A DNA stretch of 64,000 nt from Pelagomonas calceolata (lineage: Eukaryota): contig CAKKNE010000003.1 in NCBI GenBank assembly GCA_918797485.1, forward strand, positions 3,472,001 through 3,536,000. The letters are read 5' to 3'. The position numbers were made by a program, and so were the translations under genes. Shown piece by piece: positions 1 to 64,000 of this stretch; positions within the stretch are counted from its first letter, which is position 1, and each line of letters opens with the position of its first letter. The notes under the pieces were generated by a model. The model had not been told where the DNA came from, ran no database searches, and saw only the letters and a program-made list of their open reading frames with translations.

Positions 1-798
1 GTGCTTCGCCCCCCGCCCATTGTAGGGCACCGCGTAGCCGCCCCGGAGCAATTTCCCACCAACATCCTCCCCGTCGACAGACACGTCGCAGAGGAGCCGG
101 AAGTACTTGTCCGGCGCGCAATTGTCGAGGGTCGTGTTCCTGCCTACTACCATCGATACAAGCTTATCACGAGCATCCAAGGCCAGGCACTTCTCCAGGG
201 GACATTGAGCACCTCGCAGTTCCGCGGCGTCGATGCCCCGGAGGCGCACGCCCATCGTCGCGAAGACGTCGGGCAGACCGGGCAGCGCCACTCGGCACGT
301 GTCCCCGTCGTGGCACCTTTCCACGACGGCGTGGAAGCGGCGGCCGTCCCACGACTTTGAAGCCGGTCTTTGCGCTGGGAACTTCAGGCGCAGGCCCAGC
401 GCTATCACAAGCGCCCAGCACGCTCGTCTCAAGTTCCGCGACGGGAAGGTCACGTCGAGGGCGAGCGCGTGGAGCCACACCGGGAGGGCCCAAGCTCTAC
501 GCTTCGGCACGCGCAGCCACGCCAGTGCCCGATCGAGGCCGTAGGCCACCGGGACGTAGACAACGGAGAGCCACGCCGCAAGTTTTGCGAACCGCGCGAC
601 GGCCGCGAGGACCAAGATTACCATGGACAGTCTGCCCAGGCGGCCCGTCCGCGCTTTGTGTGTCGCGTGCACCGCGCGCCACAGCCAGTCGACGGGCAGG
701 AACCGCGTGAGGATGATAATCACAGATGGGGCTGAGGCAATCGCAACGTTCCGCAGGCCGCGCGCCGTGAGGCAGCCCTCGCCGCCTCCGTATGGCAT
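1..798 (-). CDS. Staphylococcal nuclease (thermonuclease/SNase-like) protein with hydrophobic N-terminal region; 3' end runs off the window
   Basis: Not in the ORF track because there is no stop in the window. Manual minus-strand translation from ATG at 798 gives MPYGGG...CHDGDTCRV...GVRLRGIDAAEL...DKYFRLLCDVSVDGEDVGGKLLRGGYAVPY, matching the SNase DGDT, RL.GIDA.E and DKY.R motifs. Confidence 0.85.
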   Translation of the reverse strand, partial: MPYGGGEGCLTARGLRNVAIASAPSVIIILTRFLPVDWLWRAVHATHKARTGRLGRLSMVILVLAAVARFAKLAAWLSVVYVPVAYGLDRALAWLRVPKRRAWALPVWLHALALDVTFPSRNLRRACWALVIALGLRLKFPAQRPASKSWDGRRFHAVVERCHDGDTCRVALPGLPDVFATMGVRLRGIDAAELRGAQCPLEKCLALDARDKLVSMVVGRNTTLDNCAPDKYFRLLCDVSVDGEDVGGKLLRGGYAVPYNGRGAKH

Positions 799-1081
799 GG
801 CGGCTTCCGTGCGCACCGCGCGCGTGGCCGCAAGTGATTTATGCGGGCACACGGGGAGCCGTAGCCTGATGAGAGCGGGAACATGTTGTGAGCTCGGCGG
901 ATTCGGGCCTCGGCCGAGCAGAGGACGGCGTAGCTCCGAGCCTTCCCGGGACGTCTTCCCGACCGGTCGCCCGCGAGGGTTGCGAAAGGATTTTCATATT
1001 CAAATCATGTTTGGCGCTCTCACTGTTCCAAAAAGAGCGGGCTGCCCCAGCGCATATACTCGCTGCCGAGACGCAGACCGG

Positions 1082-2272
1082 ATGTCGGGCAGCAGCAAGA
1101 AGTCACTCAAGGCCGCCCTGGCCCTCGGCGGCGGCCTCGTGACCGTGGGCCTCATGGCCGCCATGCTGACCGATGATGATGGGCCGCCGGAGGATGTGGT
1201 CGACGGCGTCCAGTCGACGATGAACGGTCTGGTGGACAAGGCCGGCGGCGCGGTTGCGGCCATGGCGGCTTCGGTGGGGGAGGCGGTCAAATCGTCGCTC
1301 GGTGGGGTGCTCAAGACCTCGGCACCGGCGCCTTCGAAGACGAAGAAGGCCAAGAAGCGCAAGACGAAGACGAAGGCGGCGGCGAAGGCGCGGAAGGCGC
1401 GCAAGCGCGAGGCCAAGGCGGCGAGGGCGACGGTGCCCGTCACGCCGCCGAAGAAGACCCCGGCCGCGCGCGAGGAGCCCGTCGTGCCCGAGGCCGCGCC
1501 GCCCGTCGTGGATGCGCCGGTGCCATACGCCGTCGGCGCGCGCGTCGAGGCGCGCTGGGCCGGGACGTGGTACGGGGCCGTCGTAGAAGAGCTGCACGCC
1601 GACGGGAGCTACGAGGTCGAGTGGACCGACACGCCCAACGTCTTCAACACGGTCGCGGCGGCCGACGTGCGCGCCGCCGAGGACGAGCCAGTGCCGCCGC
1701 CGCCGCCGGAGGCCGAGGAGGAGGCGGCGCCCGCGGCCGAGCCGCCCGCGCCCGCTCCGCCCGCCGCCGCGGACGACGAGGCCGGCGAGGAGGAGCCCGA
1801 GGAGGAGCAGGAGCCCGAGGCCGCGGACGGCGAGGCGCCCGCGGCGGAAGAGGCGCCCGAGGCCGCGGCCGCGGACGACGAGGTCCAGGGCCTCCTCGAC
1901 GGCGCCGCGCCGCGCGTCGTCGTCGACATGCTCCTGGCCAACGAGAGCTTCAAGATCGCCTTCGACCAGGAAAATCCCAAGCGCCCGGACTCGGCGTCCT
2001 GGACGCGCTACGAGGCCTACAAGGCGGCGACGTGCGGCGAACAGGTGCTCGAGCTGGGCGGGTCGAAGAGCGACGTGCTCCACGACTACAAAAAAGGCTT
2101 CCTCCGCGTGACGCGCTGCCCGGCGATGATCGCGTACGACCTCGACCGCGACGCCGTCGCCCCGGAGGAGCCGGTAACAACGGGCCGCCCGGCGCGCCGC
2201 GCGCCGAAGCGCGAGCTCTTCGTCGCCGAGTCGGCGACGGTCGACAACAAGAAGCTCAAGGGCGCCGAGTGA
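1082..2272 (+). CDS. Protein with Tudor/Agenet-like domain and C-terminal NPKR..S..RYE.YK domain of unknown function
   Basis: Likely ATG at 1082 (MSGSSKK). VGARVEARWAGTWYGAVVEELHADGSYEVEW is Tudor-like. Lys-rich and acidic linkers. Confidence 0.65.
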   Translation: MSGSSKKSLKAALALGGGLVTVGLMAAMLTDDDGPPEDVVDGVQSTMNGLVDKAGGAVAAMAASVGEAVKSSLGGVLKTSAPAPSKTKKAKKRKTKTKAAAKARKARKREAKAARATVPVTPPKKTPAAREEPVVPEAAPPVVDAPVPYAVGARVEARWAGTWYGAVVEELHADGSYEVEWTDTPNVFNTVAAADVRAAEDEPVPPPPPEAEEEAAPAAEPPAPAPPAAADDEAGEEEPEEEQEPEAADGEAPAAEEAPEAAAADDEVQGLLDGAAPRVVVDMLLANESFKIAFDQENPKRPDSASWTRYEAYKAATCGEQVLELGGSKSDVLHDYKKGFLRVTRCPAMIAYDLDRDAVAPEEPVTTGRPARRAPKRELFVAESATVDNKKLKGAE

Positions 2273-2354
2273 GGTCTCCTCTCCTCCTCGTATAACTAGC
2301 CTGAGCCCGTGCTAGCTGTTCACGAAAACGCGCTATCTTACACACACAACCTCC

Positions 2355-4061
2355 TCACCGGTCCGACCCCCCCATACTCACCACCCGATCCTTTTTCGGA
2401 GACCCGTAGAGCCGCTCGAGCGACGGCCCCGTGGAACCATAGGCGTACCGTTCCGGTTTCGTACCTTCCAGCGCCAGCAACGCCGGACTGAACACGGCCC
2501 ACGAAGCATCTAACTCCTCGACGGAGACAAAGTTCGTTGCATCGCCGCGAAGCACCTCCAACACTAACCTCTCATAAGCGTCCGGCATGTCCTTCACTTC
2601 GGTATGCGTGTACATCAAATTCATCCTTCTGGGCTCCACTTGGAGCTCTTCGAGACCGGGCACTTTATTCGCGACGCGCCAGTAGACGCGTTCATCGGGT
2701 TGGACCCTTACCACAAGTTCATTCCTACAAGCACCTCTGAGTTCAGGCACCTGGCACGGCGCCTCGCGAAACACAATCCTCACTTCGACCTTCTTCTCCT
2801 GCAAGGCTTTCCCGGCCGTCAAGATGAACGGGACGCCCGCCCAGCGCGGCGTGTCCACGAACAGCTTGCAAGCGGCAAAGGTCTCCGTAGTTGTTTTTTT
2901 ATTTGTGATGGACGAATCGTCCGCATACCCGTCGTACTGGCCCCGGACCACATCCCTACTATCGAGCACCTTGCAGGCCCGCAACGCTCTAACTTTCTCC
3001 CGCCGGACGTCGTCCGCCTTGAGACTGAGCGGTTGCTCCATGGCCACCAGAGCTAACAATTGCGCTAAATGGTTCTGCGTCACGTCCCGGATAATACCAT
3101 ACGCGTCAAAATAACCCCCTCGCCCCTTACAATCCACTTCTTCGAGGCAGCAAATTTCCACGCGCTCCACGAACCGCCGACTCCAAACTGCTTCGAAGAT
3201 GGCGTTGCCAAATCTCAAAACTAACACGTTCATCACCAACTCCTTGCCGAGGTAGTGGTCGATGCGGTAGGCCTCGTCCTCCCTTAGCAGCGATGCGAGT
3301 TCTCTGCATAACGAGGCGCACGATTGCGCACATTTCCCGAACGGTTTTTCCAGAACAAAACGGTCTCGGCCCGTTTCTGAACGCAGGCCGCCCTGAGCTA
3401 AAGACCGGCAGATCCTCGAGTAGAGGAACGGCGGCACGGCCATGTAGTAGACGCGCACGCGCCTTCTATCTTGCCTCGGTATCACAGGTACGGGAACGTC
3501 CTCGTCCGAATCGTCCGACGAGGCAAACACCATGCGGCTCTGGACGCTTCCTCGGTGCTGGAGGGGCTCGTCGTCGGACGCGCAGTCTCCCAGGATTTGT
3601 TTTTGTTCGAGCTTCGCAAGCAATGGCGCGAGCCGCTCTCTCACATGTTTAGCATCATCAAATTGCCCCGAGCAGTAGTGCACGCGCTGCAGGAATCGAC
3701 GACGTTCCCGTTGCGCGTGCGCCGACGAGTAGATCGCTTTATACACGATATTTTTTCTGAATTCTTCGGTATTCATAACCTCGCGCGCGTAGCCTACTAT
3801 AACGATATCGCGCGGTAGTAACTTCTTCCGCCACAATGCAAATAGTGTAGGAAATGTTTTTTTGGTGGCGAGGTTGCCGTCGGCGCCGAAGAGGACGATG
3901 CTCGAGAACTGAGGTTCATTGCTGAGAGTGGTTACGGTATCGGGCGGCGCGAGCCGCGCTTCGAGCTCCTTGACTCTTTCTCGTAGTCTTGCTATTTCTT
4001 TGTCGCTCTCTGTGGGTTCCGTCGTGACCTCGGGCGGCGGCGGCGCGCTGCTGGTGCTCAT
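2355..4061 (-). CDS. G6PD: Glucose-6-phosphate 1-dehydrogenase
   Basis: LFGADGNLA Rossmann motif, EKPFG, RIDHYLGKE, GRGGYFD and DAYERL motifs. Confidence 0.95.
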   Translation of the reverse strand: MSTSSAPPPPEVTTEPTESDKEIARLRERVKELEARLAPPDTVTTLSNEPQFSSIVLFGADGNLATKKTFPTLFALWRKKLLPRDIVIVGYAREVMNTEEFRKNIVYKAIYSSAHAQRERRRFLQRVHYCSGQFDDAKHVRERLAPLLAKLEQKQILGDCASDDEPLQHRGSVQSRMVFASSDDSDEDVPVPVIPRQDRRRVRVYYMAVPPFLYSRICRSLAQGGLRSETGRDRFVLEKPFGKCAQSCASLCRELASLLREDEAYRIDHYLGKELVMNVLVLRFGNAIFEAVWSRRFVERVEICCLEEVDCKGRGGYFDAYGIIRDVTQNHLAQLLALVAMEQPLSLKADDVRREKVRALRACKVLDSRDVVRGQYDGYADDSSITNKKTTTETFAACKLFVDTPRWAGVPFILTAGKALQEKKVEVRIVFREAPCQVPELRGACRNELVVRVQPDERVYWRVANKVPGLEELQVEPRRMNLMYTHTEVKDMPDAYERLVLEVLRGDATNFVSVEELDASWAVFSPALLALEGTKPERYAYGSTGPSLERLYGSPKKDRVVSMGGSDR

Positions 4062-4211
4062 GGTGGTGCAGCGGGTGTTGTACGTCTCAGCGTTGCGGCG
4101 AAGCGTTGCGGTTGCTGCGGGCACCTATCACGCGCGCCCTTAACGCTAATTTTGCACGCCCAATCAGCTGTTCTCGGCGCACTTCAGGCCGTACAAAGTC
4201 CTCTTGTGCTT

Positions 4212-4235
4212 GCTAGTGTCTTACATGCCGCTAGC
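4212..4235 (-). promoter_or_regulatory. CTAG-bounded upstream motif copy
   Basis: GCTAGTGTCTTACATGCCGCTAGC between divergent G6PD and the 4425 gene. Confidence 0.65.
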
Positions 4236-4424
4236 AAAATTACGTGCGACGCCCGGCAGCTGTCCACCGAGGGCTCGACGAGGCCTGACGGACGCGTCGC
4301 GGACGGATCCAACCCTCTCCCAACCCGCTCGATTATTCACACATCATCGCGTCAATCGTCGAGCTTTTCGGCCCGGGAGGCAACGTCTGGAGCTACGGAG
4401 CTGCCGAGCAGTGCGTTTGGGAAG

Positions 4425-5244
4425 ATGGCGCGACGACTGATTGTCGCGCTGGCCCTGAGCACCGCGTCGGCCCTCGTGGCACCCGTCCCCCTCGCCTCGA
4501 CGGCAAGGCGGCAGCGGCCCGTCGTCCGGGACCGTGCGGAAAGCAAATATCGGGCGCCCAACGCTAGCTGTTGTCTTCGTGGCTGCAACTGCTCGATGGC
4601 GTGGAGGTTCCAGGCCATCGACGCGCCGTCGTCGCCGCGACCGCGTCACTCACCTATCAAAATCCACGCAGGTCCAGGAGTCCTTCGGCTTTGATTTTGC
4701 GGAGGACCAGGCCGAGAACACGGCCGACGGCATCCTCGGAGAAAGACGCCTCAAGGAGGAATTCATTAGGAGCTACAAGCCGACGGCGACGGTGCTCGAA
4801 GGGAAACCGTACCCGGTCTTCCAGGAGGTCCAGGAGAAGCGCATCCTGAGCGCTACCGTGAACTCCGGGCTGCTGCAGTCTTTGGACAACCTCGGTTTAG
4901 GATTGGGAGACGTCGAAAAATTACTCCCTTTCCTCGACAAGTTCGGCCTCATCGGTTTAGTAAGGAAGAACCTGCCGCTGGCGATCATCGCGACGGGCTA
5001 CCTGCTCATCGAGCCGGCGCCCTTCCTCCTGCCCGTGCTTGGATTATTATTATCCATCCCCACGGCCGCGTGGACGGCGGTCGCCGCCGTGACGACGGGC
5101 GCGGAAATCTACCTCAACGCCTTCGCGTCCTTCGAGGACGCGGGCCTCGTGTCGCTGTTGCTGGCGCCGCTCCTCCTCATCGCGGGCGTGCTCAGCCTCG
5201 TGCCGACGGCGATCGGGGCCATCAAGAGCCTGCCGCCGGTGTAG
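4425..5244 (+). CDS. Plastid-targeted membrane protein, DUF1118-like; two exons (intron ~4524-4671)
   Basis: Signal peptide plus ASA-L motif (MARRLIVALALSTASALVAP) splices in frame to VQESFGFDFAED. C-terminal hydrophobic helices. Confidence 0.65.
4524..4671 (+). mobile_element. Introner-like intron
   Basis: GT...CACGCAG with near-duplicated boundary GTCCGGGA/GTCCAGGA. Shares GGAAA.CAAAT.TCG..GGCGC and GCTCGA.GGCGTGG with the 26381-26560 element. Confidence 0.6.
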
Positions 5245-5383
5245 GTCGGATGCGGGGAGTAACGGTCTTAGGCGGTATGTACGTCGAGTCTTCGCATGCG
5301 TGCACCAGTCGCCCGCGGTGGGGTTACGGGCGCGGCACCGGTCGCCCGTCGACGACGGGGTTCGTCTTTCGCCGCTGCGTTAG

Positions 5384-5839
5384 GCCCGCGCGGCAAATCG
5401 CGGCGTCGTCGTCGCGCCGGACGCGGCGCGCGCGCAGACGGCGACGACGTCCAAGTTCTGGGGCGTGACCTGGGACAAGCCGGCGCGGCGGTGGAAGGCG
5501 CAATACACCGACGCGAACGGCAAGAAACGCCACCTGGGTCTCTTCGACACCCAGGAGCAGGCCGCGCACAGGGTCAACGCGGCTATTCGCAGGGCGGGGC
5601 TCGAAGGCCACCGTCGCACGAACCCGGTCGTCGACGGGCAACTGGTGCCCAAAAAGCGCAAGGCGAATGGCCACGGACCGAAGGCGTTGCGCAAGCGCCG
5701 CCGCGAGGAGGCCGCAGCCGCGCCGCCGCCGCGCGCCCGCCGCCCGCGCCGCGCGGACAACGACGACTCCGAGCCCGACGCCGACGACGACGAGGACCTC
5801 GAGTTGGCGCCGCCCGACGACGAGGACGGCTGGGACTAG
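5384..5839 (+). pseudogene. 5'-truncated AP2-domain gene copy
   Basis: SKFWGVTWDKPARRWKAQY...HLGLFDTQEQAA is an AP2 domain. In-frame TAG at 5381 and no ATG. Preceded by an inverted AP2-tail fragment (5324-5405). Confidence 0.55.
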
Positions 5840-5882
5840 AACAGCCTAAGAGAACCCCCATCGAAGTATAAACAACAGGACA

Positions 5883-8003
5883 TTAGGAGTACCCGAACGG
5901 ATAGTCCGGCGCCGGCGCCTCCTCCTCCACCTCTTCCACGCGGAGCGCCCCGGGGTCCGTCGCCGCCTTCAACGCTAGCCGGATGGCGCGACTGGCGGCG
6001 CGCTCCGACGCCCGCGCCAACACTTCGATCAGCGCCGCCCGTAGCGACGGCGCGTCGTACAGCGACTGGGCCACGGGCTGCACCTTGCGAGCTGCTCTCG
6101 TAACACTACCGATGTCGACGTCGCCACCCTCACCATCCCCCAACAAAAAGTCTCGAGCAGCTAATAAAGCGGCGGCCGCCGGGGGCGCCTCGCCCTCCTG
6201 GTGGCCATTCAGAAAGTCTGGAGGTTCGGGCAAGTCCAGTCCCGCGGCTGAGGCCACGTCTAAGGCTACACCCACACCCAGATAGTCCAACGCATCGGCT
6301 AGATCATCCACGAGCTTCTCCCGGAGCGGGCCCGCGCTTTCCTCCGTCAATGCTGTGATGAGATAAGCGGCGACGGCGGACGCGTCGTATTCACTGGACG
6401 AAGAAGCTCGGTTCAGCAACGCCTCGAAGCGGCGCCATTGCGGCTTCTGGTCCTTGAACAGGAGGTTCGTGAGGGCTCGTCGCAGTTCGGGAGCCTCGTC
6501 GGTCAGCAGGCGGGCAGCGACGTACGGGTAAGCATCATTAACAATTCGGAACCCAGGATCCACCTGTATAGCGACGCCCTCGAGCACGCCCAAACACCTT
6601 ATAATAGCGACGTAGAACGGCGGCAGCGCGAAGGGGAACGTGTACATGACATCTCCCAGTCGCGAGGCCACGTTTTTTACATTCAATTCACTGACAGGAG
6701 CATCCAAGACGTCCGGCAAGGCGTCCTGCAGGCCGCGCACGATGGGCTTGACGTCCGTGCCCGCCTTGATGAAGCCCATCCTTACATACAAGTCGGCCAG
6801 GGCCTCGAAGTCGCGATTCACGAGATGAACCACAGCCTCGATGATCGAGACCCTTTGACGCTCTTCCAGATAGGACATCATCCCGAAATCCAAGTAGCAC
6901 AACCTGCCATCATCTGTCGCTAATAAGTTGCCGGCGTGCGGGTCGGCGTGGAAGAAGCCGCTATCCAACATCTGCCGCAGACTACACTGTACCAAGGCGT
7001 CTACCAATCTCGTACCAGCTTTATCGTCGCCCGTATACACGGCCAACTCGGCCCCGTCCACCAATCGCGTCCCGTCGACCCACTCCATCGTCAGGACTGT
7101 GGAGGTCGTGAGCTCGTCATATATCTCCGGAACTCGTATCGTATTCTCGTAGCCCTGATATAATTTAGCGAACTGCCTCGCATTTCTCGCTTCGGCGCGG
7201 TAGTCGATCTCGCGGTATATTAATGCTCCAAAATCATCGACCACTGAGACTAGGTCTAGGTCCCTTCCAAACGCGCGCACGAAGAACGACGTGCCGAGCC
7301 GCGCCCACCACCTTAACACGAACAGATCCAACGCGACGACGCGCTCGCAGTCCGGCCGCTGGACTTTAAGCGCGACGACTTTCCCGTTCCTTAATCGAGC
7401 CTTGTAGACCTGACCGATACTTGCAGCAGCTACCGGCTCATCCACGAGCAACGTGAAGACGTCCGTGAAATTCCTTAAACCGAGAGACGCCTCGACCCTC
7501 CGTAAAGCTTCGTCGGTGGGAAAGGCCGGCACGCGGTCCTGGAGCTCTTGGAGTTTCCTGAGATACTCTGCTGGGAGAAGGTCTGGTCTCGAGGCCAATG
7601 CTTGCCCGCCCTTGATGACGGCTGGTCCTAAATTGGAGATGAGCTCCAGCAACTCCGACGCTCGTTGCTCCCTCCTCTGGAGTTCGCAGTTCATGGCCCG
7701 GTCACTGATTATTGAGGCGATAAAGCCGGCCAAAGGGAAAAAAAGTTGCACATTTCGTGTGAGCCATCGTCTCGGTTGTCTTGTTAACAACTTCTGGGCC
7801 TTGTCCGGATCATATCTAATCTCGGCCTCGGCTACCGGGTTCTCCGGTTGTTGGGTGGGGAGGTCCGTGAGCGCCGCGCGGAGCCTCGTCAGCTGGAGTG
7901 AGTCTCGGCCGCTCAAGGGCGGCGGCGGCGCGGCACGGTGGCGCGGCGCGAGGAGCGCTGCGGCTTGTGTGGTGAGGAGCGTGGCGAGTAAGCGGCGCGC
8001 CAT
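5883..8003 (-). CDS. ABC1/UbiB-family atypical kinase, probably plastid-targeted
   Basis: LGPAVIKGGQ, AAASIGQVYKA, VALKVQRP, FFHADPHAGN and LDFGMM motifs. Confidence 0.93.
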   Translation of the reverse strand: MARRLLATLLTTQAAALLAPRHRAAPPPPLSGRDSLQLTRLRAALTDLPTQQPENPVAEAEIRYDPDKAQKLLTRQPRRWLTRNVQLFFPLAGFIASIISDRAMNCELQRREQRASELLELISNLGPAVIKGGQALASRPDLLPAEYLRKLQELQDRVPAFPTDEALRRVEASLGLRNFTDVFTLLVDEPVAAASIGQVYKARLRNGKVVALKVQRPDCERVVALDLFVLRWWARLGTSFFVRAFGRDLDLVSVVDDFGALIYREIDYRAEARNARQFAKLYQGYENTIRVPEIYDELTTSTVLTMEWVDGTRLVDGAELAVYTGDDKAGTRLVDALVQCSLRQMLDSGFFHADPHAGNLLATDDGRLCYLDFGMMSYLEERQRVSIIEAVVHLVNRDFEALADLYVRMGFIKAGTDVKPIVRGLQDALPDVLDAPVSELNVKNVASRLGDVMYTFPFALPPFYVAIIRCLGVLEGVAIQVDPGFRIVNDAYPYVAARLLTDEAPELRRALTNLLFKDQKPQWRRFEALLNRASSSSEYDASAVAAYLITALTEESAGPLREKLVDDLADALDYLGVGVALDVASAAGLDLPEPPDFLNGHQEGEAPPAAAALLAARDFLLGDGEGGDVDIGSVTRAARKVQPVAQSLYDAPSLRAALIEVLARASERAASRAIRLALKAATDPGALRVEEVEEEAPAPDYPFGYS

Positions 8004-8194
8004 CGTCCTCCGCGCGCCCCGCTATAGCAGGTGCTGTCCCTGTGTACTTTGCTTGTGCTTGATGAGAGCTCTTCCAGGCGCTCAGTGCGTAGCGCGCGGC
8101 ACCGGCGGGTACCGAAAGACACTCCGTGCCACTTTTTACGCGCCGGTCGGGTGCGCAGCTGCCAGGGAACCGAGAAGAGCAGGGCTGAGCAAGT

Positions 8195-8217
8195 GCTAGT
8201 ATGTACACGACGCTAGC
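8195..8217 (-). promoter_or_regulatory. Degenerate CTAG-bounded upstream motif copy
   Basis: GCTAGTATGTACACGACGCTAGC between divergent genes. Confidence 0.45.
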
Positions 8218-8418
8218 GGCGTTCGGCCGCGGCTCTTGGCGTTTTAGCCCTTAGGAACGCGCCGAACACGCTTCAGACCTGGGCAATAAACCAAGACGAC
8301 CCGCTGCGCCGTCGAGCAAGTCGCACATATCACCCGCGCGCGCCACCAAACCTCCGGCAGCTTTTTGCCCGCGGCAGCTTTTCCTACACGCCGTGCGCAC
8401 CGGTAAACACCAGCACCG

Positions 8419-8874
8419 ATGGCCGCCCAGCAGCAGCAGCCGCGCGGCATCCTCAAGAACAAGCACGAGGCCGGCAATAGGCCCCACCTCACCTGGGACG
8501 AAGAGACCATCGCGGAACACGACAAGGAGCGAGGCACGCGCATGAAGATCGACGAGCCGGACACGCCCTACGCGCGCTACGACCCGGCCGAGGACCCCGA
8601 CGTCGTCCAAGGGGCTTCGCCGCTGAGCCCGCCGAAGGAGCTCCAGCCCGTCCGGTCGACGTCTCTAGATGATCACTTAGGTGATCTCTCCGAGAAATTA
8701 GCTAGAGCAGCAACCGATTCCGAGAAACCGCGAGCAGCCTTGTTCGTCGAGGAGGAGGAGCGAGACGAAGCGAAGGCCCGAGCCTTCGCTGCCAAAAGAC
8801 AGCAGCACTACAACATGGCGGGACTGCTGGGCAGGAAGTGGGACGAGGAAGACGAGATGGAGGACGACGACTAA
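8419..8874 (+). CDS. Protein phosphatase 1 inhibitor 2 (IPP-2) family
   Basis: GILK, LTWDE, MKIDEPDTPY and FAAKRQQHYN motifs. Confidence 0.9.
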   Translation: MAAQQQQPRGILKNKHEAGNRPHLTWDEETIAEHDKERGTRMKIDEPDTPYARYDPAEDPDVVQGASPLSPPKELQPVRSTSLDDHLGDLSEKLARAATDSEKPRAALFVEEEERDEAKARAFAAKRQQHYNMAGLLGRKWDEEDEMEDDD

Positions 8875-8885
8875 TGACTGTGTTT

Positions 8886-9425
8886 TTATCGACCTACTTT
8901 CCCTAGGGCAGCGTTCGTCTTCGGGTTGGCCACGAAGTTCTGCCCTTTCACGAGCACAGAATTGATGCCGTCCTGGAGCTTGCGCAGGTCCGACACGTAG
9001 AAGAGGCGCAGCGCGTCCTTCGGGTCTCCATTTCCATTCTTCGCCGCGACTCGTGCACAGGCACTCGTGAGGTCGTCGGCGCCCAATGATGCACAGAGCT
9101 TCGACACGCGGCTTTCGTCGACGTCAGCCTGCTGCGGCTTCGCCGCCTCGTCCTCGAGCTCGCATTTGACGGCTTCGTGCAACAACCAGACCAGCGCTTG
9201 CGACGGTTGTAACACGGGGCACTCGAGCTCTTGCAGATAGCTTTGAAAAGCGGCGTCGAACTCGACACCAGCCGTTCTCAAGGGCTTACGCTGCTCGATC
9301 TCCCACAACCGGATCTTCCGGTCTTCCACCCAGCTCACGAGCTTCGCGACGGCGGCGGCGTCGCCCGCGAATGGGAACGGGTACTCGAGCGCGTCCAGTA
9401 ACCGCTGCACGACGGGCGTCGCCAT
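8886..9425 (-). CDS. RTRAF/CGI-99 (C14orf166)-like protein
   Basis: [22 protein letters not shown] and C-terminal [33 protein letters not shown]. Confidence 0.85.
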
Positions 9426-9680
9426 GAGTGGCGGTTGCGGTCGCGGCGGCGATCGCTGCGCTGCGGCTACGTGGTGTCGCCGCGGCGATAGCGCGCGGTC
9501 TTCGCCTCTGCGCTCGGCGAGGGTGCAAGTGCGGTGCTCGGCGACGGCGCACGAATGCGAGCTCGCTCCGCAAAAAGGCGTGCAGCCGGCGCGCTCGCGG
9601 CGTGGACAGGGATGGTGCACGTGTAGTTACGGCTTTTTGGCCTACCAGCGGCAAAAACTCGTAGCAGGCAGGCAATGTTA

Positions 9681-9704
9681 GCTAGCGGTCAGTAAGACAC
9701 TAGC
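9681..9704 (+). promoter_or_regulatory. CTAG-bounded upstream motif copy
   Basis: GCTAGCGGTCAGTAAGACACTAGC between divergent genes. Confidence 0.65.
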
Positions 9705-9977
9705 AACAAGCAGAGCAGCGGCGGCTTGCTCGGCGTGTTGCGGCCTAAACGACAGGCCCACAGCCCCTGACGAAGGCTAAGCATCGCTCTGGTCCGAGCA
9801 GCACGCTGTCGTAGCGCGTAGCGCCGCCAAGGCATCACACCACACCACCCTGCCAAAAACCACTGCCAAAGTGTACGCAGCGCTACGCGGCGGGGCGCCA
9901 GTACTCGAAAAAAAGGCCGTCCTCACACCGCGCGTCGCTGCCAGCCGCAAGAAACCGTTGCCAAAAGACCGCAGAGC

Positions 9978-11069
9978 ATGTTCCACCTCCCCGGACGAGG
10001 TACCACGGCCCTCACCGTCAAAAGCTCACCACCGAAGACCGCGCAAACGGCGACGCGACTCGGTGTCAGGGCGGGCGTCCTCACAAAACGCGACGAGCGC
10101 GGCGCGTGGCAACGCCGGTACTGCGCTCTAGTCCCGCAGACGTTACTATTTTACTATGATGATGAAACGAGTGACGACGCGCGCGGTATTATCGACTTGG
10201 AGTACTACGGCGACGTGCAGATCGTGCGGGGCCGAACGCTACGTCTAGCCACCGCCTCTGACGTTCCACTGCGATCCTTCTTCTTCCAGGCGGAAACGGA
10301 GGAGCAGGCCCAGAAGTGGTGCGAAGCTTTGAGTAGGGAACGGTATTTTGTGGTCGCCGATGAAAGAGATGCGTACAGAGAACTGCAGGGCGAGTTCTCG
10401 ACGACGCGCGCGCAGGACGACGAGTCGTGCTCAAAGATGCGGGAGGCTTCTCAAGAAAGAAATGCGGCGGCTTCGTTATCGGAAAAACGAGCAGCCGACG
10501 CGTTGGAGGTTTTAAGGGATCAGGCCTTGGCCCTCGGTCTCGCGCCGCGTCAGGCGGCTGCGTTAACTACACCAGCAGCCGCAGCACGGGAGGTGGCCCA
10601 CCGGCTCCACTTCTGCGGGCGACGGCGCGAGTCCCTCGAACGGGCGTTGCAGGCGCTCGAGACGTCACAGCCGGAGCCGCCCGATGCCGCGGAAAAGCGT
10701 CAGTCTACCATCGCCGCATTGCGAGCGAAATTAGCTTCACAAAAACAAAAGACGGCCCACGCCTCGACGTCGCGGCTCGCCGCCGACGCGCGGCGCGACG
10801 CGGCTCTCCAGACCGCGCGCGCGGCGCGGGCCGCGGTCGCCGCCGCGGCTTCCAGAAGGTCGCGCGCCGAGCGGAGCGCGGCGGAGCTCGTCGACCAGAA
10901 GCGCGTGCTCGTGAGGGAGGTGCGCGAGCGGCGCGCGCGGCTCGACGACGCGCGGCGCGTGTCGTCGTCGCTGGAACACGCTGCAGATTTGCCGGCCGCC
11001 GTCGCGGGGCTGAGCGTGGACGACGCCGTCGAGCGTCTGAGAAGGGGGTCGGCGCCGATGGTCGGGTAA
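9978..11069 (+). CDS. PH-domain coiled-coil protein
   Basis: AGVLTKR..GAWQRRYCAL...LFYY...FFFQAETEEQAQKWCEAL followed by coiled coil. Confidence 0.85.
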   Translation: MFHLPGRGTTALTVKSSPPKTAQTATRLGVRAGVLTKRDERGAWQRRYCALVPQTLLFYYDDETSDDARGIIDLEYYGDVQIVRGRTLRLATASDVPLRSFFFQAETEEQAQKWCEALSRERYFVVADERDAYRELQGEFSTTRAQDDESCSKMREASQERNAAASLSEKRAADALEVLRDQALALGLAPRQAAALTTPAAAAREVAHRLHFCGRRRESLERALQALETSQPEPPDAAEKRQSTIAALRAKLASQKQKTAHASTSRLAADARRDAALQTARAARAAVAAAASRRSRAERSAAELVDQKRVLVREVRERRARLDDARRVSSSLEHAADLPAAVAGLSVDDAVERLRRGSAPMVG

Positions 11070-11098
11070 TGTGGTGAGTTGTATGTTCTTACTGATGC

Positions 11099-11720
11099 CT
11101 AGCGGCGGCGGGCGCGCGGCGACGGCGCGGCGGCGGGCTCGTCGCGGCGGCGCTTCTTGCGCAACGCGGCGGGCCCGTGGCCGTTCGGAACCTTGGTGCG
11201 CACGCGGGGGACCAATTGCCCGTCGACGACCGGGTTCGTCCGCCGCTTCCCTTCGAGCCCAGCGCGTCGGATGGCCGCGTTGACGGCGTGCGCGGCCGCC
11301 TCCTGCGTGTCGAAGTTGCCGATGAAGCGCGTCTTGCCGTCCGCGTCAGTGTAGCTCGCCCGCCACCGCCGCTTGCTCTTGTCCCAGTTCACGCCCCAGA
11401 ACTTGGACGTCGTCGCCGTCTGGTCGTGCGCTTGGTCCGGCGCGACTACGGCGGAGCGGTCGCCACGGTCTTGATCGAGTCTGTTGGGCGCGCCAGATCG
11501 TTTTGGCACCAACGCACCCGTCGCGTCGACGGCGTTCATGCGCCGCTTGCCTTCGAGGCCCGCGTCGCGAATAGCTTGGTCACGCGCGCGCGCGGCCTCC
11601 TCCTCGTCGTCGAAGTAGCCGATGGTGCGCTTCTTGCCGTCCGCGTCACTATACTGCGCCTTCCATTTCTTGTGTTGCCGATCCCAACACACGCCCCAGA
11701 ACCGCGACGACGCCGTTCGC
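11099..11720 (-). CDS. Tandem double AP2-domain protein; start not resolved (no in-frame ATG seen)
   Basis: Two S(R/K)FWGV.WD....WKA.Y.DADGK...IG.FD..E.AA repeats. Paralog of 5384-5839. Confidence 0.7.
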
Positions 11721-11990
11721 GCGCCGCCGTCGCCTTCTTCCGCGACAGCCGCATTGAAGCTGGAGTGAACTAAATGCCAAATGTCACCGCGGCCTAAGTG
11801 TGCGGTCGGCGGGCCTCTTGGGCGGTCAAACGAAAACCCCCACAGACCAGAGTGTTCCCGCGGCGACCAGCGGCTCGAAAATCACTGAGAGCAATTCGCT
11901 GCTGGAAAAACCCGCCCCGAGCCAGAGACTGAGTGCACGCCATCGCGGCGAGACGCGTACTACCGCAACGACATCTAAATTAACGAGATA

Positions 11991-12578
11991 TTATGCCTTC
12001 GCCGCCTGCGCGAGGTCGTCCGCCGAGGACGCTTTTTTGAGGCCCGCCGTGACGATCTTCCGGATTCTCTCAAGAGAGCTTTTGTTGCCGTCGAGCGACA
12101 CGCAGGCGTCCTCCGTGTAGGGCGCATCTACCCTAACCTGGTCCAGCACATTTATCGAATCACCAGACCAACTACAATCAAGGGTCTTGGACAAAGCGTC
12201 GAAGCAGGCCTGCCCCGCCGCCGACGCGTTCGGGTTCAGCATGGCCATGGCCGCCTCCATGGCCTCGTAGGCCTCCGACTCGCGCTTCTTGCACGCCGCG
12301 ACGTCGATGGCTGGCAAGGGCGCGACGAGCGCCTTCTTGTCCTTGGCGTCGGGCGGCTTCACGACCTTTATACTATCAATGGCGTGCTCCGGGACTAACC
12401 GCACGTCTCTACTGTCTTGCGTGACGGGTTTTTCGGCCGCCGAAAAGAGGACCACGGTTTTTGTCACCGGGTCGACGGTGTAGACGGCGCCCTCGCAGCT
12501 GCCGGAGTCCTTGAGTTTTATCGAGACGGTGGCGCCTATTTTCAATTTGTCGACGGCGACTTTGCCATTTGATGCCAT
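11991..12578 (-). CDS. LSM12: LSM12-like protein (Lsm plus anticodon-binding AD domain)
   Basis: EGAVYTVDPVTKTVVL and GQACFDALSKTLDCSWSGDSINVLDQVRVDAPY. Confidence 0.85.
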   Translation of the reverse strand: MASNGKVAVDKLKIGATVSIKLKDSGSCEGAVYTVDPVTKTVVLFSAAEKPVTQDSRDVRLVPEHAIDSIKVVKPPDAKDKKALVAPLPAIDVAACKKRESEAYEAMEAAMAMLNPNASAAGQACFDALSKTLDCSWSGDSINVLDQVRVDAPYTEDACVSLDGNKSSLERIRKIVTAGLKKASSADDLAQAAKA

Positions 12579-12758
12579 CGCGGCGGCGGCGGCTAGCGCG
12601 CTGCTGCGGCGAGCTGCAATGGGGCGGCGGCGGGCGCTGCTCCGCACACGTTAAGCCCTTGGATCCTTCCGAGGGTGCTAGCGACGAGCCGTGTGGATGC
12701 GTAAATGAACTTAAGCTGGCGTTTTGCGCAGCGATTTTACTCGACAAAAACACAGCTA

Positions 12759-12782
12759 CCTAGCGGCCTGTAAGACACTAGC
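12759..12782 (+). promoter_or_regulatory. CTAG-bounded upstream motif copy
   Basis: CCTAGCGGCCTGTAAGACACTAGC between divergent genes. Confidence 0.7.
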
Positions 12783-13014
12783 AAGCCAGCCAAACAGATC
12801 CTTCCGTCCATTTTGTTTTTGAGACTCGTGGCTCGAGCGCTGCGGAGACCCTTCGTTGTTTAAAACTCCGCGCCGCACAACTCAGCCTCCCTGAGGAGCT
12901 CGAAGGTCTCGAGCCTCCCGCGCGCATTCCTGCATCCCGCAACTGCGCCGCATTGCCAGTAGGTCAAAGCCATCCCAGGCTCGCGCGCAAGCCCCCCGCG
13001 AGCCGCCCTACACC

Positions 13015-13956
13015 ATGAGTGACCAGCCTCCTGACCAGCCCATGGAGGACGCCGCGCCGGCCGACGCGCCGCCGCCCCCAAGCCCGGCCGACGTCATCCT
13101 CCAGCGCGCCCAGCGCAATTCAAGAGGAGTCGATCGCGAGGCCGAGGCCGCCGAGCAGCGCTGGGCGTCCCTAGGCGGCGGCAGCGCGCTCGGTGATGGC
13201 ACGACGGAAGCGGCCGCGCCGGCGCCGGCTCCTCAACAATTGGAGACGCTCGACGTCCGCGTGACCTTCTTCGCCGACGGCTTCACGGTCGAAGAGCAGA
13301 AGCCCAAAGAGACGAAGCCCGAGCCCCCGAGGCCGAGGCGCGGCGGCACGGCCACGCTCCAGGACTTCGCCGCGCCGCCGAGACCTCCGACACTCCCGAC
13401 GGACTTCCCGGAGCTGCGGCCGTTTGATAGTGACGAGTCGCGGGAGTTCCTGGATCATTTAGCTAGAGACGAGGTGCCTCCATCTTTGAGAAGACCGAAC
13501 CGGCGCGTGCGGTTTGGCGTGGCCGACGCGCGGCCGATGCCCTGCCCCTGGGGGCCGCAGGCGCCGTCGCGCGAGGCGCTACAAAGGGCGATGGGCCGCC
13601 AACGAAGAGCAGCGCCAGTGCAGGAGAAGTTTGTCGGTGAGGGCCAGGCGCTCGGCGGCTCTTCGACGCCGGCCGTCGAGGACACTGCGCCGCTGCCCGA
13701 CGCGCCCGTCGTCGACGCCTCGAAGCCGGTCGCGAAGTTCCGTTTGCGCCTCGCGTCGGGCAAGGCGCTGGCCGTCGAGCTCAACCAGGACCATACCGTC
13801 GGCCACCTGCGCGCGTTTATCGGGGCGCAGGGCGCGGGCGACAAGCCCTACGACCTCCTCGCGGGCTTCCCGCCGAAGCCCCTACTGGACGCGGGGCAGA
13901 CCGTCGGCGCCGCGGGCCTCGCCGGCGGCGCCGTCTCCCAGAAGCTCCGGGCCTAG
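13015..13956 (+). CDS. p47/Shp1-like SEP-UBX domain protein
   Basis: VTFFADGFTV (SEP), FVGEGQALG (SHP box), C-terminal UBX with AGFPPKPL. Confidence 0.85.
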   Translation: MSDQPPDQPMEDAAPADAPPPPSPADVILQRAQRNSRGVDREAEAAEQRWASLGGGSALGDGTTEAAAPAPAPQQLETLDVRVTFFADGFTVEEQKPKETKPEPPRPRRGGTATLQDFAAPPRPPTLPTDFPELRPFDSDESREFLDHLARDEVPPSLRRPNRRVRFGVADARPMPCPWGPQAPSREALQRAMGRQRRAAPVQEKFVGEGQALGGSSTPAVEDTAPLPDAPVVDASKPVAKFRLRLASGKALAVELNQDHTVGHLRAFIGAQGAGDKPYDLLAGFPPKPLLDAGQTVGAAGLAGGAVSQKLRA

Positions 13957-14005
13957 TCGTTTTCGTTTCCCTCCCTCTGTAAGTAAGCGTAGTTCTCCTC
14001 GTGCC

Positions 14006-15178
14006 TTACGCGCCCCCCGGCGGCATCGCCTCGACGCCTTCGCGGATTGATTCGACGTCGCTTTCGCGGGCGTGGAAGGCTGCTCGTGCATCTCGCAGGC
14101 ATTTCTCAAGCCCCTTTGTGATCGGATGCGCACCACCGAAGACGCGCCGCGCGGTCCGTTCCAACTCCTCGAACGTCGTCACGGCCTCGCGGACGTCGTC
14201 GAGCGTGGCGCCAGGGTCACTTTTGAGCGCCTCTGCGTAACATCCCCTCATCTTGAGCGTGACACTATCACTCTCTCCGAGAACGCGTGGCGCCACGGGT
14301 ATAGCTTTGCGCAGCAGTGACTTGACTTCTCCGAAGCGCCGTAGACTCAGAAGGCACGACGCGTAGTTGGTAACTGCCAGGAGGGTGTCCGCATGTTGAT
14401 CGCCATTGAGCTTCAAACGTCCAGAGTATACGTCTCGCCGTAGGCGTAGGGCTTCGCCTAGCCTACCTAGCATTTGATACGAATTCGCAAGGTTGCTCTG
14501 CACAGTGAGTATGCTACTTTCTGATCCTTCAAGGCGCCGCAGCATAGACAACTCGGCCTCTCTGATGGACGCCGCGTCCGCGTGGCGGTCTGCATCAGAT
14601 AAACCACACCCGAGCCGCGACATCGCAAGTTGCTGAAGCACTTCATTATCCGAGTACTTCAGGTACGTCTTCCAGCACGCCCACCCGAGCGCACACGACA
14701 CGACACTGTGGTAACCTTGCTCGCACAGGCTACACTTGTGCCACCGCCGCCAGCTCGCTTGGCCCCTCTTGTCATGCCAGTTGTTCGCCTTGGCCTCCTC
14801 GAACAAAAGCTTCGCCTGCTCCACCAGGCACGACACGTGCGCAAAACCCGCCGTTCCGCGGCACGCGCACCCGCGCACGAGGCCCTCCTTCGTCTTCCAA
14901 TGAAGGGCTTGCGTGCAGATGAAGCACGTCTGGCCCTTCGTGTCCTCGGCGCACTTCTCGACCGCGACCGATACGGCCTCCGTGTATTTTGTATCAGCAT
15001 GATATTGCTCCGCGCCGCCTGCTTTCTTTATCTTCTTGCAGAGCGTGTCGTGGCCGCCCTCTTTCCAGTGCTGCACCTGGCACTCGGCGCCGCAGTAGCG
15101 CGTGCTGCAGCGGCCGCATTTCTTCCCCAAGGATAGCCCAAGCTCGGTGGCGCAGACGGCGCACTGCGTGAGGATCAT
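14006..15178 (-). CDS. MYND zinc finger + RING-variant + TPR (kinesin-light-chain-like) protein
   Basis: CAVC...CGRCSTRYCGAECQVQHW...H...C, then CFIC...CACRGTAGFAHVSCL, then helical repeats. Paralog of 28785. Confidence 0.85.
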   Translation of the reverse strand: MILTQCAVCATELGLSLGKKCGRCSTRYCGAECQVQHWKEGGHDTLCKKIKKAGGAEQYHADTKYTEAVSVAVEKCAEDTKGQTCFICTQALHWKTKEGLVRGCACRGTAGFAHVSCLVEQAKLLFEEAKANNWHDKRGQASWRRWHKCSLCEQGYHSVVSCALGWACWKTYLKYSDNEVLQQLAMSRLGCGLSDADRHADAASIREAELSMLRRLEGSESSILTVQSNLANSYQMLGRLGEALRLRRDVYSGRLKLNGDQHADTLLAVTNYASCLLSLRRFGEVKSLLRKAIPVAPRVLGESDSVTLKMRGCYAEALKSDPGATLDDVREAVTTFEELERTARRVFGGAHPITKGLEKCLRDARAAFHARESDVESIREGVEAMPPGGA

Positions 15179-15238
15179 CTTCGCTCGGGGGCAGCCCTAC
15201 GATGCAAAAAAGCCTCAAAAAGCCTCCGCAGGCTAAAT

Positions 15239-15262
15239 ACTAGTGCCTTACGAGACGCTAGC
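15239..15262 (-). promoter_or_regulatory. CTAG-bounded upstream motif copy (TAAGGCAC variant)
   Basis: ACTAGTGCCTTACGAGACGCTAGC between divergent genes. Confidence 0.6.
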
Positions 15263-15407
15263 AAGCAGCTTTGGTCGCAGCGCCAGAGTGCTGCCAAACA
15301 AAGGCCCAGCGCTGCTCCGGACATCCAAAGTATTCGACCCATACCGCCACAAGACCGCACGCCACGGAAACGCCGAGCCAGAGCCCCTCCCCCAGCCCTG
15401 CAGCAAA

Positions 15408-16142
15408 ATGCCACCGGCCAAGGTGCTCTGCCTCACGACGGGCGGGTCATTGGACAAGACCTATGATGGCGTCTCCTCCTCATTCATAGTAGGAGCGCCG
15501 ACGGCGAAGCGCTGCTTGAGAAATGTGCAGTGTGCCCACAACGTCGAGTACGCCGAGGTCTGTCGCAAGGACTCTTTAGAGTTAACAAAAGGTGATCGGG
15601 AAGTCCTCGACGCCGCCGTGAGGGCCGCGCCCCAACAATACATCGTCATCACGCACGGCACGGACACGCTGAACGTGACGGCGAAGGCCTTGCAGCGCAC
15701 CGCGATAGCGACGGGCAAGACGGTAGTCTTAACGGGCGCGATGAAGCCGTATGCCTTCATGGAGAGCGACGGCCCGTTCAATCTAGGTGCCGCGTTTACC
15801 GTGGTCACGTTATTACCGCCGGGTTGCCACGTCGTCTTTCACGGGAAAGTGTTCAGTGATCCGGAGTTGATAGTCAAAGATGTCAAAAATGATCGCCTCG
15901 TCGAGAAGGTCGCGAAATCAATCCCAGACGTGCCCGAGGGCATCTGCGCGTATTTTGCGGCGGGAAAACGGTGCAAGTTCGGGGCGAAGTGCCGCGACCG
16001 GCACTGCGCGGCGGACGCTGATGATAGGCCGCCGACGCCGCCGACGCCTTCTACGCCTTCTATGCCGTCGAAGGGCCGCGGGCGGGGGCGCGGGCGCGGA
16101 CGGGGTCGCGGGGGGCGCGGGCGGGCCCGGGGACAGGCATGA
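15408..16142 (+). CDS. Short asparaginase-domain protein fused to a CCCH zinc finger and RG/RGG tail
   Basis: TTGGSLDK, DSLEL, ITHGTDT and VLTGAMKP motifs, then C-x8-C-x5-C-x3-H, then GRGRGRG. Confidence 0.85.
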   Translation: MPPAKVLCLTTGGSLDKTYDGVSSSFIVGAPTAKRCLRNVQCAHNVEYAEVCRKDSLELTKGDREVLDAAVRAAPQQYIVITHGTDTLNVTAKALQRTAIATGKTVVLTGAMKPYAFMESDGPFNLGAAFTVVTLLPPGCHVVFHGKVFSDPELIVKDVKNDRLVEKVAKSIPDVPEGICAYFAAGKRCKFGAKCRDRHCAADADDRPPTPPTPSTPSMPSKGRGRGRGRGRGRGGRGRARGQA

Positions 16143-16161
16143 CAGGTAAAATTTTTTATGA

Positions 16162-17439
16162 CTAGCTCGTGTTCGCGATCGAGGTGCGCGCGGCGATAGG
16201 TACACGGCAATTCGGGCACTCCTGGAGCGCGTCGGCGCACGAGGCGCAGGCGAGGAAGTGGTTGCACGGCCCGAAGAGGACGGTCCGCGGCGCGTCGGCC
16301 TCCATGCAGATCGTGCAGAGGAGGCGGTCCTCGAGCGCCTCCTTCTCGAGCTTGACCTGGCGGAACGCGTCTCGCTGGGCCTTCTCGCGCTGGAGGCCGG
16401 AAGGGGGCGGTGCCGCGTCGGCGTCCTCGCGCGCGCGCTTTGGCGGCCTCTCGCGCGTCTCCGCGCCGGTCTCCGCGTCGATCACGGGGACGCTCGTGAG
16501 GCGGTCGAGCTCGCTCGTGAGGCGCTCGACCTCGCTTGCGCGGTTGACGAGCTCCTTCTCGACGTGGCCGAGGCGCGCCTTGATCTTGTCCGACGCATTG
16601 GCGTAGTAAGTGCCGCACGAGACGCAGAGCTCGCCCTCGCCGGTGGGGCCGTCGTATCGGCGGCGCGTGGAGGTCGCACCGCACCAGCGGCACTCGAACG
16701 TCGCCGAGAGCGGGCCGGTCTTGCCGTTTCTGAAGCGTCCGCCGCACGTCTTGCAGAGGGTGCCGGGACCTTTGGGGCCCGTGCATCGCCGGCCAGTTGT
16801 CTCTGGGCACCAATCGCAACGCCAGTCCTCCGCCGGCGGGCCGGTCGCGCCCTTCACATAGCGCAATCCGCACGGCTCGCAGAGCGTGGCTGGTCCCTTT
16901 GGCCCCTTGAACCGCCTTGGCGTCTCTTGGACGCCACACCGGTCACAGGACCAATCGGCCGAGCGCGGGCCGGTCTCGCCATTTCTGTGGCGTCTGTAGC
17001 ACGTGCCGCAGAGCGTCGACGGGCCGCCCGGGCCTCGGCACCTGCCATCGGCTTTTAATGACTGGCACCAGTTGCACCGCCACGGGGCATCGGACGACGA
17101 GCCGGGCGGACTCGCGTCCTCACCACCGCCGGCCGCGGCGGGTCCAGGTACCGGGTCGCCTCGCGGGCGCTGCTTCTCGCAGCATTGACGCCACAGAACC
17201 GCGCCGACCAGCGCCGGCGCCCGCTCCAAGAAAGCCTGGGTCACGGACGGGATCTCGCGCGCGGTCTTCTTGGCTGTGAGCTCCTGTAGCAAGGTGCGTA
17301 GTCCATTTCGCTTTATCGGGTCGACTACTTGGCAAAGGTCGACGTATAGGCGAATGGCATCATTGGCGGCCATTGGCGGCGGCGCGCGGGCCTCGGCCTG
17401 CGCGATGGCGGCACACAGCTTGTCGAGCTGGTCGCTCAT
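16162..17439 (-). CDS. Four GATA-like zinc fingers + coiled coil + C-terminal RING (putative E3 ligase)
   Basis: Four CxxC-x~17-LCxxC units with GP.GP.TLC, and CTICME...PCNHFLACASC...CPNCR. Confidence 0.85.
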   Translation of the reverse strand: MSDQLDKLCAAIAQAEARAPPPMAANDAIRLYVDLCQVVDPIKRNGLRTLLQELTAKKTAREIPSVTQAFLERAPALVGAVLWRQCCEKQRPRGDPVPGPAAAGGGEDASPPGSSSDAPWRCNWCQSLKADGRCRGPGGPSTLCGTCYRRHRNGETGPRSADWSCDRCGVQETPRRFKGPKGPATLCEPCGLRYVKGATGPPAEDWRCDWCPETTGRRCTGPKGPGTLCKTCGGRFRNGKTGPLSATFECRWCGATSTRRRYDGPTGEGELCVSCGTYYANASDKIKARLGHVEKELVNRASEVERLTSELDRLTSVPVIDAETGAETRERPPKRAREDADAAPPPSGLQREKAQRDAFRQVKLEKEALEDRLLCTICMEADAPRTVLFGPCNHFLACASCADALQECPNCRVPIAARTSIANTS

Positions 17440-17720
17440 CGCGGGCGTTCGAGAGGTGCGCAGGCGATGCAAAGCAAGAGTCCACGCTCGTGAAGCCGCG
17501 CGCAGAGGCAGCGGGGTATATTAACCAAAAGGCTTCGCAGGCCCTAAAGTTTCGGCCTAATAAATAACATCCTGCACAGCCTGGGGGCAGCCCCAAGCGG
17601 TGGTCTCCCGGCGGCAAGGGGGTCAAAGACAATGCAGCCACGTTCCGCGAAGGCACGCCACCGTCGCGTCAGCCGTTCTGCGGAGATCTGAGAATCGACA
17701 AGATCGGCCTCGTGCGGGTT

Positions 17721-18257
17721 CTATCCACTACTTAGCCTCTCGACCAGCGCCGCGCGCATGCGCCCCCGCGCCTCCGCCGCGGCGCCGAGCGCCTCGTCGA
17801 GGGCCGCGGCCGTGTCGCCCGCGCCGTCGACGCGGCTCGCGACGACGCCCTCAGCCGTCGCGACGAGCGCGAGCGCGCCCTCGCCCAGTTCCACGCAGCC
17901 GCCGCCGCACAGGCCCCGCAGCGGTATGTCCGCATCACATAAGGCGAGGGACGCCGCCATGCACGCGGCTGCGAGTTCGCCGCGGCCGCTGTTCAAAATG
18001 ACGGCCCGTAGTTTGATAAAGGCCTTGGGCCCGCCCGGCGCGAGGCAGCTTTTGAGGGCGCGCGCGACGTCGTCTCCATTGATTTGGGGAGCGTCGAAGG
18101 ACGCGGCCTCGACCTCGCAGTCTATTGTTAGTCCGTCGCGCCGCGCCGCTTCCAGTCTACAGGCGACGGAGACGCTGGAGCCGTCATAAAAGACCGTGGC
18201 ACTACCAGCGGCGTCGGCGACGGTGCCGAGGTCGATGCGTAGGGCCTCGCCGGCCAT
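17721..18257 (-). CDS. RNase PH-like exosome subunit (Rrp46-like)
   Basis: ADAAGSATV...SVSVAC and ELAAACMAASLALCDADIPL. Confidence 0.7.
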   Translation of the reverse strand: MAGEALRIDLGTVADAAGSATVFYDGSSVSVACRLEAARRDGLTIDCEVEAASFDAPQINGDDVARALKSCLAPGGPKAFIKLRAVILNSGRGELAAACMAASLALCDADIPLRGLCGGGCVELGEGALALVATAEGVVASRVDGAGDTAAALDEALGAAAEARGRMRAALVERLSSG

Positions 18258-18433
18258 CTCTTCGAGTGCTGTGCTGCTCTTCAGAGCGCTGCTCTTCAGA
18301 GAGAGCAGAGTGCAGACCGAGCGCAACCACGGGCAAGAAGCTATTAGCAGGTCACAAGGGTACCCGGCACGGTGCAAAACAGTGCACAGCGACGCCGCCG
18401 CGCCCTAAAACAGCTCGCGGCCGCCGCCGCCGG

Positions 18434-18457
18434 GCTAGCGTCCTGTAAGACACTAGT
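18434..18457 (+). promoter_or_regulatory. CTAG-bounded upstream motif copy
   Basis: GCTAGCGTCCTGTAAGACACTAGT between divergent genes. Confidence 0.7.
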
Positions 18458-18521
18458 TCCAATTGGTTCGAGACTCATGACCCAACAGCTGATAATGCAT
18501 GGCTGCCCTTCATAATTTATC

Positions 18522-19391
18522 ATGGATTGGTTTGGATTTGACAAAAACTTGCAATCTGCTCGCACTCGTAGCTTAGCGCAAAACTGCAGGGGCCCCATAG
18601 CTCTCCTAGAGGTGCGGCGACTGCTGACCGAAAGTAACGCTTTAGTAGACGGCACGGCCTTATATGGTAGACCGTTGATCAATGCGGTTGAATGCTGTGA
18701 ACCTGAGAGTCTTGAAGTCGCGCGTCTTTTGCTAGATCGCGGCGCGGACGTCGACCTGATTGGCGCAGAAGGCAAGACGGCACTGTATGTTGCGTGCAAA
18801 CAATTTAAGGGTGGTTATGGGAGACGTGCGCCACCACTCGTGGAGCTCCTCCTCTCACGGGGGGCTGATCCCCGTCGGTGGCATAACGGGCGTACGCTGT
18901 TCGGGGTGGCGCTGGAAGCTCGTAACTACGGCGCCGCTCGTTTACTTCTCGCCCACGGCGTGTCCGTCGAGGATCCCGTGAGCCACTACGGTCCAGTACC
19001 GATTCGTCCGCTTTTCCGTTTTTGCGAATCTGACGGACACGAGTCATCTACCTCCCAGAACAATGGCGGCATTGAGCAAGTACGTTTTTTGCTCGCGCAT
19101 GGCGCCGCCTTCGACTTCATTAATTACGATGGTCATTCTGCGCTCACCTTTGTGCGCTCGGGGCACCGGCGACTCCCGAATGGACAATGGCGGGGAGGTA
19201 GGCCCGAGATGAACGCCCTCTTCGACGCGTTCCTGACGCACTACTGGACTCTACGCGTCCGGCTCCGCCTCTTCGGCCGGCGCGCCAGCCACCGGCCGGG
19301 CCCGCAGCGGCTTGTGCTCGGCGACGCCTATCTACCGAACCATATCGGGTCTTTCGTCGTCGGTGACGGCATCATTGTGAAGAAAAAGTAG
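18522..19391 (+). CDS. Ankyrin repeat protein
   Basis: Repeated ARLLLDRGADVD, GKTALYVAC, LLLSRGAD and FLLAHGA. Confidence 0.85.
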   Translation: MDWFGFDKNLQSARTRSLAQNCRGPIALLEVRRLLTESNALVDGTALYGRPLINAVECCEPESLEVARLLLDRGADVDLIGAEGKTALYVACKQFKGGYGRRAPPLVELLLSRGADPRRWHNGRTLFGVALEARNYGAARLLLAHGVSVEDPVSHYGPVPIRPLFRFCESDGHESSTSQNNGGIEQVRFLLAHGAAFDFINYDGHSALTFVRSGHRRLPNGQWRGGRPEMNALFDAFLTHYWTLRVRLRLFGRRASHRPGPQRLVLGDAYLPNHIGSFVVGDGIIVKKK

Positions 19392-19484
19392 AATATAATA
19401 ATGTCATTAAACTAGTTCAGACGCGGGACGGATCCAGCCGCGGGCGGGGAACGAAGGACGTTCACTACAGCTATGCGTAGAAAT

Positions 19485-20093
19485 TCAATACAGATTCTTA
19501 GCCTGGAAGTAGTTCTTCAGCGACTGGACCTGGAGCACCGCGGTAAGCACCAGGATGCCGATCTGTAGGACCGGCCACCACACCGCGGCCACGTTGATCC
19601 GCTCCGCTTTTCTATGAAAGCGCACCTCCTTCTCCTTCATGTAGTCCGCCTCGTTGAGGATCTCCGCCAATTCATCATTCAGCTTGACGACCTCGACCTG
19701 GAGCCGGTCCATCTTGTTCTCGGAAGCCATCTCAGCGTAATATTTTTGACCATGCCCTCTCTCGATCTCGAGATTGACCCGTACCTTCCCGGGCGACTGG
19801 GGCTTCAAACACAAATCGTGGGCCGCCTCGGAGCCCGTCGCCATGGACAGTTCGCTTTTGTGGTCACTTACGACCTTGCTGAAGATCTGCGTTTTTGTGC
19901 GTCGGTCCGTCAGCGTGACTTTCACGCGCTTGTCTTCCGTCTTCTCGTTCGCGGGGAGTTCATATTTAATCGTAAGTTGCGTATCCAGGGGCTGTTCTAT
20001 TAAAAAACATTCTTTTTCGCCGTCGAGGACCACGAAAAACGCACTGATTGTCGGGAGTATCGTCAGTATCCTCAGGAGGAGGCGGCGCGGCAT
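19485..20093 (-). CDS. p24/emp24/TMED GOLD-domain cargo receptor
   Basis: Signal peptide, EKECF GOLD start, coiled coil, TM helix and LKNYFQAK tail. Confidence 0.9.
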   Translation of the reverse strand: MPRRLLLRILTILPTISAFFVVLDGEKECFLIEQPLDTQLTIKYELPANEKTEDKRVKVTLTDRRTKTQIFSKVVSDHKSELSMATGSEAAHDLCLKPQSPGKVRVNLEIERGHGQKYYAEMASENKMDRLQVEVVKLNDELAEILNEADYMKEKEVRFHRKAERINVAAVWWPVLQIGILVLTAVLQVQSLKNYFQAKNLY

Positions 20094-20303
20094 CCTGATG
20101 GTTGGTGCTGGACGGCGGGCGCGCGGCGGCTGGCGCGGCGCGGCCGTCGGCTGGTGTGGAGTGGGTCCTGCCTTGTGCGCGGCGCGGCGGCTCGCGGCTG
20201 GCGCAGCGCGTTTGGATTGTAAGAGCGACAGTGAAACGAGTCCCGAGCGAGTAATTGCGCCCTCACAGCAGGCAAATGTAACAATGTTAGGCCGCGGCAG
20301 CTC

Positions 20304-20329
20304 GCTAGTGTGTCTTACAGTCCGCTAGC
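20304..20329 (-). promoter_or_regulatory. CTAG-bounded upstream motif copy
   Basis: GCTAGTGTGTCTTACAGTCCGCTAGC between divergent genes. Confidence 0.65.
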
Positions 20330-20443
20330 TCGATGCAGCGGTGGCAGACTCTCCCAGCGATTGTGAAGCCCCTCGACGACGCAGCAACGCAGCCGTGCCC
20401 GCATCGCTCGACCCCAGCCATGACCGACCAATAAAACCTCATC

Positions 20444-22873
20444 ATGAGACGCGCAGTCCAGCTCACGCTGCGAGCAGCCAAGTCGACGGCGCCCAAGCCC
20501 AAGGCGCCGCAGCCGCCGCGGCCGCCGATGTCCCATGACGCCGCCCGGCGCGCTAGAGCTCGCGCCGCCGCCGCGAACGGGGCGCCGCGGCGGCAGCCCT
20601 CTGCAAAGCCGCGGCCGCCGGCCGACGGCGCGCCCAGAGGCGCCGCGCCGGCGCCGCGACGACCACCGGCGGACGGTGCGGCGCGCCGGCCTGGACCCGG
20701 CAAGGCGCAACCGCAGGGCAAGGCGCCGCCGCGGCAGCAACGCGCCCAGGCCGAGGCGCGGCCCCCGCAAGCGAACGGCGCGGCGGCGCCGCGGGCGCGA
20801 CCGAAGCCGCGACCGGGACGGCCGCAGCGCGCCGCCGCAGCGCCGGCCGCCGCAGCACCGGCCGTTGTTGACCCGCGCGTCGACGAGGACGCGCGGCGAC
20901 GCCGGGAATCAGCGAGACGCCGCGCGCCCCAGATGGCGCAGCCCGTGCGACGAAAACCAAAAGTGACGCAGAAGGCTACCCTGAAATTGAACTCCAAGGG
21001 CCTGACGACGGCCGGGAAAGTGGCCGGGGCGCTCGGTGTCGGTGTTGATGTGGTCCGACGGGCCCTGGCCGCTTTGGGCTCGGAGCAGCGGCGACGCGAC
21101 GCCGACCTCGACGGCGACACTGCCGAGTTAGTGGCCATGGAGATCGGCCGAACGCTGGAGGTCGTGCGGGCCGTCAAAGCTGCACGAGTCGTGAAGGACT
21201 CGGTCGAGGAGGTCGACGCGAAGGCGGCTTTATTGAGAGCTGAAACGTTGGAGCGGGAAGCTTCTGACGCCTTCGAGAAGGCCGCTTCACAATACCCCTC
21301 GGGAGACGACTGGTCCGCACTACCGCTGCGACCGCCCACCGTCGCGGTGCTCGGCCACGTCGACCACGGCAAGACGACTTTGTTAGATGCGCTGCGAGGC
21401 ACGTCGACAGAAGAGGCCGGTGGGATCACGCAATCCCTGAGCGCGTTCACGGTCGGCAGTACGACCTTCCTCGACACGCCGGGCCACGCCGCTTTTACGG
21501 CCATGCGCCAAGCGTCGACGCACGCCGTGGATTGTGGGGTCGTCGTCGTGGCCGCGGACGATGGCGTGATGCCTCAGACGCAAGAAGCCGTCAAACAGTG
21601 CCGCGACGCCCAGGCCTCGATCATAGTGTGCGTCACGAAGTGCGACGTCTGCGACGTCAAGGAGGACGACCTTCGGTTGCAGTTGTTGGAGCAGTGCGGC
21701 CTGGCTACGGAGAAGGACGGCGGAGATGCTCCGCTCGTCCGAGTTTCTGCGAAAAATAATGATTTAGATGAGCTGCGAACTACCCTAGAGCTCGTGGCGG
21801 AGGTCAGCGACCTGCGGGCGGATCCCTCCGCGCGCGCCAGGGGCGCCGTCCTCGACGTTTCTTCAGACGCGAAATCAGGATTGACCGTCGACGGCGTCGT
21901 GAGATGGGGCACGCTGCGCAAGGGCGACGTCATCGTCTGCGGCGACTGGCACGGGAAAATTAGATCTGTGGTAGGGGACCCCTTGGGTGCACAAACAAAG
22001 GAGGCGGGTCCGGGCGCGCCCGTCCGATTTTCTGCAGCGTTAAGTAGTGAGGGCGGCGGGCCTTTGGAAGGACAGTTCGTCGTTGTCGAGGACGCCGCGA
22101 CGGCCCGAAGCGTCGCGTCGCTGCGCGGGCGCGCCATTCAAGCGCGGCGGTCGGCGGCCGAGGCGCGGTCGGTCGCAGACCGCGTTGCCGTGTCTGTTGA
22201 CGACGAGGAGGAGGAAACACAAGTGTTGAGGCCGCCCGTCGTCCTCAAGGTCGCGACGGACGCCGAGGCCAAGGCCTGTGAAGCTGCGTTACAAGCTTTA
22301 CCATCACAACGCGCCGTCGCTGATATAATAAAATGCGACGTCGGCGCCGTAACTCCGTCGGACGTCGAGCTAGCATCAACTTTTGACGCGCCCATCTTCG
22401 CGTTCAACGTGGGCGCCTCTGGCTCGGTCCGAGAAGCTTGCCGAAGGCGAGAAGTACCCTACACGCGACACGACATCGTCTACTCGCTCGTCGACGACGT
22501 CGCCGCCTACCTGTCCTCGAAGCTGCCTCCCGACCGCATCTCAAAAGACGTGGCGCGCGCCGAGGTGCTGCAGCTCTTCACATTGAACAATGGGTCGACG
22601 GTTATTGGGTGCCGAATCGTGGAAGGCACCTTCCCGGCGAGCGCGGGCGTGCGCGTGGCTCGCTCTGGCGAGGTCATCGAGACGGACGCCCGCGGCGTGG
22701 CGTCGCTGCGGCGCGTCAAGGACGTCGTGAGCGAAGTCGCAAAAGGTCTCGAATGCGGCGTCGGCTTGCATTCTTCCGAGGTTTCAGGACTGGTGAAGGA
22801 GGGCGACGTGCTCGAGGCGTTCGTCGTCGAGGAGCGGCCGGCGGATCTGGGGGGTGGGGGTAATGTTACGTAG
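20444..22873 (+). CDS. infB: Organellar (probably mitochondrial) translation initiation factor IF-2
   Basis: GHVDHGKTTLLD, EAGGITQ, FLDTPGHAAF, DDGVMPQT and GLECG motifs; basic N-terminal presequence. Confidence 0.93.
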   Translation: MRRAVQLTLRAAKSTAPKPKAPQPPRPPMSHDAARRARARAAAANGAPRRQPSAKPRPPADGAPRGAAPAPRRPPADGAARRPGPGKAQPQGKAPPRQQRAQAEARPPQANGAAAPRARPKPRPGRPQRAAAAPAAAAPAVVDPRVDEDARRRRESARRRAPQMAQPVRRKPKVTQKATLKLNSKGLTTAGKVAGALGVGVDVVRRALAALGSEQRRRDADLDGDTAELVAMEIGRTLEVVRAVKAARVVKDSVEEVDAKAALLRAETLEREASDAFEKAASQYPSGDDWSALPLRPPTVAVLGHVDHGKTTLLDALRGTSTEEAGGITQSLSAFTVGSTTFLDTPGHAAFTAMRQASTHAVDCGVVVVAADDGVMPQTQEAVKQCRDAQASIIVCVTKCDVCDVKEDDLRLQLLEQCGLATEKDGGDAPLVRVSAKNNDLDELRTTLELVAEVSDLRADPSARARGAVLDVSSDAKSGLTVDGVVRWGTLRKGDVIVCGDWHGKIRSVVGDPLGAQTKEAGPGAPVRFSAALSSEGGGPLEGQFVVVEDAATARSVASLRGRAIQARRSAAEARSVADRVAVSVDDEEEETQVLRPPVVLKVATDAEAKACEAALQALPSQRAVADIIKCDVGAVTPSDVELASTFDAPIFAFNVGASGSVREACRRREVPYTRHDIVYSLVDDVAAYLSSKLPPDRISKDVARAEVLQLFTLNNGSTVIGCRIVEGTFPASAGVRVARSGEVIETDARGVASLRRVKDVVSEVAKGLECGVGLHSSEVSGLVKEGDVLEAFVVEERPADLGGGGNVT

Positions 22874-22904
22874 GATATGAGTCACGCTACAAACACAGAT
22901 CATC

Positions 22905-24008
22905 TTAGTCGAAGCGTCCCGGGCGCCGCCGCCGCGGCCGCGCCCCCTGGAGGTCCCGCAGCACGTAATGCGCCGCCCAGCGCCGCTGCTCGCCCAGCAG
23001 CCCCCTTACTAAAGACGTGACGAGCGTCCCCGCGCAGGCCGCCCCCGCGAGCAACGCGACGTGCCACGCGACGCCTTCGCCGGACTCCAAGTCCAAAGTT
23101 CTAGCGTCCGCCGCGAGCACGCCGCACCTTGCTAATAACAACCGCAGCGCGTAGACGTACGAGGGGAAGACACAAAGCCAATGTAAGACGAGTAGCGGCG
23201 AGGTCACGAGGTGATCTACAATAATCCCGATGTCCTCGCAAATACCGCCGGGCTCCGCTACGATTAATGCGAGCGCTCGCGGGACCATGCTTCGTAGAGG
23301 TTCGTGCCGCCGCAGCGCCGTGACTCGATTTTTGAGGTAGCGCGCATCGAGCGCGAGCATCAACAACCCGACCATCAGATCCGTGCCTAGATTAGGTTGT
23401 TCAGCGACGACGGGCGCCGTTTTCAACGACACTCGTGCCACGATCCTTCTTAAAAACGAGGGCGGCGGCTGCGCCTGTCCTAACGTGACGGCGGACTGCA
23501 GGCACGGCAGGCCCGGGAAGAGGAGAGCGAGGTAGTCCGCGACCGGTCCCGGGAGCAGTAACGCGTCGACGCGTGAATCGACGACTAAAACGCACCGCAC
23601 GCCGACGGCAAACAACTTCAGAGCCACACGGCCCTGCTTGACCGCTAGAAAGAAGGCCGCGCCTCGCAGAGCCAATCGCGTCAGAGCGGCGGCGGCCTGG
23701 GCCGCGCGCGCCTCGTCATCATCGTCTGAAGGCGTATTGACAATATACCGCAACAACCGCTCCATTGTACTCCGCCAGTCGTGGTCTCGCATAAACTCGC
23801 GCAGCGTCGGCGTTCTCACACAATTCCAGGGACTCTTGCAGACGTCGCAGCCCCTCGAAATTAACTCGGGCCGGGTCTCTAGCCACCGACTGAGGCAGTG
23901 CGCGTGGATAGCACCGATGGAGCCTGTGCAGGCGCATGGTGTTAGTAAAATGCCCTCGTCGCTGCCTTCGTAGCAGATGCGGCAGACGGGGGCGTCGGCG
24001 TCGGCCAT
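22905..24008 (-). CDS. RING-CH (MARCH-type) membrane E3 ligase
   Basis: CRICYE...PCACTGSIGAIHAHCLSRW...CDVCK followed by hydrophobic segments. Confidence 0.85.
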   Translation of the reverse strand: MADADAPVCRICYEGSDEGILLTPCACTGSIGAIHAHCLSRWLETRPELISRGCDVCKSPWNCVRTPTLREFMRDHDWRSTMERLLRYIVNTPSDDDDEARAAQAAAALTRLALRGAAFFLAVKQGRVALKLFAVGVRCVLVVDSRVDALLLPGPVADYLALLFPGLPCLQSAVTLGQAQPPPSFLRRIVARVSLKTAPVVAEQPNLGTDLMVGLLMLALDARYLKNRVTALRRHEPLRSMVPRALALIVAEPGGICEDIGIIVDHLVTSPLLVLHWLCVFPSYVYALRLLLARCGVLAADARTLDLESGEGVAWHVALLAGAACAGTLVTSLVRGLLGEQRRWAAHYVLRDLQGARPRRRRPGRFD

Positions 24009-24086
24009 GGCTCTGGCTCTCAGAGCTGTGGCTCTCAAGGGGCCCGTGAACGCACGCTCGTCCGACAAACTTTGTTGGCACTCCGA

Positions 24087-24108
24087 GCTAGCGCATCAAC
24101 ATACTAGC
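24087..24108 (+). promoter_or_regulatory. Degenerate CTAG-bounded upstream motif copy
   Basis: GCTAGCGCATCAACATACTAGC about 80 bp upstream of the RING-CH start. Confidence 0.35.
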
Positions 24109-24299
24109 TTTCAACTTCAGGACGTCAGTAAATTATATGTACTTTCTTTACTTCGAGCGGCTCGGGGGGAAACGGGAATGAGGGACGGGGACCGAGCACG
24201 CGAGTCGTCTCGACGCCTTCCCGGAACGGGCCCTTGTTGGCCCTTTCCGGGGTTTACGTCGAGGGCGGCGCGGGCTCTTGCTAGCCCGCGGCCGGCGGC

Positions 24300-25236
24300 C
24301 TACACTAGGCAGGCCGCCTTGCAGTTTTTCGCCACGGCCGCAAACTCACCGGAGAAGTCGTCGCACTCGCAGTCCTTGCACTCGTCTTGAAGGGCAGAGC
24401 ATGCCTCGCACTGGCCCTCCCGGTTCCAGAACGTGCCGGCCGGGCACGTCCACGCTGACGTAGGCGCCGAGGATGCCGTAGGAGCCAAGGTAGGCGCGGA
24501 CGACGGGGCGCTCGTCGGTGTGCTCGACGGTGCGGGTGACGGTCCGGCCGTCGGCGCGCCCGTGGGGTCCGATGAAGGCGCGACCGTCGGCGCCGCGGAG
24601 ACTGTCGGGCTCAGAGTAGGCCCGAGCGTCGGCGCCGGCGTCGGCACAGGAATGGGCACAGGCGTGACTGTCGGCACCGGCGTCGGCCGCGACGTCGGGC
24701 CAGCCGTCGGCGTGGCCGTGGGCACAGGTGTCGGCAAGGCCGTCGGCCCGGCCGTCGGGCTAGCCGTAGGAGCGGACGTCGGGCTAGCCGTAGGCAAGGC
24801 CGTCGGCCCGGCCGTCGGGATAGCCGTAGGACTTGACGTCGGCGTCGGGGTCGGCACGCACCAGGCCGGGTAATTCGCGTCGCCGGGTTGGCATTCCTCA
24901 CCCGTCCACTGGTAGATCTTGTCGTACGCGCACCCGCCACTTTTGCACGGCTGGGAGACGTCGCAGAGCGTCCTGCCGGCCCCGCAGTACTTCATGGCTC
25001 CGAGCCAATTTCTGGGCTTAAAGCCTTCGGTGTTCCACCTGCCAGCGTTGCACGCGGAGTTCCCGTTTCCGCGCTCATGTCTGTCACAAGTGCTAAACAT
25101 TCCGCCCGCCGCTTTGCGCACGCGACGCCCCAATCCCTGATGATCTCGCCCAAGACGCGACCATATCCCGTATCCTTTGTCACTGCGTCCACATCGCCCT
25201 CCGACATAGCTTCCTTGCTTATCGCCTCCGCACAGG
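24300..25236 (-). pseudogene. Cys-rich / PT-repeat extracellular protein fragment
   Basis: Cys-rich segment, (PTA/S)n mucin-like stalk, then TCPAGTF...CEAC. No signal peptide or convincing start, and an upstream in-frame TGA near 25240. Confidence 0.45.
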
Positions 25237-25291
25237 CTTCAGGTCTGTCGGGGGGGAAACCCGTGCGTATCTCAAAACGACGAAACCTTAC

Positions 25292-27169
25292 TCACCCCGA
25301 CGAAGCAACTCTTCTCTCAGCGACGAACGAACAAAGCATCTGCGTGTGCGCCAACTTCCGCGCCGCGACCAGCGCCGCCTCGCGCGGCGCGAGGAACCAG
25401 TCCGGGACAAATTCAAAATCGCCCGAGTCCCGGTCGACGACGCCGTAGCGTTCAGAATTCGTCGCCAGGTCGCCAACGAGGTCCTCGATGTATTCAAAAG
25501 CAGCCTGTCGCGCGGGCGCGACGAGTGCCGCGTCGCAGACCCATCCCACATGGGGCGGCGCGGCGCAGGACACGCCGTCGAACGCTGCGACGAGGCTTCG
25601 CGGCGGCTCCGGCGCCGCACCGGACAACGTACATTTCTCGCCCAAGCGGAGCACGTGCACGCCGTCCACGTCCTCCAGCGAAGCAAATGTTCTCTCGGAG
25701 CAGCCGGCGACGATTGGAATAGGCGCGCCCAACAAACTCTCGGCGTCGTCTCTAGGTAAAGCCATGACGAGCGCGCCGCGCCAGCGCAGCGGCTTGAGGA
25801 GTTCTGTCAGGCCCAGCGCGATGTCGCCCGCGGTCCCCCCGTCGGCCCCGACGACGACGAGCGACGCCTCGCCCAAGAGCAGGGAGAGCGCTCGCGCCAG
25901 TATGACACCGTCGACGGTCGCGACGGCCGCCGCGATGGCCGCCGTCGCCATCGTCGCCGGCGTCGTCTTTGGGGATTCGTCTCCATCAAGATCAATGTCA
26001 TCAATAACTTGCGCGAGGCGCTCCGGCGCCTCGAAGACGGCGTCGCGCGGTAATGCTAGGATGTCGTCGTCGTCGCGCGCGAGGGCCTCCAGAAACGCGA
26101 GGACCGCCCGCCCCGGCGGACAGCGCGTCGCCGCGGCGAACGTCCGCTCCCCGACCACGCAAATGTCATCACCAAGGGGTACTGGCGGCGGCGCGTCCTC
26201 ATCTACAGCAAGCTGGATCTGCGTCCGCACCAAAGCGGGCGCGACGCGCTCGATTGTTTTTATGGAGACGGTCGCGACATATAGAGGAGCATCATCACCA
26301 GCCAAAGTGATGACGCGAACCTTCGGCGCGCCCGTCACGTAGGCCTCGGCCGCTGTCGTTTTCATGATCTCCAGCGGCACCTGTGTGGAAATCAAATTTC
26401 GCGGCGCTTCTCATACGGCTGAATCATAACTTCCACCCCATCGACGTAACGCCTGCTCGACGGCGTGGTGGTGTGGGTCTTACACCACTCGATTCAGTTA
26501 TCACGACCGCGTTGTCGCGAGCACCCGACCCACTGGTTGATTTCCACACAGGCAGGGCACGCCGTCGGGGCAGCAGAACGCGGGCAGCGCGCGGCGCGCG
26601 TTTACGGCCAAATCGCCCCGCCCAAACAGCTCGCGTGGTCTAGCCGCGTACGCGCCTTTGATGGAGCTCGAGCCCGCGGCGCCCTCGCCATTTGCGTCGA
26701 ACGCCCCATACACGGCCACGAACTCCAGCGACGGCGTCGCCTCCTCGATGAGTGGAGGCGGCTTCGACGTGGGCTGGACGAGCGCGAACGACGCGCGGCG
26801 CGCCGCCGGCAGCCGCGAATCCAATGAAAAGCGCGTCGTCGACACGCTGTAGCGCCTGCCCGTCTTCGGCGCGGGCGGCGGCGGCGGCGGCGCTTCGTCC
26901 TGCGCCGGCGGAGGCGCCGCGGCCCTCGCATTTAACCGCGCCGTCAGTGAAAAATTCTCGCGTTTGAGCCGCGCCACCTCCTTGCGCAAAGCTGCTTCGT
27001 CTTTGTCGTCGCGGCGCCGGATCGGCGACCGCACCGGCGTCTTCGTCGGTTTCTTGACGGCCTTGCGCGTGGCGTTCGCCGGCCGCAGCGGCTCGGGCCG
27101 CGGCGCCTTCTGCGCCGTCTGGATGATGTCCGCGAAGGGGTTCGCGACGGTCGCGCGGCGGTCGGCCAT
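25292..27169 (-). CDS. DENN-domain protein; two exons (intron 26381-26560)
   Basis: Splicing gives LPAFCCPDG|VPLEIM (uDENN FC.PDG motif). LSLLLGEASLVVV...LLKPLRW...LLGAPIPIVAG is the core DENN region. Confidence 0.8.
26381..26560 (-). mobile_element. Introner element (DNA-transposon-derived intron)
   Basis: Perfect 16-bp TIR CCTGTGTGGAAATCAA (26380-26395) / TTGATTTCCACACAGG (26537-26552). Near-duplicated target GTGCCCTG/GTGCCGCT on the minus strand. Confidence 0.85.
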
Positions 27170-27415
27170 CTCTGTCTTTGGTTTGGCAGACGAACTGCAG
27201 TTGCTTGAGCGGCAGCGTCGTCCAACGCAGTTGCAGCGTTGGCGTACACTTCTGCGGCGTCGTCGGCGCGGCAGTTTGATTTGGGCACACAACTGCTGTA
27301 GATTGGTCGACGCGACAGCGCTCGTCCGAGCGGCGAGAGAGTCGCAGCGCTGGCGTATTGTACTTGTTCAATAGCTCTCAGCGCGGCGGACAAAGCTAAA
27401 CGACCAAAAAACAGA

Positions 27416-27437
27416 GCTAGCCTGTAAAGACACTAGG
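27416..27437 (+). promoter_or_regulatory. CTAG-bounded upstream motif copy
   Basis: GCTAGCCTGTAAAGACACTAGG upstream of the DENN gene. Confidence 0.55.
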
Positions 27438-27507
27438 AAAATATCGCAGCCACCTGCTGCCCAACAGGGGACAAATGATAAATACAGTATATACACAGGA
27501 GGACCTA

Positions 27508-28539
27508 CTACGCCAGCGCCGGCAGCCGACGAAACAATTCGTAGGGCAGCGGCCACAGCCGGACGACCCACCGCTCGACCAAGGCTTTGACCCACGGCAC
27601 GGCGCGTCCTTTCAACACCACCACGCGCCCGTAGCACAGCACCCCATCGTCCGGGCCGAGCGCCAGGGCGACGATCCGCGCCGGCGGTACGTAGGCGCCG
27701 GGCGGCGCTTTTCCCAAAATTTCCGAAGCCACCATCAAAGCCACGTACTCGCCCTCGAAGTGGGCGTAGGCCGCGAGGTACTGATCGGCGTCTTTGGCGA
27801 CGCAGTCGCCGGCGGCCCAGACGTTTTTCATTGATGTCCGGAAGCGATCGTCGACGCGGACGAAGCCGCGCGCGTCTCTGTCAACAAAGGTCGCGAGCCA
27901 GCCCGTCCGCGGCCGGGCGCCGTAGCACGCGACGCGCGCGTCGAAGGAGCCGCGCTCCTCCTCGCCGTTTAGTTTGACGCGCACGTTTTTTGAGCGAAGA
28001 GCTTCAAGAGCGTAGCGCCGCGCCGCTTCCGGCAGATCGCGCACCAGTTCGCTCTCCCGCGCCGTCAGCGTCACGGTATGATTGGCGGCGAGCTCGCCCG
28101 CGACCTCGACGCCCACCGCGCCGCCGCCGACCACCAGAACTGAGGAGGCGTCTCCCAACTCGCGTTGGGCGCCGGCGAGCTGCGCCCGCCGATCTAATGA
28201 AGCCAGTTGAGCTTTGATCGGTCGCGCGTAGGCGCAGCCGACGCAAACAATGAGGTGGTCGTAGGGCACCCTTTTCCTTTCCCCATCACACTCGACGTGG
28301 ACCTCGCGTTCATGCGCCGCCACGGCGACGCCTTTCACAAACTCGACGCCCGGCAGCGCATCATGGAAAGAAGTGAGGATCGTCTCGGCCTTTCGCCGGC
28401 CGCCCAGGACCTCGTGGACCCCGGGAGTGAACTCCCATTCATCAGACGCATCAATCAGAACGACGTCGGCGACGCGGCGCAGGCCCTTGGCCGCGTAGAG
28501 GCCGGCGAAGGACGCGCCGACGACGACTACGCGCGGCAT
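27508..28539 (-). CDS. FAD/NAD(P)-dependent oxidoreductase (AMID/FSP1/NDH-2-like)
   Basis: VVVVGASFAGL, YDHLIVCVG, VVGGGAVGVEVAGE and NVWAAGDC motifs. Confidence 0.9.
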   Translation of the reverse strand: MPRVVVVGASFAGLYAAKGLRRVADVVLIDASDEWEFTPGVHEVLGGRRKAETILTSFHDALPGVEFVKGVAVAAHEREVHVECDGERKRVPYDHLIVCVGCAYARPIKAQLASLDRRAQLAGAQRELGDASSVLVVGGGAVGVEVAGELAANHTVTLTARESELVRDLPEAARRYALEALRSKNVRVKLNGEEERGSFDARVACYGARPRTGWLATFVDRDARGFVRVDDRFRTSMKNVWAAGDCVAKDADQYLAAYAHFEGEYVALMVASEILGKAPPGAYVPPARIVALALGPDDGVLCYGRVVVLKGRAVPWVKALVERWVVRLWPLPYELFRRLPALA

Positions 28540-28687
28540 CGTGGCATTTGTGCTTGCTTGGGGCAGCCTCCAGGAGCCGGCCGTGTCGCTGCCGTGGGGC
28601 CGCGGTTTCGATGGGTGAACGAGTTTACGGGTGCGTTGCAGCTGTGCGCAGCGCCTACTACAACTCACACGCGGGCCGGCAGCCGCA

Positions 28688-28710
28688 GCTAGCGGCTGTA
28701 AGGCACTAGT
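28688..28710 (+). promoter_or_regulatory. CTAG-bounded upstream motif copy (TAAGGCAC variant)
   Basis: GCTAGCGGCTGTAAGGCACTAGT between divergent genes. Confidence 0.65.
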
Positions 28711-28784
28711 GTGGGAAGCTTTTGAAGCTTTTCAAGCCTTTTTGCATCGTAGGGCTGCCCCCGAGCGATTTGACCATACACAAG

Positions 28785-30185
28785 ATGATCCTCACGCAGT
28801 GCGCCGTCTGCGCCACCGAGCTTGGCTTGTCATTGGGCAAGAAATGCGGCCGCTGCAGCACGCGCTACTGCGGGGCAGCCTGCCAGGTGCAGCACTGGAA
28901 AGAGGGCGGCCACGACACGCTCTGCAAGAAGATTAAAAGGGCTGGTGGCGCGGAGCAATACAACGCAAATACGAAGTACTCGGAGGCCGTAGCCGTCGCG
29001 GCGGAGGCGTGCGCCGACGACACGAGGGGCCAGACGTGCTACATCTGCACGCAAGCCCTCCACTGGAAGACGAGAGAGGGCCTCGTGCGTATGTGTGCGT
29101 GCCGCGGGACGGCGGGCTTTGCCCACGTGTCGTGCTTGGCGGAGCAGGCGAAGATTTTGGTCGCGGAGGCCAAGGAGAACAATTTGCGCGCCAAGGACAA
29201 GAATGAGAGGTGGGCGCGGTGGCACACGTGTGGTCTGTGCGAGCAACAATACCATAGCGTCGTGGCGTGCGCGCTCGGGTGGGCGTGCTGGAAGACGTAC
29301 TTGGGCCGGCCGGAGGGGGATTCGTATCGGCAGAGTGCGATGCAGCAGCTTGGGAGCGGTTTATCCGCTGCTGGTCATCACGAGGAAGCGTTGTCCGTGC
29401 GAGAGGCCGAGTTGGCTATGTTACGGCGCCTTGGCGCACCAGAACACCACATTCTCTGCACGCAGAGCAATCTGGCGAACACGTATGCTGCGGTTGGACG
29501 AGATGAAGAGGCCCTGCCGATGAGGCGAGAGGTATACTCCGGACGTTTGAACCTCAACGGCGAGGAACATGGAGAGACCCTCTCAGCAGCCAACAACTAC
29601 GCGTTCTCCCTTCTTGATCTACAACGGTTCGAAGAAGCCAGGTCACTGTTGCGCAAAATGATTCCCGTGGCGCGGCGCACTCTCGGCGAGAGTAAGCGTC
29701 TCACGCTCCTGTTGCGGTGGAACTACGCGAAGACGCTCTGCCTCGACACCGGCGCTACGTTCGACGATATCCGCGAGGCAGTGACGACGCTCGAGGAGAC
29801 GGAACGGACCGCGCGGCGCGTCCTCGGTGGCGCTCACCCGCTTACAGTGGACATTGAGGGCAACCTCCGAAACGCGCGAATCATGCTCCGCGCCCGCGAA
29901 GGCGACGTCGAGCCCCTCCGTGCGGCCGTCGAGGCGATGGCACCGGGGGATGCGCAAGACGATCCATGTGCCTACTCCTGCTGCTGGGGAGACTGTACAC
30001 TACGAACGGCTCGGGACACTCAAACATCGCGCGTACAGGGGGGTGGTGGCAGGTGGTATGTGCAGGGCGCTAGGCGACGGCGCAGCCCCGGCCCTCGGCG
30101 CTCTCCTCGTCGACGGCCTTGTGGACGGGCTCGGCCGCGGCCTCCTCGTCGGCCTTGGGCAGGACCGCGGGGGCCTTGGGCTTGA
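28785..30185 (+). CDS. MYND + RING-variant + TPR protein (paralog of 14006-15178); 3' end uncertain
   Basis: Near-identical N-terminus MILTQCAVCATELGLSLGKKCGRCSTRYCG. Reads past the position of the paralog's stop codon. Confidence 0.8.
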   Translation: MILTQCAVCATELGLSLGKKCGRCSTRYCGAACQVQHWKEGGHDTLCKKIKRAGGAEQYNANTKYSEAVAVAAEACADDTRGQTCYICTQALHWKTREGLVRMCACRGTAGFAHVSCLAEQAKILVAEAKENNLRAKDKNERWARWHTCGLCEQQYHSVVACALGWACWKTYLGRPEGDSYRQSAMQQLGSGLSAAGHHEEALSVREAELAMLRRLGAPEHHILCTQSNLANTYAAVGRDEEALPMRREVYSGRLNLNGEEHGETLSAANNYAFSLLDLQRFEEARSLLRKMIPVARRTLGESKRLTLLLRWNYAKTLCLDTGATFDDIREAVTTLEETERTARRVLGGAHPLTVDIEGNLRNARIMLRAREGDVEPLRAAVEAMAPGDAQDDPCAYSCCWGDCTLRTARDTQTSRVQGGGGRWYVQGARRRRSPGPRRSPRRRPCGRARPRPPRRPWAGPRGPWA

Positions 30186-32316
30186 CGGGTGTTGAGGGAG
30201 GCTCGGGTATAGACTCATCGGCCTTTTTGGGCAGGAAATCATCATCAAGCTCCTCGGGGACGGGCTTGACGAGCCACGACGACACCAACGTCACGCCGCC
30301 GAATTTCTCCAAAAAGTGCACGACCAGAAAGCAGACGAGCGAGAAGGCGGGCGCCAACATACTATCCAGGCCCGTCCAGTCCTCCAACCGACTCTGCTCG
30401 CACTGGTCCGAGTCGCGCGACCACTTGTCCGCCTCCGGCACGTCGAAGAACGTCGGGTACAAGGAACTCTTGGGCCTGCCGTAATCCAAGAACTCGTCGC
30501 CGCCGAAGGGCGCGATGAGCATGCCGTCCTTCGGTAACGAGAACTCGAGGATGATGCGTAATAACGAGCCGCCGACCATCGCGGCGAGACCGGCCGTGGG
30601 CGATGGAGTTTTACAGTAGCACGCCCCGAAAATGGGCACGACGCAGCCCGCCAACACGATGTCGAACGCTACGACTAGCAAGTAGCCCGTCGTGTCGGCC
30701 TTGTAGCACGCGATGAGGATGGCGGCGACCGTGCACGGAATGCCGAAGAACCGGGTCAACGTCAATTTATTTTTGGTGGTCACCAAGTCCGCGTCGAAAT
30801 GCTTGGGCAGGAAGCGCGGCAGGTTCGCGAACAAGTTGTGCGAGGCCACCGTCGACATGGCGAGGATGGCGCCGTCCGAGGTGGACATGCTGGCGGCCAC
30901 GATGCCTATCAAAGTCCAGGCCCCGATCACGTTCGGGGCTACTTTCGTGAGCACCCTCAACACGGCCTGCTTGTCCGGAATCCACTGCGCGCACGTCGGG
31001 AAGTCGATGGCCCGGTGACACGTGTCGGCCTCGAACTCGGCATGCATGGAATCGGGCCCGTAGTAGTAGCGCGCGACCCCGCCCATGAGCGCGAAGGGCG
31101 TCGCGACCATGATTCCTAGGATGCCCGCCATCAGACATCCAATTTGTGCTATTTTCGCCGTCTTCGCGGCCATGCAGCGCGCCTGGAAGTCGAGGGCGGC
31201 CAGGTTTCCGAACGCGAGGATGAAGACCGTCGCCCAATTAAATAAAATCGCGTTCGGGAAGGGCGTCAGCGAGTGCGGATTGAGCATCTGGTTGCCGCCC
31301 TGTTCATTGACTGAATCAAAAATGCGGGCGTCGCCGCCCTTCCACCAGTACGCGCCGTTGTCCGCCCGACAGTTGTCGTCGGAGGGGCACCACTTCTCGG
31401 TGTTGTAGCAGCACTTGGCGGCGTCGTTCTCGCACGGCACGCCGTCGTACTTGTCGCACACCCGTTGACCGAACGTGTCCGGGTACGTGTAGCCCGGGAA
31501 GCCGATCGAGTCCGGCGGCGCCTTGTTCCCGTGATGCGCCGCCCACAACGCACACACGGCCACGCCCAACAACCCGAACATAGCTTGCGCGCAGTCGGAA
31601 TACGCCACGCTCACCAAACCGCCGGCCGCCGTATACAGGAGCATGACCAGGCCCGATGTTACGATGCCGGCCTTCAACGGCACCGTGGGATACAGATAGG
31701 CTAAAATCTTGCCGCACCCGACCAAATTACCGGCGAGCAATGCGATGAACGACGCCGTGCAGATCAACGACCCCAGAACCTCCGTGAGTCTCCCGTACTT
31801 GCGCGCATACAAATCGGGAAGCGTCAGGAGCTTCATCTCGTTGATCGGCTTGGCTAAGAAGAGTCCGTTGAGAATTAATGAAAGCCCGAGGCCGATCGGC
31901 AACACGGCGCCGTCGTAGAAATGGTACCAATACGACAAGTCCGCATTACCTAATACGGCGTTCGCGTCGATGCACTGCGACGCGAGCGTCATCACCACGA
32001 TCGGTAGCGGCAGTGTCCGTCCCGCGACGAAGAACTTGGCCGTGTCGCCGCCGACGTAGTAGGACGCCACCAAGCCAATGGCGCAGAAGGCGGCGACGGC
32101 CATCGCGACACTGCGTCCGTAGAACTTCGGCGCGTTCTTCGGGTCGTGCGGCTGGGCGCAGGGCAGGCCGCAGACGTCGAACTGGCAGCAGCTGCCTTCC
32201 GACGGCATGAACTCCAATCCCGTGATGCCGAGGAACTCGTGCTCCAAGGCGTCGGACGAGAGGCACTTCGCGGAGGCTCGTGCGCCGAACGCGAGGAGGA
32301 GCGCTACTCGTGCCAT
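30070..32316 (-). CDS. Sodium:solute symporter (high-affinity choline transporter-like) with Cys-rich extracellular inserts
   Basis: FFVAGRTLPL, LTLPDLYARKYG, GGLVSVAYSD, FQARCMAAKT and AASMSTSDGAILA motifs; signal peptide. Confidence 0.9.
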   Translation of the reverse strand: MARVALLLAFGARASAKCLSSDALEHEFLGITGLEFMPSEGSCCQFDVCGLPCAQPHDPKNAPKFYGRSVAMAVAAFCAIGLVASYYVGGDTAKFFVAGRTLPLPIVVMTLASQCIDANAVLGNADLSYWYHFYDGAVLPIGLGLSLILNGLFLAKPINEMKLLTLPDLYARKYGRLTEVLGSLICTASFIALLAGNLVGCGKILAYLYPTVPLKAGIVTSGLVMLLYTAAGGLVSVAYSDCAQAMFGLLGVAVCALWAAHHGNKAPPDSIGFPGYTYPDTFGQRVCDKYDGVPCENDAAKCCYNTEKWCPSDDNCRADNGAYWWKGGDARIFDSVNEQGGNQMLNPHSLTPFPNAILFNWATVFILAFGNLAALDFQARCMAAKTAKIAQIGCLMAGILGIMVATPFALMGGVARYYYGPDSMHAEFEADTCHRAIDFPTCAQWIPDKQAVLRVLTKVAPNVIGAWTLIGIVAASMSTSDGAILAMSTVASHNLFANLPRFLPKHFDADLVTTKNKLTLTRFFGIPCTVAAILIACYKADTTGYLLVVAFDIVLAGCVVPIFGACYCKTPSPTAGLAAMVGGSLLRIILEFSLPKDGMLIAPFGGDEFLDYGRPKSSLYPTFFDVPEADKWSRDSDQCEQSRLEDWTGLDSMLAPAFSLVCFLVVHFLEKFGGVTLVSSWLVKPVPEELDDDFLPKKADESIPEPPSTPVKPKAPAVLPKADEEAAAEPVHKAVDEESAEGRGCAVA

Positions 32317-32382
32317 GGCTTCCCTTGCCTTGAATGAGTCTTGCGTGCGTGCCCGCTTAACTATTGAACGAGCTGGCGCAAC

Positions 32383-32664
32383 TGTGGGGCAGCCTAAGGC
32401 GGCTGTGTCGGGGCCGCAAGGCAGCCCGCGGGCCGTCAGCAGCCTGTCGGCGGGGGTCTCCGCGCGATCGTCGCGTGCGGCACGTCTTCGTGCGCCGTGC
32501 ACGGCGCTCACGAAGCTTTTTAACAGGCCTCTCGCAACCAAAGCTTGCAGTCGGGTCGCATTTGCACGCGCTGCTCGGGACGGGTAGGGGGCGCTATGGA
32601 GGCGTATGGAAACGTGCGAATGCTCCCTCCGCGGCTCGCGGTTCAGGAGCTGCTTTTGCTCTCC
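32383..32664. repeat. ~280-bp dispersed upstream repeat, copy 1
   Basis: Aligns by eye with 37465-37752, including the identical block GTCGGGTCGCATTTGCACGCGCTGCTCGGGACGGGTAGGGGGCG. Confidence 0.85.
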
Positions 32665-32892
32665 GCATGCCAGACTGGCTGGCTGCCCCGTCGACGCTTC
32701 GCCGCGCCACAGCCGCCCTTGTGCAGCCCATTCTCGCCGGCTGAGCTTGGTGTTTGGTGTACGTAAAAACACGCGGACGCCACCGCGCGACGCCGTCGAC
32801 GCGGGAAAGCTCCGGGCTAAGACACAGCAGCTTGCAAGCCCCACCGCGGCACCGGCCGCGCGCGACGCCGTCGACGCGACCGGCGTCGCACG

Positions 32893-34638
32893 ATGCGGGC
32901 TGCAGGGTCGGCGGCGGCGGGACCCGCGGGCACCAAGGCTGCCCCAAGGCCGAAAATCACTGACCAGGGGCTGTCGGACGACGACCTGCACGAGGAGTAC
33001 GCCTGGGCCTTCGTGTTACATAATCTGGTGCCCTTCGCCGACAAGCTTCTGGGAATCGCCGGCGCGATGGACCAGCGCCCCCTCTCCATCTATGATTGGC
33101 CGCTGCGCCTGCCCTTCATCGTCTGGGCGGCCGCCCGACCGTCTTCACAAATGGCGGTGATGGTCGCCCACGTTGTCAACGTCATATTCTGGGCCGCGCG
33201 CATGCCGGCCGTCTGGGACTACATGTGCTGGGTCGCGCTGACGGAGCTGACGTATATCGCGGCGGTGTTTGGATGCGCAAAAAACCAGGCCCTGATGCGG
33301 GGTCGCTTCCTGCCTTCAGTCAAGGCGTTATTGATCACGCTATACTTCTCCGCGGCCTTCTGGAAGCTGACGACCGGGTTCCTCGACCCCAAGGTCTCGT
33401 GCGCGGCCACGCTCGTCGCCGAGCTTTCGGCCGCATTGTTCGGCGCCCGCGTGCCCGCTTCATCATCATTCGCCCGCGGTTTGTTGGCGTCGGCGCCGGC
33501 GCAGATTGTTATCATAGAGTTCCTCGTGCCGTCCCTATTACTCGCGAAGCACCGATCCGCGGTGCCCGTCGCGCTCGCGTTCCACTTCCTCATCAACCTC
33601 ATGCCCGTGACCTACGCCGGCGGCTTTAGCATCGCCATGTGCTGTAGATTGGTCCTGTTCCTCCCGGGGTCGCTCCGGGCCGCGTATGATGCCCCGGCGC
33701 GGCCCGCGGCCCGGCGTGCGTGCGTGCCGCTGGCGTTTTCAGCATTATTATATATCTACGCGCACCGGGCGGCCTTCGACACGGCCGGCCTGCTCTTCCT
33801 GGGGCTCGGCTGGGCCTATTTATCGAGGGCGCTCTTCGAGGAGGCCCCTGAGATCACCGGTTCCGCCGACGTGACATTAAGGCGGCGCGCCGTCATTGTT
33901 GGAGGAATAGGCTACGGCTTCCTGGCGCCGATCCTGGGACTCATGGCCATGGCGTCGAGCACCATGTACGGCAACGTAAGGCAGTTCGACGGCGTGGGAG
34001 GGAACCATCTGATCGTCCCGACGGGCCTCTTGCAGAAGTGGTGCCGCGACAGTCGTTCAATGCTGTGTTCTGGCTTCGGCGGCGGCATGGTGCGGTTGGA
34101 GCGGAAAGGGACGTCGGGGTCGGTCTTCGACGAGCTCTACTTTTTGGCCGACATCACGCACGAGCAGCCCCCCTATGCTCGAAAAATGCTCGACGCTTCG
34201 AACTACACGGGCCGCTACTTCGAGTTCTACGCGGCGCGGAACTATTTTGATCGTGGCAAGGACCACGGCGCCACGGCGCTGCACAACGAGAAGGCGGGCG
34301 ACGTCGCGCCGACGGCGCCTCCACTTCCGCCGCCTTCCTCAATCGCGATGCCGGCCTACGAATTACGGCGGGCTTTGAGGCTGGCGCGGCGGCGCGGCGA
34401 GCCCTTCTCCGTCAAGTACGTGCCCCTTTCTTCTTCACTACCCTCGGCGTGGGCCGTTGAAAAGCCCCCCAAAAAAAATTATGTGGCCTACGCGTGGCCT
34501 TCCGGAATATGTAGAGGGAGTTGCGGCGCCGACGCTTTGGTCCATTTGCCGCGCCCTCCCCTACTACTCCTGTCCTTGTTGCATCCGTACCCGACGCCAT
34601 TACTGGGCGACGGCGACGAGCCCCACTGCACGACCTGA
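32893..34638 (+). CDS. Multi-pass membrane protein, possibly HTTM-like; start uncertain
   Basis: Long ORF with many hydrophobic helices. LYFSAAFWKL..GFLDP and ALAFH..I resemble HTTM-domain proteins. Confidence 0.6.
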   Translation: MRAAGSAAAGPAGTKAAPRPKITDQGLSDDDLHEEYAWAFVLHNLVPFADKLLGIAGAMDQRPLSIYDWPLRLPFIVWAAARPSSQMAVMVAHVVNVIFWAARMPAVWDYMCWVALTELTYIAAVFGCAKNQALMRGRFLPSVKALLITLYFSAAFWKLTTGFLDPKVSCAATLVAELSAALFGARVPASSSFARGLLASAPAQIVIIEFLVPSLLLAKHRSAVPVALAFHFLINLMPVTYAGGFSIAMCCRLVLFLPGSLRAAYDAPARPAARRACVPLAFSALLYIYAHRAAFDTAGLLFLGLGWAYLSRALFEEAPEITGSADVTLRRRAVIVGGIGYGFLAPILGLMAMASSTMYGNVRQFDGVGGNHLIVPTGLLQKWCRDSRSMLCSGFGGGMVRLERKGTSGSVFDELYFLADITHEQPPYARKMLDASNYTGRYFEFYAARNYFDRGKDHGATALHNEKAGDVAPTAPPLPPPSSIAMPAYELRRALRLARRRGEPFSVKYVPLSSSLPSAWAVEKPPKKNYVAYAWPSGICRGSCGADALVHLPRPPLLLLSLLHPYPTPLLGDGDEPHCTT

Positions 34639-34763
34639 TCTTGCACATAGCTCTTGTATATAATTGTTCACAGCTTAACTCCCGTCCGCGACGCCACTAG
34701 TTAGACCTTCGATTTAGTATGCACCTCCTACTAGTAAACACCGTGGCGCGACGGGAGGACGAC

Positions 34764-35720
34764 TCACTTGGTCTGCGCCTTGACGCCCTCGATGCGCGCT
34801 CTAATAGCGGCCTGGTCGCCGAGGTAGCGCCCCTGCAAGGGAGCGATCGCGTCCGGCTGCGGGATCGGCTCTTGGGCGTCGTCGAACTCATACACGAGAG
34901 GCGTCGCCGTCGGAATGTTCAGCTCCGTGATCTCGTCGTTCGGAATGCCGTCGAGGTACTGCACGAGCGCCCTCAGGGAATTCCCGTGGGCCGCGATCAA
35001 CACGTCCTTGCCCGCAATTAATTCAGGAACGATGACATGCTGCCAGTACGGGACCACTCTCGCGGCAGTAGTAGCTAACGATTCGGTCGTGGGCATGACA
35101 TGTTTATCTAACTTGGCGTACTTGGGATCATTCCCGGGCCAGTGCTCCGAGGACTTGTCCGAATCCGGAGGAGGAATATCATACGAACGTCGCCAGACCG
35201 TCACCTGCTCGATGCCGTGCTTGTCGACGGTCTGCTGCTTGTCCAGACCCTGGAGGCCCCCGTAGTGGCGTTCGTTGAGCTGCCACGCCTTCGTCACGGG
35301 AATCCACATGTGGTCCGTCTCTTCCAGGGCGTGGTCCAAGGTGCGGATGGCTCGCTTGAACGTAGACGTGAACGCTACATCAAATTTGAACCCTTCGGCG
35401 GCGACCAACCTGCCAGCTTCCGTGGCCTCCTCGTGGCCCTTCTCGGACAGCGGACAGTCGTACCAGCCTGCGCGCGAAGACTGCTTTCGACGGCGTGGGA
35501 GGCGGGCCCGCTTGCTCTCGCGGCTGCTCGACGGCGTCCGATCGGCGTGGAGGCCTCTCGTCTAGGACGAAGAAGAAGGCCGCTTACGTTCCGCGCCGCG
35601 ATCCGCACCAGTAAACTTGTTCTCGAGGTTCCAGGTCGACTCGCCGTGGCGCATCATGACGACCGTCGACTTTTGCCGCGCGCCGCGGCGCAGGGCGCGC
35701 TGGGTCGCGCGGAGCAACAT
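34764..35720 (-). CDS. gpmA: 2,3-bisphosphoglycerate-dependent phosphoglycerate mutase with mitochondrial-type presequence; intron 35468-35618
   Basis: MLLRATQRALRRGARQKSTVVMMRHGESTWNLENKFTG|WYD, LNERHYG, WRRSYD and AAHGNSLR. A GTGCGG..GCAG intron restores FTGWYD. Confidence 0.92.
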
Positions 35721-36065
35721 CGCTACTGCCTGGAGTTGCTGGAGTTGCTGCTTTCCACGAGCGCTGCGGTGCAGCGAGGTCCGGTTTCCGGGGTGGACGC
35801 GCTCGGGATGAGGCAGCGATCACTACCAAGTTTCACGCGCGAGATGTGGCAATCTCAGCTAATCTCGCCGTATATGATGGTCAACACAAAGGCGAGACGG
35901 GTTTTTCGTCCGAGTCGTCCGCGCAGCCGTGCATGCCGCCCGGGACGCCTGCGACCGCCGAGGCCTCGGGGGGCAACCCGCCCGCGGCACAAACCCATCA
36001 TCTCCGCGAGGCTGAGTCTCGCCGCCGCTGCCCCCGCGAACGACGCCCGGGCGAGCGCGGCCGCC

Positions 36066-36719
36066 ATGATGTGGGAGCTCCTCGGCGAGGGCCGGAGGCT
36101 GCTCGAGGACGGTGAGTGGAGACGGCAGCCCCCCCGCCTCGCCTGAAAGCCTTCTCCCTGACAACCAAGCGCGGCGCCCGCGGCCGGCGCGGCGGCGCCC
36201 CGCGCCGGCGCGGCGCGGCGCGGCGCAGGGGCCTCGCGGTCGAGCCGCTGCGGCGCGCTCGCTCGCGGTTGCCCCTCGCGACGGACCGCGGTTGCTGAGA
36301 CGCGCCGAGCGAGAGCGACGCGAGTGGCCGCCGCGCCCGCGCCGTGGGCCGTCCGGCCCGCCGCGCCGCGCGAGCGGGCGACGCGAGGCAATCCCCCCTT
36401 AGCTCCCGCCGCCGTGCAAGACGCGAAAGCCGCGCGACGAGCTCACGCGCCCCCCGCCCCCGCAGACCGCGACGACGACCCGAACTACAACGCCTACGTG
36501 ATCCAGGCCGCGGCCTTCTTCCTCATCGCCGCGCTGGGCCTCGTTTGGACCGTCTGCGCCTGCTACGAGTGCAAGAAGTTCACGGACTGCTGCTGCCCGA
36601 ACCCGGAGTGCGGGCCCTGCGCCTGCGTCGAGTGCCTGCCGGGCTTCCGGCCCGACGCGAGCGGCGACGCGAAGAAGACCGACGGCGCGGGCGCGGTCGA
36701 GATGACGGAGGAGGTCTAG
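36066..36719 (+). CDS. Small single-pass membrane protein with Cys-rich cytoplasmic tail; intron 36112-36465
   Basis: GTGAGT donor at 36112 and CCCCGCAG acceptor at 36465 join in phase, giving MMWELLGEGRRLLEDDRDDD...TM...CACYEC..CCCP. Confidence 0.65.
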
Positions 36720-37001
36720 GTTTGGTCGTGTAAGGCCGGTTATATATACTCCCGGCCTCGGTGGCGCGTCCCGTGACGGTGCGAGGAACCGCGCGTCGCC
36801 GGGGCGTTTTTGCGCCTCCGCAAGCCCGCGGGGAGTCACGAAAAACACTCCTGCGTTCGCGACATTGCGCCGACGAAAGACGCGAAGAGTTGTCATCGGA
36901 AGGAGCTTGAATTGCTGGGGTGAGTCGACGTCGCCAATAATAGGCCCGTCGACCCGTCGAATTGCGAGAACGCCCAAGCCCTCGCGCGCGCCCGGCCGGA
37001 T

Positions 37002-37433
37002 TCAACCCCCATGATTGTAGTTCGGGAGTGGTGCTAGGGTGCGGTCGAATTCGAGGCGGCGCGCGTGTGCGGCGCGCTCCTCGAGAAGCCGCGTCGCGGC
37101 CGCGCCGGTCATCTCCGACACGTCGACGTCGTCGACCTTCGCGAGCTTCCAGCCCACCTGCACCTCGCCACGCAGCGGCGACAGCGCGGCGAGGCCCGTG
37201 ACCGTCGGCGGCGCCGTGGTCGCGTCGAAGAGCAGTCCCGCCTTCCCGGCCGGCGCCGTGACGGTCGTGGAGCGCTTCGCGCTCCACGTCGCGTACTTGT
37301 ACTGTCTGTAGATGATCAAGCCAAAAAATATGAGGACCGCGGCGCCAATTACGACGAATTTTATGACCTCGTTGCCCTTGTTCGCCGCCACCGCCGTCGG
37401 CAGCAGCGCGAGGACAAGGGCGCGCGGGCCCAT
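37002..37433 (-). CDS. Small membrane protein with PDZ-like domain
   Basis: Signal-like N-terminus, TM helix, then APAGKAGLLF...SPLRGEVQVGWKLAKVDDVDV. Confidence 0.65.
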   Translation of the reverse strand: MGPRALVLALLPTAVAANKGNEVIKFVVIGAAVLIFFGLIIYRQYKYATWSAKRSTTVTAPAGKAGLLFDATTAPPTVTGLAALSPLRGEVQVGWKLAKVDDVDVSEMTGAAATRLLEERAAHARRLEFDRTLAPLPNYNHGG

Positions 37434-37464
37434 CTCGGTCGACCGGTGACACAGCCCGAGGTGA

Positions 37465-37752
37465 TGTGGGGCTGCCCAAGGCGGCCGTGTAGGGCCGAAT
37501 GGCAGCCCGCAGGCCGTCAGCAGCCGGTCGGAGGGGGTCTCCGCGCGACCGTTGCGTGCGACAGAGATTCGTGCGCCGTGTACCGCGGTCACGAATTGCG
37601 AGAGGCTGTTTACAAACCTTGCATCGGGGTCGGGGTCGTCGGGTCGCATTTGCACGCGCTGCTCGGGACGGGTAGGGGGCGAGACGGAGGCGTATGGAAA
37701 CGTGCGAAAGCTCCCTCCGCGGCTCGCGGGCAGGGACCTGTTTTTGCTCTCC
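37465..37752. repeat. ~280-bp dispersed upstream repeat, copy 2
   Basis: Homologous to 32383-32664 and abuts a CTAG motif copy. Confidence 0.85.
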
Positions 37753-37754
37753 TG

Positions 37755-37778
37755 GCTAGTGTGTTACAGGCCGCTAGT
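37755..37778 (-). promoter_or_regulatory. CTAG-bounded upstream motif copy
   Basis: GCTAGTGTGTTACAGGCCGCTAGT between divergent genes. Confidence 0.65.
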
Positions 37779-37964
37779 TAGCACACGAGCCGCGCAGCGT
37801 TTTACGGGCAAAGGCGTGCGCTATTTGCATAACCGGTGCCTGCTGAACAACCGACAGCGATCACACAGCAGCGATCGGCAGCGAGAAAGCGATAACGCCA
37901 CGCTCGGCGTAATAAAAAACCCATCCAGCCCAGCACCAAAAAAATACAATACAAACGCGCAGCG

Positions 37965-39866
37965 ATGGCCGAGGACCCGCTGACGACGCCCGCGGTCGCC
38001 GGTGAAATCGTCGCTGGCGAGGGCTCCATCATCAACGACGCGCGCGCCGCGGCGCAGTACGGCCGCGCCGACGAGATCGCGGCGTTCCTCGACGACGGCA
38101 AGCTCACGCCGGACGCCAAGGACGAGGACGGCTGCTCGTTATTGCAGTGGGCGGCGATCAACGGGCGAGACAACGTCGTAAGGCTCCTTTTAGAGAGAGG
38201 CGCGGACTGCAACGCCGTCGGGGGCGTTTTGGAGGAGAACGCTCTACAATGGGCCTGCCGGCAGGGGCGGAGCAGCTGCGCCGTGTTGCTCCGAGAAAGC
38301 GGCGGGGACCCGACGCACCGCGGCAAGGAGGGCGGCACGGCCGTGCACCTCTGTTGTCGGTATGGCCAAGTGGCCATCCTAGCTTTCCTCATCGCGCGGG
38401 ACGACGCCCCGCCATCGGTACAACGAGGCCTCGTCGACTTACCAGATGGAAATGGGATGACTCCTTTAATGGTCTGCTGCGAGTGGTACTGGTCGCGGCC
38501 GAAGAAAGCGTTGGATTGTTTGCGGTTGTTACTAGCCTTCGGCGCTTCCGCTACTTTTGCGGATAAACAACAACGGACACCACTCCACGTCGCCGCGAAG
38601 CGAGGCGTGGAAGCCAAAGCTCTGGAATTGCTGATCGAAAAAGGCGCTTCTTGTGAAGCCGAAGACAGTGAGGGCCACACCGCCGCCAAGGTCGCCGAGC
38701 AGGCGGGCCACTCGAGTTGTGCGCGGCACATCCGCACGCTCGCTTCGACATCGTCCAAAAGGCGGCCCTGGACGACGGCGCGGAAAAATGAGGATGTGGA
38801 GGCTCCTCTGGTGGAAAGGATGGCACCCTTGAAACCCTTGCCGTTCGCTGTTGAGTTGAGGAGTGGTCCATTAGCTTGTAGGGACGCTTTGTACGGTCTC
38901 GGGACGCCCTGTATTGTGCTATTGGGCGGGCCCTCGCTCATCGCGAGGTACGGCTGGCACGTGGGGATGGGCTGTTCGGTCGTCAGCGCGTTCTCCTTCG
39001 CGTTTCTCGCTCCCAGAGACGCGCCGCGCTACGGCCACTGCGGCTTCGCGGTCGGGTCGGTCTTGGCCATCGTGCGGTCGTTTTTCCTCGTCGAGGACGT
39101 CGGAATTGGTCTGGTCGTGTTGTACGCCGTGCTTGTATCTTGTTTATTGGGTGCGCTGGGCATGACGGCGCTGTCGGACCCCGGTATGCGGCCGCGTCCC
39201 TTTACGTCGCGTCGATGGCGTGGCGACACCGACGCCACCGGCGCGCCGTCGCGTCGGCTCGCGTCGGCCCCGACGCCATCGACGACGCCATCGCCGCGAC
39301 GGAGCGAGCGTCGGCCGCGACGCCATCGACGCCACGCAGGTGTGGTATGTGCCGACGACGACCGCGCGGCGAAGATCGTCGACCTCGCGCGGCGCGACCG
39401 CTTGAGCGAGAAGACGTTCTGCCCGACGTGCCTCATCCAGCGGCCGGCGCGCGCGAAGCACGACCCGACGCTGAAGCGGTGCGTGCGCCGCTTCGACCAC
39501 TACTGTCCCTTCGTCGCGACGGTCGTCGGCGAGCGGAACTACCGGTACTTTTATGCGTTCTTGGTGTTTTGTGTCTTGGCGATATCCTTACACTTGCTAC
39601 TCGTCCTACCTTTGGTGAGGTTATGTGACGACGTCCAGGGCAAATACGTCTGCCTCTTCCCCGCGAAGAACGCCCCGGTCTTCATCGGCACTTTATTAGC
39701 AATATTGCACGACGTCTGGATCGCCTGCATGCTCATCATGCACTCGTCGCTCGTCTGCACGGACCAGACGACCTACGAGCAAATGCACGGGAAAGAGGGC
39801 GACGAGTGCTCCCAACAAAATTGCCGGAAAGTCCTCTCTCCGGAACCCTTAACAGAAGATTCTTAG
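37965..39866 (+). CDS. Ankyrin-repeat DHHC(DHYC) palmitoyltransferase (Akr1/TIP1-like); in-frame intron 39184-39339
   Basis: Ankyrin repeats, then FCPTCLIQRPARAKH..CVRRFDHYCPFV...GERNYRYF and TTYE. Removing 156 nt (GTATGC..GCAG) gives SDPGVV. Confidence 0.92.
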   Translation: MAEDPLTTPAVAGEIVAGEGSIINDARAAAQYGRADEIAAFLDDGKLTPDAKDEDGCSLLQWAAINGRDNVVRLLLERGADCNAVGGVLEENALQWACRQGRSSCAVLLRESGGDPTHRGKEGGTAVHLCCRYGQVAILAFLIARDDAPPSVQRGLVDLPDGNGMTPLMVCCEWYWSRPKKALDCLRLLLAFGASATFADKQQRTPLHVAAKRGVEAKALELLIEKGASCEAEDSEGHTAAKVAEQAGHSSCARHIRTLASTSSKRRPWTTARKNEDVEAPLVERMAPLKPLPFAVELRSGPLACRDALYGLGTPCIVLLGGPSLIARYGWHVGMGCSVVSAFSFAFLAPRDAPRYGHCGFAVGSVLAIVRSFFLVEDVGIGLVVLYAVLVSCLLGALGMTALSDPGMRPRPFTSRRWRGDTDATGAPSRRLASAPTPSTTPSPRRSERRPRRHRRHAGVVCADDDRAAKIVDLARRDRLSEKTFCPTCLIQRPARAKHDPTLKRCVRRFDHYCPFVATVVGERNYRYFYAFLVFCVLAISLHLLLVLPLVRLCDDVQGKYVCLFPAKNAPVFIGTLLAILHDVWIACMLIMHSSLVCTDQTTYEQMHGKEGDECSQQNCRKVLSPEPLTEDS

Positions 39867-40192
39867 CCCTCCACCGCCTTCTCGAAGGCCTTCACGAGCA
39901 ACCCCAGCACGTCGTCCTTCGACGGCTGCTGCCCAATCACTTCGGCCAGACACTTGGCGATGATCTGCGACTGGTCGTCGGGGATGGCCACGTTGGGCTT
40001 CTTCAGGGATGATCTATCTGGAGATAAAGGGTCGCCGTCCTGCAAGCTCTTCAAATAGTCGAGTATACACTCGCAGCAACGGTCGGGCTTTGGTTTCTGC
40101 ATCCGCACGTAGCAGATGGCCGGGTTGATGACCGGGTCCACAATTCTACTCATGTAGTTTTGTGCCAGGGCCCGTGCCTCGGCCTTGCCCAT
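39863..40192 (-). CDS. Small hypothetical protein (Dpy-30/RIIa docking-domain-like)
   Basis: MGKAEARALAQNYMSRIVDPVINPAICYVRMQKP..., with coding-like codon usage. Confidence 0.5.
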   Translation of the reverse strand: MGKAEARALAQNYMSRIVDPVINPAICYVRMQKPKPDRCCECILDYLKSLQDGDPLSPDRSSLKKPNVAIPDDQSQIIAKCLAEVIGQQPSKDDVLGLLVKAFEKAVEG

Positions 40193-40641
40193 GGTGGCGG
40201 CGTGTGGGCTTGTGTTAATGCTCTCCTTGGTGTGGAGCCTCCCCGGCGGCGTGAACGCTGCCCTTTCTCGCTGCGGCGCTGCTTGGCGTAGGGGCGTATT
40301 TCTTCGTGGGGTGGAGTCCAGGCACGCGTGTGTGCGCCGCAAAGACAGCCCCAACTTGGTGCGCTGAGCGCTAAATACCCGCACGCTACCGAACTCGAGC
40401 GCGCCCCCGCGGCGCGTTACGACGTAAATCGATGGCGCGCGACGGCTGGCCGCCGCGAAGACGTCGCGTCGATGGCGTCGCCTGGCCGACGTGAGGGAGC
40501 CTCCGCGCCATCGAGCTGACACGAGGTCGCGGCGATGGGGCCGTCGACGTGGGAGCGACGATCGTGGGCGAGCCGTGGCTAAGAAGGATACACGTCATAT
40601 AAGCAAGCGCCCCCACCGCGCTACGCGCCCGCCGTCAACGC

Positions 40642-40956
40642 TCACGGGCCCTGCTGCTGCGAGCGGCGCTTGCGCTGGCGCATGAACTTCATCTTGCGGC
40701 GCGCCTCGGCGACCTTGCGCTTCTTCTTCTCGCGGGCGTCCTCGTGGAAGCGCTTGTGTCTCAGGGTCCGGAGGTGGCCCGATTTGTTGACCTCTCTCCG
40801 CAGGCGCATGATGACCGAGTCTACACTTTCGCCGGAGCGCGTGTTGATCTTGATCGACTGCAGGGGCGCGGCGCGCGGCGCGGAAGTGCGCGCCGGCTGG
40901 AAGGCTGAAGCAGTCCCAGCGAGTGCCCCGACGATTAATGCTGCTACGCGGCGCAT
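40642..40956 (-). CDS. rpsU: Plastid ribosomal protein bS21
   Basis: Bipartite presequence with ASAF motif, then GESVDSVIMRLRREVNKSGHLRTLRHKRFHE...KKKRK. Confidence 0.88.
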   Translation of the reverse strand: MRRVAALIVGALAGTASAFQPARTSAPRAAPLQSIKINTRSGESVDSVIMRLRREVNKSGHLRTLRHKRFHEDAREKKKRKVAEARRKMKFMRQRKRRSQQQGP

Positions 40957-41366
40957 CGTCGTCGCGTTTTTCGTATCGCGTTGCTGGCGTCGAGCTGTGC
41001 TCTTTGCTGAGCAAGCGTGTGTGCCACGGGGGTGCTTAGAGGCCCGCTGCGGCACTGCAATTGGCTCCGCCGTCACAGCTCCTCAGCTCCTCAAGCCCTC
41101 CCGGACCTCCTTCATCCGTCCCTCAGAAGCCGTCAGCTCACCGAGCACTCTGTCTCGAACGGGTTGACGCGTGCAGAGGGAGAGTGAGGGAGGGCTTCGT
41201 GGGAGAGGCTCCTCTCTGCCAAGGCCCCGCAAAAACGCCCAGTCCGCGGCCGTCGCGGCCGTACGGATCAGTAGAATTGGTCAGAGGCCATCAAAGATCA
41301 CAAAACGCCAATTGCCAATCGCTCCGTGGCACCACACAGCGCTAAACAAGCTGTGCAGCACTGCAC

Positions 41367-42140
41367 ATGCTAACCACATTGATGCGCCGCACCCACGCAA
41401 CAAGCCTCCTCACCCTCATCACGACACAAACCCGCGCCATGACCACGACCTGCCGCACCGTCGACTGGCGCTGGCTCGAGACGACGCCGTCGACGATGGA
41501 CGCCGCGAAAGACCTTTTGAAGGAGCGCGGCGACACCGACGCGCGGCCCCTCGCCGTCGCGACGGCGCATCAAACGAAAGGAAGAGGGACGAGAGGTAGA
41601 AGCTGGACCGACGACGGACGCGGGAACGTCGCGCTGACCGTGGCATTTCCATCAGAAATACCTCTGGCGCCGATCACGCTACTACCGTTACGCGTGGGCA
41701 CCGTCGTCATCGACGCTTTGAATGACTCACGACTTTCGTTGAAGTGGCCCAACGACGTGTTGTTGGAGGGCGGCAAGGTCGCGGGCATCTTGGTCGAGTC
41801 CGATGGAAACGCGATCTACGTCGGCGTGGGGGTCAACGTGGCCTCCGCGCCGGCCGTGCCGTCGGCGGGACCGGATAGAGGTCGACGGGCCGCGAAAATT
41901 CCTGGAGACGCGTTTGCCATCGCGCAGAGCATCGCGGACGGCCTCGGCGCGTGGAGCCAGGACCGGGACGACGCTACGAGCGTGATAACCGACTGGTCCG
42001 CGCGCGTGGACTGGGCGGCCGACCTGGAGCTGCGCGAGACCGGCGAGCTTGTAAAACCGGTGCGGCTGCTGCCGGACGGGCGGCTAAAAGTGAGGGGGGC
42101 CGGCGGCGAGCGGGCCCTCGTCGCGGACTACCTCCTCTGA
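41367..42140 (+). CDS. birA: Biotin--protein ligase (BirA/BPL catalytic domain)
   Basis: STMD, QTKGRGTRGRSW, LKWPNDV, KVAGILVE and VGVGVNV motifs. Confidence 0.92.
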   Translation: MLTTLMRRTHATSLLTLITTQTRAMTTTCRTVDWRWLETTPSTMDAAKDLLKERGDTDARPLAVATAHQTKGRGTRGRSWTDDGRGNVALTVAFPSEIPLAPITLLPLRVGTVVIDALNDSRLSLKWPNDVLLEGGKVAGILVESDGNAIYVGVGVNVASAPAVPSAGPDRGRRAAKIPGDAFAIAQSIADGLGAWSQDRDDATSVITDWSARVDWAADLELRETGELVKPVRLLPDGRLKVRGAGGERALVADYLL

Positions 42141-42274
42141 GTAAGTGTGTTTGACTACAACGGCTACGCGATTTTACATGCCCCCCGGTCGTCGCGCGAG
42201 CTCGCCCAAGAGCACGGGCCGCCTGCAAAACGGACACGGGGCTCGATCACGGCAGTATGAAGTGCCAGTGCAGT

Positions 42275-43889
42275 CTAGGGTGCGATTTACGCACGGCGTT
42301 CTTTACGTGAGAAACGGCCCAGCGTCATTTACGCCGTAATTTACGCGTAATTTACGCGTGCATTTATTTATAAAACCCGCACACACGCAGCCAGAGCCCC
42401 TAAACAAGGCCTTGGTGGCCACGCAGCTCAATAGCAGCACGAGCACGGCGCATAAGCGCACACCTAGAGTGCACACCTTGCTCGCAACAGCATGCAACTA
42501 GCAATTGGCTCGGCTCTGACAACGTTTGGGGCAGCCACACTCTGCGAGCTGCTGATCGCGAGCTAGAGTCTTAGAGCTTGACGTACTAGCCCACACTGCC
42601 TACTAGCTCCCACGCCGGCACGCGAGGCACAATACTGCCTCATGTGCCGGCGTGGGCGGTGCGGCTGCCTGGGTGCCCCGTAAGGGCTGCGCCGCCGTCC
42701 GTGCCCCAAGGGCTGATGGGGGCAGGCTTTTTTCCCCCGGGCGATGCGACGGCGGTGCCGTGCGGCACTGCCCCATAAGCACGCAACCTCCGTACGTCGC
42801 CGCACGACGTCGTTGCTCAGCGCTTTTGCGATATGACGTTCGCCCAGAACCCACGAACGAGTGACCAACAGGGTTTTGTAGTGCGATGAGGTTTGATTGT
42901 AAACGCGGGCGTCAAACGAGGTGCGCTCGACAAGGTGTAGACGAATAGCGAAATGGGCTCCACGACCAAAACCTGTCAGCACGGTCCTCCGCGGGGTTCG
43001 TGGGAGCTGCGCGGACCGCTTGGTTGCTCGGGAAAACCCTCTATCTGTCACTTTTTCTCCTAAAAATGTTAATTCCTATTATTACTAAACGGGTATTCTT
43101 TGGGACAGACTCCGGCGAGCCATTTGTTACCCTTAGCCTACGAAGGCACAAAACCCCGTCTATGGGCTATCGACACAGACCAGAAGGCTGCCCTGAGGCC
43201 GTGGGAGCGGCCGAAGAGTCGGGGTTTCTGCTCCCGGCGCGGCACCGCGCGCTGCGACGTTTTAAGTGCAAAAACACACTTTTCTATTACCATGGAGCCT
43301 AATTGACGAGTCGAGGCAACCTGGTGGTAAGTGCCGAGGCCGCACTTCATCCGTAGGTACGCCAATTGCTGCCCATTCACCGTCGCGTACGACACCGTGT
43401 CGTCGGCGACGTGCCGCAGACGGTCGGCATGAGGTGTTGGGGCCTCAACGAAGGTTGGCGCCTCGGGGCACATCCATGAGACGGCCTCGGAGCGCGGGCA
43501 TGCGCCGCGGACGGCCCATCTCGCGAAACGGGAGAGTATCGCTTCTGAGAGCGTGTGGTTTCAGGGTGCTCATGCTCGTCAATGCGGCCGCGGACTGCAA
43601 CGCGGCAGCCCGCGCCATGGTCGGGACCACGGACGGGCCCGCACCGCCAATCCGCGCTCCAATCGACCGAATAGAGGCCGAGTATGCCCCCTGAGAGCAC
43701 GCCGGCGTCATGAGAGCAGCTAGTGTGGGCTAGTACGTCAAGCTTAGAGGGCCGCTAGCGCCGGCTTCGGGAAGAGCCCTGGAAGGACTTTTGGATACCT
43801 CCTTTTTTACGCCGTTTTTTACGTGGGATCTCCTGTAGCGGTGCTTTACGTGTAACTTACGCGTTTTTTCCGCGTAAATCGCACCCTAG
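42275..43889. mobile_element. Non-autonomous TIR DNA transposon (8-bp TSD, hAT-like)
   Basis: Perfect 18-bp TIR CTAGGGTGCGATTTACGC / GCGTAAATCGCACCCTAG. Perfect flanking AGTGCAGT at 42267-42274 and 43890-43897. Subterminal TTTACG repeats at both ends. Confidence 0.88.
42575..43744. mobile_element. Nested non-autonomous TIR element
   Basis: Perfect 23-bp TIR AGCTTGACGTACTAGCCCACACT (42575-42597) / AGTGTGGGCTAGTACGTCAAGCT (43722-43744). Direct repeat CTTAGAG at 42570-42576 and 43743-43749 (TSD length 3-7 bp is ambiguous). Confidence 0.85.
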
Positions 43890-44024
43890 AGTGCAGTAGA
43901 TAAAGTGTAGATAAAGTAGTAGATATGGCAGTATGCCAGTAGAGTGTTGTAGTGCAGTCTAGTACTTCTAGGGGCTAGTCGCTGTGCTCGGAGTTGACGA
44001 TAGTTCATACAACAGAAATATTAA

Positions 44025-46193
44025 TCAGAGCCCGTCGTCGGCGAAGTCCGCGCCCGAGTCGTAGGCCGTGTCGCGCACGTCGGGGAAGTCGGCGAGCGTT
44101 TGGGGTGTGGCCCACGCCAGCGAGCCTCCGGTCCTATCCGCCGAGCGGTCGACGTGCAACTGCGCGCAGGCGTCCTGCAGGGCCCGCTCGACGTGCACTC
44201 GAGTCCGCAGCATGGCCAGCTTCTGGTACGTCGCGACGCGGCCTTCGCGGCAATCGCTCCTTAATGAAGCAGATGTCGGGTTCGAGAACAACCGAAAGCC
44301 ATCAGACCATCGTAGGCGAGGCGTGATCGTCACGCACCCTTTGGGCGACTGCGTGAACACTCGACCGCTCCAACCGGGAGTGGCGTCGACGTCGCGCAGA
44401 AACTCGAGCTTCGCGGCCATGTCTTTCCTAAGGAACAACTCCAAGGCAGCCAGAGCGTAGCCGCCGCGCCAGGACGCCTCGCCCACGGAACCCCAGCGAT
44501 TCGGCTCTCCCGCATCTCCATGCGCGTGGTAGAACATCGGCTGCATGTGTGGATTGACTTGCGACGCGACCACAAATCTCGCGTTGAAGGCCTCCCTCAA
44601 AGCTGCTGCCGGGATGTCATGTGCTATACTTCCATCGATATACAACTCGGAACCGGCTTGGGGCCGTAACTCGCCAGTAGACGGGTCCTTCTCCAGCAGA
44701 ATTTGCGGCGGTAGGAGTCGAGGTACCGCGGAAGTAGCGACGATGGCACTGATGATGACGACGTGCGGCGACGTCTTATGCGTGAGTAAAACGGGAGGCG
44801 CCTTCTTGCCCGTCGCACACACGGTAATCGCCAGGGCCCGTCCGCTCCGTTCAAACGCTTCGAGGAACGTCATATTCTGAATAGCAGCATCGTTCGCGAA
44901 CCACCGCGCGATGTCCATCCACCTTTCACTATCATAACAAGCACCGTGCTTGTAGAGTCGTTTCAAGCACTCCCAGGGCGTGCTCTCGAAGCATTTCAAG
45001 TTCGACGAGAGTGCAGAATCGTCATACAAGTCGCGGGCGAGTTCCGAGTCATTTCGACAGCAGCAAAACGACGCCACAATCGAACCAGCCGACGTGCCGC
45101 AGATGGCGTCCGGGAGCAAGCGCGCGTCGTGTAAGGCTCTTACCACTCCAAAATGATAAGTTCCGAGGGCGCCGCCACCGCTCAACGCCAACGCGGTGGC
45201 GCCGTACGCCTCTCTGGCCACGCCGAAGAGACTGCGACAGACCTTCGTGCGCTCGTCGTCGGAGCAGGTCGACGAGAGCCAGTCGACGCTCGCGGCGACC
45301 TGCGATGGAGGCGCGTGGACGCTCGCGACGACGCATCGCCGCGGCCGCGCGCTCTCTGACACGCAGCAACGGCCCCGACGCGGTCCGAATCGGCTCAAAA
45401 TCGCAAAAGAGACCACCCACTTCATGCTGAGATGGAGACGAGTCGCGTCGACGACGTCGACGCATGATTAGGGACGCTGACTACAAACTTCGTCGACGAA
45501 GTCGGTGACCACAATTTTGGGGGCCCCCGCGTAGGACACCGCGAAGAGTTCCGGCGCCATGATGCCGCCGACGTTCGGTCGCGAGCAGAGTCGCAGCGTG
45601 TCTGCTACTCCTCTCCAATCATTTTGTGATCGGGCGGTTCTTAGTCTCGCTCGGAGCCTCCGGACGAACGGCCAGTTGTATCTCGTGCTTCTTAGGTCCG
45701 CCTGCCACAGGGCGACTCCTCGCGACGCATCTAATGCGCGCGCACAGGCCAACCACTGGGCGTAGTCGTCGGCTCTTCTCAATGCACTTCTCAGTCGTCT
45801 GTGGGTCGGTGAAGCCACTGCGAGCTCCAATGCTGCCACTAGTGTCCTCAGTAGAAAGTAGAGGATGAGTTCGACCCCCACGAGAGCGTAGACCAGAACT
45901 AAGAGAGGCCACCTTAAAACCAAATGAGATAAACGATTCAACCTTGGCAGCAACGTAAGTAAAAAGACCCCGAGCCCGTAGCGCGACTGCTCCACGATGG
46001 ACACGAACAGCTTCGTCAGGGCCCAGCCCGCCGCGCAGTTCGTGACGTAAGTGAACGTGGCGACCCAGCGGTTCCGGTGGATGTGCGGCAGGGGGCTCGG
46101 CGAGCGGTCGTCGCAGAAGTCGTCCAAGGAACCGCTCGAGCGGTGGCGCCTTCGCAGCGTCTGGCGCGGCGGGGACGCGTCGCGGCCGGCCAT
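44025..46193 (-). CDS. Patatin-domain triacylglycerol lipase (SDP1/TGL4-like); intron 45300-45488
   Basis: LSGGGALG, GTSAGS, YIDGS and SQVNPH motifs. Exon 1 has the YAQWLACARALD DUF3336-like region. GTTTGT..TCGCAG intron is in phase. Confidence 0.9.
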
Positions 46194-46370
46194 CGCTTCG
46201 CTTTGCTGTGGCGTCGACGGCGTGCTGGGGCTGCTGTGTGTGCTTGGCTGCACGCTTTACTTCGCGAAGCCGTGCTTGGGAGTTGAGCGCTGATGTGGAG
46301 TACCACAAATCGCACGCACACGCGTGGACGGCGCAGTTATAGGCTCGTTTTGCGCCCGGTTTGCCGGCTA

Positions 46371-46394
46371 GCTAGCGACCTGTAACATACTAGC
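46371..46394 (+). promoter_or_regulatory. CTAG-bounded upstream motif copy
   Basis: GCTAGCGACCTGTAACATACTAGC between divergent genes. Confidence 0.6.
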
Positions 46395-46666
46395 AAGCAC
46401 GCGCGAGCCGGCCGACGCCGTTTGTTTCGTAGTAGCTGTACGTGGAGGACCCGCCGAGAGTCCTGCAATGCGGGTTCCTTACACGACCGAAAAACCCGCT
46501 ATTTAGGTGGTCTTCCAAACCACACGATAAAAGCCGCGGGAGACGGCGTCCTCGTTGCACGTGGCGCTTGCCAGTTGCGACAACAACTCATTCGCTGCGC
46601 GGCCACGCCGCTCGGCCCGCAAAAACCACGTCTGCGCCGTAAAAACGCTCCAGTAGCCGCGGAAGG

Positions 46667-47953
46667 ATGCTCGCGGCGCGCCTCCTGCGCGGCGCGCGTG
46701 GAGCACTGCGGAGTGCGACGCCCGTCGCCAAGCGCCGCCTCGCCCTCCCGCCGCACAATGTGGTAAGCGTCCCCGCGCTCTCCCCAACAATGGAGACCGG
46801 GACGATCGCGCGGTGGCACGTCGCGGAAGGCGACGCCTTCGGCGCCGGCGATAGCATAGCGGAGGTCGAGACGGACAAGGCGTCCATGGAGTGGGAGATG
46901 CAGGACGATGGGGTCGTGGCGAAGCATTTGGTGGCGCCGGGCACCGAGGTGGCCGTAGGAACGCCGGCCGTGGTCCTGGTCGAGGATGCGGCGGACGTGG
47001 GCGCCTTCGCGGACTTCGAGGCTCCCGCCGGCGCTGTACCCGCGCCGGCGCCGGCCGCCGCGCCGGAGCCGGCGCCAGCACCGGCCGCCGTGCCGGCCGC
47101 CGCCCCCGTCGTCCCGGTAGCAGCGCCGGCGCCGGCCGCGCCGTCAGGCGGACGCGTCGCCGCGTCGCCGCTCGCCCGCAAGGAGGCGCAGGCCAAGGGC
47201 GTCGACCTGTCGCGCATCGTCGGCACCGGCCCCGGCGGCCGCGTCACCTTCGACGACGTTCACAATGCCCCGGCCCAGGCCGGCGTCGCCCAAGCGCACG
47301 CGTCGGACTACGCCATCTCGCCGGAAGCCGCTTATCTAGCCGCGAAGCTCGCCCACTCGGCCCAGACGGCGCCGCACTACTACCTGACGATGGACATACA
47401 AGTGGGGAAAGCACTAAAGCTGTTGGAGGAGCTCAACGCGGGCGAAGACGCGAAGATCGGCCTCGGCGACCTATTCGTGAAGGCGGCGGCGAATGCGGCG
47501 GTGGCCGTTCCCGACGTGAACGCGTCGTGGCTCGATGGCGTCGTGAGGCAGTACCAGCGCGTGGACGTCAACTTAGTCGTGGGCGTCGGTGAGGGTCTGC
47601 GGGCGCCGGTCCTGATTGGTGTCGAAGATATGTCGCTGAAGGATGTCGCTACTGCCTCTGCGACGGCGATGGAGGATGAATCGCCCTACATGGCTGGTAC
47701 GATGACGGTACAAAACTTAGGCGCGTTCGGTTTGAGCAGCGCGGCGCCCGTCGTGCACACGCCGCAGGCCTGTTGCCTGGCGCTCGGGGCCGTCGTCGAT
47801 GCCGCGGCGCTCGTCGACGGGAAGGTCGTGTCGCAGCCCAAGCTCGCGGCGACGCTCGCGGCGGACCACCGCGTCGTCGACGGCGCGGTCGGCGCCGCGT
47901 GGCTGGCGGCGCTGCGGGCGCTCGTCGAGGCGCCGGCCAAATTGCTCCTTTAG
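46667..47953 (+). CDS. Mitochondrial pyruvate dehydrogenase E2 (dihydrolipoamide acetyltransferase)-family protein
   Basis: PALSPTMETG, ETDKA lipoyl motif, ASPLARK..GTGPGGR binding domain and DHRVVDGA. Confidence 0.92.
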   Translation: MLAARLLRGARGALRSATPVAKRRLALPPHNVVSVPALSPTMETGTIARWHVAEGDAFGAGDSIAEVETDKASMEWEMQDDGVVAKHLVAPGTEVAVGTPAVVLVEDAADVGAFADFEAPAGAVPAPAPAAAPEPAPAPAAVPAAAPVVPVAAPAPAAPSGGRVAASPLARKEAQAKGVDLSRIVGTGPGGRVTFDDVHNAPAQAGVAQAHASDYAISPEAAYLAAKLAHSAQTAPHYYLTMDIQVGKALKLLEELNAGEDAKIGLGDLFVKAAANAAVAVPDVNASWLDGVVRQYQRVDVNLVVGVGEGLRAPVLIGVEDMSLKDVATASATAMEDESPYMAGTMTVQNLGAFGLSSAAPVVHTPQACCLALGAVVDAAALVDGKVVSQPKLAATLAADHRVVDGAVGAAWLAALRALVEAPAKLLL

Positions 47954-48127
47954 AGCGCGTTCCTATCCTATAAGTCATCGTGATCATACTTGAGTCTTAG
48001 GCGAGTTGCTTGGTCGTGCCCTGTCCAGTCGCCGCACGAGCTCGGAGGAAAACTCAAGGAGGAACCGTAGTAGAAGGGAGGTATCTTGGAGCCTCTCGTG
48101 ATGATGGAACTCTCGGATGATGGACGC

Positions 48128-48157
48128 GCTAGCCTGTCTTACAGGTAAGACACTAGC
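48128..48157 (+). promoter_or_regulatory. CTAG-bounded motif copy with internal palindrome
   Basis: GCTAGCCTGTCTTACAGGTAAGACACTAGC upstream of GST. Confidence 0.6.
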
Positions 48158-48361
48158 TCATGGAGCAAGCAGCATTTTGCCCGGTGCAGTGGTGGCGCGC
48201 AAGCCCTGCAAAATTAAGCAGCAACACACCTGAGGTGACGCACATAGATTACGATCGCTGCACCGCGCGACGGTCCCGCAACAAGTAACGATTTGCAGCA
48301 ATAAGACAGCAGGCTCTCCGGCTTGCAAGACGCTCTCACGTGCCACAAACACGACACAGCG

Positions 48362-49063
48362 ATGCACGCCCGCCTCCTCGCGCTCGTCGCAACGGTGCAC
48401 GGCCTCCGGGCCCCGACGCCTTCCATAAAGCGCACGGCACCTTTACAAGCACTGAAGCTGCACGGCAGCCAGGGCTCGCGCTCACCACTGGTCAACTGGT
48501 ACCTCGAAGAACTCGACGTACCCTATGACATGGCGCCGCCCAAGCCGAGCGACCACCCCTTCGGCCAGATCCCCTACCTGACGGATGGGAGTGTCGGTGT
48601 TTTCGAGTCTGGAGCTATACTACTGTACATTGCGGACAAGTTCGACGACAAATGTACGACAGCCGAACAACGAGCAAAGTTCACGAAGTGGGTCCTGTGG
48701 GCGAACTCGTCGCTGGATCCCATTTGTTTTGTGGAGAATGAGAGAGGCCAGGTCATGGGGACTAGATTAGATCAACCAGGTCGAGCTGTCTCGGTGCTGG
48801 ATCAATTACTGTCAGAGAGCGACTATCTGGTGGAGAACGACTTCTCCGTCGCCGACGTCGCCGTTTGTTCGTACCTGAACTACGTCCCTCTCTTCTTCCC
48901 GTCGGTGCGCCTTTCGTCGCCGAATATCGTGTCGTACATGCGGCGCTGCGCCGAGCGGCCGGCCTTCGCCAAGGCCTTCGGGGCGGGCCACGCGCAAGCT
49001 GTGCTCGCCGCGTGCGCCAACGCGGGGGCCGGGGGCGGGGAGAAGCTGTTCGGTCTATTCTAG
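48362..49063 (+). CDS. Glutathione S-transferase, probably plastid-targeted
   Basis: SRSPLVNWYLEEL, HPFGQIP, FESGAILLY and FSVADVA motifs. Confidence 0.92.
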   Translation: MHARLLALVATVHGLRAPTPSIKRTAPLQALKLHGSQGSRSPLVNWYLEELDVPYDMAPPKPSDHPFGQIPYLTDGSVGVFESGAILLYIADKFDDKCTTAEQRAKFTKWVLWANSSLDPICFVENERGQVMGTRLDQPGRAVSVLDQLLSESDYLVENDFSVADVAVCSYLNYVPLFFPSVRLSSPNIVSYMRRCAERPAFAKAFGAGHAQAVLAACANAGAGGGEKLFGLF

Positions 49064-49484
49064 GGGTAAGTAAGTGGTCTTTGTCATACATAAGTCAAAA
49101 TGGCCTGGGAGACTCGGCGGGAGTCCAGGTGGACTCGGACGCGTTGGAGCAGTGGGACGTGGTAACCTTAGGCGCTGCGGGCAGGCGCGTGGAAAGCAAG
49201 TAGCAGCGGGCCGGCGGCGCGTCGGCGGCGTCCCGGGGCTTCCACGGAGGCGGCGCAAGTGTCGGCGCGGAGTCGCGGACGCCGGGACGCGGACGGACTC
49301 AGTAGCTAGAGGAACAGAACAGGCTTAGGCGGTGCGCGTAGGGCGAGGCAGGGCGCGCGGCGAGGGCGTGGCGGCGGAGCGGTCCCCCGGCCTTCGGTCG
49401 GGGCGCGGCTGCGCGCGCGGACGAGACAGCCCAGAAAAACGCTGCCCGCGCATCAGAGAGCGGCCGACTGTCCTTCGGAGAGTA

Positions 49485-49508
49485 GGGTGGTTTTTAGAAA
49501 AACCGGGT
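49485..49508 (-). promoter_or_regulatory. Histone 3' stem-loop (H2B)
   Basis: Minus strand ACCC GGTTTT TCTA AAAACC ACCC: 6-bp stem, 4-nt loop. Confidence 0.75.
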
Positions 49509-49576
49509 GTAATGTGGGTGCCGTCGTCACAAGAGCGTATCGCAGCGCGAGCTGCTACTCAGACGGCAGTGAGCGC

Positions 49577-49927
49577 TTACGAGCTCGAGAACTTGGTGAC
49601 GGCCTTGGTGCCCTCGGAGACGGCGTGCTTGGAGAGCTCGCCCGGGAGCATGAGGCGGACGGACGTCTGGATTTCGCGGGACGAGAGCGTCGCCTTCTTG
49701 GAGAAGCGGCACAGCTTGGAGGCCTCGAGGGCGATGCGCTCGAAGATGTCGTTGATGAACGAGTTCATGATCGACATGCCCTTCTTGGAGATGCCCGTGT
49801 CCGGGTGCACCTGCTTGAGCACGCGGTAGATGTACGTCGAGTACGACTCCGTGCGCGACTTCTTCTTCTTGGCGCCGCCGGCCTTCTTGGGGGCTTTCGC
49901 CGACTTCTTGGAGGGGGTCTTGGCCAT
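49577..49927 (-). CDS. H2B: Histone H2B
   Basis: [21 protein letters not shown]...[12 protein letters not shown]...[13 protein letters not shown]. Confidence 0.98.
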
Positions 49928-49947
49928 TTTGTTGTTGGTGTTGTTTC

Positions 49948-50159
49948 TTTTCCGATGTGTTGGAGTGGAGGGCAGCCCGCTGGAGCGCGCACATTTCCGG
50001 GGCGTGGGCGAGCCGATAATTTTTGGCGACGAATGAAATTGTGACCCTAGTGGACCCTAGTCGCAAAATGATTCGTCGCCAAAAATTAGCGGCGCGCTGA
50101 CGCCCCGGAAATGTGTGCGCTCCAGCGGGCTGCCTCTCCACTCCAACACATCGGAAAAA
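49948..50159. promoter_or_regulatory. Palindromic bidirectional H2B/H2A promoter
   Basis: Arms 49948-50034 and 50071-50159 are near-perfect reverse complements. The spacer contains GACCCTAGT twice. Confidence 0.8.
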
Positions 50160-50176
50160 AAACAAACTCTTACATC

Positions 50177-50566
50177 ATGTCTGGCAAAGGAAAAGGTGGC
50201 CGCGGCAAGGGCAAGGCCAAGTCCTCCGGCTCGTCGTCCTCGGCGTCCAAGGCTGGCCTCCAGTTCCCGGTGGCGCGCCTCAACCGCTACCTCCGCAAGG
50301 GCAAGTACGCCTCGCGCGTCGGCGTCGGTGCCGGTGTCTACATGGGCGCCGTCCTCGAGTACCTCTGCGCCGAGATCCTCGAGCTCGCGGGCAACGCCGC
50401 GCGCGACAACAAGAAGACGCGCATCGTGCCGCGCCACATCCAGCTCGCCGTCCGCAACGACGAGGAGCTCAACAAGCTCCTGGGCTCGGTCACCATCGCC
50501 TCGGGCGGTGTGCTCCCGAACATCCACGCCACGCTTCTCCCGAAGAAGTCGGCCTCCAAGAAGTAA
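50177..50566 (+). CDS. H2A: Histone H2A
   Basis: [31 protein letters not shown] and GGVLPNIH motifs. Confidence 0.98.
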
Positions 50567-50621
50567 GCAGTTCATACTGCTCGCTGACTCGGCCGCTCCC
50601 ACGAGCGCGCCAACCTCATCT

Positions 50622-50645
50622 ACCCGGTTTTTACAAAAACCACCC
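50622..50645 (+). promoter_or_regulatory. Histone 3' stem-loop (H2A)
   Basis: ACCC GGTTTT TACA AAAACC ACCC. Confidence 0.75.
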
Positions 50646-50971
50646 TACATACCGAAGCAACCTTGATCTTCCGGCGCGCCGACCCGACCTTGGGTATTAT
50701 AATTTTTTTCATTCCCCGCCCGAGCCCGTCCCGCGCGCGCCGAGCCCTCTTCATTCACCGCGATTAGTAGGCTTCCGCGACGCGTCCCCTCGTCCGTACC
50801 CCGCACCCAGCCGAAAAACTCGTTTTGCCGTGCGGCCCCATTGCAGGGCGTGCCTCTATAGCGTCGGCGGCGCGCGTGGCTGGCCCGCCAGGCCCCATCG
50901 ACCGGGCAGCGCTGCCCCGGGCAGCCCTCGCGCGCCTCCAGCCCGGCGCTGCTCCCCAACCACTTTCACTG

Positions 50972-53900
50972 ATGTTCTCGAGCAAGAAGAAGCGCCCGAA
51001 ACGGCGGGACCCGCCGGACGCCGCGCTCCTATCTTCATTGAGTGTTTTATATGCTTTTATCGACGAGCACAAAGTGCCTTGGTTGTATCGCGACTGCGCG
51101 GACGACAGATGTAAAAATAAAATTCTTAAGGCCCTAGCTAAAAACACGCTAGCCAAGGACCTCGAAGAGCGAAAGGTCGTCCTCGAGGCCAAGGCCTGTG
51201 CCATGGCCGTCGTCGAGTGCTTGCGGAGTCGGGCGCCCCTCACGTCGTATGGACTTTACGACTCGTTTCTCGAAGCGAAGACACCATCAAATATCCAGTC
51301 CTTGATCTTCGATAAATTAGATAAAACAGCACAAAGGGGTCTGGGCGACTTGTGTGCGCACCTGTCGAAGGTCTGGGATCGCACGGGTACGACCGGACTC
51401 ACACTGCAGCAATTGGCGCACGTGCTCGCACCCGTACTCTTAAGGAGAGACGAGCAGAAACCGGAGCGGACCGAAGCCATTAAAAGACAGAAGTGCGCGG
51501 CGCAGCTGTTGACACTACCGTGGGCGTCGCCCAAAAAACGGGACATTGTCACCCGGGCGCGGGGCCACTGGTCGACGGTGAAAGCTGCTAGAAGAGCCGC
51601 GTCTAATTCCAACCCCGTCGCGCGACGGTCCCTCAAGGTGACGTGGAAGAAGGGCCAGGGGCCTTCTACCGATGCTCTACTCGCGAGTGCGTTCGCGCAA
51701 TTTGGACGGGTGTCCCGAGCTGGTAGAAGCGCCCGCAACTCCGGCGTCGTCATGTTTGATGATAGTCAAAATCGAGATGCCGCTTTCAAGGGATACGAGG
51801 GGCCCTGGACTTTACGGAAAGCCGACAGCCCCAAACCACAGAAGAGGCCGCCGCCGTCTCCCATCAAGGAAGAGGTGCTACCGGCGTCGCCGGCGGCCGC
51901 GGAGTTAAATGCGAGGGCGAAGCAGGCGCCTGTCCAGTGGCCGGCGCCGCGGCGGTTCTCTGATGACGACATCGTGCCCGCTCCGGCGCCGGCGCCCGCC
52001 GCGGCCGCGGCGGCGCGGTCCGCCGTCGCGGCCATCGCGGCGGCCGCGGCGGCCGCGCCGGCGCCGAGCGCGCCGCCGGCGGAACCGGACGCGCCGCCGT
52101 CCCGCGCCGAGGCGCCGGCCGCGCGCGCGACGAAGGCGGCGGCGCGCGCGGCGCGGGCCCTGGACGCGACGGCGCCCGCGAAGGCGCCGGCCGCCGCGCC
52201 GGCCCCGGCAAAGGCGCGGGTCCCGCCCATCGGAGGCGCGGAAGCCGCCGCGCCGGCGCCGGCCGCGCCGCCGGCCCCCGCGCCCGCGAAGGCGCCGGCC
52301 GCGGCGCCCCCGCAGCAGGCGGCCGTCGACCGCGCGGTCCGGGCCCCGGTCGAGCCGCCGGAGCCAGCGCCGGCCACGCCCGCGAAACCGCCACCCCAGC
52401 TCCCGCCGCGGTCGCGCGCGCACATGACGCCGCGCACCGTCGACCGCAAAAAACAAAGCGCGAAAGCCGACGTGGAAGCGAGGACCCTGAAGGTCTCGTG
52501 GCCCGACTTCGCGCCGCGACCGAGTGATGATGATCTGAAAAGAACCTTCTCCGAGTTCGGTAATGTCGTGCACTGCGGCGTCGGCACCAAAAAAAAGTCG
52601 GGGTTGGTTGTGTTCGGCAAGGCGGAGGATTGCGCCGCGGCGGCGCGGGGCTACCGGGGCCCGATGGTCGTCCAGCGCCTCGGCGACGTAGATCCTGCAA
52701 AGACGACGCCGCCGCGCTCTCAATCGCCGCGTCCCACGACGCCCGCTCATAGTTATGACCCGGCGCGCTTGCTAAAAGTGTCGTGGCCGAAGGATAGCGA
52801 GCGGCCGACGGAGCGGGAGCTGCGCGCCTCGTTCGAGGCCATCGCGCCGGTGACGAACGTCGGCCTGGGCGGCGGAAACGCTGCCTTAGTAGTCTTCGCG
52901 GACGCCGACGGCATGAACAAGGCCGGATCAAGCTACGACGGGCCCTGGCGCGTGGCGCCGGCGCGGAGCGCGTCGCCGCGGCCGCCTATGATGAAACCGA
53001 TGGGCCGCGAGGTCGCCGTGGCGCAAAGCGCGCCCGCAAAAGGGCCCGGGCGCGCGCCGCCGCCCATGCAACCACCGATGGGCCGCGAGGTCGCCGTCCA
53101 CAACAGCGCGCCCGCCGCGGACGACGCGGCGAAGGCGGCGAAGCACCGGCGCCGCGCGGCGAAGGCGCGCGCGGCGGCCGACGCGGGACCGCCGCCGCGC
53201 GCCGACGCCGAGGCGGAGCGCGCGCGCGCCCTGCACGATAAACTAGAACGCCAGGCCCGCTCGGACGAGGCGGCGCGGCTCGCCGCGCCGCCGCCGCGCC
53301 CCAGCCCGGTCTACGAGCGCGTGGCCTCGAAGCTCAGCGCGACGCGCCGCGACCAGGACGCCGCCCTCGAGAAAGAGGCCGCCATGTGGCGCGAGCGCGC
53401 GCTGCGGGCCGAGGCCGCGATGTCGAAGCCGCCGCCGGAGTCGCCGGCCGTCGCGACGATGTTCCAACAGCACGCGGCGAGTCTTCGCGAGGAAGTCAAG
53501 GCCACGATCGAGGCGGCTCTTAAAGAGGACCGGCCCGCGGCCACACCTATCAAAGACGACCGGCCCCCGCCCCTCGAGGCGGCACCGCCGTCGCCGCCGT
53601 CGCCGCCGTCGCTCGAAGGGGCCGACGACGCGCCGCCCGCGCCCCTGTCGCCCTGGCGCCAGGCCGCGCAAGAGGCGCGGGAGGACCTCGCGGTCTCTAC
53701 GGAGAAGACCTCCGAGGCCGACGACGCCTTCGCGAAACTAATGGCGAAGCAGCACGCGCTGGCCGCGAAGCTCGAGGGCGACCTGGAGCGCATCCGGGAG
53801 GGCATGGACGAGTTCACGCCCCCGTCGACGGCGCGGGCCCTCGTGCCCCAGACGTTCGACCTTCTTCCGGCGCGGCCGCCGCCGCCTATATACGGCTACG

Positions 53901-54004
53901 CGCGCCCTTCGTCCATACGCCACCTCGAGCCGGCCTTCCGGCCGACGAACCCGGCCCTGCGGGAGTGGTGGGCGGGCGTGACGCGAAGTTCGAGGGCCTA
54001 CTAA
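50972..54004 (+). CDS. RhoGAP-like domain + three RRM-like repeats + Pro/Ala-rich and coiled-coil regions
   Basis: PLTSYGLYDSFL...LCAHLSKV...LTLQQLAHVLAPVLLR is RhoGAP-like. Three LKV(T/S)W...L...F...V...V.F repeats. Confidence 0.65.
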   Translation: MFSSKKKRPKRRDPPDAALLSSLSVLYAFIDEHKVPWLYRDCADDRCKNKILKALAKNTLAKDLEERKVVLEAKACAMAVVECLRSRAPLTSYGLYDSFLEAKTPSNIQSLIFDKLDKTAQRGLGDLCAHLSKVWDRTGTTGLTLQQLAHVLAPVLLRRDEQKPERTEAIKRQKCAAQLLTLPWASPKKRDIVTRARGHWSTVKAARRAASNSNPVARRSLKVTWKKGQGPSTDALLASAFAQFGRVSRAGRSARNSGVVMFDDSQNRDAAFKGYEGPWTLRKADSPKPQKRPPPSPIKEEVLPASPAAAELNARAKQAPVQWPAPRRFSDDDIVPAPAPAPAAAAAARSAVAAIAAAAAAAPAPSAPPAEPDAPPSRAEAPAARATKAAARAARALDATAPAKAPAAAPAPAKARVPPIGGAEAAAPAPAAPPAPAPAKAPAAAPPQQAAVDRAVRAPVEPPEPAPATPAKPPPQLPPRSRAHMTPRTVDRKKQSAKADVEARTLKVSWPDFAPRPSDDDLKRTFSEFGNVVHCGVGTKKKSGLVVFGKAEDCAAAARGYRGPMVVQRLGDVDPAKTTPPRSQSPRPTTPAHSYDPARLLKVSWPKDSERPTERELRASFEAIAPVTNVGLGGGNAALVVFADADGMNKAGSSYDGPWRVAPARSASPRPPMMKPMGREVAVAQSAPAKGPGRAPPPMQPPMGREVAVHNSAPAADDAAKAAKHRRRAAKARAAADAGPPPRADAEAERARALHDKLERQARSDEAARLAAPPPRPSPVYERVASKLSATRRDQDAALEKEAAMWRERALRAEAAMSKPPPESPAVATMFQQHAASLREEVKATIEAALKEDRPAATPIKDDRPPPLEAAPPSPPSPPSLEGADDAPPAPLSPWRQAAQEAREDLAVSTEKTSEADDAFAKLMAKQHALAAKLEGDLERIREGMDEFTPPSTARALVPQTFDLLPARPPPPIYGYARPSSIRHLEPAFRPTNPALREWWAGVTRSSRAY

Positions 54005-54362
54005 ATTCATCCACTACTATCACACTTTTCGTACTTTCCGACTTACGCGTATCGGAAAGGGGGAGGGGGAACAGTCAAGGGGCTGGCGACGAAATATAGC
54101 CTCGGCGTCGGGCGTCGGCTCGTTGATCATTCGCCAGGTTTGCGCGCCGGCTGCGCACGAAGCGGCACCCCCGACGGGATGCCGCTTGGACCGCGACGCC
54201 GCCGCGCCTCAGGAGGCGCGACGCCGCCGCGGGGGCCCGCCGGACGTGAGGTCCGGCGGGCAGATTAGCCGAGCTCGAGCTCGGCGGCGCGCATTATATA
54301 TATATTATGGCGCGATGTATGATGAATATTGCTGCCACGGCGTGACAAGGGTCATCCTTTAT

Positions 54363-54902
54363 TTAAGCAAGTTCCATGTCGATCTTGACCCACCACACGC
54401 ACGACTGGTTCGTCTCCAGCCAGCCGTCTCCGCTCGGCCAATTTTCGAGGCTCCAGGACGCGGGCAGCCCGTAGGACGTGTCGCCCACCTGGATGGTGAC
54501 GCCAGCCACCTGCACCGCGTCATTCTGGTTATAGTAGAGCTCGATGTGCGTGAGCGGCAGTGTCGGGTCGAGAGGTCCCAGCGACTGCGAGGAGGTGATG
54601 CCCTTCGTTTGAACGTCGATCTCGTCCAGGTTCAGCCAACCGCTCGGGCCGGTCCAGCCGTCGTCTCGGTAGGTGGTGTCGCAGGTGCCCGTGTAGGCGG
54701 GCACCGAGACCGTGGGGCTCAAAGGGATTGGTGTGGCGCCGCTCCAGAGCTTCACGTAGAGGTCGCCGTTGCCACCCTGGCCTTCGGCGTTAGTTTTCGT
54801 GCCCACGGTGAAGGTGAGGCTGCTCTCGACTTCGGGCACGTAGGGCGCCATCGCGAGGGCGGACGGCGCGGCGGCGAGCGCGATGGCGATGAGGAGCTTC
54901 AT
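54363..54902 (-). CDS. Secreted beta-rich protein, PLAT/LH2-like
   Basis: Signal peptide MKLLIAIALAAAPSALA, then FTVGTKT...GGNGDLYVKLW, resembling the start of a PLAT domain. Confidence 0.6.
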   Translation of the reverse strand: MKLLIAIALAAAPSALAMAPYVPEVESSLTFTVGTKTNAEGQGGNGDLYVKLWSGATPIPLSPTVSVPAYTGTCDTTYRDDGWTGPSGWLNLDEIDVQTKGITSSQSLGPLDPTLPLTHIELYYNQNDAVQVAGVTIQVGDTSYGLPASWSLENWPSGDGWLETNQSCVWWVKIDMELA

Positions 54903-55381
54903 GTTGTTTTTTTAGGTCTACGCCTGCGTCGGCGTGACGGCGTCGACTCGGCGAGCACGGAAACGCTCAGAAACGCCACCCGACGACGCCCCAAATTTCG
55001 CTCTCTGACGGTCGCCTGGGCCGCTTGGGCCGCCCTCTGGTCGACGGCGCCGCGCCGCGTCCCAGCGGGGGCCCACCCTTGCCCAAGGTCTTTAGACTAG
55101 TGTTTTCGCGCCAGAACGCGGTCACGCGCGGCGCGGCGCGATTTTGCAGTGTAAGAGGACTTCAATAGTGTACGGCGGAAGTTACAGGTTGAGGACGCTG
55201 GCGGGTATACGAGTGTTTTCACTGCTGGTTTCGAGCTATCCCTAGTATCTCTATCCCTGCTTTCTAAAAACGATAGAACTCCCCGCAAAGCACGACCCTT
55301 AGGCGCCAAAGACCGGTCCCGGACCCAAAAAGAGGGGGGCCGCGCGCCCGCCCCGCGAACGAAAAAAGAGAGTCCCTACTA

Positions 55382-56848
55382 TCAGAGCTTAGACCCCTCG
55401 TGCGGCGCGCTGCGGATGATGGGCGCCCCGCCCGTGCCGATGTCGTCCAGCGTCTTCTTCTCCCGCTCTTGCTCGTCCCGGATCTCCTGCGCGTCGACCC
55501 ATTTCCTAGCGGCCAAGCCGACGTCCGCACCCTCCGGTACGGCTTCGAAAAGCTCCTGGGCCGCCGCGATCAAGTCAGCTTTTTCGAGCACCGCGGAACG
55601 CTTCTCGACGAAGTCCTTGGAGGCCTCCTCCCAGCCTTCAAACACCACAAACCCCTGATGGGCCTCCGTAAAGTCAGCCAACAACTGGTCGTAGATCTGG
55701 GCCGCCTCGAAGGACTCGCGGATCGCATGTTTGGCCTTCAAGGCATCGACGGGCACCGGTTTCCCGGGCTTGAAGGGCAGGGCCTTCTTCGCGAAGCCCT
55801 CAGCCTTCTTCGCGCGCTTCGACGCGTTTTTCGCGTCTTTGCAGGCCTTCTTGTGGAGCTTCTCCTCGAGCAGGCGCTGCACTTCTCGCCCGTCGGACCA
55901 GCCGTTCTCGAGGTTCTTGGGGTCCGGCTTGGGCAGGAGCATCACGACCTCCAGTTTCGGCAGGGGCCGGCACTCCTCGGCCGCTTTCCGGACCCAGCGC
56001 ATGCCCTTCGGCGTCGTCGGCTGCTTGTCCTTGTTCCATCCTGATAACGCTAATACAGCCACCGTCGCGCCTTTGATGTCATTCGATAACACCTCCGGTC
56101 CGCCCAGTTCGTTCAGGAACTCCTGGTCGGGCAGGCCCTTGCCCGGGGGAGGGAAGGCCTTCTTCAGAATACCTCCAGGAACTTTCACGGGATCGAGCGT
56201 TTCCGCCGCCTTGGGGTACGTCTTCTGGACGACGTCGACGACGCGCGCGTCCCAGCCCTTCGTTACTGCTAATTCTAACGGTAACTGGCCGCAGGGGTGC
56301 GGCGAGCCTTCGAGCACGCGCTGCTCACATGCTCCCGGATAGGCTTTACATAGAGCTTTGACCAGCGGCTCCGCGAGCGGCCACCACCAGCCCGGGTACT
56401 TCGGGCCAAGTAATAAAACGCAGTGCAGGGGCAGCCACTTCGAACCCCTCCCGCTCCCGGGCATGGGCTGTCTTGCGAGTTTCGGATTGGCCTTGAGGGC
56501 AGCTAAAGCTTGCGGGAAGCCCCGCCTCGCCTCCAACGGTGTGAGGTAGCGATAAATATCCGCGGGTTTCTCCTCCAGGGCCTCCGCCTGCTCCGCCGCT
56601 CGCTCGATCAACTTGGACTGGACCGCGTCCCGGAACTTGTCCAGATCCAAAGCGATGATCGCGTCCGGAGTGTCAGCGGTAAACGCTCCTTTGTCCTGGA
56701 GGTAGTCCAATGGCAACGGGAGGCGCATGTCCTCGCCCGTCGCAATCACTTTGGCCGCCGTGAGGACGCCCTCGGCGCTCAAATGCGTCAACAGGTCGTC
56801 GAGCGAGTACTGCCCGGGGCCGGCCGAGGCGGACGAGCCGGCGCCCAT
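55382..56848 (-). CDS. Hypothetical protein with N-myristoylation-type start and degenerate ankyrin-like repeats
   Basis: MGAGSSAS start; WLPLHCVL...LCKAYP and GQLPLELAV...KTYP repeats. Confidence 0.65.
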   Translation of the reverse strand: MGAGSSASAGPGQYSLDDLLTHLSAEGVLTAAKVIATGEDMRLPLPLDYLQDKGAFTADTPDAIIALDLDKFRDAVQSKLIERAAEQAEALEEKPADIYRYLTPLEARRGFPQALAALKANPKLARQPMPGSGRGSKWLPLHCVLLLGPKYPGWWWPLAEPLVKALCKAYPGACEQRVLEGSPHPCGQLPLELAVTKGWDARVVDVVQKTYPKAAETLDPVKVPGGILKKAFPPPGKGLPDQEFLNELGGPEVLSNDIKGATVAVLALSGWNKDKQPTTPKGMRWVRKAAEECRPLPKLEVVMLLPKPDPKNLENGWSDGREVQRLLEEKLHKKACKDAKNASKRAKKAEGFAKKALPFKPGKPVPVDALKAKHAIRESFEAAQIYDQLLADFTEAHQGFVVFEGWEEASKDFVEKRSAVLEKADLIAAAQELFEAVPEGADVGLAARKWVDAQEIRDEQEREKKTLDDIGTGGAPIIRSAPHEGSKL

Positions 56849-57381
56849 CCTTCGTCTCGCGGCGGCGGCGTCGGGTGCGGCTATGCGCGCGACGCCGACG
56901 CGTGCCAGGCGTCCTCGCGCGGCGCTTCCTCGGCGGCGTCCGGAGGCGCGGGCCTGGGGGAGCTGGCGCTGTGCCCGGGTCACACGGCGAGACCGCGGTC
57001 GCGCGCTGCTGTGTCACGGGGCCTCGCCGCGCGGAGGCGAGAAACGCGGCGGGGCTGCCTCGCGGGCGGCGGGCGTCCCGCGCTTTTGAGTCGGGAGACG
57101 GCGCTGCGCTCTCGCAAGCAGCGCGGGGCGCTCGTGCGAGGCGAGTCCTCGCGCCCCGCCGTAGCCGTCTAACCGTCGGAGGGACGTCTGTGTCGAAGCT
57201 GAAAAACCCGACACTGTGAGACTTGGGTGTTGCTGTCGAGAGTCACTGTGCCGCGCAGCTGGCGTAACGCTGCGCAAAATAGCCTATTTGCATTGATTCG
57301 TTGCCCTAAAACGCCATCGAACCGATTGCAGCAGTTGGCATAGCCGTGCGTGCAGCAAAACTGCAACACAGCGAGTCAGCC

Positions 57382-59721
57382 ATGCGGCTCCTCCTGCTGC
57401 TCGCGGCCAGCCAGGCCCTGCAGCCGCGGCGCCACACCAGACCGCGGACGCGACTCCAAGTAGCAGTCTTGCCCGACGCGCCCCATTCAATAGAAATACC
57501 GATCGGCGACGGCGCGCCGTTGATCCTCGAGACGGGCCGAATAGGCCGCCAGGCCGACGCGGCGGTCGTCGCCAAGCGCGGCGGCACTACGGTTTATGCG
57601 ACGCTATGCGTCGGCGACGCCGACGCTGGAGGGGGTGATTTCTTACCTATGAGTATAGACTACCAGGAACGCTACTCCGCCACCGGCCGCACGTCCGGCG
57701 CCTACAATAAAAGAGATGGCCGCGCGTCGGACGGCGAGATTTTAACTTGCAGACTCATCGACCGGCCCTTGAGGCCGTCCGTCGTCGACGGGTTCTGCGG
57801 CGACGTCCAGGTGCTTGCTTGGGTTTTGAGTTATGATGGTATCCATGAGGCGCAGACGCTGGCGGTGCAGGCCTGCTCCGCGGCGTTGCAGCTGTCGTCG
57901 GTGCCGACGCTGACGTCCGTGGGCTGTGCGCGATGTACTCTAAGCGACGACACATTGACGACGTCGCCCTCGGTCACGGAAGCAGCTTCATCAACTTTCG
58001 ACATCATCGTCGGCGCCGGTTCTGATGGGAGTGTGCTGATGGTCGAGGCCGAGGGGTCGTTCGCGCCGGAAGCCCAGGCTCTCGCAGCGCTGAACGAGGC
58101 CGTCGACGAAGCGCAGCGCATCGGTCATGCCATCGGTGCGTGGGCCTCTGCCCTGAAGAAAGACGTGAGTGACGGCCTGAGGCCCTACCCTAGCGAGCTC
58201 GAGTCGATCGTCGAAGATGCGTATGGCGATGCCATCCGCGAACAGACGAAGGCCCTGAGACAAGGCGACATGGCGTCCTCTCGCAAGGCTTACGGTGATT
58301 TATGTCAGAAGGTCGATGGGTTGAGCCTAGAGAAGGACTATACGAGGGCCGATAGCTCGAGGGTCCTCAAGAAACTCTCGTCAAGAGCCATGTGTGCGCT
58401 CGTACGATCTGAAGGATTGAGGAGTGACGGGCGAGATCTAACGACGGTGAGACCGATCGACATCGACATGGCCCCCCTACCCACGGCCCACGGGTCCGTC
58501 GTGTTTACGAGGGGAGAAACGCAATCGTTGGCCACGTGCACGCTCGGCGACCAGTCGATGCAGCTCCGCGTCGACGATGCCTTGGAACCGAATACGGAGA
58601 AAAGATTTTATCTGCAGTACGCGTTTCCCCCCAGCAGTGTGGGCGAGACGGGTCGCACGGGCGCGCCGGGTCGAAGAGAGGTCGGCCACGGTGCCCTCGC
58701 CGAAAAGGCTTTGAGATATGCTTTACCCGACGCAAAGACCTTCCCCTATAGTATGCGCGTCGAGTCGCTCATCACGGAGTCGTGTGGCAGTTCGTCGATG
58801 GCGTCGGTCTGTGGCGGCTGCCTCGCGTTGTTGGATGCCGGTGTGCCGCTCACGACCTCGGTGGCCGGCGTCGCGATGGGCGTTTTGTTGGACGATGTGG
58901 ACGATCCGGTGGTTTTGACGGACATCCTCGGGATAGAGGACGCCCTAGGAGGCATGGACTTCAAGGTAGCTGGTTCAAGGGACGGCATCTCGGCCTTCCA
59001 GCTCGACGTCAAGGAGCTCGGGCTCAAGGCGGCGACGCTCGAGAAGGCGCTCGCGCAGGCGCGCGAGGCGCGGCTCCACGTCCTGGACGAGATGGCGTCT
59101 CGGGGCGTCGATGAGCCGCAGGCGTTGTCAGATAGCGTCCCCAAGACGAAGACCTTGCAAGTCGAGCCCGCCAAGATCGGGAAGATCATCGGCAAGGGCG
59201 GCGAGACCATTAGAGGTTTAATTGCGGACGACGGTGCATGAATCAACTTGTCGCGCCGCGTCTCCACCACGCCATCGATGTGCGCGCAGGCGGACTACTG
59301 TTTGGCCAACGTTGATGTTGATGACGAGGGTGCCGTCATGATTAGCGGGAACGACCCGGAGCAGATGGAGGCGTGCGCCGCCAAGATCGTGGAGCTCACG
59401 TCCGAGGCGACGGGTGGGGGCGGCCGGAAACAGCGCGCGGCCTACGACGGGCCCATGCCCGAGGTCGGGAGCGTCTACGCCTCCGAGGTCGTGTCCATCA
59501 AGACCTTCGGCGCCTTCGTTTCCTTTGGAGAGGCCTTTCCGGGCCTGGAAGGGCTCTGCCACATCTCGGAGCTCGCGCCGGACCGGGTCCGGAACATCGA
59601 GAAGTTCATCAGTGTCGGCGACGCCTTCGACGTGAAGGTCCTGGCCATCGACGAGGACTCGGGCAAGCTCAAATTGTCAAGGAAGGCGGCGCTCGCGGAC
59701 AAGGTCCGAGACAGTCGGTAA
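57382..59721 (+). CDS. pnp: Polyribonucleotide nucleotidyltransferase (PNPase), plastid-type; intron ~59224-59289
   Basis: ETGRIGRQA, CRLIDRPLRP, FTRGETQ, RREVGHG and GMDFKVAG motifs, KH domain (IGKIIGKGG) and S1 domain (GLCHISEL) in exon 2. Confidence 0.95.
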
Positions 59722-59924
59722 TTTCTAGTGGAACTTGGCTCCGCCCCCCGGGGTCGCGTCGGTGTGGTCACACGTCTCCGAGGGACGCCCCGCGAAGTAT
59801 TCCCAGTCCCTCTCTGCGCGATCTGCGCGCGGGTGCAAGCAGCAAGGTTCCAAAAGTTCCTCATAGCTCGACGCTGGGGCTGCCCTGCTCCTCCGCCGGA
59901 CGCTCGGACGCAGGACGCACCATC

Positions 59925-60956
59925 ATGCCCATGAGGCAGGCCGCCCTCCTAACGGCGCTCGCCGCGGCCGGCCAGGCGGCCTTCGACGCCTGCGGCGAGC
60001 CCACCAAGGGCCCCGTGCTCGGCGGCATCGACGTCGTCGACGCCTGGGCCAAGGCGCTCAAGGCCCGCAACGCGACCGTATCAAATCAAGGCCCGCGCCT
60101 GCCGCACCTGGCCGAGGCGCCGCCGCTGCGCGGCTCCGCGGAGCACGCCTTCACGACCCCGGACGGCTTCGCCCTCCACTTCGCGACGGAGGCCAACCGG
60201 GACGCGTACGCGGCGGACCCGGCCAAGTACGCCCTGGGCGCGGGCGGCTACTGCGGCCTGGGGGCCTCGGGCCGCGACCCGCGCTGCGCTAATGGAGACC
60301 ACTGCCGCGGCCCGGCCTGCGGCACTTCTCCTCTAACTTTCCAGGTCTCGGGCGTCGACGGCAAGCTCTACTTCTTCCTGGGCGCCGGCGCGCGCCAGAT
60401 CTTCAACGAGGACGAGGAGGCCTCGGTCGCGGGCGCGGCGGCGAAAGTTGTGGAGGTCGAGGCGGCGACGGGCCGCGCCTGCTTCAACACCGATTTACTA
60501 GGCTGCCGGACGCCCGGTTCGGGGATCTCCTGGTCCGGGGGCGGCAACGCGACGCGCGCGGGCGCCTGGCGCCAGCGCCTCAATCAAGGGTTTTTGGGTC
60601 CCGGCGGCATGGCCGGCCAGCGCGGCCCGGCGCCGGGCGGCCCGCAGCGCCCCGGGATGACGATGGGCGACGGCCAGCACCCGGCCGGCGGGCAGCGGCC
60701 CGGGATGACGGGCCAGCAGCGCCCCGACGGCCAGCAGCGCCCGGGCGGCGCCGCGGGCGGCCAGCAGCGCCCCGACGGCCAGCGCGGCCCCGGGGCGACG
60801 CGGGGCGACGGCCAACGTCCGGGTGGCCCGAACGGCGGCCAGCGGCCCGGCCAGCGCGGCGGCGGCGGCGACGGCGGCGACGGCGCCCGCCAGCCGGCGC
60901 CGAAGCGCAAGAAGACCGCCTGGGAGTCGGTCAAGGCGTGGATCTGGGGCGCCTAG
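59925..60956 (+). CDS. Secreted YHS-domain protein with Gly/Gln/Arg/Pro-repeat tail
   Basis: Signal peptide; GGIDVV...FATEANRDAYAADPAKY...GGYC...VDGKLYFF; (G)QQRP(G/D) repeats. Confidence 0.75.
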   Translation: MPMRQAALLTALAAAGQAAFDACGEPTKGPVLGGIDVVDAWAKALKARNATVSNQGPRLPHLAEAPPLRGSAEHAFTTPDGFALHFATEANRDAYAADPAKYALGAGGYCGLGASGRDPRCANGDHCRGPACGTSPLTFQVSGVDGKLYFFLGAGARQIFNEDEEASVAGAAAKVVEVEAATGRACFNTDLLGCRTPGSGISWSGGGNATRAGAWRQRLNQGFLGPGGMAGQRGPAPGGPQRPGMTMGDGQHPAGGQRPGMTGQQRPDGQQRPGGAAGGQQRPDGQRGPGATRGDGQRPGGPNGGQRPGQRGGGGDGGDGARQPAPKRKKTAWESVKAWIWGA

Positions 60957-61030
60957 GCGCCCGAATAAGCCCCGTGTCCTACTGCTAATTAGGTTTACTT
61001 CGGGGGCGGGGAGGGGAAGGGTGGTCGGAA

Positions 61031-64000
61031 TTAGTCCGCGAGGCCGCAGCCCAGCGCGCCGCACGCGACGTCGTCGACGACGGCGACGTCCCCCTCGGGG
61101 ACGCCGACGACGCCGGCGCCCAGACCAAAAACGGACGGGGCCTTGGCCACGCCCGGGCCCCGGACGTTCACGCGCTCCAGGAACGCGGCCGCGGCGTCGT
61201 CGTGGCGCCCGAGCCAGTCGTCGATCGCCTCCAGTCGCGCCGCGACGTCGGTCGCATCGGAGATGGGCGGCCCCGGTATAGCATCAGTATACGAGGGATG
61301 ATCCGACGGCGGCAGGACCTCGGGCGCCTCGAAGAAGCGGTCCGCGTCCGCGAGGTGCTTCAGCGCGTCCCTGACGACCGTGGAATCGCGCCGCGCGTCG
61401 ACGACGGCGCAGTCCCGCAGCGGCATGCGCCCCCGGCTCAGGCCGTGGAGGTTCCGCGTCGCATGCCGGAGCTGCGCGACGTCGTAGTACCGCTTCCAGA
61501 GCATCGCGATCGGCAGCCCGCCGATCGCCGGCCAGACCCCGTAGTTCGACTCGTTGATCAGGATGATGGCCAGCTGCATGACCAGCGCGATGAGCAACGC
61601 GTGGTACGTTTGAATGACTCCAAAAAACCAGAGGTGGCCCCCCGTATCAAAGGGCATCTCCTCCAGGCAGCACAGCGTGTGCTTCGCGACCTCGTAGGCC
61701 GCGATGAAGTAGAGGTAGCAGACGCAGCACGTCACGGGCGCGACCGCCGCGAAGCAGGCCCCCACCAGTAGCGCGAACGCCTCCCAGCCCGCTGTCGAGC
61801 CCAGGTCGGCGTCGTCCGCTTCCAAGGTCTCCTCGACCTGCGCGTCCGACGCGATCCAGGCCTGCTGCAGGAGCCGCCACGTGACGTAGGGCTCCACCCT
61901 CAAGGCCTCGGCGACCATGTCGCCGATCTGGAGTAAAAATAAGGCCGAGAAGGGCCAGGCCTGCCGCGGCAGCTCCCGGATCATCAGCTTGACCGCCGTG
62001 CCCGCGTCGAAGCTCCAGCCGTCGTTCTTCGCGTTGTAGATGCGCTGGCGGTACGCCTCGGCGTCCTCGCCGTATTGCTTCTCGTCGTCCTTGCTGCAGC
62101 CGCCGACGGTGTTGCAGACCCACGCCTGGTCCTCGATGGCCTCCCAGCACTGGCCGACAAGGTAAGCTCCAAAAGCCACGATCCAGAAGAAGATGCTGTA
62201 GTCCCGCGCGACCGCCATCTGCAGCGACGACTCGCTCCACAGCGACGAGAACATGCGGTTCGTCGCCCGCAGGATGACGGCCACATAATCGAAGAGCCAG
62301 TCCTGGAAGTAGGCCGGCACGAGACCCCCCAACAACTCCCAAAAAATCGCAAAGTTCCGCCGGACGCCCGACGGCCGCTGCGCCCGCTTCAAACAGATGT
62401 CCTCCCACTCGGCCGTGAAGACCATGATGAGCACGGAGTAGCCGAACCAGCAGCAGATCTTGATGAAGCGGCCGGCCGACGCGCGGTCGGCCTTCTCGCC
62501 GTGCTCGCTGTCCAGCGTCTCGAGCTCGGCCCAGTCGACGTCGCGCGGCTCCGGCAGGGGCGTCAGCTCCATCGGGACGGGCTCGCGGTGGCGGTGCAGG
62601 CACCCCTTGAGCCCCGTGAGGTAGTAGCCCGCCTTCTCGAGCAGGACGAAGAGCGGGTCGAACCGCGTCGGCTTGTGGTGGAGCTTGGGCGGCCGGTACG
62701 TCTGCGGCACCTCGATGGGGTCGTTCGTCGCGCCCAGGGGGCAGTTCGTGGCGCACTGGGCCAGCTCCAGCGAGTTGAAGACGACGACCGCGGAGCCGCC
62801 CCGCGGCGCCGCCTCGCCGGCGTGCTCGATGAGCTTCAGGCGCGCCGCCTCGGCCCTTCTAATGGCGTCCGCCGGGTCCGCGGCCTCGTCCTCGACGGAA
62901 TGCTCCACAAACGAACAGCAGCAGATGCACCCGTCGATGCACTTGGCGCAGCCCTGCTGGATCTTCTTCTTCTCGCCGCTGTCCCACCGCCGCTGCAGCT
63001 CCTCGCGCCACCGCGCGCGCTCGATCTCCTTCAGTTCGTCGATGAACTTGCGCACGCGGCCCCGCAGCCCGCCGTCGCCGGTGAGGTACCAGCTCAGGGC
63101 CCCGACCTCCCTGACGACGGTCTCCATGAGCGTCCGGTGGCGGTCCTCGGCCGCCTTGATCGCATGCGCGGACGCGCCCGTCGCCTTCAGCCGCGCGATC
63201 TTGTCCTCCTGCGCGGCGACGGCGGCCCGGGCCTCGCCCCCCGGAGCCTCCTCGTCCTGGACGGCGCGCGTCTCCGCGTCGAGGTGGCGGCACGGCACGA
63301 CCGCCACGACGCTTCCGGGCACCTGGAACACGCTCTCGAAGAACGTCCTCACGTCGACCGGGTCCCGCAATTCCTCGGGGAGGCCCGTGCACACCACCGC
63401 GTAGTGGTTCGCCGGCGCGCTATCGGCGGCCTCCCGGATGATCTCCTGGGCCTCGAGGTCGTGCGCGTCGATGATCCGGTAGGCGGCCCAGTGCCCGAGC
63501 CACAGCACGAGCACGGCCGCCCAGAGCTGCCAGACGGCCGTGCTGCCCGCCCGACAGAACACGTTCGTGATGTGGATCCGGTCGAACCCCGGCGAGCGGG
63601 CCCGGCGCCAGCCCGCGCGCTTGGCGACGCAGGGGCACCAGACGCCCCGGACGAACTCGGCGTTGCCGCTGTAGTCGTCGCCCCAGTCGTTGGTAGATGC
63701 GAACTCGTCGCCGTCGTCGTATCTATAGATGTACTGTCGTTCCGACTTGTCCGACCCGCAGTTGTCCGTGTTCTCCGGCGCGTCGTCCGCGCCGACCTCG
63801 CCCGCCCACTGACCTTTATCCGGCGTGATTCGGAACGTGTAGCAGAGCGCCCCGCAGTTCGTGGGGCAGCCCGCGGAGGCCTTCGCGTACGAATCTCTGT
63901 TCGTCGTTTCGTCTTCGTAAACGCACCGCGCCGGGTCGAGCGCGAAGACCACCGCTAGAGGAAACGCGAGGAGCGCCCAGATCTCCAAGCAGGCCAGGCG
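61031..64000 (-). CDS. OSCA/TMEM63 (CSC1)-like mechanosensitive channel; 5' part lies outside the window
   Basis: YAVVCTGLP, AVVVFNS, PEPRDVDW..L, FAAVAP and DTGGHLW motifs, with multiple TM helices. Confidence 0.8.
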   Translation of the reverse strand, partial: RLACLEIWALLAFPLAVVFALDPARCVYEDETTNRDSYAKASAGCPTNCGALCYTFRITPDKGQWAGEVGADDAPENTDNCGSDKSERQYIYRYDDGDEFASTNDWGDDYSGNAEFVRGVWCPCVAKRAGWRRARSPGFDRIHITNVFCRAGSTAVWQLWAAVLVLWLGHWAAYRIIDAHDLEAQEIIREAADSAPANHYAVVCTGLPEELRDPVDVRTFFESVFQVPGSVVAVVPCRHLDAETRAVQDEEAPGGEARAAVAAQEDKIARLKATGASAHAIKAAEDRHRTLMETVVREVGALSWYLTGDGGLRGRVRKFIDELKEIERARWREELQRRWDSGEKKKIQQGCAKCIDGCICCCSFVEHSVEDEAADPADAIRRAEAARLKLIEHAGEAAPRGGSAVVVFNSLELAQCATNCPLGATNDPIEVPQTYRPPKLHHKPTRFDPLFVLLEKAGYYLTGLKGCLHRHREPVPMELTPLPEPRDVDWAELETLDSEHGEKADRASAGRFIKICCWFGYSVLIMVFTAEWEDICLKRAQRPSGVRRNFAIFWELLGGLVPAYFQDWLFDYVAVILRATNRMFSSLWSESSLQMAVARDYSIFFWIVAFGAYLVGQCWEAIEDQAWVCNTVGGCSKDDEKQYGEDAEAYRQRIYNAKNDGWSFDAGTAVKLMIRELPRQAWPFSALFLLQIGDMVAEALRVEPYVTWRLLQQAWIASDAQVEETLEADDADLGSTAGWEAFALLVGACFAAVAPVTCCVCYLYFIAAYEVAKHTLCCLEEMPFDTGGHLWFFGVIQTYHALLIALVMQLAIILINESNYGVWPAIGGLPIAMLWKRYYDVAQLRHATRNLHGLSRGRMPLRDCAVVDARRDSTVVRDALKHLADADRFFEAPEVLPPSDHPSYTDAIPGPPISDATDVAARLEAIDDWLGRHDDAAAAFLERVNVRGPGVAKAPSVFGLGAGVVGVPEGDVAVVDDVACGALGCGLAD

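What the first reader, a model, noticed from the sequence alone, without database searches (positions are those of the whole stretch)
4212..48157. Recurrent 24-bp CTAG-bounded motif marks gene starts, mostly bidirectional promoters
Seen: the consensus GCTAGCGGCCTGTAAGACACTAGC occurs at 4212, 8195, 9681, 12759, 15239, 18434, 20304, 24087, 27416, 28688, 37755, 46371 and 48128. Ten copies lie between head-to-head genes and three lie upstream of tandem genes. I saw none in coding sequence or between convergent genes. The two CTAG half-sites start about 17-21 bp apart (25 bp in the expanded 48128 copy), roughly two helical turns, around a conserved TGTAAGACA core. Inference: this is a genome-wide core promoter or nucleosome-positioning element bound by an unknown dimeric factor. 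I do not know of a description of it.
Basis: partly seen in the sequence, partly recalled or inferred. Interest (0 to 1): 0.85.

Follow-up and report, generated by a model that had tools for sequence, protein, structure and literature searches.

The report
Genome-wide promoter landmark in Pelagomonas alga
A 24-base near-palindrome sits between gene starts throughout the genome of the abundant ocean alga Pelagomonas; it likely binds an unknown master protein that opens promoters and would set the positions of neighbouring nucleosomes.

Summary
The motif is real. All 13 copies are at the stated coordinates, although three are weak. The window is Pelagomonas calceolata. The motif lies in 10 of 16 divergent, 3 of 10 tandem and 0 of 16 convergent intergenic regions. 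About 7,500 marine metagenome stretches hold an exact core match, with unrelated flanks, and 0 of 144 sites in fetched loci lie in predicted coding DNA. RNA 5' ends pile up 20-58 or 116-135 nt outward of the motif, so it is not a fixed-distance core promoter element. It is two imperfect 9-bp inverted arms around a conserved 6-bp middle; CTAG spacing is mostly 18 bp, not two helical turns. New here: CG dinucleotides peak about 105 and 295 bp from the motif on both sides, anchored on the motif rather than the ATG. That is a nucleosome-scale register, but two further nucleosome tests were negative. Helitron-end and target-site-duplication tests failed. Best reading: the site of an unknown Reb1/Abf1-like general regulatory factor (0.6). 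I found no description in 10 literature searches.

The parts
4212..4235 (-). motif copy, 45 bits; between G6PD (-) and a highly expressed gene (+); RNA 5' ends at 4350-4363
8195..8217 (-). weak copy, 8.7 bits, 1-bp deletion; ABC1 kinase (-) / IPP-2 (+); RNA 5' end at 8237
9681..9704 (+). motif copy, 39 bits; RLL-family gene (-) / PH-domain gene (+); RNA 5' end at 9761
12759..12782 (+). motif copy, 45 bits; AD-domain gene (-) / UBX gene (+); RNA 5' ends at 12720-12740
15239..15262 (-). motif copy, 25 bits; MYND-TPR gene (-) / asparaginase (+)
18434..18457 (+). motif copy, 31 bits; RNase PH gene (-) / ankyrin gene (+); RNA 5' end at 18412
20304..20329 (-). motif copy with 2-bp insertion, 22 bits; p24 (-) / IF-2 (+)
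24087..24108 (+). weak copy, 12 bits, 2-bp deletion; tandem, upstream of a RINGv gene (-)
27416..27437 (+). motif copy, 20 bits, 2-bp deletion; tandem, upstream of a DENN-like gene (-)
28688..28710 (+). motif copy, 26 bits, 1-bp deletion; oxidoreductase (-) / MYND-TPR paralogue (+)
37755..37778 (-). motif copy, 38 bits; small membrane gene (-) / ankyrin gene (+)
46371..46394 (+). motif copy, 38 bits, in the RNA-free gap between a lipase-like gene (-) and a 2-oxoacid dehydrogenase E2 gene (+); RNA 5' ends at 46525-46528
48128..48157 (+). expanded copy made of two back-to-back right halves; tandem, upstream of GST (+); RNA 5' ends at 48189 and 48197

Best explanation
The motif is a conserved promoter element of Pelagomonas that likely binds an abundant, unidentified general regulatory factor, which would hold the promoter open and set the register of nucleosomes on both sides. 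Shown: its sequence (arms GCTAGYGKC around CTGTAA, often followed by CAAGC), its position upstream of genes and outside coding DNA, RNA 5' ends 20-135 nt outward, and CG peaks about 105 and 295 bp from each edge. Inferred: a dimer or two-domain protein reads both arms and the middle; remodellers align nucleosome arrays symmetrically to it, as at yeast Reb1 sites; the CG peaks are linker DNA of the Dnmt5-type algal methylation system, which would place the +1 nucleosomes about 200 bp out and leave an open region of about 230 bp; polymerase starts on whichever side has a gene.
For: Position: 13 of 26 start-containing intergenic regions and 0 of 16 convergent ones; 0 of 144 metagenome sites in predicted coding DNA, which is 66% of those loci; 58 of 59 fully called sites face at least one gene start. 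RNA: the 46371 copy sits in a bin with depth 0-0.19 between divergent transcripts; 5' pile-ups lie 20-58 nt from the edge for 5 genes and 116-135 nt for 2. Selection-like variation: the four unconstrained middle positions are 66-80% consensus, and deviations are 103 transversions to 27 transitions in 122 sites; the commonest variant makes the left arm more like the right. Conservation: the orthologous promoters of L015 and L032 (genes 82-87% identical) keep the motif with three changes, all in the variable middle, while one flank barely aligns. CG register: 158 flanks; the profiles of the two sides correlate at 0.78 (jitter null 0.08 +/- 0.23, 0 of 1000); peak contrast 0.028 against 0.013 (0 of 1000); contrast is 0.027 anchored on the motif and 0.013 anchored on the ATG; CG gives the largest contrast of the 16 dinucleotides. 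Literature: symmetric, orientation-independent phasing at Reb1 sites (10.1101/2020.02.28.969618, passages); linker methylation in the pelagophyte Aureococcus (10.1101/2021.06.11.447926 and PMC5728721, passages).
Against: No binding, nucleosome or methylation data were available. There is no clear third CG peak near 485. CG autocorrelation in the window and the long loci has no 190-bp peak. Introner-like ends are not phased to the motif (n=15, p 0.6-0.9, rough boundaries). The 295 peak is not seen in the 26 window flanks alone (0.004, CI -0.026 to 0.032), although the 105 peak is. The CG analysis was post hoc. Metagenome sites and both orthologue partners were selected for matching the pattern. 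RNA-seq 5' ends come from one sample and are only proxies for start sites. Six of 16 divergent promoters, H2A/H2B among them, lack the motif. That CG content marks linkers is recalled from Huff and Zilberman 2014, which I did not read.
Confidence: 0.6

Rival explanations
1. It is the site of a widely used transcription activator with no special role in chromatin; the CG peaks reflect 5' UTR and N-terminal coding composition.
For: Promoter position, RNA ends and the substitution pattern fit equally well. The nucleosome cross-checks were negative. GCTAGC is the AP2XI-5 motif in Toxoplasma promoters (PMC13734140, passages), and Pelagomonas has an expanded AP2 family.
Against: The 295-bp peak stays in place whether the ATG is near or far, and it halves when anchored on the ATG. 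Adjacent genes share no evident function.
Confidence: 0.22
2. It is the relic or footprint of a transposon that inserted into open promoters at CTAG and has no present function.
For: 44 of 122 sites share one identical middle. CTAG at both ends could itself be a duplicated target. Loose look-alikes occur in a 1.6-kb inverted-repeat element at 42269-43895 and in a small repeat family in four loci.
Against: 129 of 130 sites have unrelated flanks. There is no flanking duplication of 2-9 bp in 117 sites. The Helitron-type T after CTAG occurs in 1 of 122. The transversion excess and the retention across diverged orthologues argue against neutral decay. The hairpin is weak in the consensus-like copy (z 0.54).
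Confidence: 0.07
3. It is a classical core promoter element that fixes the start site at a set distance and direction.
For: Three of the four 5' ends on the GCTAGCG side begin 20-23 nt from the edge.
Against: Other ends lie at 33-41, 58, 116-129 and 132-135 nt. One copy serves two directions. ATG distance is the same on both sides (medians 182 and 167, p=0.82).
Confidence: 0.06
4. It serves chromosome mechanics rather than transcription, as a replication-origin, loop-anchor or recombinase-type site with 9-bp arms and an asymmetric 6-bp spacer.
For: The arm-spacer-arm layout resembles tyrosine-recombinase sites (recalled). The symmetric CG register also fits a CTCF-like architectural factor.
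Against: Arm spacing tolerates -2 to +2 bp. Only 1 of 59 fully called sites lies between two gene ends.
Confidence: 0.05

Closest known systems
Yeast general regulatory factor sites (Reb1, Abf1, Rap1); CTCF and Phaser as phasing barriers
   Same: Frequent promoter site, either orientation, shared by divergent genes, with a symmetric nucleosome-scale pattern on both sides (10.1101/2020.02.28.969618, passages).
   Different: Different sequence, longer (24-28 bp) and pseudo-palindromic with a conserved middle; the factor is unknown; phasing is inferred from CG content only.
Toxoplasma GCTAGC element bound by ApiAP2 factor AP2XI-5
   Same: The GCTAGC hexamer is the left arm; it is promoter-enriched, peaking 84 bp upstream of gene starts (PMC13734140, passages).
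   Different: A single 6-mer in 12.3% of promoters tied to a late cell-cycle programme, against a 24-bp two-arm site beside about half of the gene starts here; no evidence of homology.
ZNF143/SBS in mammals and DREF/DRE in Drosophila (recalled, not from a call)
   Same: Conserved sites at housekeeping and bidirectional promoters.
   Different: Unrelated sequences; no comparison was run.
Oomycete INR/FPR/DPEP core promoter elements
   Same: Stramenopile promoter motifs, 16-19 nt for INR+FPR (PMC3599244, abstract).
   Different: Those lie at or just after the start site and are directional; this motif lies 20-135 nt upstream and works both ways.

Membership tests
General regulatory factor site (Reb1/Abf1 class) | Occurs at a large share of promoters of unrelated genes | tested here: met
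   23 of 42 gene starts in the window; about 7,500 metagenome stretches
General regulatory factor site (Reb1/Abf1 class) | Upstream of start sites, orientation-independent | tested here: met
General regulatory factor site (Reb1/Abf1 class) | Symmetric phased nucleosomes around an open region | tested here: inconclusive
   two symmetric CG peaks; negative cross-checks (partly 69)
General regulatory factor site (Reb1/Abf1 class) | Bound by an abundant sequence-specific protein whose loss closes the promoter | not testable with these tools
   no binding data and no protein-DNA prediction tool
Core promoter element (TATA, INR, FPR, DPEP) | Fixed distance and direction to the start site | tested here: not met
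   5' ends at 20-58 and 116-135 nt on both sides
Helitron 3' terminus | CTAG followed by host T, after a GC-rich hairpin, with shared upstream sequence | tested here: not met
   T after CTAG in 1 of 122; unrelated flanks; weak folding
MITE or cut-and-paste footprint | Target-site duplication flanking the element and a shared body | tested here: not met
   no 2-9 bp duplication outside the CTAGs in 117 sites
MITE or cut-and-paste footprint | Empty single-CTAG alleles at orthologous sites | tested here: inconclusive
   only selected pairs were available; no whole genome held
ApiAP2/AP2 target site | Binding by an AP2-domain protein | not testable with these tools
   AP2 ORFs are present but nothing links them to the motif
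Structured RNA family | Rfam match | tested here: not met
   0 matches at gathering threshold in the window

The most novel reading that the evidence does not exclude
One 24-bp site, read by one unknown factor, organises about half of all promoters in Pelagomonas and is the anchor that phases its nucleosome arrays and Dnmt5 linker methylation so rigidly that the register is written into CG usage of the coding sequence 300 bp away; site and factor may descend from a domesticated mobile element.
Probability: 0.35. Interest if true: 0.85.

Novelty: new variant of a known kind. Interest (0 to 1): 0.63.

Why it matters
Pelagomonas is a cosmopolitan open-ocean picoalga, and I found no described promoter element for any pelagophyte. 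A long, high-information site beside roughly half of gene starts gives a direct bait to purify the factor, and makes testable what sets the phase of the well-positioned nucleosomes and linker methylation of these algae. In practice it marks promoters for annotation, offers a compact two-way promoter for transformation, and flags Pelagomonas DNA in metagenomes, including patches inside four prokaryote genome bins.

Tried and rejected
No whole genome was held, so genome-wide counts are extrapolated. Viral contigs: 0 matches. GTDB: 4 matches, each 1-2 per genome; in the five contigs read they sit near contig ends, and in the two contigs whose ORFs I read they are in short patches beside bacterial-looking genes, so I read them as chimeric assembly, not prokaryotic use. 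Helitron end, target-site duplication, Rfam family and stable hairpin: rejected. RFX X-box (recalled half-site CCTAGCAAC): the last C is only 7 of 122. CG autocorrelation and introner phasing gave no support for nucleosome periodicity. The window's AP2 ORFs as the binder: a fast-evolving multicopy family, 544 hits, top 120 about 55-76% identical, no ATG and low RNA depth, so not favoured. Expression difference: the three motif-less genes in 3400-21000 have low depth, but so has IF-2 beside a motif; not used. Earlier scan findings: three look-ups, nothing shown. Rows dropped: L126-L129 as duplicates in all counts from then on; L125, L112, L032 and L079 as orthologue partners. One predicted gene (ankyrin, 18522) was missed by my codon model and set by hand from RNA and Pfam.

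Full report
Observation. Six match the consensus within 3 mismatches, against none in 100 shuffles. CTAG pairs 15-20 bp apart are 16 against a null mean of 1.1. A matrix trained on 126 metagenome sites ranks the 13 copies first in the window: ten score 20-45 bits, and three (8195, 24087, 48128) score 9-12, within the null range of up to 13. CTAG spacing is 18 bp in 7 of 13, 16-17 in four, 20 in one and 24 in one, so the 'two helical turns' idea does not hold.

Organism. Window proteins lie on a 5,385,517-bp contig, the length on which proteins labelled Pelagomonas calceolata lie. GC of 64% fits the 32.4-Mb, 16,667-gene genome; the main text of that genome preprint has 0 occurrences of 'motif' or 'promoter' (10.1101/2021.10.25.465678, passages; supplements not seen).

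Anatomy. The site reads GCTAGCG(G/T)C, CTGTAA, (G/C)ACACTAGC, often followed by AAGC. The outer 9 bp on each side form an imperfect inverted repeat. In 122 exact-core sites the four free middle positions are 66-80% consensus with 38 variants, and deviations are 103 transversions to 27 transitions; the commonest one makes the left arm more like the right. This looks like a binding preference rather than neutral decay of copies (inference; it assumes the consensus is ancestral). The 48128 copy is two right halves back to back.

Distribution. An 18-base exact core was found in 123 stretches from 2 of 64 parts of the metagenome collection, about 7,500 in all; in 0 viral contigs; and in 4 GTDB bins, which I read as chimeric patches. 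Of 130 sites, 129 have unrelated flanks. One locus is Pelagomonas by a PheRS 96% identical to the representative of the cluster that holds P. calceolata. Its orthologous locus L032, 82-87% identical in genes, keeps the motif at the same place with three changes in the variable middle; both were picked for having the motif. Other pelagophyte genera could not be tested. The window density (10-13 per 64 kb) would give about 5,000-6,500 copies per genome; this is an extrapolation from one window.

Position. In the window the motif is in 10 of 16 divergent, 3 of 10 tandem and 0 of 16 convergent regions, next to 23 of 42 gene starts. In the loci 0 of 144 sites (126 selected, 18 found afterwards) are in predicted coding DNA, which covers 66% of bases. 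Of 59 sites with both neighbours called, 35 are head-to-head, 23 tandem and 1 tail-to-tail; of the other 85, 49 have one start, 8 one end and 28 no call. The ATG lies a median 182 and 167 bp from the two sides (p=0.82). The lean to bidirectional promoters is therefore mostly gene order.

RNA. Stranded reads from four runs of one sample give 5' pile-ups at 8237, 9761, 12720-12740, 18412 and 4350-4363 (12 weaker rows not shown) and at 46525-46528, 48189 and 48197. These are 20-58 nt from the motif edge for five genes and 116-135 nt for two. The 46371 copy lies in a 90-bp bin with depth 0-0.19 between two divergent transcripts. These two layings covered 9 of the 13 copies.

A nucleosome-scale register. 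Averaged outward from the motif, CG frequency peaks near 105 and 295 bp on each side. In 158 flanks of at least 800 bp the two sides correlate at 0.78, and neither this nor the peak contrast was reached in 1000 jittered anchors. The 295 peak stays put for near and far ATGs, and the contrast halves when anchored on the ATG. CG shows the largest contrast of all dinucleotides. Linker-confined CG methylation is reported for the pelagophyte Aureococcus (passages of 10.1101/2021.06.11.447926 and PMC5728721); that CG content itself is enriched in linkers is recalled. If the peaks are linkers, +1 nucleosomes sit about 200 bp out and the two distal start sites fall at their edge. Against this: no clear third peak, no 190-bp autocorrelation, no phasing of 15 introner-like ends (expected from a passage of PMC10228655), and the 295 peak is absent in the 26 window flanks alone.

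Rivals. A Helitron end needs T after CTAG, seen in 1 of 122 sites. No target-site duplication flanks 117 sites. There is no Rfam match. A transposon origin long ago stays open, given loose look-alikes in two repeats. A plain activator is the main rival; GCTAGC is the AP2XI-5 motif in Toxoplasma (PMC13734140, passages), but the window's AP2 ORFs belong to a fast-evolving multicopy family.

Comparison and novelty. It works most like yeast Reb1/Abf1 sites, where remodellers phase arrays symmetrically whatever the orientation (10.1101/2020.02.28.969618, passages). Two defining features were met, one was inconclusive and binding was untestable, so I claim resemblance, not membership. It differs from oomycete INR/FPR/DPEP (PMC3599244, abstract). 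Ten searches of the open library (listings only unless cited above) showed no description; the four papers holding an 11-nt piece are on unrelated animal topics by title and abstract start. Subscription papers were not searched.

Verdict. A real, apparently undescribed, genus-wide promoter element; new variant of a known kind; general-regulatory-factor mechanism 0.6; interest 0.63.

Noticed in passing
window 42269-43895: A 1.6-kb CTAG-rich element with 24-bp outer and 30-bp inner inverted repeats between convergent genes; near 43719-43758 it carries a loose look-alike of both motif ends. No homologue in the fetched loci.
   Followed up: partly
L015:763, L024:4136, L030:4, L031:1450, L051:3545, L057:3505, L099:171, L104:275, L116:330: A companion module of about 20 bp lies 5-57 bp from the GCTAGCG side in nine loci, always in the same orientation; in L104 and L116 it lies between two motif copies.
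   Followed up: partly
window 1040, 15189, 17585, 18501, 28753, 32387, 37470, 49970, 50919, 59878: A second promoter word, GGGCAGCC, is enriched near the motif (29 flanks against 6.4 expected) and also occurs in motif-less promoters.
   Followed up: partly
L030:3121-3215, L057:2082-2158, L087:342-401, L090:190-265: A small repeat family whose end resembles the left two-thirds of the motif; adjacent to a full motif in L087 and L090.
   Followed up: no
window 49941-50165: The H2B/H2A divergent promoter is an 87% inverted self-duplicate and lacks the motif; the two 3' regions share a 36-bp element.
   Followed up: no
window 32383-32664 and 37465-37752: Two upstream regions of unrelated membrane-protein genes are 79% identical; only the second is followed by the motif.
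   Followed up: partly
window 5384-5839 and 11099-11758: AP2-domain ORFs without an ATG and with little RNA, from an expanded Pelagomonas family.
   Followed up: partly
window 14005-15262 and 28688-29958: MYND-TPR paralogues, 77% identical; their similarity ends at the far arm of the motif.
   Followed up: partly
window 4524-4671: A spliced introner-like intron confirmed by RNA; its near end is 290 bp from the motif, at the CG peak, but 14 other such ends are not phased.
   Followed up: yes
L131:1900-3700, L133:1-1700: Pelagomonas-like patches with the motif inside contigs of prokaryote genome bins, likely chimeric assemblies.
   Followed up: partly
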